Source: Myxococcota bacterium
GTDB lineage: Bacteria > Myxococcota_A > UBA9042 > PHBI01 > JBMYRH01
Direction of reading: 5' to 3'
NCBI GenBank assembly: GCA_049602155.1
Contig: JBMYRH010000014.1
Location: forward strand, 99,860 to 163,859
DNA: 64,000 nucleotides
In this document: in pieces, positions 1 to 64,000 of the stretch
Numbering within the stretch: position 1 is the stretch's first letter
How the letters are laid out: every line of letters starts with the position of its first letter
Translations under genes and position numbers: made by a program
The notes under the pieces: model-generated
Told to the model about the DNA's origin: nothing
Seen by the model: the letters and a program-made list of their open reading frames with translations, nothing else
Databases searched by the model: none

Positions 1-1
1 G

Positions 2-318
2 GCGTGCTTATCTCGTGGTGGAGATCTGCTGAGCATCCACTCCCAAGAGGAGCAAGAGCTCATCGGTCAAGCGGCTTATGCGAGCTATAAAGGCCACCTG
101 TGGATAGGCATCAACGACCGAATCGAAGAGGGGACCTTTGCTTGGACCGATGGCTCCCCCGTCGACTTTGAGCATTGGAACAATAACGAGCCAAACGACT
201 GGGGCTCGGGCGAAGACTGCGGTCACCTCTATGAAGGCAACGACAACCGCTGGAACGATCTGCCCTGCGGCCATGAGGCCGGCTACCTCTGTCGGCTCCC
301 GAACCTCGACCTGCCCTA
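2..318 (+). CDS. C-type lectin domain protein, C-terminal fragment (the 5' end lies outside the window)
   Basis: The frame-2 translation reads ...GHLWIGINDRIEEGTFAWTDGSPVDFEHWNNNEPNDWGSGEDCGHLYEGNDNRWNDLPCGHEAGYLCRLPNLDLP and stops at TAG 316-318. It carries the canonical CTLD elements: a WIGL-like start, an EPN sugar-binding triplet, a WND motif and conserved Cys pairs. The supplied ORF track does not list this frame because no start Met falls inside the window. Confidence 0.6.
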
Positions 319-747
319 GACCTCGAGGAGCCGCTTGATGGACTGCAGATCCTTGGCGATCTGCTTCTTCAAGGCGCGCCCGAGCAAGGGGCCGTAGAGT
401 TTGGCGGCCCGGCCAGGGTTGCCGTGCAAGCGGAAGGTCATCACTGTCCCCTGACCTTGGGCAGCGAGCGTGATGCGGACCGCGTGCGGCAGGATGCCGC
501 CTTGGGCCTCTTCGGCGTAGACCGCGCCTGCTTCCAACTCCGTGATGATCTTGGCTGTGCGGATGACGCGCCCCATCAGCGTCGCCTCTTCGGTGAAGGT
601 GTCGCCGACCTTGAGGGGGCCTGAGCTGTCGCGAACGATCTTCACGATCGCCGAAGACCAACGCGGCGTCGCCTCGACGTCTGTGATCAGCTCGTAGACG
701 TCTGTGGGTGGTCTAGAAATCGTGACGGATTGTGTGACGTCGAGCAT
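316..747 (-). CDS. SRPBCC (START/polyketide-cyclase-like) family protein
   Basis: The 143-aa ORF contains TISRPPTDVYELITDVEATPRWSSAIVKI and a GDTFTEEATLMG segment, both typical of the SRPBCC ligand-binding fold. It converges on the lectin stop codon. Confidence 0.5.
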   Translation of the reverse strand: MLDVTQSVTISRPPTDVYELITDVEATPRWSSAIVKIVRDSSGPLKVGDTFTEEATLMGRVIRTAKIITELEAGAVYAEEAQGGILPHAVRITLAAQGQGTVMTFRLHGNPGRAAKLYGPLLGRALKKQIAKDLQSIKRLLEV

Positions 748-884
748 GGCGTACCTCGCGGAGCCAACCTAACCGACGCTGGGGAGCGATGACTAGCCCT
801 CCCCGCGCGCGAAGAGATAGTGTTGGTATTGGACCCCACCCGCTGAGCTACTGTAGATTCGCTCGTCTCCAAGGGAAATGCAGC

Positions 885-1841
885 ATGCGAACGAAGATTC
901 AACGACCCATCACGATGTCACCATGGATACTCGCGCTTCTGTGCGCCTTCGCTGTCGGCTGCGGGGATGCCTCGTCCACGTCGACCGAAGCAGACGCCGA
1001 AGTCGGCGCGGATGGGGTTGAGGAGGAGGGTGACACCACGCTCGACGGTGATCAGGATGCCCTCACACTCCCCGTCGAGGACGTCCTCGACGACAGCGAC
1101 GAGGAGATCGACGGGGAAGGAGAATTCCCGTCCGACCTCCCTGTGATCACCGAGATCAGTGAGGACGTCGATCTCTCAGAATTCTTCCCGGACGCGGTCG
1201 GGCCGGAGGCCGACGTCGTTGATGACGCCTCGGCTGACGTGATGTCTGACGTCAGTGATGACGCCGCTGACGTCACCATGGATGACGCCAGCGATGATGC
1301 CGCCACGTCCTCTGATGACGCCTCTTCGGATGTGGTTGAGGAGGAAGACACCTTCTTGGCCGACTGCGAAAACCTCGGCGTGGCCCCTCAGTGGGAGGGG
1401 ATCTTTGAGGGGGCGATCGAGTACCACATCCCTGAGGCCCTCGAAGAGCTCTTCTACCCACCGGATGGCATCTTGATCGTGGGGGGCACCCTCGCCTTCG
1501 ACATCGAGTGCGTGGACTCCAAGCTCATCGTGAGCGGAGACATGGCCGGCACGGCGAACGTGGCTGGGGAGGGCGATTTCCCCTTCACCATCACGCTCGC
1601 GGGCTACTTTAACCCCGAGACTGGGTTGCTCAACGCTAACCTCGTCGACGGGATGGTGGTGCTCTATGGCTTGGCGGAGATCTACTTCTCCGGAGACTTC
1701 ATTGGGACCTTGACCGACGAGGTCTTCAACGGCACATGGACCGGCATCTACGACGGGACGAATTTCCCGCTGCCGCCAGGAGATGTGCCAGACGCGGATG
1801 GCTCTGGGACCTGGAGTGCGCAGGCCGCCGAGGTCGATTAG
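885..1841 (+). CDS. acidic secreted lipoprotein, function unknown
   Basis: The internal Met at 885 gives MRTKIQRPITMSPWILALLCAFAVGCGD, a signal peptide with an AVGC lipobox. An AAGGGA Shine-Dalgarno sits 8 nt upstream. A D/E/S-rich low-complexity region follows, then a Gly-rich C-terminal domain. The stop is immediately followed by the next gene start at 1842. Confidence 0.5.
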   Translation: MRTKIQRPITMSPWILALLCAFAVGCGDASSTSTEADAEVGADGVEEEGDTTLDGDQDALTLPVEDVLDDSDEEIDGEGEFPSDLPVITEISEDVDLSEFFPDAVGPEADVVDDASADVMSDVSDDAADVTMDDASDDAATSSDDASSDVVEEEDTFLADCENLGVAPQWEGIFEGAIEYHIPEALEELFYPPDGILIVGGTLAFDIECVDSKLIVSGDMAGTANVAGEGDFPFTITLAGYFNPETGLLNANLVDGMVVLYGLAEIYFSGDFIGTLTDEVFNGTWTGIYDGTNFPLPPGDVPDADGSGTWSAQAAEVD

Positions 1842-4800
1842 ATGCGGCGCTTAGCACTGAGCGCCCTGATCGCAGTGGTCGCGAGCTGCGGTGGTGAGAG
1901 CCCTACGCCGACGTCCGACGCGACTGAGTCGAGCGACGTAGCGTCCCCTGACGTCAGCGGAGACAGCACAGAGAGCGCCCCGGAACTCGAAGACGCGCCG
2001 ACCCTGGAGGACACTCAGGCGCCTGTCGAGGACATCCCCGTCGCACCTGAGGTCGTCGACGCGATCGGGCCTGAGGATGTCGCGACGGATCCTCACGAGG
2101 ACGCGCCCGGTGACGGCCACAGTGAGCCCTCAGATGCAGATGGAGCGAGCGACGCAGCACAGGGAGACACGAGCGAGGATGTCGCCCCTGATGTCCCCCC
2201 GGAGCCAATCGTCGTGCCTGGTGATCAATGCGATGAGGCGCTGGTCATCGACCCGCTCGAATTGCCCTTTGAGTACGAAGGAGACACGACGCACGCCGCC
2301 GATGACGTCGCGCTAGCGGGGGGCTGCGGGACAGGTGGTGATATCGGTGCAGGGGCCCCAGATGTGGTCTTCTCATTTACCCCCTCTGTGACGGCGCATC
2401 ATGTCATCGGCATGAACCCAGCGACCGTGATCGGCGCGAGCCCGGCGGTGATCTACGTGTTGGAGGACTGCGACGACGCGGCCTTCTCCTGTGTGGGGGT
2501 GAGCAGTAACTTGAGCGCTGGCGGGGTCTTCAGTGTCTACCTTGAGGCGGGGACGAGCTACGCGGTCGTCGTTGATGGCCTCTTGCCCGAGGACTCAGGC
2601 GGCTTCACCTTTGTGGTCGAGGAGGTCGTGTGCGTCATCGAATGCCCCGGTCCGGAGTGCGGCAAGGATGGATGCGGCGGCTTCTGCGGTGAGGGGTGCG
2701 AGGAGGGGCTCGCGTGTCGCCCTGACGGCTTCTGCGAGACCCCACCGCTCATCGACGGCAACACCTGCGAGTCCCCCTTCCTGATCGAGTCCTTGCCCTA
2801 TGCGACGACTGGGGACACTTGGTACGGCACCAATGAGGGGGCCTTCGAGGCCAACAGCTGCCCAGGGGAGCCCCACCCAATCGGGGCTGCGAGCAATGAC
2901 CACTTCTATCAGCTGGAGATCCCGGCGACGGGGCTCTACTCCCTCGCCATCAACTCCGATTACGACGCGGCGCTCTACGTCATCGAGGATTGCGCGGATC
3001 TGAGCGGGAGCTGCGTCGCAGGGTCGGATCAATCGCTCAGCTCTGAGTCGATGGAGATCTACCTCGAGGCTGGCCAGACGCTGACCATCGTCGTGGACGG
3101 CTACGGCAACACCGAGAACATGAACGGCATCTACACCCTGCAGGTCAGCCAGGCCTGCGTGGCCTCCTGCGAAGCGAAGGACTGCGGTGATGATGGCTGC
3201 GGAGGCTCCTGCGGTGTCTGTAGCTACGGCGACGCGTGCCTTGAGGGGAGCTGTCTGGCTGCGCCGCTTGGCGACACCTGCCTTGACCCCTTCGTCATCC
3301 CGTCCGCCCCGTACACGGTGACCGGCGACACCTCCGGCTTTCATGGGGAGATGAGCTACGCCCCAGGGGAGTGCCCCGGGATGACCTTGGGCTGGGGAGC
3401 GGGCTCCAAAGACGTCATCTACACCTTTGAGCCGACCACGCAGGACCTCTACACGCTGACGCTCGAGGCGTCCTTCGACTCGACCCTCTACGTGGTGACC
3501 GACTGCTTGGACGTGGGGGGCTCATGCCTCGCGGCCGATGATCAGCACCCGACGATGGAGACCGTCGACGTCTGGATGTACCCCGGGACGACCTACTTCA
3601 TCGTCGTGGATGGCTATGGGAATCAGTCCAACGTCGAGGGGAGCTACACGCTCTCGATGGCGTCGGCATGCGTGCCGCACTGCAAGTTCAAGCAATGCGG
3701 ACCGGACGGGTGTGGTGGCTCTTGTGGGGAGTGTGAAGGCTTCTCGGTGTGCAGCGATGAGGGGCTGTGTGAGTCCCAAGAGGGCAACAGCTGCGATACG
3801 CCGTTCATGATCGAAGCGCTGCCTTTCTTGGGAGAGGGCGACACCTCGGACTCGACCAACTTGATGGGGGTCCCTTACGACGCGTGCCCCGATGAGACAG
3901 CCGTTCGAGGGCCTGTGAGCGCTGAAGAGGTCTGGGCCTTTACGCCCACGGAGTCGGGGGTCTACACAGCGCTCCTCGACTCGACGTTCCCAGCGGTGCT
4001 TTATGCGCTGACGGAGTGCTCGCAGTTCACGACGGAGTGCTTCATTGAGGAGAACCCCGGGGGCCTCGTCTGGTACGACGTGACCCCGGAGTGTGGATGG
4101 TCACATTACGATCAAGGGCAGTGTGTGGGGCTGGGCGCGGGCTTCTTGCTCTCAGGGGAGATCGTCCCGCTGAAGACGTACTTAGAGGCCGGGACGACCT
4201 ACTTCTATGTCGTGGACGGAAACGCCCTGAACGCGGACCAAAGTGGCCCTTACACCCTCTCACTTGATGGCCCCTGCATTCCGGAGTGTGACGGCAAGGT
4301 GTGCGGTCCTGATGGGTGTGGCTTGACCTGCGGCGAGTGCCCCAACGACCTGCTCTGTGATGACAGTCAGCAGTGCGTCACCCAAGAGGGCAACAGCTGC
4401 GCTACGGCCTTTGTGATCCCGGACGACGTGACCTTGCCGGTGGTCTATGAGGGCAACACGAACGACGCGACCAACACGTACGGCAAGCCCTACGGTGGAT
4501 GTCCTGACGAGAACAAGAAGATCGGAGCAGGTAGCCGTGACGAGGTCTACGCCTTTACGCCAGCGGAAGACGGGACCTACGAGATGACGATCGACGCGCA
4601 GTTCCAAGGGGCCCTCTACGTCCTCAATGACTGCTCGGAATTCCTCAGTGAGTGCTTCTTCAAAGAGACCAAGGGGCATGACTCTTGGGCAGCGGTTGTC
4701 CCCGGGTGCGGGTTCGCCTCAGAGACCTGTTTGGCAGCATACTTGGAGGACCCGGAGGAGCCTGAGGCGCTCTTGAGTGTGGAGCTGCTCGCGGGCGAGA

Positions 4801-5405
4801 CGGTCTACATCGTCGTCGATGGCCAAGGGGGGCTCTACGACACCTATGGGAGCTATACGCTGACCGTGGACAGCGCCTGTGATCCGCAGTGCGACGGACT
4901 TCAATGCGGTGACGATGGCTGCGGAGACGTGTGCGGTGTCTGCCCAGGGGGCTTCATCTGTGACGAGGCAGGTCAGTGCGTGGATGTGACCCAGACCCCT
5001 GGCAATTCCTGCGAGACTGCGTTCGTTGTGTCGTCGATCCCCTTCCTCGGGACCGGGGACACTTCGGACAATTCGGATGTCTATATCGCTGACACTTGCC
5101 TGTCTGTGTCGGCCGCCGCTGTGGCCGCTGGGGCTCGGGATGAGGTGTGGGTGCTGACGCCCGAGCAGAGTGGGCTCTACATCATCGACATCGCAGGCCA
5201 GGATGGCTTTGAGCCGATCGTGTACGTGGTCGACGATTGCAGTGATGAAGGGTGGAGCTGCATTAAGGGGACCAGCGACGTCACGATGGACATCGCTTTG
5301 GACGCCGGCGAGACCTACTACATCGTCGTGGATGGCGGCACAGACCCCGAAGACCCTCCGCCGACGACCGACGGGGGCTATGTGCTTGAGGTGACCCTGC
5401 CATGA
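1842..5405 (+). CDS. giant repetitive surface lipoprotein with six PPC-like (pre-peptidase C-terminal-like) beta-sandwich modules separated by Cys-rich linkers
   Basis: It starts with a lipoprotein signal, MRRLALSALIAVVASCGG, followed by an acidic spacer. The repeated unit is about 170 aa. Each unit has NSC-x-PF-I-x2-LP[YF]-x3-GDT, then E/DV[WY]AFTP-x4-G-Y, then LY[VA]-x-DC, then Y-x2-VDGY/G, then YTL. The linkers follow C-x3-C-x3-C-G-x-DGCGG-x-CG-x-C; examples are CGKDGCGGFCGEGC, CGDDGCGGSCGVC, CGPDGCGGSCGEC, CGPDGCGLTCGEC and CGDDGCGDVCGVC. Confidence 0.7.
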   Translation: MRRLALSALIAVVASCGGESPTPTSDATESSDVASPDVSGDSTESAPELEDAPTLEDTQAPVEDIPVAPEVVDAIGPEDVATDPHEDAPGDGHSEPSDADGASDAAQGDTSEDVAPDVPPEPIVVPGDQCDEALVIDPLELPFEYEGDTTHAADDVALAGGCGTGGDIGAGAPDVVFSFTPSVTAHHVIGMNPATVIGASPAVIYVLEDCDDAAFSCVGVSSNLSAGGVFSVYLEAGTSYAVVVDGLLPEDSGGFTFVVEEVVCVIECPGPECGKDGCGGFCGEGCEEGLACRPDGFCETPPLIDGNTCESPFLIESLPYATTGDTWYGTNEGAFEANSCPGEPHPIGAASNDHFYQLEIPATGLYSLAINSDYDAALYVIEDCADLSGSCVAGSDQSLSSESMEIYLEAGQTLTIVVDGYGNTENMNGIYTLQVSQACVASCEAKDCGDDGCGGSCGVCSYGDACLEGSCLAAPLGDTCLDPFVIPSAPYTVTGDTSGFHGEMSYAPGECPGMTLGWGAGSKDVIYTFEPTTQDLYTLTLEASFDSTLYVVTDCLDVGGSCLAADDQHPTMETVDVWMYPGTTYFIVVDGYGNQSNVEGSYTLSMASACVPHCKFKQCGPDGCGGSCGECEGFSVCSDEGLCESQEGNSCDTPFMIEALPFLGEGDTSDSTNLMGVPYDACPDETAVRGPVSAEEVWAFTPTESGVYTALLDSTFPAVLYALTECSQFTTECFIEENPGGLVWYDVTPECGWSHYDQGQCVGLGAGFLLSGEIVPLKTYLEAGTTYFYVVDGNALNADQSGPYTLSLDGPCIPECDGKVCGPDGCGLTCGECPNDLLCDDSQQCVTQEGNSCATAFVIPDDVTLPVVYEGNTNDATNTYGKPYGGCPDENKKIGAGSRDEVYAFTPAEDGTYEMTIDAQFQGALYVLNDCSEFLSECFFKETKGHDSWAAVVPGCGFASETCLAAYLEDPEEPEALLSVELLAGETVYIVVDGQGGLYDTYGSYTLTVDSACDPQCDGLQCGDDGCGDVCGVCPGGFICDEAGQCVDVTQTPGNSCETAFVVSSIPFLGTGDTSDNSDVYIADTCLSVSAAAVAAGARDEVWVLTPEQSGLYIIDIAGQDGFEPIVYVVDDCSDEGWSCIKGTSDVTMDIALDAGETYYIVVDGGTDPEDPPPTTDGGYVLEVTLP

Positions 5406-8400
5406 GGAACTCAGCGCTCATTATCGTCCTCGTCGCAGCCCTCTCGGCATGCTCGGATGCCGGGGGCATCGGCGAGGGCTCCGAGGCCATCGCCGACACG
5501 CAGACGGACCCCTCCGGGGGGGATTCCTCAGGAGAACCGGGTCGCTCGAACGGTTCGGGGAGTGGCTTTCAGTCCGCCGACGAGCTGGGTATCTCGGTCT
5601 CTCCCTCGGCGCTGACGTTTGGCGCAGTGGCCCTTGGTGCATCGGACTCCCAGTCCCTTGAGGTCTTGCACACGGGCAGCTCGGGTACTTTGGAGCTCAT
5701 CGATGTGCGCTACGTCACCCAAGAGGGCTCCGATATTAGCCTGGGCGAGGTCCTGACCACCCGACTTGACCCTGGCGAAGGCACCGAGATCGAGGTGCGC
5801 TTTACTCCGACGGACGCGGGTCAAGAGCGTGGCACTGTCGTGATAGACACCAACGCGATTGACGCGACGGGCGCAGCGCTCTCTGTCGAGGTCCCTGTCG
5901 AGGCGCCAGCGTTGACCTCGGAGCTCATCGCGGACGCCGCGATCATCGGCTTTGGTGGTGTCGCCACGGGCACGGAGAAGTCTCGGACGTTGACCCTCTT
6001 GAATGTCGGCACCTTGGATGTGACCGTCGAGGCGCTGACCATCGATGGGACCTCCTCTGCTGAGTTCGTGGTGCCAACCGCCGAGGTACTCCCGATGACG
6101 GTGGGGGCCGGCCTGAACCAAGCGGTCGAGGTGGTGTACACGCCGACAGGGTTCGACACGGACACCGCAACGCTGAGGATAGCGTCCTCAGCCGCAGACG
6201 GGCTGTCGGAGCTGATCGTGCCGCTCTCGGGGCATGAGATCTCAGCCGAGCTGAAGGTCACGCCGACCCCGCTTAACTTTGGCCTACGCGGCCCGGAAGA
6301 GGCGCATGTTGAGGTCTTGACTGTGACCTCCGGTAACCCAGAGGTCGACCTTGAGATCAGCGCCGTCTCAGTGGTGGAGACGGGGCCATGGAGTGGGACG
6401 GTGACCCTCGAAGCGTGGCCTGAAGAAGGTGTCGTGCTCACAGGGGGAGAGCCTCTAGAGGTCTCGGTCACCTTCACGCCGAGCGCGGACATGGTGTCAG
6501 GGCCCACGCCCATCGCGGAGATCGCCTTTGAGACCAACGACCCCTCAGATGAGGGTGTGCAGACCGTCGCAGTGCATGGACAGCGGCAGGGGACGGGCCT
6601 TGAGGTCTTCCCGCCGGACATCGTGTACTTCGGCTACGTCGGGATCGGCGGCACCGTCCGTCGAGAGGTCACGCTGTACAACGCGGGCAACAGCCCGCTG
6701 ACCGTCGACAGTGTCTACGTCGAGGGTGACTACGCGATCGTCGAAGGAGACCTCTGGTCTCCGACCGCAGACGGGCCCTCTCCGGCCACCCTCGGGCCTG
6801 GCGAACTGCAGGTCGTGACGGTGTCGTTTACGACCGCAGGACCGCCGCTTGAGACGACTTGGGGCAAGCTGATCATCATGTCTGACGACGTGGCCAAGCC
6901 CACTTGGGAGGTGTTGCTGAACGCGCAGAAGGTCGAGGGGGGCGATTGCCTGCTGCAGTTTGTCCCCAGCGCCTTGGACTTTGGGATGACGGCGCCTTGG
7001 ACAGCGCACACCCAGCAGTTCACCTTGGTCAACATCGGCACGGGCCCCTGTGCGTACCACAGCGCGATCACCGATGACTGTGAGACGACTCAGGGGTGTG
7101 AGGTCTCGGATGACGCCGAGATGGCGGCCTCGAGCAGCGCCAAGTACGTCGTGACCGCGGAGCCCGAGGTGGGCGCTGAGATAGGTCCAGGTGAGATGAT
7201 CGCGATTGAGGTCACGTTCACCGCGCCAGATCCGAGCCCCGTGATTACGCCTCACCCGGGGATGGTCCGCGCGCGGGTCACCTCGGTCTCGGGTCAGACC
7301 GGTGAAGACGTCGTGACGGTGCATCCATCCTCTTCGAGCTGGTTAACGCTGCCGAACCTCTTGGCCGAGGTGGGGGTCGGGCAGCTTGAGGTCGCCCCGC
7401 CGGTCTTGGACTTTCAGTTGGTGGAGATCGGCTGCGTGAGTCCACCCACGGTGGTCACAGGCACGAACGTCGGGATGGCGCACTTAGAGGTCGCCAGCTG
7501 GTGGCTTGAGGGCTGCTCCGACGAGGTCAGAGTCCTCGAGGCTCCTGAGCCAGACACCGTCCACACGTTGCAGATCGGTCAGTCAGTCGAGTGGATCTTG
7601 GACTACGCCCCTGTGGATGAAACGACTGACACCTGCAGCCTCTTCATCGTCAGCAGTGACAGTCAGACGCCCACCGAGGTCCCCGTGACGGGCTGGGGTG
7701 CTTACCCGGCCGAGCTCGTTGACCTCTTCACCGACTCCGAGGCGCAGAAGGTCGATGTGCTCTTCGTGGTTGATGACTCGGGCTCGATGTCCGAGGAGCA
7801 GGTGAACCTCTCAGACAGCTTTGAGGCCTTCATCTACGAGGCAGCGAGCTGGGACAGTGACTATCAGATCGCCGTCACGACCACGACGATCTCCCTCCTA
7901 GAGCTCTCCGGTGGCGCCCTCTACGGCTCGCCCCCGTGGGTGACGGCGGCCAACTGGGAGAAGTTCGTGAACATCGTGGAGGTCGGGACGAGCGGCTCGG
8001 GTGACGAGCAGGGCATTTGGGCGGCCTACATCGCGACCAGCTCTCCGCTCATCGACCCCCCAGAGGGGACCTGTGAGGTCGACAGCGACTGCGGCCTCCA
8101 CCGGGTCTGCCGTGTCGGGATGTGCCAGGGCGTCAACCACGGCTTCTTTCGGGAAGATGCGGCGCTGGAGATCGTCTTCGTCAGTGACGAAGAGGACCAC
8201 AGCCCGGAGGAGCTGGAGGCTTACTTGAACCACTTCCGCGGCATCAAAGGGTATGCGCACCCGGAGCTGCTCCATATGCACGCGATTGTCGGGCCCGCGG
8301 GTGGCTGCTCGTCGTCCAATGGCTCGGCTGAGGCGGGGCATCGCTACATGAACCTGGCTGACGCGACCGGTGGGGCGGTCTACTCCATCTGCGAGCTTGA

Positions 8401-8665
8401 TTTTGCGAAGGGGCTCGAGGGGATCGGTGAGATCGCCTTCGCCTCGAAGATGGAGTACACGCTCTCGCAGATCCCGGCGCCGACGACGATCATGGTCACG
8501 ATTGAGGGGCTCCCTTGCCCCGCGCTCACGGGGGGCATCTTCAACTGGGTTTACGACGCCGAGGACAACACGGTCACGCTCACCGAGGAGGGGATCTGCA
8601 CTGCCGGATCGGGTGACGAGGTCCTGATCGCCTATGACCTTCTCTGCTACGCTGAAGCAGACTGA
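5402..8665 (+). CDS. giant lipoprotein with choice-of-anchor-D/ASH-like Ig repeats and a C-terminal von Willebrand factor A domain
   Basis: The start ATG at 5402 overlaps the upstream stop by 4 nt (ATGA). The signal is MRNSALIIVLVAALSACSD. Several roughly 100-aa repeats have the form L-x-FG-x-V-x-G, then N-x-G, then L-x-V and so on, then FTP-x3-G, which is the choice-of-anchor-D pattern. The C-terminal part contains VLFVVDDSGSMSEE, a DxSxS MIDAS motif of vWA domains. Confidence 0.65.
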   Translation: MRNSALIIVLVAALSACSDAGGIGEGSEAIADTQTDPSGGDSSGEPGRSNGSGSGFQSADELGISVSPSALTFGAVALGASDSQSLEVLHTGSSGTLELIDVRYVTQEGSDISLGEVLTTRLDPGEGTEIEVRFTPTDAGQERGTVVIDTNAIDATGAALSVEVPVEAPALTSELIADAAIIGFGGVATGTEKSRTLTLLNVGTLDVTVEALTIDGTSSAEFVVPTAEVLPMTVGAGLNQAVEVVYTPTGFDTDTATLRIASSAADGLSELIVPLSGHEISAELKVTPTPLNFGLRGPEEAHVEVLTVTSGNPEVDLEISAVSVVETGPWSGTVTLEAWPEEGVVLTGGEPLEVSVTFTPSADMVSGPTPIAEIAFETNDPSDEGVQTVAVHGQRQGTGLEVFPPDIVYFGYVGIGGTVRREVTLYNAGNSPLTVDSVYVEGDYAIVEGDLWSPTADGPSPATLGPGELQVVTVSFTTAGPPLETTWGKLIIMSDDVAKPTWEVLLNAQKVEGGDCLLQFVPSALDFGMTAPWTAHTQQFTLVNIGTGPCAYHSAITDDCETTQGCEVSDDAEMAASSSAKYVVTAEPEVGAEIGPGEMIAIEVTFTAPDPSPVITPHPGMVRARVTSVSGQTGEDVVTVHPSSSSWLTLPNLLAEVGVGQLEVAPPVLDFQLVEIGCVSPPTVVTGTNVGMAHLEVASWWLEGCSDEVRVLEAPEPDTVHTLQIGQSVEWILDYAPVDETTDTCSLFIVSSDSQTPTEVPVTGWGAYPAELVDLFTDSEAQKVDVLFVVDDSGSMSEEQVNLSDSFEAFIYEAASWDSDYQIAVTTTTISLLELSGGALYGSPPWVTAANWEKFVNIVEVGTSGSGDEQGIWAAYIATSSPLIDPPEGTCEVDSDCGLHRVCRVGMCQGVNHGFFREDAALEIVFVSDEEDHSPEELEAYLNHFRGIKGYAHPELLHMHAIVGPAGGCSSSNGSAEAGHRYMNLADATGGAVYSICELDFAKGLEGIGEIAFASKMEYTLSQIPAPTTIMVTIEGLPCPALTGGIFNWVYDAEDNTVTLTEEGICTAGSGDEVLIAYDLLCYAEAD

Positions 8666-8769
8666 GCCGGTTTCCTGCTTGTACGTCGCCCCTTGCAAGG
8701 ACCTCCCGTCCTATCGCAGTCTGGAACTCATGATTCGCCCCCCGTTTACGCACCTCCTGCGAGCTTGAT

Positions 8770-11700
8770 ATGTACGGTTTTGCACTCCGAACGCTCTGCG
8801 CCCTCCTCCTCATTCTCGCCGGCTGTGGTGGTGATGATGAGGGGGCTACGTCTTCAAACGGAGCAACTCAGTGCTGCTCGGTCGATAGTGAGTGTCCTGA
8901 GGCCTTCGAGTGCTGCGGTGCGACCGAGGTTGAGCGGTCAGGGGTCTGTGTCCCGGCGGGCAACACCTGCAACTACAACAACACCTGCGCCCCCGACGAG
9001 CCTGCGCCCTCTCCAGACGTTGAGGAGGACACCACGGGGCCCTCTGACGTGGGCGACGAGGTAGAGGAGCCAGACACCGCAGAGCCAGATGTCGTGGCGC
9101 CCGAAGAGGTCGTCGTGCCTGAGGAGGTGGAGGAGGACGTCAGTGGCCCAGAAGAGGAGGTCGAGGAGGGCCCGGAATGCGTCGCGCCCGTCGACTGCGT
9201 CGACAAGGTCGAGGTCGCGCAGTGCCAAGAGGCCTCCTGTGAAGAGGGGCTGTGCGTCATCAAAGACATCGCTGAATGCTGCCAATCGGATGCTGACTGC
9301 GATGCGTTCCTTGAGGACACCTGTTGTACGACGAAGACCTGTGACGTGGCGGCGCAGAAGTGCGGCGAGACGACCCCGATTCCAGGCTGCTGTGAGGCCT
9401 CCTTCCAGTGCCCCTCAGATCAGGACCCGGCCACGATCGACATTTGCGCAGACGCATGCACCACCGACGGGTGCACGTACCTGCCCTTATTAAAGTGCGA
9501 GAATGAGATCACCTACATGACACAAGGCTTCAATGACGCTGAGATGGCGGGCCTCACCGTCAGCGACACCGACGTCTTTGATACGGTCTCTGTGTCGACT
9601 CAGAAGGGCAGCACGGTCAGCCCAGAGCGGAGCCTCTACTTTGGCTCTCCCGAGTGTCAGACCTACTACACGGGGCCCATGGAGAACTGTGAGCCGACCG
9701 ACTTCCTCGCCTCTGAGGCTACGCCGATCGGCTTGGAGGTGCGGACCGAGAACGTCACCCTGGCGTACGAAGAGGCCGCCTACTTGGGCTTCTGGGTCAG
9801 GATGTCCGCCGAGCCGGCGCTCTTAAGGCAGCCATGTCGCTCCCTGGCCACTTGCCGTCAGACCAGCTGTAACCCTGCGGATGACAGCTACCAAGCGTGC
9901 CTTGAGTTCTGCTCTGATAACACGAAGAGCCAGCTCTATGGCGGTGTCTCTTGCGACTGCCCGGGGGGCGATGAGGGGTTGGCTTGCGCGACCCAGTGTG
10001 TCGACGCAGCTTTCGGTGAGGTTGAGGCGTCCGCGGATGCACTCAGTGCCTGCGTCCTCGACGCTTGTGCGGCGGTTGAGGACGGTGCAGAGAGCGTCAT
10101 CTGTGAGCTTGAAGCCGTTGGCCCTGGCGGAGCGTGTGCGGCCGCCTCGGACAGCTGTGATGCGATCTACAGCTGGATGACGCCGACGGATTACCTCCGG
10201 GTCTCTATCGACACAGGCGAGGGGGAGCCTCAGACCATTTGGCGCAGCCCGGACAGCCTCGGGTTGGAGAATACGACCGAGGGAGAGTGGCGTTTTCAGG
10301 TCGTAGATCTCGAGCCCTTCAAGGGCAAGAACGTCAACTTCACGCTCTCGTTCATCGCGGATGGGCAGAAGAACTTCAACACCGGCGGTGGTGAGAACTA
10401 CTACGGCGCGTATGTCGATGATCTCATCGTGCGCACCGCGTGTGACACCTGCATCCCTGGCAGTGAGTGTGCCAAGGACTTCGATGGCTGCACCTCGGAT
10501 GTCTGCATGGGGATCCACGGTGACGCTGATGTAGGGCTCTGCACTTACCACGCCACGGTCCTGGGGAGCAGCTGTCAGCCTTGCGCCCAGCCCGGTGACT
10601 GCGGCAACGACCCCAACCTCGACTACACCTGTGACGAGGGGCTGTGTGGTTCGACGATCAAGAGCGAGTCCTGTGAGCCGTTCTCTAGTTTCCCTTACGA
10701 CACCCTGCCTGGTGGCGTAGCGATTCAGAGCTTTGAGGTCATCGGGGTCGACTTCTGGTCGGTAGAGGACCCTTACCCCGGCGACAATATCGCGTGGCAG
10801 GTGACGGACTCAGATGGCTACGTGGGTCCGAAGAGCCTCTACTTTGGGGACCCAGGGTCGGGGACGTATGAGGCGGATCCCGTGAACCCGGCGGCCGGGG
10901 CGATCTGGTCGCCGAGCTTCCAGATCTCGACCGAAGTGGGGATGCCGACGGTCCTGGCTTTTTGGCTCAACCTCTCGACCGAGTGGGATCTGCTCGGCGG
11001 AGACTTTGATCCGGAAGACCCTTATTTACAGCAGTACGACAAGCTCACCGTGTATCTCCACGAGGTCGGTGAGGATGAGCCGGTGGCGCTCTGGGAGTCA
11101 GGCACGACCCTCGGTAATTCGACCCTCGGGACCTGGCAACAGATCGGTATCGACGTCAGCGACTGGGCCAATAAGTTTGTACGCATCGGGTTTGAGTTCG
11201 ACAGCGGTGAAGGGGAGGGCAAGTCCTACGGCAATAACTTCGGGGGCGTCTACATCGATGAACTGACCGTGTCGGTGTACTGCGAGACCGAGTGTCTGAC
11301 CTCCGAGGTCTGTGATGACGGTGACACGTGCACGACGAATGCTTGCGTGCTTGGCGCCTGTGAGACGACGCAGCCTAATCCGGACTGCTGCCACGTTGAC
11401 GCTGACTGTAGTCACCCGAACGGCTGCGTGAATACGTCCTGCGTCGAGGGGACCTGTGAGTACGAATACAGCGCCCTCGCCAGCTGCTGTGACGATGGAC
11501 CCTGGCTCGATGGCTGGAGTGAAGGCTTCGAGGACGGCGCTCAGGGGTGGGCGACCATTGACTCGACGCCACCTGTGGTGTGGACGCTCTCTCAAGACGC
11601 TCAGCACTCGGGCTATTGGAGCTACAACTTTGCGGACCCCGAGACGGGCTTTTACAGCACCGCGGAGTTTGATGAGGCGCTCGGGGTAGAGATCGGTAAG

Positions 11701-12804
11701 CAGACCGGTGGACGCCTGATAAGCCCTGTCGTGTCCGTGCCGCCTTTCAACACAGGGAACCCCTTCGCTGAGTTCTGGTTAAACATGTCGACGGAGTGGG
11801 ACTTTGGAGACAAGGCGAACTTCGAGCCAGCCATCCCCGTCGATGAGCTTCGAGTGCTCGTCGCCACGGGCGGTAACGTGGTCGGCGCGGCAGAGCTGTG
11901 GACCAGTCATTACCTCTTCAACACGACCAAGGGAGAGTGGGCGCACACCTATGTCGACCTCGGAGATTACCGGGGTGAGGACGTGCAGCTCATCTTCGAG
12001 TTCATCTCCGGTGACGGGAATTTCAACGACTATGCTGGCGCCTTTGTTGATGATGTGAGCTTCGGGACGACCTGCAAGGCCGCTGCTGTGATTCAGTGCT
12101 TCGATGGCGGGGATTGCGCGAACAACGACGCGTGCACAGACGTGACCTGCACCGAGGACTTTACCTGCGTGTACCAGGCTGTGGACTCGCCACAGTGCTG
12201 TGAGCCGACGGATATGGAGGGCTTGGCGATGACCTTTGAGGCCGGCGCGTTGTCCTGGGAGTTCACGGCCTGTGACGCGGCAGAGACGGCGCCGGGTATC
12301 CCGGTCGATCCCAGCTCGACATGGAAGGTCGTCAACGAAGCTCAAGCGACCGGTATCGACGCCAAGTACGGCGAGGGCATGCTCTACTTTGGTAATGGAT
12401 TTGATTATGGCGGTGCGACGAGCACGGCCTCTTGTGGTCGCGCGGTCAGTGAGCCTGTGACGATCACGGCGTCGGACGCCCCTTGGATGCTGACTTACTG
12501 GATCTTCATGGACATCGAGCCGGCGACGGACTGTGACCAGGGCTTCGGTGCCCCATGGCTGGACGTCTTCACCCTTGAGATCCTCGACGAGACCAACGAT
12601 GACGCGACCCTCATCTTGGTCAAGGACTCCCTCTTGTGCAGCGACTACGGCGCTTGGGCACACCAGATGTGGGACTTGACCCCTTGGGTCGGCTCCACCA
12701 TCCGGTTCCGTGTCGGCTTTAACTCATGGGATCAAGAGGTCAACAGCGGCAAAGGCATCGCCCTCGATGAGTTTCGCTTCGAGAGGGGCTGCGCTGAGTT
12801 TTAG
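8770..12804 (+). CDS. giant Cys-rich lipoprotein with four MAM-like (meprin/A5/mu-type) domains
   Basis: The signal is MYGFALRTLCALLLILAGCGGDD, followed by Cys-rich and acidic N-terminal regions. Four modules begin with SLYFG, MLYFG or WSYNF. Each has an FWLN/YWIF-MS/D-x-EWD core and ends in G-x-Y/F-[IV]DD[LV/EL]-x-[VF]-x3-C, which is the MAM-domain end signature (G-IAIDD-x-F-C in animals). Confidence 0.65.
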   Translation: MYGFALRTLCALLLILAGCGGDDEGATSSNGATQCCSVDSECPEAFECCGATEVERSGVCVPAGNTCNYNNTCAPDEPAPSPDVEEDTTGPSDVGDEVEEPDTAEPDVVAPEEVVVPEEVEEDVSGPEEEVEEGPECVAPVDCVDKVEVAQCQEASCEEGLCVIKDIAECCQSDADCDAFLEDTCCTTKTCDVAAQKCGETTPIPGCCEASFQCPSDQDPATIDICADACTTDGCTYLPLLKCENEITYMTQGFNDAEMAGLTVSDTDVFDTVSVSTQKGSTVSPERSLYFGSPECQTYYTGPMENCEPTDFLASEATPIGLEVRTENVTLAYEEAAYLGFWVRMSAEPALLRQPCRSLATCRQTSCNPADDSYQACLEFCSDNTKSQLYGGVSCDCPGGDEGLACATQCVDAAFGEVEASADALSACVLDACAAVEDGAESVICELEAVGPGGACAAASDSCDAIYSWMTPTDYLRVSIDTGEGEPQTIWRSPDSLGLENTTEGEWRFQVVDLEPFKGKNVNFTLSFIADGQKNFNTGGGENYYGAYVDDLIVRTACDTCIPGSECAKDFDGCTSDVCMGIHGDADVGLCTYHATVLGSSCQPCAQPGDCGNDPNLDYTCDEGLCGSTIKSESCEPFSSFPYDTLPGGVAIQSFEVIGVDFWSVEDPYPGDNIAWQVTDSDGYVGPKSLYFGDPGSGTYEADPVNPAAGAIWSPSFQISTEVGMPTVLAFWLNLSTEWDLLGGDFDPEDPYLQQYDKLTVYLHEVGEDEPVALWESGTTLGNSTLGTWQQIGIDVSDWANKFVRIGFEFDSGEGEGKSYGNNFGGVYIDELTVSVYCETECLTSEVCDDGDTCTTNACVLGACETTQPNPDCCHVDADCSHPNGCVNTSCVEGTCEYEYSALASCCDDGPWLDGWSEGFEDGAQGWATIDSTPPVVWTLSQDAQHSGYWSYNFADPETGFYSTAEFDEALGVEIGKQTGGRLISPVVSVPPFNTGNPFAEFWLNMSTEWDFGDKANFEPAIPVDELRVLVATGGNVVGAAELWTSHYLFNTTKGEWAHTYVDLGDYRGEDVQLIFEFISGDGNFNDYAGAFVDDVSFGTTCKAAAVIQCFDGGDCANNDACTDVTCTEDFTCVYQAVDSPQCCEPTDMEGLAMTFEAGALSWEFTACDAAETAPGIPVDPSSTWKVVNEAQATGIDAKYGEGMLYFGNGFDYGGATSTASCGRAVSEPVTITASDAPWMLTYWIFMDIEPATDCDQGFGAPWLDVFTLEILDETNDDATLILVKDSLLCSDYGAWAHQMWDLTPWVGSTIRFRVGFNSWDQEVNSGKGIALDEFRFERGCAEF

Positions 12805-12810
12805 TGGAGG

Positions 12811-12831
12811 CGTATCAGGCGAGCCGATACG
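12811..12831. terminator. short hairpin between convergent genes (CGTATC-9nt-GATACG)
   Basis: A 6-bp inverted repeat with a 9-nt loop sits in the 38-bp gap between the convergent stops at 12804 and 12843. No U-tract follows it. Confidence 0.2.
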
Positions 12832-12842
12832 TGCCGCGCGCT

Positions 12843-13436
12843 TCAGGGAGCTGAGCCGCCCGTGAGCTGCACGTAGAGGTCCTCTTTTAGGACCGCGCCG
12901 TGGTCGTCTTGAACCGTGAGCTTGATGAGGGCCTCCGAGCCACTGACCTGAGGGTCCATCACCACCAAGAAGAGGTTGTAGTAGTAGTCCACGTCGTTGC
13001 CGCCAGGGATGAGCTTCTGTTTGGCGAGGCCGATCTCCCCTTGGGGCTCTTCGTCGACGGTGATTCGAGCGACGATCGTCACCTTGCCCTGGAAGATGTC
13101 ACGCGTTCGGAAGGCTAGGACCACCATCCAGAGGCCCTGGAAGCCGAGCTCGATGTTGAGCTCATCTCCGTTCACCAGGGGGCTGAAACTGTCGGGAGTG
13201 TTGGCGCCGGTGACGTTCGTCCCGGCCTCGAAGAAGGGCTCTGGGGCCACGATATCCTCGGCAGGCTGAGCGGCGTCGTCTGGTGTCAGCGCGTCTTGAG
13301 CCGGGCCGCATTCGTCTCCTGCTGAGCACGTGGCTACGTCGTCCACAGCGTTTTGTATGTCTTGCGCAGGCGGTGCGGCGGCTTCGCAGGCGAAGAGCAG
13401 CAGACAGAGCGTCAGTGTGGGGGCGAATCGCGTCAT
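12843..13436 (-). CDS. hypothetical lipoprotein
   Basis: The internal Met at 13436 gives MTRFAPTLTLCLLLFACEAA, a lipobox signal. This start lies 1 nt downstream of the Kelch gene stop, so the pair is an operon. Confidence 0.45.
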   Translation of the reverse strand: MTRFAPTLTLCLLLFACEAAAPPAQDIQNAVDDVATCSAGDECGPAQDALTPDDAAQPAEDIVAPEPFFEAGTNVTGANTPDSFSPLVNGDELNIELGFQGLWMVVLAFRTRDIFQGKVTIVARITVDEEPQGEIGLAKQKLIPGGNDVDYYYNLFLVVMDPQVSGSEALIKLTVQDDHGAVLKEDLYVQLTGGSAP

Positions 13437-13437
13437 C

Positions 13438-14826
13438 TTAGAAGCATAGATCGTTGCAGGTGAGGCCACCTTTGCGCAGGCAGCTGACCCCGACGGTCGC
13501 GGTGTCGACCTCGGTCCAGGTCAGGCTCTCGAGGTCGAGCGCCATCACGTCATCGACGACGCCGCAGTCTGTTTTGCCGCCTGAGAGCCAGACGGTTGAC
13601 TCGCTAGCGACCCAGATGTGCGCGTTTCGGCGCTCCGGCACCTCCATCGCTACGTTGGTGAAGTCCGGTGGGAAGCTACAGAAGCCGTTCGCCGGCTTGT
13701 TGTAGGTGTCCCCGAGGTCCACTTGGGTCCACGTGTGGAGATCGGGGTCAAAGGACCAGAGATCGTTTCGATTGCCCAGGAGGCCATCGTCATGCCCGCC
13801 GAAGAGGAGGTATCCGTCGTGCATCGTGTCGTGCACGAGCCCGCCCCAGAAGCGTCCATCCGGGCGCTCATTGATGGGGTCGTCTAAGCGCGTCCAGACT
13901 CCACTGTCGACGTCTAGTGTGTAGACCTCGTCATAGTACTGAGCATTGTCGAAGAAGGCCCCCTCATCGGCGCCGCCGTGGATCACCATGCGACCCCGTG
14001 CCGAGTCCCAGAGCGCGCTCTGAAACAAGCGCGGCGATGGGGTACCACTGGTCGCGAGCTCACTCCATGTCCCGTTGTTGAGGTCCAAGACCCAGGTGTC
14101 GTTAAGGGCGATATATCCCATGCCAGAGGCTGAGGCATTCCCGCCGAAGATGACCATACGGTGCGCACTGGGGTCGTAGACGACGCCGGCGTTGATGCGC
14201 GCGCTGGGGCCTGTCTCCTGGGCCACCTCGCTCCAGGTCTCGGTCGTGAGGTCGAAGGCCCACACGTCACCGTACAGCGTGTAGTTGCCGCTGGTCGCGA
14301 AGCGGTAGCGTCCGCCGAAGATCAGCATTCGATGCTCGGTGGAGTCATAGACCGCGGCGTGGCGTGTGCGGCCCGTGGGCGGTCCGCCCGAGACCATGCG
14401 CCAGAGTTGGCATTTCAAGTCGAAGATCCACGTCTCTTTTTCAAAGGTTGAGATCGGGAATGAGCACTCCACAGGGACGCCCAGAGAGCCGCCGAAGAAG
14501 ACCAATTGGTCACCGACAGGATCGAAGATCCCCGCGTGTTCACTTCGCCTCATCGGGCGCAGCCCATCTGGAGGTGGGCAGGGGTCCTCCACGGGCTCCT
14601 CGATCACGTCCTCGTCCGGTCCGGCTGTCCCATCGGCGGGAGAGCCCGCGTCTAACACGCCCGCTCCGCTCGCGTCGTCGCCACCCGTCGCTGTGACGCC
14701 AGCGTCCTCGTTGTCATCAGCGCCCTGCGCTGACGCCGTGTCGCCTTGCTCCGGAGCGGGGGCGCCGTCGCCGGAGTCGCATGCTCCGAGGCTGATGAGC
14801 AGAATAGCAAGCGCGCGGAGCTTCAT
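13438..14826 (-). CDS. Kelch-repeat beta-propeller lipoprotein
   Basis: The signal is MKLRALAILLISLGACDSG. Kelch-like blades recur, for example AGIFDPVGDQLVFFGG, RHAAVYDSTEHRMLIFGG, AGVVYDPSAHRMVIFGG and MVIHGG. An acidic, Gly-rich linker follows the signal peptide. Confidence 0.7.
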   Translation of the reverse strand: MKLRALAILLISLGACDSGDGAPAPEQGDTASAQGADDNEDAGVTATGGDDASGAGVLDAGSPADGTAGPDEDVIEEPVEDPCPPPDGLRPMRRSEHAGIFDPVGDQLVFFGGSLGVPVECSFPISTFEKETWIFDLKCQLWRMVSGGPPTGRTRHAAVYDSTEHRMLIFGGRYRFATSGNYTLYGDVWAFDLTTETWSEVAQETGPSARINAGVVYDPSAHRMVIFGGNASASGMGYIALNDTWVLDLNNGTWSELATSGTPSPRLFQSALWDSARGRMVIHGGADEGAFFDNAQYYDEVYTLDVDSGVWTRLDDPINERPDGRFWGGLVHDTMHDGYLLFGGHDDGLLGNRNDLWSFDPDLHTWTQVDLGDTYNKPANGFCSFPPDFTNVAMEVPERRNAHIWVASESTVWLSGGKTDCGVVDDVMALDLESLTWTEVDTATVGVSCLRKGGLTCNDLCF

Positions 14827-15146
14827 GGATGACCTCTCGATAATGATTTTCATTACCAGTCTGGAGTGGAGGGTGCCCTGAAAGCAATGCGTTTTCGCGT
14901 GTTGAGTCAAGCGTTTTAAGGAGTTGCCTTCTATCAAGGAGAGATCTCAGTCGACCTTTTCATCCCAAAATGCACCTGACAGGCTTGATGATGGCATGAC
15001 CGCCGGCCACAACCTTCTTCACATCAACAAGTGTAGCGTTTTTACACACGGAGCATGTCTAGATGTGGTGAATAAGTCGGCATTACCTTGGCGGGTCGTA
15101 ACCCAGAAAGGTCTGTTTTCGCATTAATCACAAATACTTGTGGTGG

Positions 15147-15162
15147 TTGGCACGGCTGTTGC
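15147..15162 (+). promoter_or_regulatory. sigma-54 (RpoN) -24/-12 promoter, TGGCACG-GCTG-TTGCT
   Basis: This is an exact match to the sigma-54 consensus TGGCACG-N4-TTGCW. It lies 35 bp upstream of the ATG at 15197, inside an AT-richer 259-bp divergent intergenic region. Confidence 0.55.
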
Positions 15163-15196
15163 TCTGTGTGCTGTCATGTCACGCACCACTTAGGAG

Positions 15197-15805
15197 TTGG
15201 CCATGACACAGGGACCTTCACTCATCTTGAGCGCGTCATTGCTCTCCCTCCTCGCCTTCGCCTCGCCGACCCTGGCGTGTATGGACCATGAGGAGATGTT
15301 CGTCCCCATGGATGAGGGGGCGCAAGCTCAGGATGAACCCGCCACGCCTCCGCCGATCTCTGAAGCGCCGGGACCTTATGACTTCCCCTGCGACACGGAT
15401 ATGGACTGCCCAGCAAGCTTAACCTGCGAACATGTGGAGTGTTGCATGGCGCGCGATTGCCTCTGCCCTCCAATGGCGTGTCTCACGTCCGATACAGGCG
15501 CTCAGGGGCGAGACTGCCTGTCGGATGACGACTGCGGCAGCGACTACAGCTGTACATTCGATGATGGAGAGGGGTGCACGGATCAGGCCGATGAAGTTTG
15601 CGTGGCGCCTCGGTTCGGTTGGTGTGACTTCGACCCCTCTGGGCCTCCCTCTGCGATGCCGTACCCCGACGATGGCGCCGACGCCCTCGACGAGGGCACG
15701 GAGGAGCTCACGGGGTGTCAGGGAGGGTCAGACACAGGCCTCCCGCTCGTCTTTGCGTTGGCGCTCTTCGCCGCGACTCTCTCCAGGCGTCCTCAGCTGA
15801 GCTGA
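15197..15805 (+). CDS. secreted Cys-rich protein with a MYXO-CTERM-like C-terminal sorting tail
   Basis: The signal is MAMTQGPSLILSASLLSLLAFASPTLAC. The body is Cys-rich and acidic. The C-terminus is GCQGGSDTGLPLVFALALFAATLSRRPQLS: a Cys, then a hydrophobic stretch, then Arg, which is the MYXO-CTERM architecture. Confidence 0.6.
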   Translation: MAMTQGPSLILSASLLSLLAFASPTLACMDHEEMFVPMDEGAQAQDEPATPPPISEAPGPYDFPCDTDMDCPASLTCEHVECCMARDCLCPPMACLTSDTGAQGRDCLSDDDCGSDYSCTFDDGEGCTDQADEVCVAPRFGWCDFDPSGPPSAMPYPDDGADALDEGTEELTGCQGGSDTGLPLVFALALFAATLSRRPQLS

Positions 15806-15900
15806 CGCCCTCATGCCCGTGCTCTCCTGGTGCCTGTCCCTCATGTCAGGAGAGCATTGAGCCGATGGCCCTCACCCCCTTGGGCCATCGGCTCTCTTTT

Positions 15901-18204
15901 TCATCGCTCGCCAAGACGCTGTCGACGACGCGCCAAAGCCGCGATGAGCAAGAGCAAGAGGGTGAGCGAGGACGTGGGTGAACTGGGGGTTGATTGACAC
16001 CCAGTGGCTTCGTCTTCGACGGGGGGCGAGGTGGTACCCGGAAGCATCCCGCCTGTCCCCCTCGTGCTCGGTTCGGCCCGCTGCTGGTCGGTCGTAGCTG
16101 CCTCTCCGCCTGTGGTATCGGCTTCAGTGGTGGGCGGCCAGGTGTCTTCTGTGGTCTCTGACGCGTCATCTGTGCTGGTCTCGGTGACGTCTTCTTCGGT
16201 CACCGTGGAGTCCTCTGTGGTCTCTGACGCGTCATCTGTGCTGGCCTCTGACCCGTCATCGGCGCCGGTGGCGTCTCCTTCGGTCGCTGTGACGTCATCC
16301 GGTGTCGGGCCAGAGGCGTCATCGGCGGTGTGGTCCGAGGTGTCTTCGACGGTGTCCTCGCCGCTCGCGTCAGGGTCGGGGGAGGGGACGGTGAGGAGGT
16401 CGGCGCCGTCACAATCTTGGTCGACCCCGTCATCAGCGGTTTCGAGCGCGTTCGGGTGGACCGAGGATGCGCTGTCGTCGCAATCGCCACTGTCAGTCAC
16501 CCATCCCTCTGAGGAGAAGCAGTCTTCTTTGGACGTCAGGGGGTCTCCGTAGCCGTCTCCGTCGCTGTCGGCGTAAAACGTGCTGGTGTTTGTGGCGTCC
16601 TCGTCGATCTGGTCATCACAATCGTCGTCCGCCAGGTTGCAGGTCTCGTCGTGTGTAGGGTGGGTCTCGAAGTCGGTGTCGTTACAGTCCGTGCCGTCAG
16701 CGACGTAGGCCGGAGGCTGAGCGCAGCTGGCGAGGCTCTGGTTGGGGTTCCCGTAGCCATCTCCATCGAGGTCCAGGTACCAAGTCTGAGCGTCCACGGC
16801 GCCTTCGTCGGTCTCGCCGTCACAGTCGTTGTCGATGCTATCGCAGCTCTCACTCGCTGCAGGGTTAATGAGGCCATTGGAGTCATCACAGTCCGCCCCG
16901 CCATAGAGTTGACTCGCGTAGCCGTCGTCGTCTGCGTCGGTCGTGATGCACGCTCCGTCTTGGCAGATCTGGCCCTGACTGGCGCAGTCATCCTCGGTCA
17001 AGAAGCTCAGGTTGATCTCGCCTGAGTTGTCTGGTGCACAGGTCTTGGCGACCTCGCCCTCACACCACGATGCGTCACCGCCGAAGATGCAGCCGTACTG
17101 GATGCAACGGGCTCCCGTCCCATAGTCCTCACAGCTTGCGCCAAAAATAGAGGCGCAGTCGAAGGCTGTCGGCTGGCCAAGGCTACAGCGGCTCATCACC
17201 GTCTCATCGGTGCACGAGTCGGTGTTGGCGCCGTTGGGGCAAAACCCTGGGTAGGCCAAGACGCAATAGGCGGTCCCTTGGCCCTCCTCACAGACCGACC
17301 CAAAGACGGTGCAGTCCCCTGACTCGGCGGCGCCGCCTTGGCAGGTGATGAGCGTGTCTCCCTGACATCGTTTGCCGTTCATCAGATCGGCGCACAGCGG
17401 GTCGACTGGGCCGGGCTGATGGATGATGGAGAGGTGATTGTGGGTGGAGCGCTCGGCGGGCTCAGTTGGGGGGCGATCGGTGACATGGACCTGATTGATC
17501 ACCAAGTCCGAGCTGCCGCCGCCGTCGAGCATCAGGCCGTTGTAGCAGCCGTGATCGTAGACGAACTGGGCAAAGTCCCAGGGCGTCCAGCCCGTGCTTG
17601 AGCCGCAGGAGTTGTCACCTTCGGCGACAAAGAGGGTCATGATCTCGCCTGTGATGTCGAGGCACACCCCAGAGCGAGGGCGCGTGCAGGAGTCGTAGCT
17701 CGGGGCCTGCAAGACGCCGTCGATCACCAATCGCTGCCCGTTTCCTCCGATCACGTTCAGCTCGTTCCAAGTCCATTGCTCCAAGACATTTTGAGGGTTG
17801 ATGCGACACTGCTTGCTGGCGTCGCAGGCCAAGAAGCTCCAGTCACCGGCCGGGTTGTTATCGTCCCAGTCTTGCGAGCCCTCGAAGTACCACCCTCCGC
17901 CGACAGAGAGCCCCTGTGGGCCGTTATAGCTGGCGCTGTCCCAGTCACCGTTAATGGTCACTGTGGATTGCTTTAAGGCGGCCTCTTGGCTCGCTGTCAG
18001 CGGTCCCTCTTCATCGCGTGTGACCCGGATAGAGATCTCGGGGACCGTCAGGTCGACCCTCGCCCAGTGGACCTCCTCTTGAAGGTTACCCTCCCCAAAC
18101 GCACACCAATCCACCCCAGGGGCGATCTCCTCCCAGCACACCTCTTCGGCGGAAGCGGGCAGAGTGAGAAATAGTAAGAGCAGGGCGCAGCCTAGCGTTC
18201 TCAT
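15901..18204 (-). CDS. secreted multidomain protein with a phosphodiester-glycosidase (NAGPA-like) domain, Cys-rich EGF-like repeats, three MopE-like putative copper-binding repeats, an acidic Thr/Glu/Asp tract and a MYXO-CTERM tail
   Basis: The internal Met at 18204 gives MRTLGCALLLLFLTLPASAEE. The N-terminal domain contains VTINGDWD and then LMLDGGGSSDLVI, which matches the phosphodiester glycosidase fold. It has three repeats of the form D-x-DGDGYG, C-x-D, then CDG/DNDCDG-x-DE, the putative metal-binding MopE type. The C-terminus is GCQSTPSSPTSSLTLLLLLIAALARRRQR, a MYXO-CTERM-like tail. Confidence 0.6.
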   Translation of the reverse strand: MRTLGCALLLLFLTLPASAEEVCWEEIAPGVDWCAFGEGNLQEEVHWARVDLTVPEISIRVTRDEEGPLTASQEAALKQSTVTINGDWDSASYNGPQGLSVGGGWYFEGSQDWDDNNPAGDWSFLACDASKQCRINPQNVLEQWTWNELNVIGGNGQRLVIDGVLQAPSYDSCTRPRSGVCLDITGEIMTLFVAEGDNSCGSSTGWTPWDFAQFVYDHGCYNGLMLDGGGSSDLVINQVHVTDRPPTEPAERSTHNHLSIIHQPGPVDPLCADLMNGKRCQGDTLITCQGGAAESGDCTVFGSVCEEGQGTAYCVLAYPGFCPNGANTDSCTDETVMSRCSLGQPTAFDCASIFGASCEDYGTGARCIQYGCIFGGDASWCEGEVAKTCAPDNSGEINLSFLTEDDCASQGQICQDGACITTDADDDGYASQLYGGADCDDSNGLINPAASESCDSIDNDCDGETDEGAVDAQTWYLDLDGDGYGNPNQSLASCAQPPAYVADGTDCNDTDFETHPTHDETCNLADDDCDDQIDEDATNTSTFYADSDGDGYGDPLTSKEDCFSSEGWVTDSGDCDDSASSVHPNALETADDGVDQDCDGADLLTVPSPDPDASGEDTVEDTSDHTADDASGPTPDDVTATEGDATGADDGSEASTDDASETTEDSTVTEEDVTETSTDDASETTEDTWPPTTEADTTGGEAATTDQQRAEPSTRGTGGMLPGTTSPPVEDEATGCQSTPSSPTSSLTLLLLLIAALARRRQRLGER
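16148..16244. repeat. exact 31-bp direct repeat with 66-bp period inside the acidic tract of the 15901..18204 gene
   Basis: The unit tctgtggtctctgacgcgtcatctgtgctgg occurs at 16148..16178 and again at 16214..16244. It encodes duplicated ...TEDSTVTEEDV... segments. Confidence 0.5.
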
Positions 18205-18294
18205 GGTGGAGCTCCCGAGAGATGTGCAGATAGTGTTCCCTACTATGCATTCGTCTCTCGACCGTGGCCATCGGCGCACTCCATACTCCCGGCC

Positions 18295-20328
18295 ATGTCA
18301 CATCGAATACTTCTATTATCGTTCATCCTTTTGGCCGCTTGTGCCGAGTCCCCTGCCACTCAGTCCGACGTTGATGCCGCCGTCGAGGCGGACACCAGCG
18401 CACCCGCGGAGGACACGAGTGTACAAGAGGTGGAGGACGCCTCCTCGCGCGGAGCGCAAGACGCAGCCCCTGAGGACGAAGGTCCCCTGTGCGATTGGGG
18501 GGTTGAGCCCGCTCGGTCGGCGCCCGATCCGAGCGTAAGTCAGTTCGCGATGTCGCTCTTTCACTACAATGTCGAGTACGTGATCGGCGGCCTTGAGGCG
18601 GTCGATGAGTCGGGCGAGACGGTGGTCGTCGGTGGCTTTGAGGACGCCGCCGGCTGGGACAATGACCGGGTCGAGGATTGGATCGTCACCGAGACGCTCT
18701 TGCCCATCCTCGAGATGTACAAAAAGCACCCCGGCTGGGGGGTCACCATTGAGCTTCAAGCTTACATGGTCGAGATCATGGCGGAGCGGCACCCCGAGGG
18801 GCTGGCGCTCATGCGAGAGCTCGCCCAGTCCGGTCAGGTAGAGCTGGTGAGCTTTCACTACGCTGCGCAGCTCTTTTTAGCCTTCCCGAGAGAGGATATG
18901 GAGCGCTCGATTGCGCGCACCAAGGCGGTCTTCGAGGCCAACTGCCTCCCCCTCTCTGGGGTGGTCTTCAATCAAGAGGGCCAAGCCGGCGAGGGGCGCC
19001 AGCGCATGCTCGTCGATGAGGGCTACGAGATCGGCGTCTACCCCAGAAACCTCTGGGGCTATGTCCGAGATGGCGAGACCCCTTGGCCCTACTATGCAAG
19101 CGAGGGCGGGACGCTCATCGTGGGCCCGGGGCAGGTTGACCCAGAGAGCGGTGTGACCGTCGCTTGGGACTTCTTCGACGACGGTGAGCTCCGCGCGATC
19201 GAAGGGGCGATGAACCCCTATTTTGCGTACGCCTTTGAGGCCTCAGAGGCCCGTGTGGCTGAATTTGAGGCAGCACTTCAGGCCCGAGAGGACGCTGGGT
19301 TTAGCCTGATGACGATCACAGACTACGTCGATCATCTTGAGGCAAAGGGGGTCGAGAAGAAGCCCGCGCCACCCTTGTTAGACGGCACGTGGCAGCCCCC
19401 GAGCACCGACTCGATTCACCGCTGGCTTGGGGGACGCAGTCAGGCCTTTCACGATGACGAAGAGGACAACCGCGTGCGGTCCGGCAACATGCGCGCTCGG
19501 GCCCGCGTGGCCGCGACCCAGCGCATCTTGGACCGGGCGATGGTCGAAGAGGTGGAGGTCGGGGACGCCCCAGAGCGCGTGCACGCCCTTTGGAAGGCGC
19601 TCTTTCACGCCCAGGTCAGCGACGCCTCGGGGGTCAACCCTTGGCTCGGTGAGCTGCTCTACTGCGTGCGCCTCAATGATTGGATCACCGAGGAGAGCTC
19701 AGCGGTCGCTTCGGCGCTGCGGGAGGCGCTCGCCTTGGGTGAAGGGAGCTTGAGGGTCGACCTTCAGACTGGCGCTGTGGACACGTTTACGCCAGCGCCC
19801 GAGGGGGGCTTAGTCGCGGCAGAGGCTCCACCGGTTCAGGTGAGCGTGCGCGCGGACAGGCGCGAGGCGTCCGGCGCGTGGTACGAGCTTGGTGCGGGTC
19901 ACTGGCAGTACGTCATGAGCTTCAGCGGCGCGTTGACCGAGGACGGTTGCGACCCGTGTGATCTTCGCCGCATCGAGGTTGGTTTCCCTCGGACGACCGA
20001 GGAGATCTCCTACTCACCCGGCCTCATCGAGGACGAGGTCCGTACCTACGCCTTCGACGACTTCACCTTCCAGAACGGAGAGGCCTACCTGCCGCTCCCC
20101 AACGGCCTCATCGGCCTCGGTGATGACCTCTGGGTCATCAAGCACGCGCGCGTTCAGCACATCGCGGCGCGCGTCGCCCCGGACGAGGACGTGATCGCGT
20201 TCATCGACGCCACGCCACAGGTCCTCACAGAGGGGGCCTGGGTCTTTGACGTCGTCCAGGGGAGCGCCGAGGAGGCGCTGGCCATCGCGAACCGCATCAA
20301 CATCAGCCCCGTGGTTCACTTCGACTAG
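18295..20328 (+). CDS. hypothetical lipoprotein, possibly a glycoside-hydrolase or deacetylase-like enzyme (GH57/GH38-type barrel); unverified
   Basis: The signal is MSHRILLLSFILLAACAESP. Motifs FHYNVEYV and WGVTIELQAYM loosely recall the N-terminal GH57/GH38 family. It is divergent from the phosphodiester-glycosidase gene. Confidence 0.35.
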   Translation: MSHRILLLSFILLAACAESPATQSDVDAAVEADTSAPAEDTSVQEVEDASSRGAQDAAPEDEGPLCDWGVEPARSAPDPSVSQFAMSLFHYNVEYVIGGLEAVDESGETVVVGGFEDAAGWDNDRVEDWIVTETLLPILEMYKKHPGWGVTIELQAYMVEIMAERHPEGLALMRELAQSGQVELVSFHYAAQLFLAFPREDMERSIARTKAVFEANCLPLSGVVFNQEGQAGEGRQRMLVDEGYEIGVYPRNLWGYVRDGETPWPYYASEGGTLIVGPGQVDPESGVTVAWDFFDDGELRAIEGAMNPYFAYAFEASEARVAEFEAALQAREDAGFSLMTITDYVDHLEAKGVEKKPAPPLLDGTWQPPSTDSIHRWLGGRSQAFHDDEEDNRVRSGNMRARARVAATQRILDRAMVEEVEVGDAPERVHALWKALFHAQVSDASGVNPWLGELLYCVRLNDWITEESSAVASALREALALGEGSLRVDLQTGAVDTFTPAPEGGLVAAEAPPVQVSVRADRREASGAWYELGAGHWQYVMSFSGALTEDGCDPCDLRRIEVGFPRTTEEISYSPGLIEDEVRTYAFDDFTFQNGEAYLPLPNGLIGLGDDLWVIKHARVQHIAARVAPDEDVIAFIDATPQVLTEGAWVFDVVQGSAEEALAIANRINISPVVHFD

Positions 20329-20361
20329 CGATAGACGTGGCGCCTGTGGACGCCGCCGTCG

Positions 20362-21024
20362 CTACTCGCAAGCGACGATGAAGCCCCCGCCCTCGGCGAC
20401 CTCGCTCGGTGGTCCGCACCATGTCGCCATGGGGGCCTCACAGGTACCAACGACATTGCACGTCCAGTCGTCATAGGTGCAGTCCGCCCCGAGGTTCGGG
20501 CACGCGACGCTGCAGTAGCCCTCGGAGGCGCCGGGCTGGAGCACACAGAGGTCTGCAGGCGCGTCACAATCGAGGTCGACGGTGCACACTGCACCCCACG
20601 TCACGTCTGCCGTGTCGTCGCCCTGTGCGTCGTCGCCCTGTGCGTCGTCATCCTGTGCGTCGTCGCCCTGTGCGTCGTCATCCTGTGCGTCGTCGCCCTG
20701 TGCGTCGTCATCCTCTGCGTCTGGCCCCGCTGCGGTGTCTTCGCTTGGCGCTGCGTCGCTCTCCGATGAGGTATCCGCTGAGCCTGTGTTGGGTTCACTT
20801 CCACCGACCGCGTTGCCGCTCTCAGCGCCATCGTCTTGTGCGCTCGCGGCGGTCGATGGTGCTTCGCTCGCGCCTGAGCCGCCCATCGTCGGATCACTGG
20901 GGGCGTTAAGGCCGGTGTTGTCGCCTGACCCCGGGTGTGGGGTCGGGTTGGCGATACAGGCTGAGGTCATCATGGCGAATGAGGTGATCGCCAAGAGGAG
21001 GAGGAGTCGTTTCAGGGTGAGCAT
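20362..21024 (-). CDS. secreted protein with an (DDAQG)n acidic tandem repeat and a Cys-rich C-terminal domain
   Basis: The internal Met at 21024 gives MLTLKRLLLLLAITSFAMMTSAC. The repeat reads DDAQGDDAQDDDAQGDD... and is followed by a 10-Cys C-terminal domain. Confidence 0.5.
   Translation of the reverse strand: MLTLKRLLLLLAITSFAMMTSACIANPTPHPGSGDNTGLNAPSDPTMGGSGASEAPSTAASAQDDGAESGNAVGGSEPNTGSADTSSESDAAPSEDTAAGPDAEDDDAQGDDAQDDDAQGDDAQDDDAQGDDAQGDDTADVTWGAVCTVDLDCDAPADLCVLQPGASEGYCSVACPNLGADCTYDDWTCNVVGTCEAPMATWCGPPSEVAEGGGFIVACE
20614..20718. repeat. seven tandem copies of a 15-bp unit (gtcgtcgccctgtgc / gtcgtcatcctgtgc)
   Basis: The tandem array is visible directly in the sequence. It encodes the DDAQG/DDAQD repeats of the 20362..21024 gene. 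Confidence 0.75.
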
Positions 21025-21130
21025 ACCGTGACCTAGAGCAGGGGGCGGTGCGGAAGGTGTCGTCGGGGCCATCCCGAGCATACGGATCTCTGAGACTCCA
21101 GGCCAGCCATTGCGTCGATCGAATAGCGGG

Positions 21131-22534
21131 CTAAAGGTCCCGCTGCCACACAGTGGCTTGAAACGCGTCAAGTTGGTCGGAAGGTCGGCTGACCACCGCG
21201 CTGATCTCGGTGAACCCATCTAGGGCGCTTGGGGGGCCCTCATCCGCGCCAAAGGTGCAGACGGCGTATACGAGTCGGCCACCTGGTGCGACGTGCCTTG
21301 CACCGGTGGCGAGCAGCTTCTGTTGAAGTTCACCGAGACGGCCGACGTCATCCGGGCGCCTTCGCCAGGCGATCTCGGGGTGACGGCGCAGGGTCCCAAG
21401 CCCCGTGCAGGGGGCGTCCACCAGGACGCGCTCGAAGGACCCGAGGTTCAGGTCTGGAGCGGTGCCATCGGCGACTTGAGTGGTGATACGGTCGGAGAGG
21501 CCGAGGCTCTTGGCGAGCGCGTCGCAGCCCTCGAGTTTCCGCTCTTCGAGGTCGACGGCGAGCACCTCAGCGCCGCGATCGGCGAGCGCTGTGGCCTTGA
21601 TGCCGCGCCCCGCGCAGAGGTCGAGCACGCGCATGCCATCGCTCGCCTCGACGAGGTCGACTACGTGGAGGCTCGCGGGGTCCTGGGGGACGAAGAGCCC
21701 GGCGTGGAAAGCGTCGGTCGCGAAGGGGTCCCCGGGCCCGGTGATGATGCCGGTGCCGTGGGGACCGTCATCAAGGGTGAAGGGGGTGTCTTTCCAGGAC
21801 TCACGCAGCGCATCGAAGCCCCCGCGTGTCAGGGTTGGTCGCACCGTGTTCGGTGCGCGAGATTTGAGCGCCTCAGCTTCGGTTTCGACCGCGTGGTCGC
21901 CGTAGGCAACCCGTAATGCGCTGACGACCCAGGTCGGCAGGCTCCAGCGCATGGCGATGGCGGCGTTCGTTTGCCCCTCGGGCGCGGTGAAGCCGGCCTC
22001 CGTGACCCGCCGCAGGACGCCGTTGATCAGCCCGGTGACGCGGCCCATGCCTGCGGCCCGCGCGGCGTCTTGGGTCGCGCTGACCGCGATGGGGGCTGGA
22101 ATACGGTCGAGGTGCAGGATCTGGTATGCCCCGATGCGCAGAAATGCACGGGCCATGGGCTCGAGCTTTCCCAGGCCTTGTTTGACCCAAGGGCGCAGGG
22201 CGTGATCGAGCTGGCGTTGCCATCGTAACGAGCCATAGACCAATTCGGTCGCGAGTCCTCGGTCGCGTGGGTCGCTCAGGTTCCCGCGGTTCATCTCTCG
22301 GCTGAGGGTGTCGCCGGAGCGCGCCTCGCCTCGTTCGACAGCCGCGAGAACCATCGCGGCGACGCTTCGGGCGTTGGATTTGGTGCGTGGCCCGCGGGGA
22401 CGACGCCCTCGGGGATGAGACTGACGAGGGATAGTACGCTCCTTGGCTTCCTTGACCGCGCGGCCGTGGAGGACAAACCTTAGCCTTGCGTTCGACACGG
22501 CGACAAGGGCGAGAGACTGACGACATGGCGGCAT
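21131..22534 (-). CDS. rsmB: 16S rRNA (cytosine-C5) methyltransferase RsmB/Sun (start uncertain, probably downstream of 22534)
   Basis: It has an N-terminal NusB-like domain, an SAM motif DLCAGRGIKATALA, and the catalytic LVDAPCTGLGTLRRHPE motif. The 5' end as listed would overlap the divergent gene at 22486, so the true start is probably shorter. Confidence 0.8.
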   Translation of the reverse strand: MPPCRQSLALVAVSNARLRFVLHGRAVKEAKERTIPRQSHPRGRRPRGPRTKSNARSVAAMVLAAVERGEARSGDTLSREMNRGNLSDPRDRGLATELVYGSLRWQRQLDHALRPWVKQGLGKLEPMARAFLRIGAYQILHLDRIPAPIAVSATQDAARAAGMGRVTGLINGVLRRVTEAGFTAPEGQTNAAIAMRWSLPTWVVSALRVAYGDHAVETEAEALKSRAPNTVRPTLTRGGFDALRESWKDTPFTLDDGPHGTGIITGPGDPFATDAFHAGLFVPQDPASLHVVDLVEASDGMRVLDLCAGRGIKATALADRGAEVLAVDLEERKLEGCDALAKSLGLSDRITTQVADGTAPDLNLGSFERVLVDAPCTGLGTLRRHPEIAWRRRPDDVGRLGELQQKLLATGARHVAPGGRLVYAVCTFGADEGPPSALDGFTEISAVVSRPSDQLDAFQATVWQRDL

Positions 22535-23550
22535 CGGCGATAACCCACCTCAAGCGCGCGCTGCCATGGCTCTTCAGCGTCTTGATTGTGGGGTACCTCT
22601 TCTGGGCCGTCGACCTCGACGCTGTGATGGCGGCTGTGGAGGGGGCCGACATGGTCAGCTTGATGCTGATCATGGTCTTGAGCGCCCCGCTGATCTTGGC
22701 CGCGGATGCCTCGACCATTTGGCTGATGTTTCGGCGCTTACTCGCGCCCTACCCTTATCGAGAGATCGTCGCGATCAAGGGCGTCAGCTATTTCTTTAAC
22801 GCGATCACCTACAGCGCGGGGACGGGGGGCATCGCTTATCTGGTCCACCGGCGTTGGGGGGCGGGCTTCCTTCACTGTATCTCGTTGCTCTTGTGGATGA
22901 GCTTCGTCGACGTCATGACCCTCTTGCTGATCATTGGCTTGGGGCTGGTCTTAGCCGCTGACCTCTTGCCGGTGGGCTTGGCGACCCAGCTCCCTTATGT
23001 CCTCTTGGGTGGAGGGGTCATCTCTGTCGGCGCGATCATCTATTGGCGCTTGGGGATCGACTTTCTGATCTTGGGGCGGATGCGTAGCTGGCGGATCTTT
23101 CGCGCATTCGCTGACGCGACGATGGCTGACTACGCGGTCATGATCGCGAGCCGCGCTGCCTTTATCGGGGTCTACATCGTCCTCACCTGGCTGCTCTTGC
23201 CGACCTTTCAGATCGAGGTCCCGGTGCTCCTCCTCTTGATCTACCTGCCGATAGGCACCTTTGTGCAGATCATCCCGGCGTCCGTGTCAGGGCTCGGCGC
23301 GGTCCAAGTCGTCCTCATCGCGCTCTACGCGCCTCACGTGGCCGCCACGGTGGCTGACGGAGAGGCTCAGGTCCTCGCCTTTACGACCTTCATGGGTCCC
23401 GCGACGACGTTCGTTCGCGTCATGGTGGGCTACGCGTTTGTGCGCACCGTCATGAAGGGGCTCATGGGGGATGTGACCTTCGACGCCGCGGCGATCGCAG
23501 AGGCCCGAAGGGCCGATGAAGAGGCGGATTCCACACCGTCGGCGGATTGA
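22486..23550 (+). CDS. polytopic membrane protein, lysylphosphatidylglycerol-synthase-TM/UPF0104 flippase-like family (start possibly at 22525)
   Basis: It has eight or more hydrophobic helices. The conserved segment REIVAIKGVSYFFNAITYSAGTGGIAYLVHRRWG resembles the UPF0104 TM domain. Confidence 0.45.
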   Translation: MRSTRRQGRETDDMAASAITHLKRALPWLFSVLIVGYLFWAVDLDAVMAAVEGADMVSLMLIMVLSAPLILAADASTIWLMFRRLLAPYPYREIVAIKGVSYFFNAITYSAGTGGIAYLVHRRWGAGFLHCISLLLWMSFVDVMTLLLIIGLGLVLAADLLPVGLATQLPYVLLGGGVISVGAIIYWRLGIDFLILGRMRSWRIFRAFADATMADYAVMIASRAAFIGVYIVLTWLLLPTFQIEVPVLLLLIYLPIGTFVQIIPASVSGLGAVQVVLIALYAPHVAATVADGEAQVLAFTTFMGPATTFVRVMVGYAFVRTVMKGLMGDVTFDAAAIAEARRADEEADSTPSAD

Positions 23551-23602
23551 ACTGACAGGGTCGTGCTGTTACAAAGACAGCGACCTTGATGGAGAACACC
23601 AA

Positions 23603-24061
23603 ATGCCCGCAGATGAATTGACGCGTCGCCACTTCGCGAAGCTGACCTTGGCCGCTTTGGCGGGTGCCTCAATGGGCTGCAGCAAAGAGAGCAGCCCCTC
23701 TTCGACCCCGGCCAAATCTGCCGGGCTCCTCAAGGACGTGACCTCGGAGCACTTGCTGCTCCAAGAGCCTCATGTCTGCCGCGGCTTGAACGCTTGCAAA
23801 GGGCTCGCCCGTGGTGGGAAGAACGATTGCGCGGGTCAGGGCACGTGCGCGACCTCGAAGGCTCACGGCTGTGGCGGGCGAAACGCCTGCAAGGGCCAAG
23901 GGGGCTGCGGCGCGACGCCGGGTCAGAATGACTGCAAAGGCCAGGGCAAGTGTGGTGTCCCCATCACGATGAACCCTGCTTGGGACAAGGCACGAAAGGC
24001 GCTCGATGAGCTCGCGAAGAGCCATGGGTTCGAGCTCGGTGCAGCGCCCAAGCGAGGCTAA
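23603..24061 (+). CDS. bufferin-like (DUF2282-like) Cys-rich RiPP precursor with a twin-arginine signal and a possible lipobox
   Basis: A GGAG Shine-Dalgarno sits 8 nt upstream of the ATG at 23603. The N-terminus MPADELTRRHFAKLTLAALAGASMGC has a Tat motif (T-R-R-x-F-x-K) and a Cys after the h-region. The core HVCRGLNACKGLARGGKNDCAGQGTCATSKAHGCGGRNACKGQGGCGATPGQNDCKGQGKCG is a two-fold repeat of the DUF2282-like AKAGKNDCAG motif. The stop TAA at 24059-61 abuts the GTG start of the DUF692 gene. Confidence 0.6.
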   Translation: MPADELTRRHFAKLTLAALAGASMGCSKESSPSSTPAKSAGLLKDVTSEHLLLQEPHVCRGLNACKGLARGGKNDCAGQGTCATSKAHGCGGRNACKGQGGCGATPGQNDCKGQGKCGVPITMNPAWDKARKALDELAKSHGFELGAAPKRG

Positions 24062-24976
24062 GTGACCCGCGAGACGCCCTTGGGCTTGCCTCACCTCGGG
24101 TGGGGCATTGGGCTTCGCGCTGAGCACACCTCTGCGCTCTTGGGTGAGTGGCCGGAGGTCGATTGGTTCGAGGTCATCACGGAGAACGTGATGGACTCTG
24201 GCGGGCGCGCCAGGGCTGTCGTCGAGGCCGTCGCAGCGCGCTATCCGGTGGTCTTGCATGGCGTGTCGATGAACATCGGCTCTACGGATCCGCTCGACCG
24301 TCGCTACTTGGACAGGTTGGCGGCGCTGGCGGAGGCGCTTCGACCCGCTTGGGTCTCCGATCACCTCTGCTTTACGGGCCTAGGCGGCCATAACAGCCAT
24401 GATCTCTTGCCGCTGCCCTACACCGAGGACTCCCTCGGCCACGTCGTCGCCCGGGTCCGGGATGTACAATCACACTTGGGGCGCCCTCTGGTCCTTGAGA
24501 ACCCGTCTAGCTACATCACCTTTCGGGCTTCGACGATGAGCGAGTCACGCTTCTTAGCGCGCCTCGCAGAGGAGGCTGACTGCGGGCTTCTGGTCGATCT
24601 GAACAACGTCGCAGTCAGTTGCTTTAATCATGGTTGGGACCCGAACGCTTACTTGGCGGACCTCCCCTCGGACCGCGTCGTGCAGCTGCACCTCGCGGGT
24701 CACAGTGACCTGGGCTCTCACCGGGTTGACACGCACGATGGGCTGGTCTCTGAGGAGGTCTGGGACCTCTACCGACGCTTCTATGCCCGCATCGGTGGTG
24801 CGGCGACGCTCGTCGAGTGGGACGCCGCATTGCCCCCCCTCGGCGTGCTCATCGATGAGGCGGGGCGCGCTCGGGACATCGCTCAGGGGCGCCCTGTCTC
24901 ACCTCGCGCCGACACCTCGTCCAAGGTGGCCGTGCCGCACCCGCTTCACTCCCGTGTGCGGGAGGTCGGCCCATGA
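24062..24976 (+). CDS. DUF692 family protein (MbnB/TglH/BufB-like non-heme iron enzyme, TIM-barrel)
   Basis: LGWGIGLRAEH, then VDWFEVITEN, then VVLHGVSMNIGS, then WVSDHLCFTG are all DUF692 hallmarks. The GTG start lies immediately after the upstream stop. Confidence 0.85.
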   Translation: MTRETPLGLPHLGWGIGLRAEHTSALLGEWPEVDWFEVITENVMDSGGRARAVVEAVAARYPVVLHGVSMNIGSTDPLDRRYLDRLAALAEALRPAWVSDHLCFTGLGGHNSHDLLPLPYTEDSLGHVVARVRDVQSHLGRPLVLENPSSYITFRASTMSESRFLARLAEEADCGLLVDLNNVAVSCFNHGWDPNAYLADLPSDRVVQLHLAGHSDLGSHRVDTHDGLVSEEVWDLYRRFYARIGGAATLVEWDAALPPLGVLIDEAGRARDIAQGRPVSPRADTSSKVAVPHPLHSRVREVGP

Positions 24977-25776
24977 GCGGTCAGGCCCCTTGGCGGGGGG
25001 CGCAACGTTGGCTCTTTGAGGCCGTGACAGAGGGGGCGTCCGGGGCGTCGAGTCACCTCTTTGGGACGGAGACATTCTCCGCAGAGCGAGGGCTGGAGGT
25101 GTACGCCAACGCGTACCTCGTGAGGCTGGTTGAGTGTCTGTCGGAGAGCTTCCCTGCGGTCGCACGGACGCTCGGCGAGGAGGCCTTCGCTGAGTTGGCT
25201 GTCGCGTACCTGCGGGCGTGTCCGCCTTCGGGGCCTAACCTCGGGACCCTCGGGGCGGGCTTTACGGATCATCTGGAGCGCACGCGGCCCGAGGAGGTCG
25301 GGGCTGCGGGGCGCACTTTGGTGGCGTTGGCGCGCTACGAGTGGGCCCTTGAGGTGGCCTTTGATGGGTCCGGCGCCGAGGGCATGGACGGAGTGAGCCT
25401 TGGTGACCTGAAGGCGTTGTCTCCGGAGGCATGGCTTGGGACGCGGTTGGTCGCGAACCCTGCGCTCAAGCTGCTGCGCTTGGCGGGGGCGGTCGATGAG
25501 TATTGTCACGCGGTCCGTGGCCTGGAGGCGGAGGCGGGGCTCCCAGCGTTGCCGGCGGAGGTGCCGCGCTATGTCGCCTTGAGTCGGCGATCGTTTGTGG
25601 TGCGTCGCTTGGTGTGCGAGGCCGCAGAGTTTGAGATCTTGGGGCGACTCTCTCAAGGCGCCCCGATCGGAGAAGCGCTGATGGGCTCCGGGCTAGAGGT
25701 CACGCCAGACGACGTGCAGCGCTGGTTTGCGCGATGGATGACGGAAGGGCTCTTCGTCGCGCTCGAGCGGTGCTAG
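24973..25776 (+). CDS. DUF2063 family protein (MbnC/BufC-like partner of DUF692)
   Basis: The ATG overlaps the DUF692 stop (ATGA). The N-terminal LEVYANAYLVRLVECLSESFPAVARTLGEEAFAELAVAYLRACPPSGPNLGTLGAGFTDHLE matches the DUF2063 N-domain pattern. Confidence 0.8.
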   Translation: MSGQAPWRGAQRWLFEAVTEGASGASSHLFGTETFSAERGLEVYANAYLVRLVECLSESFPAVARTLGEEAFAELAVAYLRACPPSGPNLGTLGAGFTDHLERTRPEEVGAAGRTLVALARYEWALEVAFDGSGAEGMDGVSLGDLKALSPEAWLGTRLVANPALKLLRLAGAVDEYCHAVRGLEAEAGLPALPAEVPRYVALSRRSFVVRRLVCEAAEFEILGRLSQGAPIGEALMGSGLEVTPDDVQRWFARWMTEGLFVALERC

Positions 25777-25846
25777 ACTGCCGCCAATGAACGCGGCCAG
25801 CGCCGCCTCGCGTCGACGTGAGTCGCCGCGCACTTCGGAGGATCAC

Positions 25847-27142
25847 GTGGCTACAGACCCCAACACGCTCGACCTGCTCGACTACGTCCACGCCAGCCCA
25901 AGTCCGCGCCACTGTGTGGCTGAGACGGTGAGGCGGCTTGACGCTGCGGGCTTTGAGGAGATCGCCGAGGAGGACGCCTGGTCGTTGAACTTCGGTGACG
26001 CGCGGTACCTGATTCGAGGGGGCACCGTGCTCGCGTTTCGCGTCGGGTCCGTGCCGGCGGTCGAGGGTGGATTTCGCCTGATTGGCGCGCACACGGACTC
26101 GCCGAACCTCCGGATCAAGCCGGTCCCGGACGTCCGAGCGCAGGGCTATCAGCAGCTGGGTATTGAGACCTATGGGGGGCTGCTGGACTACACGTGGCTG
26201 GATCGCGATCTAGGGCTCGCTGGCGGTGTCGTGGTCCGAGATGGGGGAGCGCTGACGACGCGGCTTGTGCGCATTGATACACCGATCTTGCGCATCCCAT
26301 CCCTCGCGATTCACTTGAACAGAGAGGTCCGTGAGAAGGGCTTGAAGCTGAATGCTCAGACGCACCTTCAGCCGGTCCTTGGCCTGTCCAAGGGAGCGGA
26401 TGAGGTCTCGGCGCTGAAGGCGCTCTTGGCTGAGCAGCTGAGTGTCGAGGTTGATCAGATCGTGAGCTGGGATCTGTCGGTCATGGACGTGGTCGCCCCC
26501 ACGGTAGGTGGTCTAAACGGGGAGTTCATCTTCTGCCCAAGGATGGACAACCAAGCGATGTGCCACTCCGCGCTCATCGCGCTGCTCGATGCATCACAGG
26601 CGAAGGCGACTCAGGTCATCTGCCTCTATGACCACGAGGAGGTCGGGAGCGGCTCTGCGGCCGGCGCCGCGGGCAACTCGGTGGAGGCGCTGTTAAGGCG
26701 TATTACCGAGACCGAGGGCCCTGGCGCGGTGCCAGGTGGGCTGCCTCGCGCCATCGCGCGCTCGCTTCAAGTCTCGGCGGACATGGCGCACGCCGTGCAC
26801 CCGAACTACGCAGACCGGCACGAGCCCAAACATATGCCGCACCTCAACGCGGGGCCTGTGATCAAGGTGAACACGCAGCAGCGCTATGCGACTGATGCCG
26901 AGACAGCGGGCCTCTTTGAGGCGCTCTGCGATGAGGCAGGAGTGCCGTGTCAGACCTTCGTGAACCGGACCGATCTACGCTGTGGCTCCACGATTGGGCC
27001 GATCTCAGCGGCGCGACTTGGGGTCCGGACGGTCGACGTCGGGAACCCGATGCTCTCGATGCACGCGATTCGGGAGATGGGGGGCTCGGAAGATCCGCCG
27101 CATATGACCGCGGTCATGACCCGCTTCTTGATGCACGCTTAA
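25847..27142 (+). CDS. M18-family aminopeptidase (aspartyl aminopeptidase-like)
   Basis: RLIGAHTDSPNLRIKPVP, then ICLYDHEEVGS, then a MHAIRE end are M18 signatures. The GTG at 25847 has a GGAGGA Shine-Dalgarno 6 nt upstream. Confidence 0.8.
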   Translation: MATDPNTLDLLDYVHASPSPRHCVAETVRRLDAAGFEEIAEEDAWSLNFGDARYLIRGGTVLAFRVGSVPAVEGGFRLIGAHTDSPNLRIKPVPDVRAQGYQQLGIETYGGLLDYTWLDRDLGLAGGVVVRDGGALTTRLVRIDTPILRIPSLAIHLNREVREKGLKLNAQTHLQPVLGLSKGADEVSALKALLAEQLSVEVDQIVSWDLSVMDVVAPTVGGLNGEFIFCPRMDNQAMCHSALIALLDASQAKATQVICLYDHEEVGSGSAAGAAGNSVEALLRRITETEGPGAVPGGLPRAIARSLQVSADMAHAVHPNYADRHEPKHMPHLNAGPVIKVNTQQRYATDAETAGLFEALCDEAGVPCQTFVNRTDLRCGSTIGPISAARLGVRTVDVGNPMLSMHAIREMGGSEDPPHMTAVMTRFLMHA

Positions 27143-27152
27143 GACGCAGCGA

Positions 27153-28031
27153 TTAGCCCTGATAGACGAGGAAGATGATCGTGATGCCCCAGGCGGCGAG
27201 GTTCGCCAAAAAGGGCACATCCTTGAGCATCAGGTCGGTGGGACTGCGCCCTTGCTCGGCGCGCCCGGTCAGGCTGTTAAAGCGCCATAACCCGACAAGG
27301 ACAAAGGGGATCGTCCACACGAGGTCTCTCGGGTTGAACATCGCCGCGGTCTCACCGAGGAGGGTGTAGGCGGCGTAAGCGCCCGTGGTCGCGAAGGCCA
27401 GCACCACCATCGTGAGCCGCACCATCTTCACGTCGTAGCGCGCGAGGACTTTGCGGGTCTTGCCTCCCTTCTCATGGACAGCCAAGAGCTCATGCTTACG
27501 TTTGCCGAGGCCCAGGTACATGGCGAGTAGGAAGGTGCAGACCCCGAGCCACACTGAGAGCGGGACGTCGATCGCGTAGGCGCCGCCCAAGAGGCGGAGG
27601 ATGAAGCCGCTCGCGATGATGAGCACGTCGACGAAGGGGACGTGCTTGAGGGCGAACGAGTAGCCGACGTTGAGCGTGAAGTAGGCCATGCCGATGGCGG
27701 CGAACTCGATCGACAGGGCGAAGGCGCCGCTGACAGTCGCGAACAAGAGCCCCGCCAAGGCCATCTTCGCGACCTTGAGTGGCAGGCGCCCTGCAGCGAT
27801 GGGGCGGTTGCACTTCGTGGGGTGGGCGCGGTCGCTCTCGACGTCGACGATGTCGTTGAGGAGGTAGACGCAGCCGGAGAGGAAGGAGAAGAGGAAGAAT
27901 GCCAGCACGGCGCTAAGCAGCAGGGAGGGGTCATCTGCGCGCTTAGCGAAGACCAACGGCGCCATGACAAAGAGGTTCTTCACCCACTGATGGGGCCGCA
28001 TCGTTCGCAGGATCTCGCCGGCGATGTTCAC
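27153..28031 (-). CDS. UbiA-family prenyltransferase (decaprenyl-phosphate phosphoribosyltransferase-like)
   Basis: An N-terminal TMRPHQWVKNLFVMAPLVFA, an NDxxDxxxD motif (LLNDIVDVESDRAH), and eight or more TM helices. Confidence 0.75.
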   Translation of the reverse strand: MNIAGEILRTMRPHQWVKNLFVMAPLVFAKRADDPSLLLSAVLAFFLFSFLSGCVYLLNDIVDVESDRAHPTKCNRPIAAGRLPLKVAKMALAGLLFATVSGAFALSIEFAAIGMAYFTLNVGYSFALKHVPFVDVLIIASGFILRLLGGAYAIDVPLSVWLGVCTFLLAMYLGLGKRKHELLAVHEKGGKTRKVLARYDVKMVRLTMVVLAFATTGAYAAYTLLGETAAMFNPRDLVWTIPFVLVGLWRFNSLTGRAEQGRSPTDLMLKDVPFLANLAAWGITIIFLVYQG

Positions 28032-28618
28032 GGGCTTGGTGGGGCTTCAGTGGCTGGCTTTGCGGCCGGCGGCGTAGGGTTACCGGGGGCGACAGCGCTC
28101 GCCTTGGGGGCGTCGAGGAGCACGCGGTTCGCAGCGTAGTAAGTCCCGAGGTGGCGTCGGTAGGTCTTCTCGGCGTGCGCGACGGTCTCCATCGCCTTGA
28201 GCAGGACGCGATAACGCTCCTCGACGTTCTCGTCAGAGAGCTCCTCCAAGAAGACAGAGAAGCCGGCGACGGCCCCTTCGTAGGCTTGGGTGACCTTGCT
28301 GTGGATCTCGGTCAGCTTCGGGGAGTTCGTCGGCATCATGCGGAGCGCCGCGACGTACTTCTCCAGCGCCGGGATGACGCGTGAGCGCATGCCCTCGGCG
28401 TAGGCTTTCAGATCTTTGATCTCGTTGACGCGGCGCCACTCGTCCGCGAAGGCGGTCTGGTACCGGATCGCCTCGGGGATCTTCGACGAGTAGCCCTGGA
28501 TGGCTGCTTGCTCGCCTGAGATGCGCTTCTCGCGATCGGCACCCGTCTGCCCACAGCCCCCAAGGGTGAGGGACAGCAGTGCGAAGATGGCGATGATTCG
28601 GGCAGGGGAAAGCGTCAT
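28028..28618 (-). CDS. hypothetical lipoprotein
   Basis: The internal Met at 28618 gives MTLSPARIIAIFALLSLTLGGCGQT. The 3' end overlaps the UbiA gene start by 4 nt. Confidence 0.45.
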   Translation of the reverse strand: MTLSPARIIAIFALLSLTLGGCGQTGADREKRISGEQAAIQGYSSKIPEAIRYQTAFADEWRRVNEIKDLKAYAEGMRSRVIPALEKYVAALRMMPTNSPKLTEIHSKVTQAYEGAVAGFSVFLEELSDENVEERYRVLLKAMETVAHAEKTYRRHLGTYYAANRVLLDAPKASAVAPGNPTPPAAKPATEAPPSP

Positions 28619-28652
28619 GAATTGCTCCACTGAGGGCACTTTTAGCACGGCG

Positions 28653-30014
28653 CTAAATTTTACGGTAGATGGTCCGTGTCGCGATGCCCAATAGCTGAGC
28701 CGCGAGGCGCTTGTCCCCCTTGGTAACCGCGAGGGTTTCACGGATCACCATCTCTTCAATATCGGCGAGAGGTGTTCCGATTGGGACGTTGAGGACGCGC
28801 GCCTCGGTCTCCCCTTGGCGGATGTGTGGGGGGAGCTCATCGACGTCGACAGCGTCTCCTCGGCAGAGGACGACGGCCCGCTCGATAGCGTTCTCGAGTT
28901 CACGGACGTTGCCTGGCCAGTCCCAGATCATCATCTGATCGATCGCGGCCTTGGTGATGCCGCCGATGTCTTTGTGGTTTTTCTTCGCGTACTTCTTTAA
29001 GAAGTGATGCGCTAAGAGCGGCACGTCATCTTTGCGATCACGGAGCGGCGGCAGATCGACGTGGATCACATTGAGCCGGTAAAAGAGGTCCTCGCGGAAG
29101 CGCCCAGCGCTCACCTCCTCTCGCAGGTCGGCGTTGGTCGCCGCGACCACCCTGACGTCGACCTTCACGGATCGTGACCCTCCGACGCGCTCGAACTCAC
29201 CCTCCTGAAGCGCGCGCAGCAGTTTGACCTGTAATTGCGGCGTCGTCTCTCCGATCTCATCGAGGAATAGGGTCCCGGTGTCCGCCAACTCGAAGCGCCC
29301 CTGCCGCTGTGATGTCGCGCCCGTGAAGGCGCCCTTCTCGTGACCGAAGAGCTCGGCCTCGAGCAGGGTCTCCGGGAGCGCCGCACAATTGACCGCGATG
29401 AAGGGGCGCTTCTCTCGTTGAGAGCCGCGGTGCAGTGCCCGCGCGACGAGCTCTTTCCCGGTGCCGCTCTCGCCAGTCAGGAGCACAGTGGCGCTCGATG
29501 GCGCGACTTGGCTCACGAGGTCGAGGGTCTGCCGAATGGCGATCGAGTTGCCGATGATAGAGCGGTCTCGCCGGCTGCCTTCGAGCTCCGCGCGCAACGC
29601 TTGGTTCTCTAAGACCAAGGTCTGGCGATCAAGCGCCCTCCGCACGGCCTTGACGATCTGAATGCGCTTGAAGGGTTTGGTGACGAAGTCCCACGCCCCC
29701 TCCTTCATCGCCTCGACCGCGGTCTCCACAGTGCCGAAGGCGGTCATCAGGATGAACTCGGTCTCGGGGCTGACCGTCTTCGCGGCGCGCAGGAGGTCGA
29801 GGCCGTTCATCGACGGCATCATGAGGTCGGTCAGCACGACGCTCACGCGCGTCTTGCGCAGCACGGCCAGTGCCTCTTTCCCGTCCGTGGCCGTCAGCAC
29901 CTCGACGCGTTCGCGCCGAAAGATACGAGCGAGTGACTCTAGGTTCGACGGATCGTCGTCCACGACCAACAAGGTCTGCCCAACCGCCAAGTGTACAAGT
30001 TCATCGTCACCCAT
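28653..30014 (-). CDS. sigma-54-dependent response regulator (NtrC family: receiver, AAA+ sigma-54 activator and Fis-type HTH domains)
   Basis: The receiver domain has LLVVDDDP and then [17 protein letters not shown]. The AAA+ domain has [15 protein letters not shown] and GAFTGA (the GAFTGA loop). The C-terminus has a HTH. The start is uncertain: an ATG at 30014 (MGDDELV) or an upstream TTG or ATG up to 30095. Confidence 0.85.
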
Positions 30015-30027
30015 ATCGCCCTCCAAC

Positions 30028-30104
30028 ACGTCATATGATGACGTTTGCGCCAGGTTGTCACAGCGCTTAGACATATTGTCATCCATCGTGGACAAGATGA
30101 CAAC
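30028..30104. promoter_or_regulatory. two inverted repeats at the 5' end of the regulator gene: ACGTCAT-atg-ATGACGT (30028..30044) and TTGTCATC-N13-GATGACAA (30076..30104)
   Basis: Both are perfect 7-8-bp palindromic half-sites and share a TGTCA/TGACA core. They overlap or precede the alternative starts of the sigma-54 regulator. Confidence 0.3.
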
Positions 30105-30199
30105 TCTGGAAAAAGCGGCGTTATTTCGATCGCCTTGGAGATTTTTTGAGAATAACGGCGACCGTGGCGCGTCGGAGCAGAGGATTACGGAGGTTTCCC

Positions 30200-31198
30200 A
30201 TGTTCAGACTGTCACGACTTGTCATCGCTTCTCTGGCGCTCGCCAGCTTGTTCACATCTGCATGTCAGCTCGACATCGACGATGGTTACCGCGACCTCAT
30301 TTGCGAGCCAGAGTCATGCTTCACTTGCGCGGCCGGTGTGTGCGCCACGTACTACTGCGCCATCGACGATCAGTGCCCCATGGGGCGCTTCTGTACCGAC
30401 GACAACCTCTGCGCGGAGATCATCGAGGCCGATGAGGCCGCCACGGAGTCTCCCACCTGCGATGCCCTCACTGCCTGCGGTGAAGGTGGCGTCTGTGATG
30501 ATGGCGACCGATGTGCGCCTACCTCCGGGGCCTCTGAGGCGTCGGGTTCCGCACCCGCCGTGTCGATAGAGCCCTCTCCTGAGCCCGAGCCCAGCTCCTC
30601 GACACCAGCGGAGATGACCCGTGAGAACGCCGCGGGCAATGCGCGCGCTGACGGTTCGGAGCTGAGCGCCTCGGATGAGGAGTCGCCCCGTGCGCTGCCC
30701 TCTCACCCCAACGACCAGTGCGTCGTGAATGATGACTGCGGCTTCACAGGCATCTGCTTGGACGGCGGCTGCTACTTTGGGTGCGATGCGCTCGGCGCGT
30801 GTCCTCCCGATCAGCGTTGTGACGCCGATCAGTGCATGCCCACGGAGGACCCCGAGGTCATCTGCACCTTCAACGGAGAGTGTGGCCCGGAGCGGGTCTG
30901 CATCGAAGGGCAGTGCTTCTCAACCTGTGGTGAGAGCCTCGATTGTGGTGAGCAGATGCTCTGTGCCTCAGGGCTCTGCATCGCTGACACTGCGCCAGTG
31001 ATTCAGTGCTCTGGCTCGGGTGCGTGTCAGGAGGATCAGGGCTGCTTCGACGGGAAGTGCCTCCCGCTCTGTGACGCGGATCGCCCTTGTGGCCAAGACG
31101 GTATCTGCCAGTTCGGCTACTGCCATCAGAAGGTCACCTGCACGCTGTCGGAGCAGTGCTCACCAGGTCAAGACTGCCTCGATGGCGCTTGCCTATAG
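30200..31198 (+). CDS. secreted Cys-rich repeat lipoprotein
   Basis: A GGAGG Shine-Dalgarno precedes the ATG at 30200. The signal is MFRLSRLVIASLALASLFTSAC. It has about seven repeats of a 6-Cys module of the form C-x2-D-x2-C-x2-G-x-C-x-DG-x-C. Confidence 0.5.
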   Translation: MFRLSRLVIASLALASLFTSACQLDIDDGYRDLICEPESCFTCAAGVCATYYCAIDDQCPMGRFCTDDNLCAEIIEADEAATESPTCDALTACGEGGVCDDGDRCAPTSGASEASGSAPAVSIEPSPEPEPSSSTPAEMTRENAAGNARADGSELSASDEESPRALPSHPNDQCVVNDDCGFTGICLDGGCYFGCDALGACPPDQRCDADQCMPTEDPEVICTFNGECGPERVCIEGQCFSTCGESLDCGEQMLCASGLCIADTAPVIQCSGSGACQEDQGCFDGKCLPLCDADRPCGQDGICQFGYCHQKVTCTLSEQCSPGQDCLDGACL

Positions 31199-31202
31199 GC
31201 CC

Positions 31203-31260
31203 CCCGGGCTCCAGCTCGGTCGAGTCGCCCTCTCTTGACCGAGCTATGGCCTGAGCCCGG
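31203..31260. terminator. GC-rich extended hairpin between convergent genes (possible bidirectional terminator)
   Basis: The stem AGCTCGGTC (31213-21) pairs with GACCGAGCT (31237-45), leaving a 15-nt loop. It is flanked by an outer pairing of CCCGGGCTC with GAGCCCGG. Confidence 0.35.
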
Positions 31261-31272
31261 TGGCGCAACGCG

Positions 31273-32208
31273 TCACTGGGCTCGCTTTTCTTTCGCCTCC
31301 GCACCCTGAGCCTCCGGGGTGCGGGGGTACCACTGCGAGAGCTGGGTACGGATGCCCGTCACCACCTCGTCAGAGACGGTGTGTCCTCCGTTGAAGGCGA
31401 AGAATTCAGCCTCATGGCCGAGCTTTTTCAAGGTGTCCGCCGTTTGTTGTGTGGCCGCCAAGGGGACGATCCGGTCCGCGTCACCCGCGCTGAGCCAGAC
31501 GGGACGCTTCACCGAGACAGGGGCCAACCCTTTCGTCTCGAGCAAGGTCCCTGAGAGGGCGATCACGCCCCTGAATCGCTCGGGGCTCTGTGTCACGGCT
31601 TGGAGCGCGAGCATCGCCCCTTGGCTGAACCCGAGCAGGCTAGGCATCGGCGCTTTGGGCCACCTCTTCGCGACCTTACTCGCCAGCACCTCGAGCTCTT
31701 CCACACGTCGGCGAAGTCGCTCGGGGCGATCCGTCGCCTTCATGTCGAACCACTGTTTGCCGCTCCCGAGCCCCCAGCGCAGCGGGGCCTCTGCCACGAT
31801 GAAGCGGTAGGGCAGCCTGAGCCGCTCGATGAGGCGACAGAAGCCCTCCGCGCGATCCCCTCGTCCGTGGAGCGCGATGACGATCGGCAGGTCCGCTTCA
31901 TCGCTTGATGGCGCGACGATGGTGTAGGGGAACGGCCCCTCGACCGAGCCCGTCGTCCGCGTCAGGTGCACCTTGTCGGTCGGCCCCGCTGCGCGGACGG
32001 GGCGAGGCGCTCGCACCGTCGGTGCCGGCGTGACCTTGGACGTCGGTGCCGTCTTCGCCGCTTGGGCTGGCTCGGCGTCGGGCTGGGAGGCCTTCGCAGC
32101 TGCCGGCGCTTGGGCTGGCACAGGGGTGGGGGGGGAGGGGGCGCAAGCGAGGAGACCGGAGAGGCTCAGCACGAACGCGAGGTGTCTGTGACTTTGGATC
32201 GTCGTCAT
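31273..32208 (-). CDS. alpha/beta-hydrolase, phospholipase/carboxylesterase family, secreted
   Basis: IVIALHGRGD, then LLGFSQGAMLAL (a GxSxG nucleophile), then GDADRIVP. It has an N-terminal signal and a Pro/Ala-rich linker. Confidence 0.7.
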   Translation of the reverse strand: MTTIQSHRHLAFVLSLSGLLACAPSPPTPVPAQAPAAAKASQPDAEPAQAAKTAPTSKVTPAPTVRAPRPVRAAGPTDKVHLTRTTGSVEGPFPYTIVAPSSDEADLPIVIALHGRGDRAEGFCRLIERLRLPYRFIVAEAPLRWGLGSGKQWFDMKATDRPERLRRRVEELEVLASKVAKRWPKAPMPSLLGFSQGAMLALQAVTQSPERFRGVIALSGTLLETKGLAPVSVKRPVWLSAGDADRIVPLAATQQTADTLKKLGHEAEFFAFNGGHTVSDEVVTGIRTQLSQWYPRTPEAQGAEAKEKRAQ

Positions 32209-32384
32209 GCCTTGTTCGTAGGGTTACTTTGACAAAATGGCAACCCTGACCGACATCGGAAGGACCGCGTGTCATTTTGACGCTCAAGAGGACGCGCGCG
32301 TAAGGACTGGCTTGCCCTCCCTCACCCAAGCAATATCACGGGATTCCGACGCTTCGGCGCCTGTCACCGTTCTGCGGCATAAGT

Positions 32385-32400
32385 TGGCCCGCTTTTTGCT
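32385..32400 (+). promoter_or_regulatory. candidate sigma-54 promoter TGGCCCG-CTTT-TTGCT upstream of the gsp cluster
   Basis: The GG and GC elements have the exact -24/-12 spacing, with one mismatch to TGGCAC. It sits about 125 bp upstream of the gspC start, inside a 318-bp intergenic leader. Confidence 0.35.
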
Positions 32401-32526
32401 TATTTCTCCCGACCGGACCGCAACACGAGCCGAACGACGTATGACACACCTCACCATGACAGCACCGCTAAATCGCCGGCAAAATGCCGAGCAGCGGTCC
32501 GTTTTTTGGGATAAGGCGGTGGTGCG

Positions 32527-33555
32527 ATGAGCGCGCTCTTCAAGAAGCACTTTTGGGCGTTGAACCTGGCGGCTCTGGCGCTTTTGGCGTGGTTGACGTC
32601 CTTGACCGTCAACGAAGTGACGGGGGGCATGCTCTTCGTCGCGCCGACCCCACCGAACGTCTCTGTGGCTGAGTCAGGCCAGGCGGACATGGCCAAGCGT
32701 GGGCGCGTCCCCGGCGACGAGGACGCCCGAGATACTCTGGATGAGCGTCATGTTTTTGACCTCAACCCGATGGAGGACGACATCGCCGCGTCCGGGGGCG
32801 AGGAGACCGAGGAGAAGGAGGAGGAGCCCAAGCCTACGGGGGAAGGAGAGCTTGAGGAGAGCGACCTCCCGATCGACTTGATGGGCACCTTGGTCAGCCC
32901 CGACGCTGAGCAGTCGATGGCCACGCTGAGCATCGACGGCGAGAACAAGCTCGGCTGGGTTGGCTCGGAGTTCATGGAGGGCAAGGCCAAGATCGTCACC
33001 ATCGCGCCGCGCCACATCATCGTCCAAGAGGGCGTGGCCATGACGGTCATCAAGCTCTGGAGTGACAAGGCGAAGGCGGGGCCGAAGGGCCGCGGCAAGG
33101 GCAAGGACTCGGCGCGAGGTCGCGGTAACAACCGCAGCGCACGAGATAAGAAGGCGAACGGGAAGGCCGAGTCGAAGAGTAAGCCGGAGCGGCCGGGGCG
33201 CAAGGACTACTCCAAGGGCGTGAAGAAGACCGGCCCTTACGACTATCAGATCGACCGCGGGATGCTCGATGAGCAGCTCAAGGACTTGTCTGAGCTGGGG
33301 CGTCAGGCGCGCGTGGTCCCGAATTATCGCAACGGTAAGTACGAGGGGTTCAAGCTCGTGGGTGTCCGCCCAGGGAGCTTGTATCGGTCGATTGGTGTCC
33401 GGTCTGGCGACGTGATCAAGTCGATCAACGGAAAGCCGATCGACAGCCCCAACAAGGCATTGGATTTGTTCGAGCAGCTTAAGAACTCCTCGAGCATCAA
33501 CTTAGAGATCGAGCGGCGGGGTCAGCCCAAGCAGCTCAACTACAGCATCAAGTGA
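32527..33555 (+). CDS. gspC: type II secretion system protein C-like (N-terminal TM anchor, C-terminal PDZ)
   Basis: It has an N-terminal TM helix and a C-terminal PDZ (YEGFKLVGVRPGSLYRSIGVRSGDVIKSINGKPI). It lies immediately upstream of the secretin gene. Confidence 0.55.
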   Translation: MSALFKKHFWALNLAALALLAWLTSLTVNEVTGGMLFVAPTPPNVSVAESGQADMAKRGRVPGDEDARDTLDERHVFDLNPMEDDIAASGGEETEEKEEEPKPTGEGELEESDLPIDLMGTLVSPDAEQSMATLSIDGENKLGWVGSEFMEGKAKIVTIAPRHIIVQEGVAMTVIKLWSDKAKAGPKGRGKGKDSARGRGNNRSARDKKANGKAESKSKPERPGRKDYSKGVKKTGPYDYQIDRGMLDEQLKDLSELGRQARVVPNYRNGKYEGFKLVGVRPGSLYRSIGVRSGDVIKSINGKPIDSPNKALDLFEQLKNSSSINLEIERRGQPKQLNYSIK

Positions 33556-33604
33556 TGGCGGGAATGTCTCGTCACCTCATCCACCTGCGCGGGAGCCGCA
33601 TGGC

Positions 33605-36175
33605 ATGAGCAGAATAGCAATCACAGGGGTCGCGTTGTGCATGGTGTCGATGGTCGGTTGGCCATCGCTATCGGTCGCGCAGACACGGCCCGGCACGTTG
33701 CCATCGTCCTCGCGGGGCGACTCGGATGGTCCGGTTCGGACCAAGGCTAAGAAGGCCGGGGTCATCGACCCCTCGAGTGGCAAGAAGAAGCTCGATTTTG
33801 ACCCCAAGGACTTGGCGGGCACCTCTGGCTCTGCAGAGGATAAGCTCACCAAGGACGCTGAGGACGTCATTGAGTGGAAGACGAATTTTGAGAAGGGAAT
33901 CAAGTGCAAGAAGCTCCCGCTGAACACGAAGATTCGCCTGGACTTTAACGACATCGCTCTGGGCGATCTGACCAAGTTCATCTCATGCATCACCGAGCAG
34001 AATTTCATCCTCGCTGGTGGGGCAAATAAGAGCGCGACGGTCTCTATCTTGAGCCCGAAGCCGGTCACCGCGTATGAGGCTTACAAGGCGTACTTGAGCA
34101 CGCTAGAGGCCAACTCGCTGACCATCGTGCCCAACGGTAACTTCCTTGAGATCGTGCCGAGCGGCGAAGCCAAGCAGCAGGGCGCTCCGATCTTCGGCCC
34201 GAAGAAGAAGGGGCCGAATGACGACCGTATGGTCACTCGGCTGATTCAGCTTGAGCACATCCAGGGGCAGGAGATCTTGCCGGTCATCGAGAAGTTCAAG
34301 ACCAAGTCGGCCGACCTGACCATCTACGCACCGACCAACACGCTCATCATGACGGACACTGGGACGAACATCCGTCGTATCTTGGCGCTCATCAAGGAGC
34401 TCGATGTCCCGGTGGGCAAGGAGAAGATCTGGATCCGCCCGATTCAGTATGCCGACGCCTCCGAGATGCTCAGCATGCTTCAGAACCTCTTTCAAGCGAG
34501 CGGTGGGGGCCGCAGTGCCTCCGCCTCCTCACGCCCTTCGAGCTCCAAGTCAAAGCGCAAGGGGGCCAAGGCGAAGTCGAGCCCCTCAAGTGTCGTTGGG
34601 GCGTCCGGTGACGTGACGAGCATCGAGATCACCAAGATGCTCTCCGATGAGCGCACCAACTCCATCATCTTTGTGGCCAGCCGCTCCTCCTACCTCAAAG
34701 TTGATCGGCTCTTGCGCAAGATCGATGTGCCGATCCCCGGCGAGGGGCAGATCCACATCCACAGCCTCGAGAACGCCGACGCAGAGGAGATCGCTCAGAC
34801 GCTCTCGAGCCTCGCCTCATCCAAGGGCGGCAAGGGCAAGCGCAGCTCGAAGAGCAAGAAGAAGAAGAAGAGCAAGTCCAAGAGTGGCAGCTCTGGAGGC
34901 GCGCTGCTTCAAGGCGACGTGAAGATCACCGCCTACGAGCCGACGAACTCCCTCGTGATCGAGTCGTCCCTCAAGGATTACCTCTCCCTCCAGAGGGTCA
35001 TTAAGCAGCTCGATGTGCGCCGCAAGCAGGTCTACGTCGAGGCGATCATCATGGAGATCAGCCAGAACAAGCAGAAGGACGTCGGGTTCAGTGGCTCGGG
35101 TGGCGTCCCGGACGTCGATATCGCGGGTGAGCAGGTCCCCCTCCTCTTTGGCGTGGGTGGCCTCGGCCTCGATGTCCAAGGTGCGCTCTCGACGTTGACC
35201 GCCGGCGGCGGCGCCATCGGCATGCAAGGCCCGATGGTGGACCTCTCTGGCGGCGTCTCGGGCTCGGGTGACTCGGCATCGACTGGGGGCAGCTTCTCGA
35301 TCCCCGCCTTTGGCTTCACGCTCCAGGCGCTCCAGACGACGAGCAACGTCAACGTGCTGTCTACGCCGCACATCCTCACCGTTGAGAACGAAGAGGCCGA
35401 GATTCAGGTCGGAAAGCGTCAGCCCTACCGAAACCAGAGCATGGGTGGCCTGGGTAACCTCTCAAGCCTCGCGGGCTTGGCGGGTGGCGCGGGCGCGAGC
35501 GCCCTCGGCAGCTTGGGGGGCCTCGGCGGCTTAGGTGGCCTCGGCAGCCAGGTTCAGTACGTCGACGTGGACCTGACGTTGAAGATCAAGCCCCAGGTCA
35601 ACGCGAGCGACTTTGTACGGCTTGAGATCGAGCAGAACATTGACGACATCGAGGGCTTCTTCGCGGAAGCGCCGATCACGTCCAAGCGGAAGATCTCCAA
35701 CATCGTCGTGGTGCGTGACGGTCAACCCGTCGTCATCGGTGGCTTGATGCGAGACAGCGAGACCGAGTCCGTGGAGAAGGTGCCCTTCTTGGGTGACATC
35801 CCGCTCTTGGGCCTGCTCTTCCGCAAGACGGCGACGACGGTCGAGAAGCGCAACTTGCTCCTGATCATCATCCCTCATGTCATCAAAGACCCGAGCGACT
35901 TGAAGCAGATCCACAACCAGCGGAAGACCGAATTCCGAGAGTTCAGTCGCATGATGGCGATGCGTAAGAAGGAGTTCGAGGGCGAGATGGACTACCGCAA
36001 GAAGGTGGGCCTGCTTCAGGACATCCATGTGACGGTCAACCGCGCCCGCCGTGAGCGTGAACTCAACGAGCAGTCCATCTTTGAGTCGACCGAGTTTGAC
36101 TCGGTGGGGCCGCCAGAGACGCACGACATTGAGTACGACCCGTATGAGGCGACTGAGGATAAGGGGGACGACTAA
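33605..36175 (+). CDS. gspD: type II secretion system secretin GspD
   Basis: An N0 domain (KIRLDFNDIALGDLTKFISCITEQNFIL) and a secretin core (VLSTPHILTVENEEAEIQVGKRQPY, then VVVRDGQPVVIGGLMRDSETESVEKVPFLGDIPLLGLLF). It also carries unusual Lys/Ser-rich low-complexity inserts. Confidence 0.9.
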   Translation: MSRIAITGVALCMVSMVGWPSLSVAQTRPGTLPSSSRGDSDGPVRTKAKKAGVIDPSSGKKKLDFDPKDLAGTSGSAEDKLTKDAEDVIEWKTNFEKGIKCKKLPLNTKIRLDFNDIALGDLTKFISCITEQNFILAGGANKSATVSILSPKPVTAYEAYKAYLSTLEANSLTIVPNGNFLEIVPSGEAKQQGAPIFGPKKKGPNDDRMVTRLIQLEHIQGQEILPVIEKFKTKSADLTIYAPTNTLIMTDTGTNIRRILALIKELDVPVGKEKIWIRPIQYADASEMLSMLQNLFQASGGGRSASASSRPSSSKSKRKGAKAKSSPSSVVGASGDVTSIEITKMLSDERTNSIIFVASRSSYLKVDRLLRKIDVPIPGEGQIHIHSLENADAEEIAQTLSSLASSKGGKGKRSSKSKKKKKSKSKSGSSGGALLQGDVKITAYEPTNSLVIESSLKDYLSLQRVIKQLDVRRKQVYVEAIIMEISQNKQKDVGFSGSGGVPDVDIAGEQVPLLFGVGGLGLDVQGALSTLTAGGGAIGMQGPMVDLSGGVSGSGDSASTGGSFSIPAFGFTLQALQTTSNVNVLSTPHILTVENEEAEIQVGKRQPYRNQSMGGLGNLSSLAGLAGGAGASALGSLGGLGGLGGLGSQVQYVDVDLTLKIKPQVNASDFVRLEIEQNIDDIEGFFAEAPITSKRKISNIVVVRDGQPVVIGGLMRDSETESVEKVPFLGDIPLLGLLFRKTATTVEKRNLLLIIIPHVIKDPSDLKQIHNQRKTEFREFSRMMAMRKKEFEGEMDYRKKVGLLQDIHVTVNRARRERELNEQSIFESTEFDSVGPPETHDIEYDPYEATEDKGDD

Positions 36176-37903
36176 GTGACCCTCGCCTCCACGCCTATGT
36201 TTGGCCCACGACGACTTGGAGAGATCCTCGTCGACATGGGGGCCGTCTCTCCGGAGTCGGTAGAGAGCGCCCTTGAGCTTCAGGAGGAGAAGGGCGGCCG
36301 ACTCGGTGACCTCTTGGTGGACATGGAGGCGATCACCGCCGATGACGTCGCGAAGGCGTTGGCCGAGCAGCTGGACCTCGAGTACGACGATGAGCTCGAG
36401 GCCGACGAGATCGATCCTCAGCTCGTCAGCCGCATGTCGCTCTCCTACGTGCGCGCCAACGAGATGCTCCCGCTGGTCGCAGACGAGACGACGGTCCGCT
36501 TGGCGGTGGTCGATCCGCTGAACACCTTCGCGATCGATGACATCCGCGTGCTGCTCAACCGGGAGGTCGAGCTCGTCGTGGTCGCACGCGAGACACTGAG
36601 CGCCGCGATGCACCGCGTCTTCGATCGCCGCGCTGGGGCGGATCAGGTCGTCGGCGACCTCCAGGAAGAAGATCTGGGGAGCCTGGCGCATGACCTGGAC
36701 GACCAGGCCAAAGACATCCTCGATGAGGACGATGAGGCGCCGATCATTCGCTTGGTGAACTCGATCTTGAATCAGGCGATCAAAGAGCGCACGAGCGACA
36801 TCCACATCGAGCCCTACGAGCGGGACATCGTCATCCGGTTCCGGAAAGACGGCGTCCTCAAAGAGATCGTGCGCGCACCGAAGCGCTTTCAAGCGTCGAT
36901 TGCCAGCCGAATCAAGATCATGGGCAACCTGAACATCGCTGAGAAGCGGCTCCCCCAGGACGGCCGTATCCGCATCAAGATCGCAGGTCGTGACGTCGAC
37001 TTGCGCCTCTCGACGGTCCCGACGACCTTCGGTGAGCGCATCGTCTTGCGTATCCTCGACAAGTCCTCAGTGGTGCTCGACCTCGAGTCCCTGGGCTTCT
37101 TGCAGCACAACCTCAACACCATCACGGACTTGATCGAGCGTCCCCATGGGATCGTCTTGGTCACAGGGCCTACGGGCTCTGGTAAGACGACGACGCTCTA
37201 CGCGGCGCTGTCGCGGATCAACACGCCGGATCGGAACATCCTCACGGTTGAAGATCCCGTCGAGTACCAGCTCCAGGGCATCGGTCAGATGCAGGTCAAT
37301 CGGAAGATCGACTTCACGTTCGCCCGCGGCCTCCGCGCTATCCTGCGTCAGGATCCCGATGTCGTGCTCATCGGTGAGATTCGTGACCTTGAGACCGCTG
37401 AGAACGCGATCCAGGCCGCCCTGACGGGCCACCTCGTCTTCGCGACGCTCCACACTAACGATGCGCCGAGCGCGTTCACCCGGCTGACCGACATGGGCGT
37501 CGAGCCCTTCCTCTCGGCCTCTTCGGTGATCGCGGTGATGGCGCAGCGCCTCGTGCGCACGGTCTGTAAAGAGTGCCGCGAGCCCTACACGCCGCTTCCG
37601 GCCGAGCTGAAGAAGCTGGGCCTTGAGCCGTCAGACGTGAAGCCTGAGCACACGATCTACCGGGCGGTCGGTTGCCCAGCGTGCTTCGACAGCGGCTACG
37701 CCGGTCGATGGGGCATCCATGAGCTCCTGCAAGTGGATGACGACATTCGCTCACTGGTGATGCAGAACACAGCGTCTTCGATCATCAAGCGTCGCGCGGT
37801 CGAGCTCGGCATGCACACCCTTCGAGACGATGGGGTGGCCAAGGTGCTGAGCGGTCACACGACCATGGATGAGATTATGCGCGTCACTGCTGAAGACCGC
37901 TAG
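36176..37903 (+). CDS. gspE: type II secretion ATPase GspE
   Basis: The GTG start abuts the gspD stop. It has a GspE N-domain, a Walker A (VTGPTGSGKTTTLYAAL), Asp and His boxes, and a tetracysteine motif (CKEC...CPAC). Confidence 0.92.
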   Translation: MTLASTPMFGPRRLGEILVDMGAVSPESVESALELQEEKGGRLGDLLVDMEAITADDVAKALAEQLDLEYDDELEADEIDPQLVSRMSLSYVRANEMLPLVADETTVRLAVVDPLNTFAIDDIRVLLNREVELVVVARETLSAAMHRVFDRRAGADQVVGDLQEEDLGSLAHDLDDQAKDILDEDDEAPIIRLVNSILNQAIKERTSDIHIEPYERDIVIRFRKDGVLKEIVRAPKRFQASIASRIKIMGNLNIAEKRLPQDGRIRIKIAGRDVDLRLSTVPTTFGERIVLRILDKSSVVLDLESLGFLQHNLNTITDLIERPHGIVLVTGPTGSGKTTTLYAALSRINTPDRNILTVEDPVEYQLQGIGQMQVNRKIDFTFARGLRAILRQDPDVVLIGEIRDLETAENAIQAALTGHLVFATLHTNDAPSAFTRLTDMGVEPFLSASSVIAVMAQRLVRTVCKECREPYTPLPAELKKLGLEPSDVKPEHTIYRAVGCPACFDSGYAGRWGIHELLQVDDDIRSLVMQNTASSIIKRRAVELGMHTLRDDGVAKVLSGHTTMDEIMRVTAEDR

Positions 37904-37914
37904 GGGAGCCCAAG

Positions 37915-39177
37915 GTGCCGATCTACGAGTACAAGGGGCTCAACGCGAAGGGCAAGCAGGCCAATGGTGTCTTGGACGCCGACAGCCCGCGTGACCTGAA
38001 GGACCGACTGAAGCGTCAGGGCATCTACATGTCCGAGTACGTGGAGACGGACCGGGGCGGAAAGCGCCGCAAGGTTGGCGGTGAGCAGACTGGCTCGAAA
38101 GAGGTCAGCTTCAGCGACATGATGCGCCGCATCACGCTGCTGGAGGTCGCGGAGTTGACGCGTCAGCTCGCGACGCTGAGCCGCGCAGGGATCCCTCTCG
38201 TGGAGTCCTTAGCGGCCTTGACCGATGAGCACGACAACCCGAAATTGAAGCGGGTCATGAGCCAGGTGAAGCGCGCGGTCAGTGAGGGCTCGTCCCTCGC
38301 CAACGCCTTGCAGGCTCACCCGACGGTCTTCCCGCCGATCTACGTCAACATGGTCAACGCGGGTGAGTCCTCCGGTAACCTCGACATCGTCTTCGATCGC
38401 CTCGCGACGCTGACAGAGTCCCAGGTGCGCCTCCGAGGCAAGCTGATGGGGGCGCTGATGTACCCCATCATCATGGTGTTTTTGGGCGGGGTGATCATCA
38501 CGTTGATGATGCTCTTTGTCGTCCCGAAGATGGCCGAGATGTTCGAAGAGATGGGGGCGCAGTTGCCGACTGTGACCCGCATCCTGATCACCTTCAGTGA
38601 GTTCATCAGTGATTGGTGGTTGTTGCTCTTCCTAGCGTTCGGGGGCGGTGTCACCGCCTTTAACCGCTGGCGGGTCAGTGAGAATGGTAAGCCGACTTGG
38701 GATGCCTTCACGCTGCGTGTCCCGATCTTCGGCCCGCTGATCCGCATGCTGAACGTGGCCCGATTTGCGCGCACGCTCTCCACACTGCTGGCGAGTGGCG
38801 TGCCGATCTTGACGGCCATGAGCATCGTCGAGTCGATCTTGAACAACCACGTGTTGGCCTCGGTGATCGAGCAGGCCCGTGAGGCGGTGAAAGAGGGCAG
38901 CGCGGTCGCGGACACCTTGAGGCAGTCCGGAGAGTTTCCGTCGATGGTGTGCCACATGGTGGCCATCGGAGAGCGCTCTGGTGAGCTGGAGTCGATGCTC
39001 GGGAACGTCGCCGACAGCTATGAAGCGCATGTGGACTCGAAGGTGCAGGCGCTCACGAGCGTCCTGGAGCCCGTGATGATCGTGGTCATGGGCGGGGCCG
39101 TGGCGTTCCTCGTCTTCGCCATCTTGCAGCCCATGATGAATATGAATGAGCTCTTCGCCAGTGGCGGGCTCGGTTAG
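37915..39177 (+). CDS. gspF: type II secretion inner-membrane platform protein GspF
   Basis: MPIYEYKGLNAKGKQANGVLDADSPRDLKDRLKRQGI, followed by a duplicated GspF domain with 3 TM helices. Confidence 0.9.
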   Translation: MPIYEYKGLNAKGKQANGVLDADSPRDLKDRLKRQGIYMSEYVETDRGGKRRKVGGEQTGSKEVSFSDMMRRITLLEVAELTRQLATLSRAGIPLVESLAALTDEHDNPKLKRVMSQVKRAVSEGSSLANALQAHPTVFPPIYVNMVNAGESSGNLDIVFDRLATLTESQVRLRGKLMGALMYPIIMVFLGGVIITLMMLFVVPKMAEMFEEMGAQLPTVTRILITFSEFISDWWLLLFLAFGGGVTAFNRWRVSENGKPTWDAFTLRVPIFGPLIRMLNVARFARTLSTLLASGVPILTAMSIVESILNNHVLASVIEQAREAVKEGSAVADTLRQSGEFPSMVCHMVAIGERSGELESMLGNVADSYEAHVDSKVQALTSVLEPVMIVVMGGAVAFLVFAILQPMMNMNELFASGGLG

Positions 39178-39206
39178 TTTTTTTTGGACCCTGAGGAGGG
39201 AGCCCA

Positions 39207-39593
39207 GTGAACGGAATCAATCGGATTTCAAACGTGCGCGGTATGACGTTGCTTGAGATCATGGTGGTGATCGCCATCATCGGCATCTTGTCGTCAGCAA
39301 TCGGTGTCTCGGTCGTCACTTATATGGAGAAGGCCAAGGTCGACGCGTCGAAGGCGCAGCTGCGGCAGGTCGCGAATGCGGTCGAGCTCTACGCTGTAGA
39401 GAACGATTGGCCGACGGACCTCCGTGAGGTCTTGGACGCCAAGATGATCAAAGAGAAGCAGCTGGTCGATCCCTGGAAGCAGGACCTGCTCTACTCGTAC
39501 CCAGCGAGTCGCGGTAGCGACAACCGCTACGACCTCTGCTCAAAGGGTCCGGACAAAGTCGAAGGCAACGACGACGACGTCTGCAACGACTGA
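39207..39593 (+). CDS. gspG: major pseudopilin GspG
   Basis: The prepilin leader is ...RG followed by the cleavage site and MTLLEIMVVIAIIGIL, with E at +5. The size and the GspG-like C-terminus fit (DRYDLCSKGPD). Confidence 0.85.
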   Translation: MNGINRISNVRGMTLLEIMVVIAIIGILSSAIGVSVVTYMEKAKVDASKAQLRQVANAVELYAVENDWPTDLREVLDAKMIKEKQLVDPWKQDLLYSYPASRGSDNRYDLCSKGPDKVEGNDDDVCND

Positions 39594-39595
39594 GC

Positions 39596-40357
39596 GTGCG
39601 TGTTGTCGATCCCCGGCCGCTGTTGAGCGAACGAGCACACAAGAGGGAGGCCTTGCGCCTCTCAGGGGATCGATCCGGGCGACGCGGCTTCACGCTCATC
39701 GAGCTGATCGTGGTCATCGCGATTGGCTCGATTTTGGCGGGCAGCATGACGATCGCCATCGCCAATATCCGCAAGGCAGACCTGAAGTCTGCGACCGGGA
39801 TGATGGCCGGCGCCATGCGCTATATGTACAACCTCGCGGTCATCAACAACCGCCCCTATCGTCTCGTCATCGACATGGATGAGTCGGTTTTCTGGGGGGA
39901 GGAGCTTGAGACCGACGACCCTTGCGCTCGGTTTTTACCGGAGGGCGATCCCGTCGCCGAGGCGTCAGATCGAGAGAAAGAGGCCGAAGAGAAGGGGAAA
40001 GAGGCCGACGACTTAGGTCCCGTCGGCCTCGACCCACGGCGTCGTGCTCAGTCCACGTCGGTCCGCTATCAGACGGCCAAGGACAACCTGTTGAGTCGTC
40101 GGCAGTTGCCCCGAGGCATCCTCGTGACGGGGGTCATGACCTCCAACCATGAGGGGCCAAGAGAAGGGGGCCGTGTCGCCATCCACTTCTTCCCAGGAGG
40201 CTACGCGGAGCAGGCCTACGTGTGGCTGGGAGAAGAGGGGGATCCAGATGAGGACGTGGAGGCGTCGATCACCTTGGCCCTAGACAGCTTGATGGGCCGA
40301 GTCACGCGGCACAGCGAGGCCCTCTCGCCCGGCAGCTTTGCCAAGGAGCTCCAGTGA
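39596..40357 (+). CDS. gspH: minor pseudopilin GspH-like
   Basis: RRGFTLIELIVVIAIGSILAG prepilin motif, and its position in the cluster. Confidence 0.6.
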   Translation: MRVVDPRPLLSERAHKREALRLSGDRSGRRGFTLIELIVVIAIGSILAGSMTIAIANIRKADLKSATGMMAGAMRYMYNLAVINNRPYRLVIDMDESVFWGEELETDDPCARFLPEGDPVAEASDREKEAEEKGKEADDLGPVGLDPRRRAQSTSVRYQTAKDNLLSRRQLPRGILVTGVMTSNHEGPREGGRVAIHFFPGGYAEQAYVWLGEEGDPDEDVEASITLALDSLMGRVTRHSEALSPGSFAKELQ

Positions 40358-41037
40358 TGCGGCGGGGCTTCACGTTGCTCGAGGTGATGGTCGCGATGGC
40401 GATCATGGCGTTCTTGATGGCCGCCATCACCAGCTCGCAGGGGTCGTCGCTCCTCTACGGCGCACGGGTCTTCAACCTGACGACCGCGACCCAGCTCGCT
40501 GACAGCGTGATCTTGGACCTCGAGGAGGAGTACCGCCTCGATGGCTTCCCGGACAATTCGAAGGAGGGCGAGGGCTGCGACCTCCCCAAGGGCTTCGACC
40601 GCTTCGAGTGTGAGTACGACCTCTTCGGCCTCGATATCAACAGCGACAACATCGTCTCTGCTTCCGAGGACGCGGGCTCTGTGATGGAGTCTCCGCTGGT
40701 CTCAACGCTCTGCGGTGGGGGGGCCAGCGGCAATGAGATGTCGGGCGACCCTCTGAGCGCGCTCACTCAGAACCCAAACGTCGAGGGCGCCCAGGGGGCG
40801 CTCGCGGCGCTTTTGAACCCTCAGTACGCAGAGCTCTGTGGGATGAACATCTCGAAGATGTGTCAGAACATCCCGTTTCTGGAGGGGATGATCCCGGAGA
40901 TCATCAAGCAGGCGGCCGAGACCACTCGGAAGCTCGTCGTCCGCATCACGTGGGATGAGCGCGGCAACGCGCGGAAGGCGCTCGAGCTAGAGACCTTCAT
41001 CATCGCCGCTCCTCAGGCCGAGGAGCAGGGACCATGA
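40354..41037 (+). CDS. gspI: minor pseudopilin GspI-like
   Basis: MMRRGFTLLEVMVAMAIMAF prepilin motif. It overlaps the upstream stop by 4 nt. Confidence 0.6.
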   Translation: MMRRGFTLLEVMVAMAIMAFLMAAITSSQGSSLLYGARVFNLTTATQLADSVILDLEEEYRLDGFPDNSKEGEGCDLPKGFDRFECEYDLFGLDINSDNIVSASEDAGSVMESPLVSTLCGGGASGNEMSGDPLSALTQNPNVEGAQGALAALLNPQYAELCGMNISKMCQNIPFLEGMIPEIIKQAAETTRKLVVRITWDERGNARKALELETFIIAAPQAEEQGP

Positions 41038-41864
41038 ACATTGTCGGCCTCCAACGGACGACCCTTGGGCGCCGCCGCGGTATGACCCTCATCGAGGTGG
41101 CCGTGGCCATGGCGGTCCTTGGGGTCATGGGCATCCTCGCCTATGGCGGCCTCGCCATCACGTTGAAGTCACAGAAGCGCGCCGATGTGCTCCACGAGCG
41201 TTATCACGCGGCGCGGGTCTTCCTGACCCGCTTCAAGCGCGAGCTCTCGATGGCCTATGTCAGCCTTCATCAGGCCGAGGAGAAGCAGACGGTGACCCTC
41301 TTCCAAGGGGAGAGAGACAGCGTCATCTTCAACACGTCGAGCCATGAGCCGATCCACCGTGGGGTCGATGAGAGCGACCAGCTCGAGGTCGAGTACCGCC
41401 TCGACCGTGATGAAGATGGCAACCGCGCCATCATTCGGCGGGTTAAGCACTTCATCGATGATCGCCCGGGCCGTGGTGGTGTCGAGCAGGTCGCCGTGCG
41501 CGGCGTGCACGACTTTGACATCGAGTACTTCGACGAGATGAAGGAGGACTGGCGAAGCGATTGGGATGTCTTGATCGAGGACGCCGAGCAGAAGCGTGGC
41601 GATATGAAGCTCTTGTTGGCTGCCCGTGAAGAGCTTGAGGACATCCGCAATGACGAGTCCGGGAACATGGTCGACTCGTTGGGTCGAGAGATGGCCGCCA
41701 ACAAGGGTGAGAGCGCCATCGATAAGCTTGAGAACGAGGTGTTGGACCAGCTCTTTTTACCGGCTCGAATCCGTATTCGGTTGGTCCTCGTCGATGACGA
41801 AGACCGCGAATACCCGATGGAGACGCAGGTTGAGCTCATGGTCACGGAGCCGCTCTGGTACTGA
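41034..41864 (+). CDS. gspJ: minor pseudopilin GspJ-like
   Basis: RRRGMTLIEVAVAMAVLGVMG prepilin motif. It overlaps the upstream stop by 4 nt. Confidence 0.6.
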   Translation: MNIVGLQRTTLGRRRGMTLIEVAVAMAVLGVMGILAYGGLAITLKSQKRADVLHERYHAARVFLTRFKRELSMAYVSLHQAEEKQTVTLFQGERDSVIFNTSSHEPIHRGVDESDQLEVEYRLDRDEDGNRAIIRRVKHFIDDRPGRGGVEQVAVRGVHDFDIEYFDEMKEDWRSDWDVLIEDAEQKRGDMKLLLAAREELEDIRNDESGNMVDSLGREMAANKGESAIDKLENEVLDQLFLPARIRIRLVLVDDEDREYPMETQVELMVTEPLWY

Positions 41865-43207
41865 TGGCACCTTTCACCCCCAGAGCTGCGCGACCGATGC
41901 CCTTGAAGGAGGCGGCGCGGGTCACTGCGTCCGCGGCGCGGGCTACGGTGCGCTCGGACGTGCCCGGCACCCAGCGCGGGGTGGCGCTTTTGGTGGTCTT
42001 GGTGACCATGGCGATCATGGGGGCGCTCTCGACGGAGTTTGCCTACAACACGCGGGCCAACATCTGGATGGCGGGTAACGTCACGGCGAGCACGCAGGCT
42101 TATTACCATGCGCGCAGTGTCTCGAAGATCGCGACGCTCGCGGTGAACGCGAAGCGGATCTTCCCGCAGCTCAAGACGGTCCTCTCGATGATGGGCAAGA
42201 GTCAGAGCACGCGGCTTGAGATCTGGCGTCAGGCCTGCGAGTTCGCGAAGATCTTCGCCACAGGGAAGGCCGAATTCTTCGGGCTGCAGGTCCTCGATCT
42301 CTCCGGTGAAGACGCCATCGGCTTCAAGAAGGGGAGCTTTGAGTGCACGGTCACTGCGGAGGATAGTCGAACCAACCTGAACGCCGCGGCGACCGATCCG
42401 CCCAGCAACTTGGGGCAGCTCGGGAGCAAGAAGCCGAGGTCCTCTGGTCCGGTCTCAGGCAACAAGCTTCAGACCTCTAGAAAGCAGCTGGGGCTCAAGC
42501 TCTATGGACTCCTTCGGCCGATGTTGGAGACGGGGCAGTTCGACAGCGAGGAGGAGATCTTCGACGTCATCATCAACGTCATGGACTGGACCGACAGCGA
42601 CGAGTTGAGGACCGACGTCGACGCCGCCGGGAACTTCATCGACGGGGCCGGAGACGAGGGGCGTGACTACTCGGGCGTTGAGTACGAGGTGAAGAACGCC
42701 AAGATGGACACCATCGGCGAGGTTCAGCTGGTCGCGGGCATGGAGCCTGAAGTCTACTGTCAGATACGCGACAAGCTGACGGTCTTCTCGACCGGCAAGC
42801 TCAACGTGAATGACGCTGACCTTGGCACCCTTAAGGGCGTGATCTGCCAGGGCATCACCGACCCCACCCTCGAGTATCAGCTCTGCTGGAACTACCTCCC
42901 GGGCCAGATCCCCGTCGTCGACCAGGCGCTCCTCTCCCTCGACACCTGTCGTCAGCTGAAGAAGGCCGCCTACTCCACGCCCTTCACGTCGATGGGTAAA
43001 TTCATCTCATTCATGAGGGCCTTCCCTCGCATCATGCAGGTGCCGCAGACCTTGCCCATCGATAACCGCACGCTTAATCAGCACCTGGGCGTCCTCTCGA
43101 CGATGGTCCGGGTCGAGGCGCTCGGCGAGTACAAGGGCACCAAACGCAAGATCACGACCATCTTCGACTTGGCGACCGGCGAGCCGGTTTACCACAACGT
43201 GAATTAG
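41864..43207 (+). CDS. gspK: minor pseudopilin GspK-like
   Basis: QRGVALLVVLVTMAIMGALSTEF, lacking E5 as is typical of GspK. It has a large periplasmic domain. Confidence 0.65.
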   Translation: MAPFTPRAARPMPLKEAARVTASAARATVRSDVPGTQRGVALLVVLVTMAIMGALSTEFAYNTRANIWMAGNVTASTQAYYHARSVSKIATLAVNAKRIFPQLKTVLSMMGKSQSTRLEIWRQACEFAKIFATGKAEFFGLQVLDLSGEDAIGFKKGSFECTVTAEDSRTNLNAAATDPPSNLGQLGSKKPRSSGPVSGNKLQTSRKQLGLKLYGLLRPMLETGQFDSEEEIFDVIINVMDWTDSDELRTDVDAAGNFIDGAGDEGRDYSGVEYEVKNAKMDTIGEVQLVAGMEPEVYCQIRDKLTVFSTGKLNVNDADLGTLKGVICQGITDPTLEYQLCWNYLPGQIPVVDQALLSLDTCRQLKKAAYSTPFTSMGKFISFMRAFPRIMQVPQTLPIDNRTLNQHLGVLSTMVRVEALGEYKGTKRKITTIFDLATGEPVYHNVN

Positions 43208-43216
43208 GAGGAACCC

Positions 43217-45196
43217 ATGGCACAAACCGTCATCGGCCTCGATATAGGCACTTGGTCCATTAAGGCCGCCGTCTTGGAGTCCACGCTCCGCGGCTTCTCG
43301 CTCGTCGAGGTGGCCGAGCATCACCTGCCCCGTGGCGTAGACGGCAACCTGCTCAACGAGGATAGGACCTCGTCGCTGCAAGCCCTCCTGCGTGATGTGC
43401 GGCCCCCAGAGGTAGTCGCCACCGCCATCGCGGGTCGCCACGCGATGACGCGCGAGCTCTCGTTGCCCTTCTCGGACGACAAGAAGATCGCCACCGTGCT
43501 GGGCTTTGAGCTCGAGGAGCTGCTGCCCCTCGACATCGATGAGCTCGTCTACGATTACGAGCCACTTGAGCAAGGCCCGGATGGCGCAAACCTCTTGTGT
43601 GCCGCCGTGGACAAGGGGTGGTTCTCTGACTTCCTCGCCGAGCTTCAAGCCGCTGATATCGACCCCAAGGTCGTCACCTTAGATGCCATGGCTTACGCCC
43701 ACCTCCTCGCGAGCCTCGGGGACGAGGACGAGGTTCCGGGCTGCGTCGCCTTGGTCGACGTGGGTCATGAGACCACGAGCGTCACCGTCATTCAGGACGG
43801 CAAGGTGCGCACGGCGCGCACCATCGCGCGCGGCGGTCACCACGTCACTCAAGCGCTCATGAACGGCCTTGAGGTCGACTACGCCAAGGCCGAGAGCATC
43901 AAGCACAGCCGCGTGAGGATCGATGGTCACCTCCCGCCAGAGGTCTCCGAGGCCGAGCACACTCAGACCCTTGAGCTCGTCAGTGGGCCCATCAACGCGT
44001 GCATCCGCGACATTCGACTGACCCTGCATGCGCACGCCAACCGTTGGCGGAATCGGGTCGAGCGCGTCATCGTCTTTGGAGGCGCGAGTCGACTCCCAGG
44101 GTTCGATATAGAGCTCGGCCAAGCCCTCGGGGTGAAGGTCGAGTCACCCCGGCTCTCCAACCAGGGCTGGACCAAGATGGTCCTCCCCCGAGAGCAAGAG
44201 CGTAGCATGCCGATGGCGGCCGCCCTTGGGCTGGGCTTTGTCCGCGGGATGCGCGACGGCATCAACTTTCGGAAGGGGGAGTTCGCCTCCGAGTCAGACT
44301 TTAAGGCGCTGCGTGAGCGTGCTGGGTGGCTCCTGACGATCGCGGCGCTCTTGCTCTGCACCTTCTTTGCGCGGCAGGTCGTCAGCCTGCGGATGTTGGA
44401 GGTCAACCATGGGGTGCTCGTCAGCCAACTGGAGGACTTCAGTAAAGACGTCTTGGGCGAGAAGAAGGATGACTTCGACTTCGTACTGCAGCGCCTTAAC
44501 CGTCCGCCTGCTCAAGAGGCGGACTCGATCTTCCCCGAGCTGACGGCGTTCCGAACGTTCTACGACATCACCGAGTCTCAGGCCCTGATTAACGAGATGC
44601 AGGTCCCTCAGGAGGGGATGGCTCCTGGCCCGCCGACGGCGAGGCCGCCGGGGTTAAAGCCCCCTGGAGATGGGGCGTCTCCGGATGAGGTCTTGAAGTG
44701 GCACCGTAAGCAGGCGACGAAGTTGCACAACGATGTGCGCTCTCGGCCGTTTGAGTCGCCGGCCATTAAGCGCACGGAGGGGATGAAGTTGCTCCCGGGC
44801 ACCTCACCGGCGCCGACGCTTGTCACGCCTAAACGACCGGCCACGGAGGTGACACCGCCCGCGCCTAAGGTGGTCATCACCCCCAGTGAGGAAGAGGTTG
44901 AGGAGGGGGAGAGGACGGAGAGCTCGGACGACGGGCGCTATCGTGTGGAGCTGAAGCACGTGCAGATCGACTTGAAGAGCGCCTTTGTGAAGGGTGAAGC
45001 GAACAATATTGAGGCGGTGGAGGCCTTCACTGGCGAGCTCAAGAAGCACCGATGTTTTGAGACGGTCGAGACGAGCGACACGACGCGATTAAGCTTCGGT
45101 GATCGTCAGGATTGGCTGCGCTTTCAGCTCAAGGTCGTGATCGATTGCGCGGCCAAGTCGGGTGATGAGTCGAAGGCGAACAAGGAGGACAACTGA
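43217..45196 (+). CDS. gspL: GspL-like assembly protein (cytoplasmic actin-like domain, TM helix, periplasmic domain)
   Basis: MAQTVIGLDIGTWSIKAAVLE, a PilM/GspL actin-like fold. A TM helix (WLLTIAALLLCTFFA) sits near residue 375. A Pro-rich linker and a periplasmic C-terminus follow. Confidence 0.6.
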   Translation: MAQTVIGLDIGTWSIKAAVLESTLRGFSLVEVAEHHLPRGVDGNLLNEDRTSSLQALLRDVRPPEVVATAIAGRHAMTRELSLPFSDDKKIATVLGFELEELLPLDIDELVYDYEPLEQGPDGANLLCAAVDKGWFSDFLAELQAADIDPKVVTLDAMAYAHLLASLGDEDEVPGCVALVDVGHETTSVTVIQDGKVRTARTIARGGHHVTQALMNGLEVDYAKAESIKHSRVRIDGHLPPEVSEAEHTQTLELVSGPINACIRDIRLTLHAHANRWRNRVERVIVFGGASRLPGFDIELGQALGVKVESPRLSNQGWTKMVLPREQERSMPMAAALGLGFVRGMRDGINFRKGEFASESDFKALRERAGWLLTIAALLLCTFFARQVVSLRMLEVNHGVLVSQLEDFSKDVLGEKKDDFDFVLQRLNRPPAQEADSIFPELTAFRTFYDITESQALINEMQVPQEGMAPGPPTARPPGLKPPGDGASPDEVLKWHRKQATKLHNDVRSRPFESPAIKRTEGMKLLPGTSPAPTLVTPKRPATEVTPPAPKVVITPSEEEVEEGERTESSDDGRYRVELKHVQIDLKSAFVKGEANNIEAVEAFTGELKKHRCFETVETSDTTRLSFGDRQDWLRFQLKVVIDCAAKSGDESKANKEDN

Positions 45197-45891
45197 TGTC
45201 TCTAGCAGCAAGTTTAGGGCGCATGTCGCGTCGAGAGCGGATGTTGGTGGGGCTCCTGATGAGCCTCCTCGTCGGCGCCGTGGTCTTTGTCTTCTATTTC
45301 ATCGTCGGGACGGAGGTCTCGAGCCTTGAGGAGCGGATCGATGAGGACCGAGAGACGCTCACCGAGATCTACGGGAAGTCCCATGAGTTCTTGAAGGCGA
45401 CCGCGGCGACAGAGGCGATGCGCGAGGTCGCGGCGCGCAACAAGGACACGAACTTGAAGCTGGCGGTGAACGAGCTGGCTAAGCGGATCAGCTTCCAGTC
45501 GCGTAACCGCAAGGGTGAGATCGAGGGGACGAAGAAACTGGCCGATGTGATGCAGTTCGACCAGACCCAGGAGACCTACCTCTCGAAGAAGAAGAAGAAG
45601 AAGCGAAAGGCGAAGGGCAAGAAGAAGAAGGACTCAGACACAGGCTATTACCGTCGCGATCAACCGATCACGCTCTCTGATGGGGTCCCCTTTAAGGCCA
45701 TCTATGAGCTGATGGAGAAGATCGAGGAGACGGAAGAGCTGCTCTTCGTCACCGAGATGGACCTAACACGAGATTTTCAGGATGGACGCATCGCGCGGAA
45801 GAACGCGCAGATCGTCGTGTCGACCTATTATTATAAGGGCGTGGAGAAGGCTGAGAAGGCCTCAGAGACCGACGCCAAGAAGGACGGCTGA
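45196..45891 (+). CDS. gspM: GspM-like bitopic protein
   Basis: A short cytoplasmic N-terminus, one TM helix (LVGLLMSLLVGAVVFVFYFIV) and a periplasmic domain. It contains a Lys-rich tract (KKKKKKRKAKGKKKK). Confidence 0.5.
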   Translation: MSLAASLGRMSRRERMLVGLLMSLLVGAVVFVFYFIVGTEVSSLEERIDEDRETLTEIYGKSHEFLKATAATEAMREVAARNKDTNLKLAVNELAKRISFQSRNRKGEIEGTKKLADVMQFDQTQETYLSKKKKKKRKAKGKKKKDSDTGYYRRDQPITLSDGVPFKAIYELMEKIEETEELLFVTEMDLTRDFQDGRIARKNAQIVVSTYYYKGVEKAEKASETDAKKDG

Positions 45892-47456
45892 TGGGCATCC
45901 TCAAGACCCTATTGAAGGGGCTCGGCTATAGCGTGGCCTTCACGCTCCTGACCCTGTTCTTCACCCTGGTGACCTTCCCCGAGGACAGGCTCCGGGAGTA
46001 CGTTGAGGTGGTGGCCGGTCAAGCGACCGGTGGTCGTGTCAACATCACGGAGCTCTCACTCTCGGGCTTAGGGGGCGTAGAGCTCACTGACGCCGTCTTG
46101 AAGATGCCGCCACCGGAGACACCCGAGGGCGCGAGTGATCGCCCTGGCGGCATGTTTCAAGTTCAGAGCATGGAGGTCAGCGCCTCGCTCTTTTCGCTCT
46201 TGGATGATGTCGTGGACGCGACCTTCGAGGGGACCGTCCAAGGGGGACAAATCTCAGGCGGGCATGTGGTCACGGCCGCGGAGCGCTTTGAGCTAGAGAT
46301 CGCGGAGATCGCGGAGCTGCGCTTTGGTACGGCGGGGCTCATCATCAAGTCGATGATCGGCGCAGACTTGCGCGGGACGCTCGGAGGCAAGGACCTCAAG
46401 GTGAGCTACGGGACGGACCTTTCGACCTTGCAGGCAGAGCTCGACCTCGACCTCACGGACTCCAGGCTTGTCGATCCGACCATCCCGACCAAGCAGCTCG
46501 GCCCACTGAGCTTGAGCACGATGTCCTTGGGGCAAGTTCAGTTGACCATCAAGGCCGGCAAGTCCAGCACCATGGGGATCAAGAAGAAGAAACGCGGACC
46601 AGGTCGGAAGCAGGATGACACCGTCATCCACCTCGCGAACGTGGGCGCCTCAGGGGGGGATGTCGAGTTCCAATTCGATGATCAGAGCATCATCAGGATT
46701 CCATCAGGTGTGCCGATGAAGCAGTGGGGGGTCGATATCCACGCAGCCGTGCGCGTCAAAGACGCCTACATCGATCACACGATTGAGAAGAAGGGCGAGC
46801 TTGAGCAACCGAACAAGCTCTTGCGGATGTACTTCAAGCAGGACCCGCGCATGCGCGCCGCGATGCGGGATGGGGTCTTTGGCCTCACCTGTAAGGGGAC
46901 CTTTGCGCGGCCAAATTGCCGCCCGACGCCCACGACCATCCGCGGCTTCAAGAAGCGCCAACCACGGTTCACAAGCGACGAGGGTGACGCCCCAGAGGAG
47001 AGCGAAGAGGCGGACAAGAACGTCAGCGAGAGCAAAGGTAAAAAGGCCCCCCAAGGGGAGCCAAAAGACAAGAAGGCCAAGGCGGTCAAGGCCAAGGAGA
47101 ACCTGAAATCACGAAACTCCGCGCGCACCGCAGCCTCGAAGCGCCCGACCTCGACGACAGCGCGCGCCAAGCGCCCGACAACCAGTCGGGTCTCAAGCGC
47201 CAAGCTGGCTCGTGATCGAGGACCGAATAGTCGTCCGAACCCTGTCCCGATCGGCGCCGCGGCGCGCGCTGTCCCGACGATAGCTCCACCGGTGCGCGGA
47301 CGAGATGAAGCGTACGCAAGTGACGACGACGACGACGACGAAGAAGAAGAAGAAGAAGACGACGACGACGACGACGACGACGACGAAGAAGAAGAAGAGG
47401 AAGAAGAAGACGATGACGACGAAGAAGACGAGGAGGATGAAGGGGACGAAGAGTGA
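45891..47456 (+). CDS. gspN: GspN-like protein with a Lys-rich segment and a 44-residue poly-Asp/Glu C-terminal tail
   Basis: An N-terminal TM helix (LGYSVAFTLLTLFFTLVTF), then a beta-rich periplasmic domain at the GspN position. The tail reads DDDDDDEEEEEEDDDDDDDDDEEEEEEEEDDDDEEDEEDEGDEE. Confidence 0.45.
   Translation: MGILKTLLKGLGYSVAFTLLTLFFTLVTFPEDRLREYVEVVAGQATGGRVNITELSLSGLGGVELTDAVLKMPPPETPEGASDRPGGMFQVQSMEVSASLFSLLDDVVDATFEGTVQGGQISGGHVVTAAERFELEIAEIAELRFGTAGLIIKSMIGADLRGTLGGKDLKVSYGTDLSTLQAELDLDLTDSRLVDPTIPTKQLGPLSLSTMSLGQVQLTIKAGKSSTMGIKKKKRGPGRKQDDTVIHLANVGASGGDVEFQFDDQSIIRIPSGVPMKQWGVDIHAAVRVKDAYIDHTIEKKGELEQPNKLLRMYFKQDPRMRAAMRDGVFGLTCKGTFARPNCRPTPTTIRGFKKRQPRFTSDEGDAPEESEEADKNVSESKGKKAPQGEPKDKKAKAVKAKENLKSRNSARTAASKRPTSTTARAKRPTTSRVSSAKLARDRGPNSRPNPVPIGAAARAVPTIAPPVRGRDEAYASDDDDDDEEEEEEDDDDDDDDDEEEEEEEEDDDDEEDEEDEGDEE
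47323..47453. repeat. GAC/GAA trinucleotide microsatellite encoding the poly-acidic tail
   Basis: About 130 bp of (gac)n and (gaa)n runs are visible directly in the sequence. Confidence 0.8.
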
Positions 47457-48937
47457 TCGTCGTCACATCACCGCTCACGGGTCAGGTGTTGGGAGAGGTC
47501 CCGTGTCTTGAGCCCGGAGCCGTTCGGTCCGCGGTGGCTCGTGCGCGGGTCGCCTTTGGTCCCTGGTCCGAGCAGGGTGTGCGTCGCCGGGTGGCGATCT
47601 TAGAGCGCGTGCTGGGGGCGCTGATTTCAGCCCGTGAAGACCTCATCGATCGCCTGATTCAGGAGACAGGTAAGGTTCGTGGCGATGCGTTGACCGAGCT
47701 GTTGATCTTCTTCGACACGGCGCGCTACTACCTGAGCCACGCTGAGGACCTCCTCAAAGACGAGGTCGTCACGCCTCATTTGCTTAAACATAAGCGTGGG
47801 GTGGTGAGCTACACCCCCCGTGGTGTCGTCGGCATCATCAGCCCGTGGAATTTCCCCGTCGACCTGGGCCTCGGTGAGGTGTTCCCGGCACTGCTGGCTG
47901 GCAACGCAGTCGTCTTAAAGCCGAGTGAGCTCACGCCGCTGATCAACCTGGAGTTAGCGCGCCTCGCCGAGGAAGCGGGCCTCCCCGGGGGCGTCTTCCA
48001 GGTCTTGACCGGGGCGGGTGAGACGGGCGCTGCGATGGTGGAAGAGGTCGATCAAGTGACGTTCACCGGGTCGGTGAACGTGGGTCGAAAGGTGGCCGCT
48101 CAAGCGGCGCAAAGGCTGATCCCGTGCACGTTAGAGCTCGGGGGTAAAGACCCCATGGTCGTCTTGCGCGACGCAGACCTCGACCGCGCGTCCTCTGCGG
48201 CGGTCTGGGGGGCGTTCTTTAACAGTGGTCAGATGTGCATGTCGGTCGAGCGGGTCTATGTCGAGGCGGCGGTGTGTGAAGACTTCACACGTCGGGTCGT
48301 CGCCAAGACCCGTGCCCTCCGCCAAGGTGTCGACGGACGCTACACACATGATGTCGGCGCCATGACTCGGCCCCAGCAGCTCGACGTGGTGGAGGCACAT
48401 CTTCAAGACGCAGTCGATGCCGGGGCCCGTGTGCTCTGTGGTGGTGGACGGCCCCCGGGGCTCCCCGACTCGTTCTTTGAGCCGACCGTGGTTGCCGACG
48501 TCGATCACACGATGACGCTGATGACCGAAGAGACCTTTGGTCCGGTGCTGCCCATCATGGCGGTGTCGGACGCAGGAGAGGCCGTTCGCCTCGCGAATGA
48601 CAGCGTATACGGGTTGAACGCGAGCGTGTGGTCACGCGACCTCACGACCGCCCGCTCTGTCGCCCGATCGCTTCAGAGCGGGAATGTGTGCGTGAACGAT
48701 GTGGTCACCTCTTACGGGCTGGTCGAGCTCCCCTTTGGTGGAGAGAAGGACAGCGGCGTGGGGCGGCGTCATGGACCGGGCGGGCTTCGGAAGTATGCCG
48801 TCACGCAGGCCATCGCAGAGGATCGCTTGCGCCTCGCACGTGAGCCGAACTGGTACCCGTATTCTCCCCGGTTGTTGGGGGCATTAGAGCGCGCTGCGGG
48901 GCTCCTTGGTGGTATCAAGTCGATCCTCCGTCGGTGA
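47453..48937 (+). CDS. NAD(P)-dependent aldehyde dehydrogenase family protein
   Basis: The GTG start overlaps the gspN stop (GTGA). It has the ELGGKDP, GQMCMSVERVYV and EETFGPV motifs. Confidence 0.85.
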   Translation: MIVVTSPLTGQVLGEVPCLEPGAVRSAVARARVAFGPWSEQGVRRRVAILERVLGALISAREDLIDRLIQETGKVRGDALTELLIFFDTARYYLSHAEDLLKDEVVTPHLLKHKRGVVSYTPRGVVGIISPWNFPVDLGLGEVFPALLAGNAVVLKPSELTPLINLELARLAEEAGLPGGVFQVLTGAGETGAAMVEEVDQVTFTGSVNVGRKVAAQAAQRLIPCTLELGGKDPMVVLRDADLDRASSAAVWGAFFNSGQMCMSVERVYVEAAVCEDFTRRVVAKTRALRQGVDGRYTHDVGAMTRPQQLDVVEAHLQDAVDAGARVLCGGGRPPGLPDSFFEPTVVADVDHTMTLMTEETFGPVLPIMAVSDAGEAVRLANDSVYGLNASVWSRDLTTARSVARSLQSGNVCVNDVVTSYGLVELPFGGEKDSGVGRRHGPGGLRKYAVTQAIAEDRLRLAREPNWYPYSPRLLGALERAAGLLGGIKSILRR

Positions 48938-48979
48938 CGTGACGAGCTCGCTTGGGCCGGCGGAATGCTCAGGTAATTC

Positions 48980-51130
48980 TTGACGATCTCAGCTGACCGT
49001 AGAGTCTCAGTGTCAGGTGTCGCGGAGGACACGTTGAGCAAGGGATACGGCAAAGGTGCGCTGCTTGGTGCGGGGCTGACCGGTGTACTGGTTGGTTTCG
49101 CGACGGCGAGCTTTGTGTTGGAGCCGGCTCCTCAAGTGGCTCAGCAGCGCGAAGAGGTGCCCCCGATCGACCTCGACGGGGCGTTCGGCGAAGAAGTCCC
49201 CGAGGACAAGAGCGACCCGCTGCGACCCGTGTTAGATGCGCTCACCGGGGCTCACGCGACCCTGCACGGCGCGTCGGCTTCCAAGGGTGCTGACACGTCA
49301 GGGAGCATCCCGAGGCGCTTGAAGGACGCGATCGCTGTCGAGCCTTGGCAGCTTGAGCTGCGTCAGAAGATTCACCAAGCCAGTGGCGCGGGGCGCTTTG
49401 TCTCAAATCAGGGGCTCACGCCGTTAGGTAAGGCCCTCCTTGAGCACTTGATGGAGGCTGACCGTCACGGCCTCGACCCTGAGACTTATCAGGTCGGTGT
49501 GCTCACCAAGGACGCTGCGGCGTATAAGGCGGAGGTCTCTGGTCAGGCGGTGGTGCCGCCTCCTGCGGCTGGTCCTGCGGGTGCGGTCATGGTGTCAGCC
49601 TTGGAGTCCCCGGTGTTTGACCGCGCCTCGGTGGCGGCACGCCTCCGCACGGCCGGTGGGTTGCCGGCCCCTGAGCACGTGGGTGAGCTCCTCGCGCAGA
49701 TGAAAGACTTGGAGCCGTCCCCGGAGCTTCAACGGCTGCGTTGGAAGCTCGAGGCGGGCCTCGGTGCCGGTCTGCTGCGCTATGTGTTGGACTTCAAATT
49801 CCTCTACCGCGCGGGGCCCTTCAAGCTCGTCAGTGGGAAGACGGTGGCGAAGAAGAAGTCGCTGAAGCGCAAGCTGATGGCGACGATCGCTGAGATCGTG
49901 ATGAGCGAATCACCTGGCGAGGCGCTCGACGGCCTTCAGCCGAACCACCCGGCGTATGCGCGCATGCTCTCAGTCTACGAGACCTATCGCGGTTTGGCCG
50001 ACAAGGGTGGGTGCAAGACGGACATGAACACGGAGAGCTGGCGCATCAAGCCTGGCGATGAGGGCGAGAGGATCAAGGTCCTCCAGGAGCGCCTGGCCTG
50101 TGAGGGCTATTACGATGGGCCGAAAGACGGGATCTATGGAGACGGTCTGCTGATCGCTGTGCGGGATTTCCAGCGGCACCATGAGCTGGACGCTGATGGG
50201 TATGTCTACGAGAGCTCACTGAAGACGCTGAACATCTCGATGGAGCAGCGGGTACGGCAGATCAAGTTGGCGCTGCAGCGCCTGCGAGAGAGCCGCGTGC
50301 GAGAGCTCGGGGATTACTACGTGCGCGTCAACGTGCCGGCGTTCGAGCTGCAGGTGATTGAGAAGGGCGAGGTGATCAAGCGCCACAAGGTGATCGTGGG
50401 CACGAACCGCATCGACGATGACAAGGTCAAGCTGCTCCAGGGGCACATCAACCGTACGGACCTCTTCGTGACGAAGCTTTATCAGATCATCTCGAACCCT
50501 GACTGGTACATCCCGAAGCGCGTCGAGGCAGGAGAGATCAAGGCGCGTGTCGCGGAAGATCCCGAGTACTTGGCCAAGAAGGGCATCACGACGCAGACCC
50601 TCCCGGGAGGCCGGGTCGTGTATGTCCAAAAGTCCGGTGCAGGGAACGCGCTCGGCAAAGTGAAGTTCTTGCTCCGGAAGTCGAAGGCGATCTTCTTGCA
50701 CGACACCGACAAAAAAGACCTCTTTAAGGAAGAGCGCCGTGACCTGTCTCATGGATGCATCCGCGTCCACAAGGCGACGAAGTTGGCTCAGTTCCTCTTG
50801 GAGAAAGATGGCTGGGACGCCAAAGACGTCGCGCGGAGCATCAAGGCCAAGAGCACGCAGCGGGGGATGTCGCTCAAGAAAGAGATCGACATCATCACCG
50901 AGTACATCACGGTCGACATCGCCGAGGATGGCAAAGCGGTCTTCCTGACCGACATCTACAAGTACGACCGTGATTATTACGAGAAGACGCTGCCGCCGAA
51001 CGTTACTGCGCGCTGGGGCTCAAGTGTCCTTCGCCCTCATTGGGTGCCTAAGGTCCCCGAAGAGATCGTCGAAGACTGGCGCTCGCGTGGTCAGCCCGCT
51101 CCGCACAACTACAAGCCACCGGGTGGCTGA
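48980..51130 (+). CDS. L,D-transpeptidase (YkuD) with a peptidoglycan-binding domain
   Basis: A PG_binding_1-like segment (LQERLACEGYYDGPKDGIYGDGLLIAVRDFQRHH). The catalytic motif is SHGCIRV. Confidence 0.75.
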   Translation: MTISADRRVSVSGVAEDTLSKGYGKGALLGAGLTGVLVGFATASFVLEPAPQVAQQREEVPPIDLDGAFGEEVPEDKSDPLRPVLDALTGAHATLHGASASKGADTSGSIPRRLKDAIAVEPWQLELRQKIHQASGAGRFVSNQGLTPLGKALLEHLMEADRHGLDPETYQVGVLTKDAAAYKAEVSGQAVVPPPAAGPAGAVMVSALESPVFDRASVAARLRTAGGLPAPEHVGELLAQMKDLEPSPELQRLRWKLEAGLGAGLLRYVLDFKFLYRAGPFKLVSGKTVAKKKSLKRKLMATIAEIVMSESPGEALDGLQPNHPAYARMLSVYETYRGLADKGGCKTDMNTESWRIKPGDEGERIKVLQERLACEGYYDGPKDGIYGDGLLIAVRDFQRHHELDADGYVYESSLKTLNISMEQRVRQIKLALQRLRESRVRELGDYYVRVNVPAFELQVIEKGEVIKRHKVIVGTNRIDDDKVKLLQGHINRTDLFVTKLYQIISNPDWYIPKRVEAGEIKARVAEDPEYLAKKGITTQTLPGGRVVYVQKSGAGNALGKVKFLLRKSKAIFLHDTDKKDLFKEERRDLSHGCIRVHKATKLAQFLLEKDGWDAKDVARSIKAKSTQRGMSLKKEIDIITEYITVDIAEDGKAVFLTDIYKYDRDYYEKTLPPNVTARWGSSVLRPHWVPKVPEEIVEDWRSRGQPAPHNYKPPGG

Positions 51131-51132
51131 TC

Positions 51133-51648
51133 TCAGTTCGCGTGGGCTTGGCAGACTTTGGTCAGGCTCCCGCACGTCTCCTCGATGACCGTCTTCTGAT
51201 CGGTGGTCGAGCAGTCGGTGTAGCGGCTGTCGATCGCTTGGCAGTCGTCGACGGAGCTGCACTTTGGGGCCGCGTAGCGCCAAGTCCCTTGGCTCTGGCT
51301 CACGTAGCAGCCCCCGGGGTAGACGCAGTGGTAGTCCGGGTCGGCGCTCGGGATGCTCGCCGCGTCTCCTCCGCTGGTCTCGCAGTCGCAGGCTCGCGTG
51401 CAGAACCCGAAGACGTCGTTCGTGATGTTGCCGTCTTCGCCTGGCATCAAGCAGGTCCCATGGGCGCATTCGCTGTCCGCGGTGCAGGCTTGTCCGAAGT
51501 CTTGGGTGGTGGCTGTGGCGTCATAGCCGCGCTCGCAGGTCGTCGTCGGGCCGTCGCCACCGGTCAGCTGATCACAACCCATGGCGCCGATGAATGGCAG
51601 CGTAAGTGTCACACCTAAGAGGAGAATGAGGCGTGTGGTCTTCGTCAT
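51133..51648 (-). CDS. small secreted Cys-rich lipoprotein
   Basis: MTKTTRLILLLGVTLTLPFIGAMGCDQ lipobox, followed by 14 Cys residues. Confidence 0.45.
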   Translation of the reverse strand: MTKTTRLILLLGVTLTLPFIGAMGCDQLTGGDGPTTTCERGYDATATTQDFGQACTADSECAHGTCLMPGEDGNITNDVFGFCTRACDCETSGGDAASIPSADPDYHCVYPGGCYVSQSQGTWRYAAPKCSSVDDCQAIDSRYTDCSTTDQKTVIEETCGSLTKVCQAHAN

Positions 51649-51770
51649 TGGAGCACTCCATTGAGGTGTCAGCTGGCGGCTTCGCTCAACCGTGATACTA
51701 TCGCTCTATTCGAGAGACGCGCAACGGCGCATCTTTTCCTTCACGACGACGATTCGGCCGCCGACCCACT

Positions 51771-53093
51771 TTGGATCCAATTACTCGCGAAGCGCTCGCA
51801 ATCGCGCTTCTAGTCATCATCTCCGCGCTATTTAGCGGCATGGAGACCGCGCTTGTCAGCCTGTCTGAGGTCAAGCTGCGTGATCGTCGTGACAGTGGCG
51901 AGAAGCTCCCAATGCTCTTGGGGCGCTGGCTTGATGAGCCCAACGAAGTCCTCGCGATGCTGCTCATCGGTAACAACCTGGTGAACATCACGGCGAGTGC
52001 GTTGGCGACACACCTCACTGAGATGGTCTTACGGGACAGTGCCTACGCGGGTTGGGGGATCCCGATCGCGGTCGGCGTGATGACGCTCGTGATCCTGATC
52101 TTTGGTGAGGTCGCCCCCAAGACGTACGCGAAACATCACCCCGAGCGATACGCGCGGTTGTTGCCGGCCTTGAGCGTGGCCCACTGGGTCTTCCGGCCCT
52201 TCGTGATCGTGCTCGTCGCCCTCACGCGGGGCGTGCTTCAGAGCATGGGGAGCGACATGGACAGCGAGCGCGCAGTGGTCACCGAGGAGGACATCGAGGA
52301 GATGGTCCGCGTCGGTCAACGCGAGGGCTCCATCGACGAACAAGCGACGCGGTTGCTGACTGGAGTGCTGGAGCTCGATGAGAAGGTCGCGCGGGAGATC
52401 ATGGTGCCGCGCTCCGAGGTGCACGCCATCCGCAAAGACGCCCCGATGGAGGAGGTGATCACGCAGATCACCGAGAGCGGCCGCTCCCGTTACCCCGTCT
52501 ATGGAGACACGGTGGATGACGTGGTCGGGGTCGTCTACACGAAGGACATCCTCGGGGCGGCGATTCGCCACGGCGCCGATAAGGTCAGCCTCGTTGAGAT
52601 CATGCGGACGCCCCTGGTGTATCCAGAGAACATCGGCGTCGAGGACCTCTTGGTCGAGATGAAGCGCAACCGAGTCCATATGGCGATCATCGCCTCTGAG
52701 TATGGTGGTGTAGCGGGTATCGTGACCTTGGAGGACATCGTCGAGGAGGTCTTCGGGGACATCTACGACGAGCATGACGTCGAGAAGGAGCCCCTCCGGG
52801 CCGTGGGTGAGTCCAGCTGGCTCGTCGAGGGCGTCGTGACGCTCAGTGACTTAGAGGACGAGCTTGGGATCGATCTCGACGACGACGAAGAAGACTATGA
52901 GACCGTGGCGGGCCTCCTGATGAAGGTCGCGGGCCGTGTGCCTACCGCGGGGTTCACGCATGTGACACGCGGCGTGCACTTCGAGGTGTTGCGCTCTGAC
53001 GCGACACGGCTGCTGGAGGTCGCTGTGCATCGGCAAGACCCCACCGATGAGGACGGAGTAGCCGAGCTTGAGGAGTCGACAGATGCAGAGTGA
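51771..53093 (+). CDS. CNNM/HlyC/CorC-family transporter (DUF21, CBS pair and CorC_HlyC domains)
   Basis: A DUF21 TM domain, two CBS motifs, and a C-terminal transporter-associated domain (LEDELGIDLDDDEEDYETVAGLL). Confidence 0.85.
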   Translation: MDPITREALAIALLVIISALFSGMETALVSLSEVKLRDRRDSGEKLPMLLGRWLDEPNEVLAMLLIGNNLVNITASALATHLTEMVLRDSAYAGWGIPIAVGVMTLVILIFGEVAPKTYAKHHPERYARLLPALSVAHWVFRPFVIVLVALTRGVLQSMGSDMDSERAVVTEEDIEEMVRVGQREGSIDEQATRLLTGVLELDEKVAREIMVPRSEVHAIRKDAPMEEVITQITESGRSRYPVYGDTVDDVVGVVYTKDILGAAIRHGADKVSLVEIMRTPLVYPENIGVEDLLVEMKRNRVHMAIIASEYGGVAGIVTLEDIVEEVFGDIYDEHDVEKEPLRAVGESSWLVEGVVTLSDLEDELGIDLDDDEEDYETVAGLLMKVAGRVPTAGFTHVTRGVHFEVLRSDATRLLEVAVHRQDPTDEDGVAELEESTDAE

Positions 53094-53181
53094 ACGCGCG
53101 CGTTGACCACGTCCTCACCCGATCGGTACACTCGCCGGTGCTCGGCTCGGGCGGCCCCACTTGGAATAGAGCATCGCTGCC

Positions 53182-54099
53182 TTGCTTTTAAGGGAAGACA
53201 TGTCGGAAACACCCCAGGATAAGACGCCAGATGAGCTGACCGGTGAGGAAGGCGAGTCGACCTCCAAGATGGCGACGCTCGACGCAGATGCCCTCGCGGC
53301 GCAGGCGGCGTCTTCTTCAGACGCGCTCGATCTGGATGACGGCTTGGTCACCTCGGCCCCGACTGGGGACGCGATGGGGAGCTTGCTCTCCGACTTGCTT
53401 GAGGAGGCGAAGAAGGAGGTTGAGCGCGAGCGCGCCAGTCTAAAGCAGACCGTGCAAGACAGGCAGACCTCTGAGAAAGAGGCCCAGCAGCGCGAGGAAG
53501 CGCAACGCCGCGAAGCGCTCCAGGAGCAGCTCCGTGAGGAGACCCGCCGTCGTAATGAGGCGCTCATTCGACGTGAACAAGAAGAGGCCGCTGAGCGAAA
53601 GGCTCAGGAGGCCGTCGAGCGCAAGGCGCGCGCCGCTGAAGCGAAGGCACGCCGGGACGCCGCGCCTCCGCCGCCCAAGCCCAAGTCCAAGGCGGGCCTC
53701 TTCGCGGTCGCCGCGATTGTGCTCCTTGGTGGTGGCGGTGGAGCGGCGTATCTGATGCAGCCCCCGCCCGCCGAGATGAAGCTCGGTGACATTGAGTCTC
53801 GCATCGACAACAAGGTCGTGGAGGCGCGGAAGGCTTACGCCGAAGAGCAGAAGGAGAAGGCCCGGCTCGACGCTGAGCGTAAGGCCGCTGAGGCGAAAGC
53901 TGAGGCGCGCATTGCGGCGGAACGCAAGGCCAAGGAAGACGCTGCGCGGGCGAAGGCAGAGGCCGAAGAGAAGGCCGCGGCCGCCAAGGCCGGCAAAGGC
54001 AAGAAGGCGTCGGCGTCCAAGCGGAGCAAGCGCTCCTCAAAGAAGAGCAAGCGTCGCAGGGGCAAGAAGCTCAAGCTGAAGACGAAGAACATCTTCTAG
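53182..54099 (+). CDS. hypothetical membrane-anchored coiled-coil protein (E/K/R/A-rich)
   Basis: An acidic N-terminus, a charged coiled-coil region, one TM helix ([20 protein letters not shown]) and a basic K/R tail. Confidence 0.4.
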
Positions 54100-55427
54100 A
54101 GGATGTAGCGCTCCAGATCGGGGTCTTGCAGGATGTCGGTCAGCACGCGGTTGACGAAGGCTGCGTCGACGTTGAGGTGTGCTCCGTCCATGTCTGGGGC
54201 TTGGAAGCTCAGCTCCTCCAGCAGCTTCTCCATCACCGTGTGGAGTCGTCGAGCGCCGATGTTCTCTTGGCGCTCGTTGACGTCGAAGGCGATCTGCGCG
54301 ATCTGCTCGATGCCATCTTGAGTGAACTCTAGGGTGAGGCCTTCTGTCCCGAGCAGGGCCACGTACTGCTTGGTGAGCGCGTTCTCAGGCTCATTCAAGA
54401 TGCGGACGAAGTCGTCCCGGGTCAGGCTCTCGAGCTCGACCCGGATAGGGAAGCGCCCTTGGAGCTCGGGGATCATGTCGCTGACCTGGCTCACGTGGAA
54501 CGCACCGGCTGCGATGAAGAGGATGTGATCCGTCTTCACCATCCCGTGCTTGGTGTTCACTGTGGAGCCCTCCACGATCGGGAGGAGGTCGCGCTGCACA
54601 CCCTCACGGCTGACGTCAGGGCCGTGGTTTGAGGCCTGGCGGCCCGCGACTTTGTCGATCTCGTCGAGGAAGATGATGCCGTTCTGTTGGGCGCGATTGA
54701 GCGCTTCACTCTTCACGGTGTCTTGGTCGACGAGGCGCTGCCCCTCCTCTTGGACCAAGATCTCCATGGCGTCACCGACCTTTAATCGGCGCGTCTTGGT
54801 CTTCTTCGGGAAGAGGTGGCCGAGGCTGTCTTTGAGGTTAATCCCCATCTCCTCCATCCCCGACCCGTTGAAGACCTCCATCATCGGCATCTTGCTCTCA
54901 GTGACCTGGAGCTCGACCTCTTTGTCGTCCATGTACCCTTCACGCAAGAGCTTGCGCAGCTTGTCGCGGGTGGTGGAGGAGCTCTCAGCCTGCTCCTCAT
55001 AGGAGGCCTTCTTGCCGGGCAAGAGCAGCTCAAGCATCCGCTCCTCGGCCGCCTCACGTGCGGCCTCTTGGACCCGCTCGAGCTCCTCCTCTTGGACGAG
55101 CTTGATCGCGACCTCGACGAGGTCTCGGATCATCGACTCAACGTCCCGACCGACGTAGCCAACCTCTGTGAATTTCGAGGCCTCCACCTTGATGAACGGG
55201 GCCCTGGCGAGCTTGGCCAGGCGCCTCGCTATCTCGGTCTTACCGACTCCGGTGGGGCCGATCATCACGATGTTCTTGGGCGTGATCTCGTCCTTGAGGG
55301 GGCCCGTGACTTGCTGGCGCCGCCATCGGTTGCGGAGCGCGATGGCCACCGAGCGCTTCGCGCTGCCCTGGCCGACGATATAACGATCCAGCTCGCTGAC
55401 GAGCTGCTTAGGGGTCTGATCGCTCAC
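54096..55427 (-). CDS. hslU: ATP-dependent protease ATPase subunit HslU
   Basis: The GTG start at 55427 gives (M)[19 protein letters not shown], compared with E. coli [20 protein letters not shown]. The Walker A is [15 protein letters not shown]. Confidence 0.92.
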
Positions 55428-55984
55428 TTGGATATCTCCAGAGTCTCCACGGTGAAGTGGTCGTTGGTGTAGATGCATACGTCCGCAGCCACGCGCATCG
55501 CCTCGGTGGCGATCGTCTCTGCGTCGAGGTCGCTGTGGCGCACGAGGGCCAGAGCCGCCGACTCCGCGAACTTGCCGCCCGAGCCGATGGCAGCGACGCC
55601 GTGGTCTGGCTCGATGACGTCTCCCGAGCCGCTGATGACCAGCGTCTCCTCGGTGTTCGCCACGATCAGCAGGGCCTCAAGGCGCCGAAGCATTCGATCG
55701 GTGCGCCAGTCTTTGGCGAGCTCGACGGCGGCTCGGCGGAGGTTGCCGCCGAACTCCTTGAGTTTGCCCTCGAAGCGCTCGAAGAGCGTGAAGGCGTCCG
55801 CTGTCGATCCTGCGAAGCCCGTGATGACAGATCCTTGATGGAGGCGACGGACTTTGCGGGCCGTCCCCTTCATCACGGTGTTGCCTAGGGTGACCTGTCC
55901 GTCGCCGATCACGACCACGTGATCGCCTTTTCGCACAGACAAGATGGTGGTCCCGCGGAAGCCGGGATCAGTGGACGTCGTCAT
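55424..55984 (-). CDS. hslV: ATP-dependent protease subunit HslV
   Basis: [34 protein letters not shown] with the Thr-1 nucleophile context. It overlaps the hslU start by 4 nt. Confidence 0.9.
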
Positions 55985-56927
55985 GAGGGGGGGCTCCTTT
56001 CTCGATCGCCGCTCTCGGGTGCGCGTCGTCATAGGCGCGGACGAGGCGGTCGATACCGATGTGAGTGTAGATCTGAGTCGTCGACAGGCTCGCGTGACCG
56101 AGCAGCTCTTGGATGTGCCGCACATCGACCCCACCGTCGAGGAGGTGAGACGCGAAGGCGTGGCGGATCATGTGGGGGTGGACATGCTGCCCGGCGGCGG
56201 TGCGAAGGAGCTCTCGGTCCAACATGCGCCTGACGCTGCGGTCTGTGAGGCGTCCCCCTCGCTGGTTCAAGAAGAGCGCGCCGTGGTCCCGGACGTAGCC
56301 CCCTTTGCCCAAGAAGACGCCACGCATCGGGATCCAGGCGGCCAGGGCCTCGCAGCAGGCACCGTGAATGGGCACCTGCCGTGTCTTGCGACCCTTGCCC
56401 GTGACGCGGATCCACCCTTGGTCGAGGTCGACCGAGCCGACGTCGCTCCCCACCAGCTCGCTGACGCGGAGGCCTGCAGCGTAGAGCAGCTGCAAGATCG
56501 CGCGGTCGCGGTGAGCCGCGGGCGTCTGAGCGACCGGCCCCTTGAGGAGATCCATCATCGTGTCGATGGGGACCGCCTCGGGCAAAGGGCGCCCTTGGCG
56601 TGGGTTTTGGATGCTGTTCATCGGGGTGTCGTCTCGGAGTCCTTCGCGTACAAGCCATCGGAAAAACGCGCGCAGCGTTGAGAGGCGACGGCTGATCGTC
56701 CTCGCCCCGACCCGCTTGGCCAGATCGGCAACGTAGGCACGCATTCGGAGCGGGTCAACGGCCAGAAGGTCGACCCCCGGGCTGCGCTCACTCAAGAAGC
56801 CCTCGAGGTCGCGGAGGTCGACATCCACCGCCCGCAAGGTGTGCGGGGATGCGTTGCGCACGGTGCGCAGGAAGGTGCCGTAGTCGAGGCGATGAGAGGT
56901 GGGAGTGGGACCGGCCATGGCCCTCAT
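55968..56927 (-). CDS. xerC: tyrosine recombinase XerC
   Basis: A core-binding N-domain, then catalytic R...HxxR...Y ([30 protein letters not shown]). It sits immediately upstream of hslVU, the classic xerC-hslVU arrangement. Confidence 0.8.
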
Positions 56928-56965
56928 GCTATCCTAAGCGCGCATGACCGCCAGAAGGTGAACCC

Positions 56966-57334
56966 GTGGGGATCTTCGACCGCCTCAGCCGCCTCGCGAA
57001 AGCTGAGGCCAATCATCTCTTCGATTCCGCCAGTGACGCGGCTGACGATCTCTTTACCGGTACGGGCTCCAGCCGCCCGAACCCTGTGGAGCCTGCCGCA
57101 GAGCCTTCAAGCGAGTGGCCCCGGCAGGTTGAAGAGGACTATGCCTCCCTCGAGCTCCCCTTGGGGGCAGATCGAGAGGCGGTCAAAGACGCCTACCGCC
57201 TGATGATGCGGCGCTACCACCCCGACCGCCATCATGACGAGCCAGAGAAGGCTAAGTTGGCGAATGAGCTGACGGTGCGCCTCCGGCAAAGCTACGAACG
57301 CCTCGACGCTTACCTCGCCAAGAAGACCCCCTAG
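56966..57334 (+). CDS. small J-domain (DnaJ-like) protein
   Basis: DREAVKDAYRLMMRRYHPDRHHDE contains the HPD tripeptide in a J-domain helix II/III context. Confidence 0.45.
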   Translation: MGIFDRLSRLAKAEANHLFDSASDAADDLFTGTGSSRPNPVEPAAEPSSEWPRQVEEDYASLELPLGADREAVKDAYRLMMRRYHPDRHHDEPEKAKLANELTVRLRQSYERLDAYLAKKTP

Positions 57335-57353
57335 ATATCGTCGCTCTCGGTGG

Positions 57354-58628
57354 GTGAATTCCCCCGCCACTCCTGCTAGGGTCAGGTCCATGGAGACACT
57401 CTTCCCAGACCTGTCGACCGACGCAGTGCTCAGCCGCGCTCGCGCTCACTACACCGCCAACTACCGGCAGCAGCCCTTTGTGCTCGTCCGTGGTGAAGGG
57501 CCGTGGGTTTGGGATCGGGATGGCAACCGCTACTTGGACTTCATCGCCGGCATCGCGGTCAGCTCTTTGGGGCATGCGCACCCGGCCTTGGTCAAGGCGA
57601 TCCGCGAGCAGGCAGACGCCCTGATCCACACCTCAGGGCTGTATCATAATGAGCCCGCAGTCGCGGTCATGGACATGCTGACCGAGCTGAGCTTCGCGGA
57701 CCGGGTCTTCTTCGGAAACAGCGGGGCGGAGGCCAACGAGGCGGCGCTGAAGATCTGTCGCCGCTACTGGACGATGGTCAAAGAGCGCCCAGAGAAGACG
57801 CAGGTGCTCGCCTTCGAGAAGAGCTTCCATGGCCGCACGTTCGCTACCCTCACGGCCACCGGTCAGCCGAAGTATCACAAAGGGTTTGAGCCACTCCTGC
57901 CTGGCTTCCATTATGCCCCATTCGGTGACCTCGACGCTGTGAAAGCAAAGCTGGAGGCCGCCAACGGTGCCATCGGCACGGTCATCATTGAGCCCGTCCA
58001 ATGTGAGGGCGGCCTGAACGTCCCAGACGACGCGTACCTCAAAGGGATCCGCGCGCTCTGTGACGCCCACGAGGCGCTGCTCATCTTTGATGAGGTCCAG
58101 ACAGGGGTCGGCCGCACAGGCGAGTGGTTCTGCCACCAAATCTCGGGGGTCACGCCAGACGTCATGACCCTCGCCAAGGGCCTCGGCGGCGGCGTGCCAG
58201 TGGGCGCGATGTGCTGCACCGAGGAGGTCGGTCAGGGCTTCGTGCCCGGGGCCCACGCGTCGACCTTCGGGGGCAACCCCTTGGCGACCCGCGCGGCCCT
58301 CGCGGTCTTGACCACGATCCGCGATGACGGGCTCCTCGACCACGTGTATGAGACCGGTGAGATGTTGGCCAAAGGGCTGAAGCACCTGATCAGCGCACAC
58401 CCCGAGCGGTGTGTGGAGGCGCGCGGGCACGGCTTGCTCCGCGGACTTGAGTTAACCGGCGACGATCCTCAGCTCTTGGGCCGAATTGTGGCCTATTGTC
58501 GTGATCGGGGACTGCTCATTAACGGCATCGCTGGTAAGGTGTTACGGATGACGCCCCCACTGATCATCGAGCGCGGCCATGTTCGCTTCGCTCTAGACGT
58601 CCTGGATGAAGCCCTTGGCACCGCGTAA
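57354..58628 (+). CDS. argD: acetylornithine aminotransferase (class III PLP aminotransferase)
   Basis: LIFDEVQTGVGRTGEWF, a PLP Lys region TLAKGLGGG, and overall ArgD-like layout. Confidence 0.8.
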   Translation: MNSPATPARVRSMETLFPDLSTDAVLSRARAHYTANYRQQPFVLVRGEGPWVWDRDGNRYLDFIAGIAVSSLGHAHPALVKAIREQADALIHTSGLYHNEPAVAVMDMLTELSFADRVFFGNSGAEANEAALKICRRYWTMVKERPEKTQVLAFEKSFHGRTFATLTATGQPKYHKGFEPLLPGFHYAPFGDLDAVKAKLEAANGAIGTVIIEPVQCEGGLNVPDDAYLKGIRALCDAHEALLIFDEVQTGVGRTGEWFCHQISGVTPDVMTLAKGLGGGVPVGAMCCTEEVGQGFVPGAHASTFGGNPLATRAALAVLTTIRDDGLLDHVYETGEMLAKGLKHLISAHPERCVEARGHGLLRGLELTGDDPQLLGRIVAYCRDRGLLINGIAGKVLRMTPPLIIERGHVRFALDVLDEALGTA

Positions 58629-58686
58629 ACACACCAACATTGAGGCGCCCGCGCCCGCTGTGAAGCAGCCCCAGGAGGCGGTCACC

Positions 58687-59517
58687 ATGACCACTCCGCA
58701 GGAGGTCTTCTTGGGTGTGTTGACCCCGGCGCTGAGTGACCTCGCGGTCTTGACGCGTGTCGACGTCATCATGGAAGAGGATCGCCGCAGCCAAGCTGAG
58801 GTGAGCGGCCGCTGGGAGCACTTGGCTCCGGTGGTGAAGGCCTTCTATGACCGCATGGGCCAAGAGCCGGCGGCGCCAGCAAGCCTTGAGCCAGCAGCGC
58901 TGCCCATTCACGACTCAGGGCCCCCTGATGTGCCCCTACCCCCTGATCCAGGGGAGCTCTCCTTGAGCGCCGAGGAGGAACCCGTGACGCATGACGCCAC
59001 TGAGGATGAGACAGAGGAAGAGCTCGAAGACGACGGAGAAGAGGACTCAGCCGGGGTCCTCGCGGGGCCTGGTCGAGTCGACTCCGAATCGCATGAGCGT
59101 CTTCAGACTGAGGGCGCCGGAGACGGATTGAATGAGGCGGCTCGTATGCTCTACGACGACGTCTTGTGGCTCTTCAGTATCAACGACGGGGAGGGCGCGC
59201 TGATCTCCTTAGAGCGCCTCCTGACGATCGGCCAGATCGACGAAGAGGTCGCCGAGTTCCTCGACCTCAATGGCGACAGGCTGCTCGGTCTGTACGAAGG
59301 CTATATCGGCCCCTTTAATAAGGTCGTCTTCCGAGGCGACACGACACCCGAATCGATGCCTGAGGGGTACCTCTCCCGGGGGGAGTTCGACCGGCTCTAC
59401 GCCATGGTCGATGGGCAGCGCACCATCGGTGACCTGATCGACGCCAGCGCGCGAACGCCGCTGGAGACGTGCGCCTCGATTGAGCAGTTGCACCGGGCGC
59501 GTTTGCTCGCGCTTTGA
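58687..59517 (+). CDS. hypothetical acidic protein
   Basis: The ORF shows coding periodicity but no recognisable motifs. The start is chosen at MTTPQEV, after the argD stop. Confidence 0.35.
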   Translation: MTTPQEVFLGVLTPALSDLAVLTRVDVIMEEDRRSQAEVSGRWEHLAPVVKAFYDRMGQEPAAPASLEPAALPIHDSGPPDVPLPPDPGELSLSAEEEPVTHDATEDETEEELEDDGEEDSAGVLAGPGRVDSESHERLQTEGAGDGLNEAARMLYDDVLWLFSINDGEGALISLERLLTIGQIDEEVAEFLDLNGDRLLGLYEGYIGPFNKVVFRGDTTPESMPEGYLSRGEFDRLYAMVDGQRTIGDLIDASARTPLETCASIEQLHRARLLAL

Positions 59518-59521
59518 GGCG

Positions 59522-60142
59522 CTAGCTCACGTAGCGCGAGGCCAGCGCTGTGATCAGCTGATCCGTCGCCTCTATCAACGCCTCTAGTGAGCCATCGTTG
59601 CGCAACACGATGTCGGCGCGGGCCTCCCGCGTGGCGTTGTCTGTCTGCGCTGCGAGTCGTTGACGCGCTTCGGGTTCAGTCAGGCCATCCCGGGCCATGA
59701 CGCGGCTGACCTGAGTCTCGGGATCACAGAGCACTACGATCAGCTGACTGAGGTGAGGGGCGAGGTTGTGCTCCACGATCAGCGCGGCCTCATAGATCGC
59801 CCATCGGTGACCATCATCAGCGAGCGCTTGGGCATGTTCACCGACGCGCGTCATGATGGCTGGGTGGGTGATCGCATTCAGCGCGGCCAACTCTCGCGGG
59901 TCGGCGAACACGATCGCGCCGAGTCCCTTTCGATCCAACGTCCCATCCGCCTGGATGACCTGAGGGCCAAAGCGCGCCGCGATAGCATTCAGTGCATCTT
60001 CGCCGGGTTCGACGACCTCACGGGCGACTTGATCCGCATCGATCACTGGGACACCGGCTGCCCGCAGCTGCGTCGCCACCGTGCTTTTACCCGACGCGAT
60101 GCCCCCGGTAAGGCCGATCAAAGTTAGGGCTGGTGTGCTCAT
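59522..60142 (-). CDS. coaE: dephospho-CoA kinase
   Basis: MSTPALTLIGLTGGIASGKSTVATQL is the P-loop of CoaE, and the length is about 200 aa. Confidence 0.85.
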   Translation of the reverse strand: MSTPALTLIGLTGGIASGKSTVATQLRAAGVPVIDADQVAREVVEPGEDALNAIAARFGPQVIQADGTLDRKGLGAIVFADPRELAALNAITHPAIMTRVGEHAQALADDGHRWAIYEAALIVEHNLAPHLSQLIVVLCDPETQVSRVMARDGLTEPEARQRLAAQTDNATREARADIVLRNDGSLEALIEATDQLITALASRYVS

Positions 60143-60292
60143 ACGAGCAGGCTGGCATACGTGCCCTCGTCCCGCCAGCGTTGCAGACAGTTGGATGTGG
60201 GTGGTAAGGGTCGCCGAGTGACGGCGACAGACACAGAATCCAAACGCTCCGACGAGGTCGCGATCACGCCCTTTGGCCTCGTCTGGGATCTC

Positions 60293-61543
60293 ATGACGTC
60301 CCCAGTGACGTTCATGTTGAACAGCAGCGTGCTAGGCATCCTCATCGCCCTTGGCACCTATGTCGGCCAGGGGATGACGGAAGATGAGCTGCTGCTAGAG
60401 CGCACCTTTGCGGGCACGCGCGCGCTCCTCGGCCTGGGCCTCAACGATCTCACCCAGTCCTGGCTGGTCTGGCTGATGTCCCTCCTCGTCCTCCTCAACC
60501 TCGTCGGGATCGCCCTACGCCACATTGGCCTCACACCGCTGGCTCAACGCCGATGGGAGGGCCCTGGGGTGGGGTACGCGAGCTGGGATGATCCACGGAC
60601 GATCGATGAGCTTCGGGGCGCGCTAAAGAGCACCCTGGGACACACCGCCCAGCGTGGGGCCGCCGTCGTCTCACGCAGGGGCTACTGGTTGGAGGGCCTG
60701 TGTGTCGTCTCCGTCGGCGCCCTTTGCCTGCTGTCCGCGCTGATCATCACCGCCTCGAGCGGCATGGAGGCGCGCCTCGGCCTGCCAGGTGGTGGCCCTG
60801 CGCCCTCCGCAGACGCCGCCCCAACCTTGGCCGTCCGTGTGCTCGAAGATGGCATGTGGATCGAGCGACAGCTGCCCTTCACAGCCCGCTGCACCGAGAC
60901 AGCGCTGGTGGATCCACGACGGGGGTGGCGTTGCACCCTGGCTCGCACGGTCTCAGGCCCACCCGGTGCACCGCCCGTGGTGGATGAGGTCGCGCTCAAC
61001 CTTGGCCCTCAGTGGCCGGCAGACGCCTTTGGCCTGACCTTCCACATCGACCGCGAGCGTCCGACGCCAGGGCAGCCTGGGCGGCTGCGCATCGTGGATC
61101 GGGCGAGCGCGACCGAGAAGTTGGTCTACAGCGGCCCCGCAGGGCGCACCGCGACCCTGCCTGATGGGCACGCGTTGACGACCTTCGCCGGCCCAGATGG
61201 GCCCCTGGTCGTGGTCACGCCTCCGGACGCTCCGTCCTACCTCCTGACCCCCGCGGTCGACGCCTACGCGGCGCCTGCCCAGGTCGGTGAGGCGGCGTTG
61301 GCGGCGGTCAGCCCGTGGTGGCTGACCTTGCGCGCGTCCCGTCGACCGGGCGGTGCGCTGCTCTGGACTGGGCTTGGGCTTGTGTTGCTCGGCCTCTTGG
61401 TCCTGATCGTCCCCCGTCATGTTGTAGTCGTCGCTCAGCCGGGGGACGGCGGTGTGACGGTGCGGGCATGGTCATTCAATCGATCGGGTGCGGCCGCAGA
61501 GTTGCAGAGCGCCCTCTCATCACCGACAGGGGGCACCTCATGA
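60293..61543 (+). CDS. hypothetical membrane protein (N-terminal TM helices, large extracytoplasmic domain)
   Basis: MTSPVTFMLNSSVLGILIALGTYVG TM helix, and a second TM near the C-terminus. The start may instead be at 60161. Confidence 0.35.
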   Translation: MTSPVTFMLNSSVLGILIALGTYVGQGMTEDELLLERTFAGTRALLGLGLNDLTQSWLVWLMSLLVLLNLVGIALRHIGLTPLAQRRWEGPGVGYASWDDPRTIDELRGALKSTLGHTAQRGAAVVSRRGYWLEGLCVVSVGALCLLSALIITASSGMEARLGLPGGGPAPSADAAPTLAVRVLEDGMWIERQLPFTARCTETALVDPRRGWRCTLARTVSGPPGAPPVVDEVALNLGPQWPADAFGLTFHIDRERPTPGQPGRLRIVDRASATEKLVYSGPAGRTATLPDGHALTTFAGPDGPLVVVTPPDAPSYLLTPAVDAYAAPAQVGEAALAAVSPWWLTLRASRRPGGALLWTGLGLVLLGLLVLIVPRHVVVVAQPGDGGVTVRAWSFNRSGAAAELQSALSSPTGGTS

Positions 61544-62700
61544 TGGGGCGCCTCATCGCTGTCGTCCTCGCAGCGTCTGCGGTCGCCGTCGAGGTGACCG
61601 GGTCGTCGCCTGGGGGCCCAGGTTTTAGCCTCGCCCTCGCGGCGCTCATCGCGTCGCATCGAACGACCGGTGCCCTGGCGAGCCTCTTGGCCGTCGCGGC
61701 GCTGGGGGTCAGCTTGGGCGACGGGGACCCGACGCTCTTGAGCCCGATGGCGTGGCTAGGGCACGTGATGCTCGGGGTGGCCATGGGGGTCGTGGCGCGG
61801 CACGCGGATGGCCCGACCGTCAGGGCGTCTTACGGGCAGCCCTCGGTGCTCTTGGTGGGCATCATCGCGATGGCGGCCTTCACGGCCATCCTCCCTGATG
61901 GCCTCGTCCATTGGATGAATGCCGACGGGACCCCGCTACAGCTCAGTATGACGCTGTCTGAGCCTGCATCAGCCAAGCAGCTGCCGGTGCTCGTGCCGGC
62001 GACCCTCGCGTATGCGGCGCCGCTCGCTGCGATCAGCGACTGGGCGATCTGGCTCGCTGCCCTCGCTGGCCTCCTAGTGACGCTCTCTGCCCTGATGACG
62101 CAGGGGCTGATGACGCGAGTCGCGACCGCGAGCGTGGTGATCCTCGCCGCGGCCTTGGTCACACCGGCCGTCGCTGACTTGGTTGAGCTCGCGGGTGGTG
62201 GCCCTGTCGCTCTCCCGTCTGCCGCCGAATTGATCGTTGAGCTGGGCTGGACCTCGGGTGGGGTCACTGGGCTCACCCTTCAGTCGCTGCCCGAGCAAGG
62301 CCACCTGACCTTCGCGTCACGGCCAGTCACGAGCACACTCCGCCTGGCGATTGGCTTGGCTCTGTTGCTGTGGCTGTGGACCCGCCGCACGGGGCGACCG
62401 GCCCTGAATGTTCAGCCCGTCGCGCAGTCGTGGACTTGGGTGGGCGTGGCAGCTGGGCTCGTGGCCTGGTTTGGCTTCATGGCCTTCGTGAGCGGAGCGC
62501 GCGCGGATGCCGTCGCGCCGTGGGGCCCTGACCCTGTCGCATACAGCGCCCTCGCGGGCGCCGTGATCGTCTTCGCGGCGGGCATCGGCGGCCTCTTTGA
62601 TGAGCGCTCGGCGCGCTGGGCGACCGCGCTCGAGCTCCTCGCGTTGGGGATCTGGTGTTGTGGGCTCGTCGCGCCGACCGCTGGGTGGTTGTCGGTGTGA
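61540..62700 (+). CDS. hypothetical polytopic membrane protein (Ala/Leu/Gly-rich)
   Basis: The ATG overlaps the upstream stop (ATGA). It has about 10 hydrophobic helices. Confidence 0.35.
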   Translation: MMGRLIAVVLAASAVAVEVTGSSPGGPGFSLALAALIASHRTTGALASLLAVAALGVSLGDGDPTLLSPMAWLGHVMLGVAMGVVARHADGPTVRASYGQPSVLLVGIIAMAAFTAILPDGLVHWMNADGTPLQLSMTLSEPASAKQLPVLVPATLAYAAPLAAISDWAIWLAALAGLLVTLSALMTQGLMTRVATASVVILAAALVTPAVADLVELAGGGPVALPSAAELIVELGWTSGGVTGLTLQSLPEQGHLTFASRPVTSTLRLAIGLALLLWLWTRRTGRPALNVQPVAQSWTWVGVAAGLVAWFGFMAFVSGARADAVAPWGPDPVAYSALAGAVIVFAAGIGGLFDERSARWATALELLALGIWCCGLVAPTAGWLSV

Positions 62701-62780
62701 GTGAGCTCGATCCGTTCACGCCGAAGCTCTCCTCCAATCGCGCCCGCCTCTCACGGCGACCTCGGCGCTCTAATCCGCTG

Positions 62781-63620
62781 ATGATGCTGATCGTGGCCTC
62801 CGCTGTGCTCTCACTCATCGGGTGGGCTTGGTACGCGGTGTTCAGCCCGCTGTTCGAAGATCCGCAGAGCTGGATCGCGAAAGAGCGCACCATGCGCAGG
62901 GCGGTCGTTGAGGTGCTCACCGGCAGCGTCGAGCAAGACACCGGCGCGTCGTCGCTGACCCCGTGGCCCCCGCCCCTCGATGGCACTCAGCGGGAGCTCG
63001 TCGCTTGCGCCGAGGCTCAGGTGGCCCGAGGGGTGCGACTTTCGACCTCCTATCACGCGGTGGCGTACCCCTGGGGGGACCTCTCGGACTACCTTGGGGG
63101 CTCTCCGGACCTGATCGTACGCTGTCTACGGGCTGTGGGGCTCGATCTCCAGCAGCTGATCCACATCGATCGCGCCAAGCACCCCCGCCGCTATCCGCTG
63201 CACCTCTGGTCAGCCTCGCGACCCGACCGCAGCATCGATCATCGCCGCCTGGCGAACCTCCATGTCTTCGCCCGCACCTTCGCTGAGGTCCTGCCTACCG
63301 TCGCAGACACGGTGGAGAAGCGCGCGGCGTTTCACCCCGGCGACCTCGTCTTCTGGACGAGCAACGCAGGCGGCGAGCACCCCAGCTTGGCGGGGCTCGT
63401 GCTCGACCGCCGAAACAGCGAGGGCCAGCCCCTCGTCACGACGCTGGTCCCCTCAGAGCGCGTGATGAGCGACACACATGTGCTGACCGATTGGCCGATC
63501 ACGGGCCACTTTCGCGTCAAGCCTGGCGACCTGCTGGAGCGCTTCTTAGACACCAACCCCCACGCCACCCTTAAGCCTCGCCCTCCTAAAGAGACCGCGG
63601 GCGCCAGCCAAGGGAGCTGA
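62781..63620 (+). CDS. hypothetical protein with an N-terminal TM anchor (possibly DUF1287-like)
   Basis: The internal Met gives MMLIVASAVLSLIGWAWYAV. A conserved-looking YPWGD...HPGDLVFW segment follows. Confidence 0.3.
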   Translation: MMLIVASAVLSLIGWAWYAVFSPLFEDPQSWIAKERTMRRAVVEVLTGSVEQDTGASSLTPWPPPLDGTQRELVACAEAQVARGVRLSTSYHAVAYPWGDLSDYLGGSPDLIVRCLRAVGLDLQQLIHIDRAKHPRRYPLHLWSASRPDRSIDHRRLANLHVFARTFAEVLPTVADTVEKRAAFHPGDLVFWTSNAGGEHPSLAGLVLDRRNSEGQPLVTTLVPSERVMSDTHVLTDWPITGHFRVKPGDLLERFLDTNPHATLKPRPPKETAGASQGS

Positions 63621-63623
63621 GCC

Positions 63624-64000
63624 ATGCCCTCTCCTTGGGAGCACCTCGGCCGAACGTGGCTGAACACGCGCGGGTTTGCGAGCCGCTTTATTCGGACGCC
63701 TGTAGGGAAGCAGCACTACTTCGAGTGCGGTGCAGAGGACCCGGCGCGCCCGACCTTGGTCGCCCTCCATGGGCTCAGCTCCGGGGCGACCCCGATGGGG
63801 CCCGTCCTGCGTAAACTCACCTCGCATTATGGGCGCATCATCGCACCTGACATGGCCGGTCATGGGTTCAGTGATGACCCAGACTCCCTGACGGTGGACG
63901 CCATCTACGAGGGCATCATCCCGCTGCTCGAGTCGGCCCTTAAGGGCCCAGCGGTCTTCTTCGGCCACTCCCTGGGTGGGGCTGTCTCGTTGCGGATCGC
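63624..64000 (+). CDS. alpha/beta-hydrolase fold protein, N-terminal fragment (runs off the window)
   Basis: The ATG at 63624 gives MPSPWEHLG...PTLVALHGLSSGATPMGPV...FFGHSLGGAV, a GxSxG nucleophile elbow. The supplied ORF track does not list it because no stop falls inside the window. Confidence 0.55.
   Translation, partial: MPSPWEHLGRTWLNTRGFASRFIRTPVGKQHYFECGAEDPARPTLVALHGLSSGATPMGPVLRKLTSHYGRIIAPDMAGHGFSDDPDSLTVDAIYEGIIPLLESALKGPAVFFGHSLGGAVSLRI

What the first reader, a model, noticed from the sequence alone, without database searches (positions are those of the whole stretch)
32527..48937. Complete 12-gene T2SS with atypical low-complexity decorations and a translationally coupled aldehyde dehydrogenase
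The gspCDEFGHIJKLMN genes are contiguous and mostly translationally coupled, with 4-nt overlaps. GspD carries Lys/Ser-rich inserts (SKSKRKGAKAKSS; KGKRSSKSKKKKKSKSKSGSSGG). GspM has a KKKKKKRKAKGKKKK tract. GspN ends in 44 consecutive Asp/Glu residues encoded by a GAC/GAA microsatellite. An ALDH gene starts with a GTG that overlaps the gspN stop. In Myxococcus the T2SS is required for surface display of MYXO-CTERM proteins, and two MYXO-CTERM genes lie in this same window. This supports a functional link between the cargo and the machine.
Basis: partly seen in the sequence, partly recalled or inferred. Interest (0 to 1): 0.55.

Follow-up and report, generated by a model that had tools for sequence, protein, structure and literature searches.

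The report
Myxobacterial secretion operon with charged tails
This is a complete type II protein-secretion operon from an uncultured myxobacterium; its odd features (an acid tail on GspN, lysine-rich loops on GspD and GspM, and an aldehyde dehydrogenase gene joined to the operon's end) recur in distant relatives, so they are inherited traits and not slippage noise, though their function is still only inferred.

Summary
Window 32527-47456 (+) carries gspCDEFGHIJKLMN of the Myxococcota type. A GabD2-like aldehyde dehydrogenase (ALDH) gene starts with a GTG that overlaps the gspN stop (GTGA). A YcbB-like L,D-transpeptidase gene follows 42 nt later.

Small corrections:
- The GspN tail is 43 Asp/Glu plus one Gly in 44 residues; the longest pure run is 40.
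- Only three junctions overlap by 4 nt, and three more overlap by 1 nt.
- Only one of the two MYXO-CTERM genes passes the curated model.

All 15 lineages examined (GspN N-domain identity 24-82%) keep an acidic GspN tail, with net charge -10 to -47 over the last 50 residues. GspM keeps a polybasic patch at the same site. Both GspD inserts lie in loops that are low-complexity and mostly net-basic in 120 homologues. ALDH follows gspN in 8 of 15 lineages, with the identical GTGA junction in 7, and its tree matches the GspN tree.

My best reading is that these are conserved periplasmic disordered segments with complementary charge around an AsmA-like GspN. That is inferred, not shown. A role for ALDH in secretion is unproven. 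The MYXO-CTERM neighbours add little. I rate it a new variant of a known system, of moderate interest.

The parts
32385..32485 (+). Candidate promoter region upstream of gspC. It holds a sigma-54-like element TGGCCCGCTTTTTGCT (32385-32400, one mismatch) and a weak sigma-70-like site (32456-32485).
   Evidence: These are consensus matches only. The window has 4 sigma-54-type matches at up to one mismatch, against 1.6 expected, which is not significant.
32527..33555 (+). gspC (342 aa). It has an N-terminal membrane helix, an HR region, a 56-residue basic Lys/Arg/Gly linker (residues 181-236, nt 33067-33234, 21 K/R against 5 D/E) and a C-terminal PDZ domain.
   Evidence: NF041515 GspC_delta, 258 bits against a cut-off of 150; Pfam PDZ_6 and T2SSC; linker composition.
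33605..36175 (+). gspD secretin (856 aa), with Lys/Ser-rich inserts at residues 314-326 (nt 34544-34582) and 410-432 (nt 34832-34900).
   Evidence: TIGR02517, 473 bits; Pfam N0, Secretin_N and Secretin. The inserts fall in loops that are low-complexity and mostly net-basic in 120 homologues.
36176..37903 (+). gspE ATPase (575 aa). Residues 13-65 carry an MshEN-type cyclic-di-GMP-binding motif.
   Evidence: TIGR02533, 707 bits; NF053729, 62.7 bits against a cut-off of 38.
37915..39177 (+). gspF inner-membrane platform protein (420 aa).
   Evidence: TIGR02120, 467 bits against a cut-off of 424.
39207..43207 (+). Pseudopilin genes: gspG (39207-39593), gspH (39596-40357), gspI (40354-41037), gspJ (41034-41864) and gspK (41864-43207).
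   Evidence: N_methyl motifs in G-J. T2SSG and T2SSJ Pfam hits, and GspH/I/J/K NCBIfam hits below the cut-offs. The gene order matches that of relatives.
43217..45196 (+). gspL (659 aa). It has a PilM/actin-like cytoplasmic domain, a membrane helix and a Pro-rich periplasmic linker.
   Evidence: Pfam PilM_2, 93 bits; TIGR01709 GspL, 51.6 bits against a cut-off of 65.
45196..45891 (+). gspM (231 aa), with the polybasic patch KKKKKKRKAKGKKKK at residues 131-145 (nt 45586-45630).
   Evidence: Weak T2SSM and GspM hits. The patch is conserved at the same alignment position in relatives.
45891..46970 (+). gspN ordered part (residues 1-360). It consists of a membrane helix (2-27) and a beta-rich periplasmic domain. 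The domain has a conserved Cys334/Cys343 pair and a basic loop, GIKKKKRGPGRK.
   Evidence: TIGR04411, 72.8 bits against a cut-off of 50. The AlphaFold2 model has pLDDT above 90 over most of residues 1-360.
46971..47303 (+). gspN disordered basic linker (residues 361-471), rich in Ser, Thr, Pro, Ala, Lys and Arg, with net charge +13.
   Evidence: pLDDT 42-56; composition; a comparable linker is present in all homologues.
47304..47456 (+). gspN polyacidic tail (residues 472-521). The last 44 residues are 43 D/E plus one Gly, encoded by a (GAC/GAA)n array at 47322-47452. The stop is TGA at 47454-47456.
   Evidence: An acidic tail is present in all 15 lineages.
47453..48937 (+). Aldehyde dehydrogenase (494 aa), GabD2-like and cytoplasmic. 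Its GTG start overlaps the gspN stop (GTGA). The catalytic Glu228 (ELGGK) and Cys262 (GQMC) are intact.
   Evidence: Pfam Aldedh, 470 bits; NF006916, 538.7 bits against a cut-off of 521; motifs; conserved junction.
48980..51130 (+). YcbB/LdtD-like L,D-transpeptidase (716 aa) with Scaffold, PG_binding_1 and YkuD domains, 42 nt after ALDH. It is probably the last gene of the transcription unit.
   Evidence: Pfam. No terminator-like site lies between 47456 and 48980 on the + strand. It is a conserved neighbour of gspN in 8 lineages.

Best explanation
This is the chromosomal Myxococcota-type type II secretion operon gspCDEFGHIJKLMN of an uncultured Myxococcota bacterium. Its lineage has extended the operon with two downstream genes: a cytoplasmic GabD2-like aldehyde dehydrogenase, translationally coupled to gspN through a GTGA stop/start overlap, and a YcbB-like L,D-transpeptidase.

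The 'decorations' are conserved, intrinsically disordered periplasmic segments whose composition, not sequence, is maintained. GspC (linker), GspD (two N-domain loops), GspM (one patch) and GspN (one loop) carry polybasic tracts. GspN ends in a roughly 160-residue disordered extension made of a basic linker followed by a polyacidic block of about 50 residues.

Shown:
- The gene identities.
- Conservation of the tracts and of the GTGA junction.
- Predicted disorder of the GspN extension.
- Vertical co-inheritance of ALDH with gspN.

Inferred, with my estimate of probability:
- GspN's ordered domain is an AsmA-like lipid-shielding groove that handles lipid-anchored (MYXO-CTERM) cargo, as GspN does for lipoproteins in Acinetobacter. 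About 0.5.
- The polyacidic end docks electrostatically on the polybasic loops of GspM, GspD and GspC. This would tether GspN to the assembly platform and the secretin. About 0.3.
- The transpeptidase remodels peptidoglycan around the machine. About 0.3.
- ALDH is co-expressed but has no direct role in secretion. About 0.6.
For: Identity of the cluster:
- Family hits.
- The exact GspN sequence is already deposited at NCBI as 'type II secretion system protein GspN [Myxococcota bacterium]'.

Conservation of the GspN tail:
- Nine homologues at 24-100% identity all end in 36-61 residues of at least 85% D/E, preceded by a linker of about 100-150 residues that is net basic in most of them.
- Across 15 lineages the last 50 residues carry net -10 to -47.
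- In an exhaustive search of 1.84 billion representatives with the ordered domain alone, the 81 long forms (450 aa or more) have a median net charge of -12 in the last 40 residues, and 69% are at or below -8. The 43 short forms have a median of +3.
- The D/E order differs even between the 72%-identical pair, so composition is what is kept.

Basic tracts:
- The GspM patch has 8-13 K/R in 20 residues at the same site in 11 lineages.
- Both GspD inserts lie in loops of about 20-58 residues with a median of 4-5 K/R against 1 D/E in 120 homologues.

Charge covariation, not corrected for phylogeny:
- GspM patch against GspN tail: rho = -0.78, n = 11, p = 0.0045.
- GspD loops against GspN tail: rho = -0.82, n = 7, p = 0.023.

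Topology and fold of GspN:
- The AlphaFold2 model has a membrane helix at 2-27, a beta-rich domain with pLDDT above 90, and residues 361-521 at pLDDT 42-56.
- An invariant Cys pair fits a periplasmic location.
- Weak DUF748 and YhdP (AsmA-like) hits occur in 7 of 66 homologues.

Literature:
- GspN is an AsmA-like beta-taco protein required for T2SS surface display of lipoproteins (PMC12802150).
- MYXO-CTERM proteins are predicted to be lipidated and need the T2SS (PMC11980579).

ALDH:
- It directly follows gspN in 8 of 15 lineages. The junction is ...GAG TGA T... with a GTG start in 7 of those 8.
- The ALDHs are 62-71% identical to the window's.
- The ALDH and GspN neighbour-joining trees are congruent.

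Transpeptidase:
- Ldt follows gspN or ALDH in 8 lineages.
Against: - No physical interaction has been tested.
- The covariation rests on 7-11 related lineages with no phylogenetic correction. It may reflect a genome-wide tendency towards charged low-complexity runs, or GC content (0.54-0.71 across the loci).
- Four of the GspD-GspN pairings were made only by matching contig lengths.
- Foldseek found no significant PDB match for the GspN model. TamAB appears only at rank 37 with probability 0.08. A profile search of PDB sequences found nothing.
- Pfam T2SSN does not hit GspN.
- ALDH was lost at least three times while the T2SS was kept. Synteny extends beyond the operon to CNNM, an AAA ATPase and YceG, so adjacency alone does not prove function.
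- Conservation of the GspC linker could not be checked, because the fetched loci do not reach gspC.
Confidence: 0.55

Rival explanations
1. The charged tracts are functionally neutral. On this view they are slippage-prone trinucleotide arrays, tolerated because they sit in disordered loops and tails, and their presence in relatives reflects mutational bias rather than selection.
For: - The tail is encoded by a period-3 array: 36.7 copies at 90% match. AAG and GAA arrays underlie the GspD and GspM tracts.
- Length and D/E order vary freely between relatives.
- In higher-GC relatives the tail is diluted by Gly, Pro and Ala.
Against: - An acidic tail is kept in all 15 lineages, down to 24% identity, and in most long-form representatives. 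Short forms are not acidic.
- The reading frame is never lost. The other frames of the array would encode Thr/Arg or Lys/Arg.
- The basic patch in GspM and the basic loops in GspD stay at fixed alignment positions.
- The charge strengths covary between proteins.
Confidence: 0.2
2. The polyacidic GspN tail does not dock on T2SS partners. Instead it binds divalent cations (Ca2+ or Mg2+), acts as an entropic spacer, or interacts with the envelope, as the charged Glu-Pro/Lys-Pro spacer of TonB does. The basic tracts would independently bind anionic peptidoglycan or lipid head groups.
For: - Several relatives come from Tara Oceans marine assemblies (record names), where divalent cations are abundant.
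- A basic block followed by an acidic block resembles periplasm-spanning charged spacers (my own knowledge of TonB).
- A peptidoglycan-binding L,D-transpeptidase is a conserved neighbour.
Against: - Charge covariation between the GspN tail and the GspM and GspD tracts is not predicted by independent roles.
- Nothing here tests cation binding.
Confidence: 0.2
3. The aldehyde dehydrogenase is a working accessory of the secretion pathway, for example acting on a lipid or envelope aldehyde linked to cargo lipidation or peptidoglycan remodelling. That would explain why translational coupling to gspN is preserved.
For: - The same GTGA junction occurs in 7 lineages, down to 29% GspN N-domain identity.
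- The ALDH and GspN trees are congruent.
- ALDH is more conserved (62-71%) than GspN (29-82%).
- A conserved amphipathic C-terminal extension (AEDRLGL..EPNWYPYS..GLFGG) could bring it to the membrane.
- Codon choice shifts from GAA to GAG in the last tail codons, creating a Shine-Dalgarno-like GAGGAGGA before the GTG.
Against: - There is no signal peptide, and it is an ordinary GabD2-type enzyme.
- It is absent after gspN in 7 of 15 lineages that retain the T2SS.
- Flanking backbone synteny is also conserved.
- No known T2SS step needs an aldehyde dehydrogenase.
Confidence: 0.15

Closest known systems
Myxococcus xanthus T2SS (Gsp), which delivers MYXO-CTERM proteins to the cell surface (Sah et al. 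2020, as cited in PMC11980579 and 10.1101/2023.06.07.544157)
   Same: - The gene set runs from C to N.
- GspC matches the delta-type equivalog NF041515.
- The source is a Myxococcota bacterium.
- A MYXO-CTERM protein is encoded in the same window.
   Different: - This is an uncultured lineage with no cultured relative among the hits.
- I could not retrieve the M. xanthus proteins. It is therefore untested whether they carry the polyacidic GspN tail, the GspM lysine patch, or the ALDH and Ldt genes.
GspN/PulN of Acinetobacter baumannii and Klebsiella pneumoniae: an AsmA-like beta-taco protein required for T2SS export of lipoproteins (PMC12802150)
   Same: - It is the last gene of the gsp cluster.
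- It has a single N-terminal membrane helix followed by a beta-rich periplasmic domain.
- Some homologues give weak AsmA-clan hits.
- The expected cargo is lipid-anchored.
   Different: - It belongs to the divergent TIGR04411 (Leptospira-type) family, not Pfam T2SSN.
- It is about twice as long, with a 160-residue disordered extension of a basic block then an acidic block. That paper does not describe any such extension.
TonB periplasmic spacer with (Glu-Pro)n-(Lys-Pro)m repeats (my own knowledge; an analogy only)
   Same: It is an inner-membrane-anchored protein with a low-complexity periplasmic segment made of consecutive blocks of opposite charge.
   Different: - There is no sequence relationship.
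- The order of the blocks is reversed: here the basic block comes before the acidic one.
- The acidic block here is almost pure Asp/Glu, not a Pro-containing rod.
GspA/GspB (ExeAB, OutB): peptidoglycan-binding accessories of proteobacterial T2SS (for example PMC9239104)
   Same: A peptidoglycan-directed protein is encoded with the T2SS and plausibly helps the machine cross or anchor to the cell wall.
   Different: Here the protein is a YcbB/LdtD-type L,D-transpeptidase with Scaffold, PG_binding_1 and YkuD domains. It is an enzyme, not a scaffold, and no homology to GspA or GspB was seen.
GabD2-type succinic semialdehyde dehydrogenase (NCBIfam NF006916)
   Same: The full-length match is above the curated cut-off, 538.7 bits against 521. 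The catalytic Glu and Cys are intact.
   Different: The substrate is untested. The genomic setting, translationally coupled to the last T2SS gene, has not been described for this family as far as my searches show.

Membership tests
Type II secretion system (Gsp) gene cluster | Secretin GspD, ATPase GspE, platform protein GspF and major pseudopilin GspG | tested here: met
   TIGR02517 473 bits, TIGR02533 707 bits and TIGR02120 467 bits are all above their cut-offs. GspG has Pfam T2SSG and N_methyl, while TIGR01710 (65 bits) is below its cut-off of 89.
Type II secretion system (Gsp) gene cluster | Minor pseudopilins GspH, I, J and K with prepilin cleavage/methylation motifs | tested here: met
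   N_methyl/TIGR02532 is above the cut-off in H, I and J. The specific GspH, I, J and K models are below their cut-offs, for example GspK at 65.7 against 130. Assignment therefore rests on these hits plus gene order.
Type II secretion system (Gsp) gene cluster | Assembly-platform proteins GspC, GspL and GspM | tested here: met
   GspC_delta scores 258 against 150. GspL (51.6 against 65) and GspM (19.9 against 60) are sub-threshold but lie in the canonical positions and are syntenic in all relatives.
Type II secretion system (Gsp) gene cluster | Prepilin peptidase GspO/PilD | not tested
   It is not in the cluster. Only part of the window's ORFs were scanned, and it is often encoded elsewhere in the genome.
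GspN, Leptospira/delta type (TIGR04411) | A match to the curated model above its cut-off, and a position after gspM | tested here: met
   72.8 bits against a cut-off of 50, covering residues 8-222 only. The gene starts at the gspM stop. NCBI names the identical protein GspN.
Classical GspN (Pfam PF01203, T2SSN) | A match to the Pfam T2SSN model | tested here: not met
   GspN has no Pfam family at E up to 0.01. None of 66 homologues hit T2SSN at E up to 0.1.
AsmA-like (beta-taco) lipid-groove proteins | A concave beta-taco fold with a hydrophobic groove after an N-terminal membrane helix | tested here: inconclusive
   The model has the membrane helix and long antiparallel strands at pLDDT above 90. 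Foldseek against the PDB gave no significant hit; TamAB was at rank 37. Weak DUF748 and YhdP hits occur in 7 of 66 homologues. No AlphaFold DB library was available.
Aldehyde dehydrogenase superfamily / GabD2-like (NF006916) | A full-length Aldedh domain, catalytic Glu (ELGGK) and Cys (GQxC), and a Rossmann GxGxxG motif | tested here: met
   Pfam 470 bits; NF006916 538.7 against 521; Glu228, Cys262 and G187AGETG are present. Substrate specificity cannot be tested here.
MYXO-CTERM sorting signal (TIGR03901) | A C-terminal Cys-containing motif, a hydrophobic helix and an Arg-rich end that match the curated model | tested here: met
   The protein at 15901-18279 (-) scores 24.9 against 20 on TIGR03901 and 20.3 against 15.85 on TIGR03382. 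The protein at 15197-15805 (+) has the three-part layout by eye only, with no model hit at E up to 1.
YcbB/LdtD-type L,D-transpeptidase | Scaffold, PG_binding_1 and YkuD catalytic domains | tested here: met
   All three Pfam domains are above their cut-offs. The NF007891 equivalog is below its cut-off, 164 against 425, so the architecture fits but orthology is not established.

The most novel reading that the evidence does not exclude
In this Myxococcota lineage the T2SS may have evolved a co-varying electrostatic docking system made of disordered segments. The roughly -45-charge polyacidic end of a periplasm-spanning GspN extension would bind the polylysine loops of GspM, GspC and the GspD N-domains. 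This would physically couple an AsmA-like lipid-shielding GspN to the secretin, so that lipid-anchored MYXO-CTERM cargo can be handed across the periplasm. The co-translated aldehyde dehydrogenase and the L,D-transpeptidase would be true accessory enzymes of this envelope machine.
Probability: 0.15. Interest if true: 0.7.

Novelty: new variant of a known kind. Interest (0 to 1): 0.4.

Why it matters
The role of GspN in type II secretion was obscure until 2025, when it was tied to export of lipid-anchored proteins (PMC12802150). Myxococcota export dozens of presumably lipidated MYXO-CTERM proteins through their T2SS.

This clade shows three things:
- GspN always carries a long disordered extension, basic then polyacidic.
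- The neighbouring machine parts carry matching polybasic loops.
- The charge strengths rise and fall together.

Together these give a concrete, cheaply testable hypothesis for how GspN is connected to the rest of the machine. They also offer a natural example of charge-patterned disordered regions in the bacterial periplasm.

The conserved GTGA coupling of an aldehyde dehydrogenase to the last secretion gene is an unexplained regularity, and is useful as an operon marker for this clade. The T2SS itself is ordinary and was already annotated in the deposited genome.

Tried and rejected
1. The first homologue search, with full-length GspN, returned only 9 relatives plus a eukaryotic nucleosome-assembly protein, because the D/E tail dominated the word index. 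Repeating it with the ordered domain alone added one hit. The exhaustive representative search was what showed the breadth of the family.
2. The search for related loci with an 8-sequence alignment failed for lack of a conserved stretch. With 5 sequences it found only 3 loci in GTDB genomes. It found none, then one already known, in metagenome contigs. The window's own genome is not among the species representatives.
3. Foldseek of the GspN model against the PDB and a profile search of PDB sequences gave nothing significant. The AsmA-like assignment therefore rests on the literature analogy, secondary structure and weak Pfam hints.
4. Cluster-member look-ups to name taxa gave only 'Myxococcales bacterium' or 'Deltaproteobacteria bacterium' MAG labels. 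I could not tell whether M. xanthus GspN has the tail.
5. I considered whether ALDH starts further downstream. I rejected this because the conserved N-terminal SPLTG motif begins at residue 6.
6. I considered a terminator or promoter between gspN and ALDH. The 4-nt overlap leaves no room, and the scan shows no + strand terminator-like site there.
7. I looked for a myxosortase or prepilin peptidase among the 27 window ORFs scanned outside the gsp-ALDH-Ldt run and found none. Not every ORF was scanned.
8. Literature searches for an acidic GspN tail, or for an ALDH linked to a T2SS, found nothing.

Full report
**1. What is in the sequence**

Window 32527-47456 (+) holds twelve contiguous ORFs. 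Curated models identify five of them above their cut-offs:
- GspC: NF041515 'GspC_delta', 258 bits against 150.
- GspD: TIGR02517, 473 against 351.
- GspE: TIGR02533, 707 against 630.
- GspF: TIGR02120, 467 against 424.
- GspN: TIGR04411, 72.8 against 50.

GspG has the T2SSG and N-methylation domains. GspH, I and J have prepilin motifs with sub-threshold specific hits. GspK, L and M have only sub-threshold hits, but they sit in the canonical order, and that order is identical in every relative fetched. The exact GspN protein is already in NCBI as 'MAG: type II secretion system protein GspN [Myxococcota bacterium]' on a 172-kb contig. The cluster as such is therefore known and annotated.

**2.

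- The GspD inserts (residues 314-326 and 410-432) and the GspM tract (131-145) are exactly as quoted.
- The GspN tail is 43 Asp/Glu plus one Gly in the last 44 residues. The longest uninterrupted run is 40.
- The tail is encoded by a period-3 array of 36.7 copies.
- Junctions: 4-nt overlaps at H/I, I/J and N/ALDH; 1-nt overlaps at J/K, L/M and M/N; gaps of 0-49 nt elsewhere.
- The ALDH GTG at 47453 overlaps the gspN TGA. It is the only usable start, because the conserved SPLTG motif begins at residue 6.
- ALDH is a full-length, catalytically intact enzyme without a signal peptide. It matches the GabD2-type model NF006916 above its cut-off.
- A YcbB-like L,D-transpeptidase gene follows 42 nt later, with no terminator-like site in between. 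The next gene is convergent.
- Of the two MYXO-CTERM genes, only 15901-18279 (-) passes TIGR03901 and TIGR03382. The gene at 15197-15805 (+) has the layout by eye only.

**3. Are the charged tracts noise?**

No. Nine GspN homologues spanning 24-100% identity all carry a linker of about 100-150 residues rich in Lys, Arg, Ser, Thr, Pro and Ala, net basic in most, followed by 36-61 residues that are at least 85% Asp/Glu.

I then searched 1.84 billion representative proteins with only the ordered domain (residues 1-360) and found 176 relatives.
- Among the 81 long forms (450 aa or more), the last 40 residues have a median net charge of -12, and 69% are at or below -8.
- The 43 short forms (300-449 aa) have a median of +3.

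In 15 lineages for which I obtained DNA, the last 50 residues carry -10 to -47. The order of D and E differs even between the 72%-identical pair. The tract therefore turns over by slippage, but its composition, reading frame and terminal position are retained.

GspM keeps a patch of 8-13 Lys/Arg in 20 residues at the same alignment position in 11 lineages.

Both GspD inserts lie in loops that, in 120 homologues of 47-96% identity, are always low-complexity. They are 20-58 residues long, with a median of 4-5 K/R against 1 D/E. The window's lineage is the lysine-rich extreme of a conserved feature.

All of these segments are on the periplasmic side. The GspN model has a membrane helix at residues 2-27, an ordered beta-rich domain (pLDDT above 90 for most of 1-360) and a disordered 361-521 (pLDDT 42-56). 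An invariant Cys334/Cys343 pair fits a periplasmic domain.

**4. Charge complementarity**

Across lineages, the strength of the GspN acid tail tracks the strength of the basic tracts:
- GspM patch against tail: Spearman rho -0.78 (n = 11, p = 0.0045).
- Summed net charge of the two GspD loops against tail: rho -0.82 (n = 7, p = 0.023).

These figures are not corrected for shared ancestry. GC content (0.54-0.71) is a possible confounder. I treat this as suggestive only.

Within the 64-kb window, three of the five most extreme charged tracts lie in gsp genes.

**5. The ALDH and what follows it**

ALDH directly follows gspN in 8 of 15 lineages.
- In 7 of those 8 the junction is the same ...GAG TGA T... 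with a GTG start. The eighth has a 9-nt gap and an ATG.
- These lineages reach down to 29% GspN N-domain identity, while their ALDHs stay 62-71% identical to the window's.
- Neighbour-joining trees of ALDH and GspN agree. This points to one insertion followed by vertical inheritance and at least three losses.

The L,D-transpeptidase is the older and more widespread neighbour. It is present in 8 lineages, including basal ones without ALDH, and is usually followed by a CNNM/CBS/CorC gene, as in the window.

Because this backbone synteny extends beyond the operon, adjacency alone does not prove a role for ALDH in secretion.

One small regularity: in the window, Glu codons are GAA in the body of the tail (16 of 17) but GAG in 3 of the last 5. 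This produces GAGGAGGA and AAGGGGA just upstream of the ALDH GTG. Similar purine-rich motifs precede the GTG in six of the seven coupled loci.

**6. Mechanism**

Published work shows that GspN of Acinetobacter and Klebsiella is an AsmA-like beta-taco protein needed for T2SS transport of lipoproteins but not of soluble cargo (PMC12802150). Other work shows that MYXO-CTERM proteins are predicted to be lipidated on their invariant Cys, cleaved by myxosortase and then moved to the surface by the T2SS (PMC11980579; 10.1101/2023.06.07.544157).

I therefore infer the following:
- The ordered domain of this GspN shields the lipid anchor of such cargo.
- The roughly 160-residue disordered extension reaches across the periplasm.
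- Its polyanionic end binds the polycationic loops of GspM, GspC and the GspD N-domains.

The AsmA-like fold is only weakly supported here. Seven of 66 homologues give weak DUF748 or YhdP hits, and there is no significant Foldseek or PDB-sequence match. Docking is inferred from conservation, location and covariation. Nothing here shows it directly.

Rival readings are neutral slippage, cation binding or spacer function, and a direct enzymatic role for ALDH. They are weighed in their own sections.

**7. Comparison and verdict**

This is a member of the Myxococcota-type T2SS family. GspN fits the divergent TIGR04411 family and fails the classical Pfam T2SSN model.

My literature searches found no description of three features:
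- The conserved basic-then-polyacidic disordered extension on GspN.
- The matching basic tracts on its partners.
- The GTGA-coupled ALDH.

I rate it a new variant of a known kind. The T2SS itself is ordinary, while the charge-patterned periplasmic disorder is a modestly surprising and testable lead.

Noticed in passing
window 15148-15163 (+), 32385-32400 (+), 28653-30095 (-): There is an exact sigma-54 promoter consensus (TGGCACGGCTGTTGCT) 34 nt upstream of the MYXO-CTERM-like gene at 15197. A one-mismatch copy lies 127 nt upstream of gspC. An NtrC-type sigma-54 activator gene lies 2.4 kb upstream of gspC. Counts in the window are not above chance (4 found against 1.6 expected; 10 of 100 shuffles reach 4). 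The placement is suggestive only.
   Followed up: partly
window 36212-36370 (+), GspE residues 13-65: The T2SS ATPase GspE carries an MshEN-type cyclic-di-GMP-binding motif (NF053729, 62.7 bits against a cut-off of 38). This hints that secretion may be under c-di-GMP control. MshEN is also reported for GspE in the related loci.
   Followed up: no
window 48980-53093 (+); loci L017, L021, L022, L023: A YcbB-like L,D-transpeptidase followed by a CNNM/CBS/CorC gene is the most widely conserved neighbourhood downstream of gspN. It is present even in basal lineages that lack the ALDH.
   Followed up: partly
window 47400-47456 (+): Glu codons switch from GAA (16 of 17 in the tail body) to GAG (3 of the last 5). 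This creates Shine-Dalgarno-like GAGGAGGA and AAGGGGA motifs just before the ALDH GTG. All seven coupled loci end gspN with GAG TGA, whereas loci without ALDH use TAG, TAA or TGA.
   Followed up: partly
window 54016-54087 (+), in ORF 53182-54099: A 305-aa protein with no family match ends in another polybasic tract ([24 protein letters not shown]). An unannotated gene of similar size follows CNNM in L017, L021 and L023.
   Followed up: no
window 20614-20721, in ORF 20362-21219 (-): A 15/30-nt tandem repeat (7.2 copies) encodes (DDAQG/DDAQD)n in a small, probably secreted protein with a Cys-rich C-terminal domain. Other small Cys-rich secreted proteins lie at 15197-15805 (+), 30146-31198 (+, DUF7107) and 51133-51648 (-).
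   Followed up: no
window 1842-14937: There is a run of very large, probably secreted proteins. They are 1187 aa with no family; 1087 aa with ASH/HYDIN/VesB-like Ig domains; 1344 aa with an InhA-like MAM domain; and a 499-aa Kelch propeller. They lie just upstream of the MYXO-CTERM genes and are possible T2SS cargo. No C-terminal sorting signal was seen on them.
   Followed up: no
loci L017-L020, L022 (between gspF and gspG): Several relatives have an extra small ORF (52-120 aa, no family) between gspF and gspG. The window has only a 29-nt gap there.
   Followed up: no
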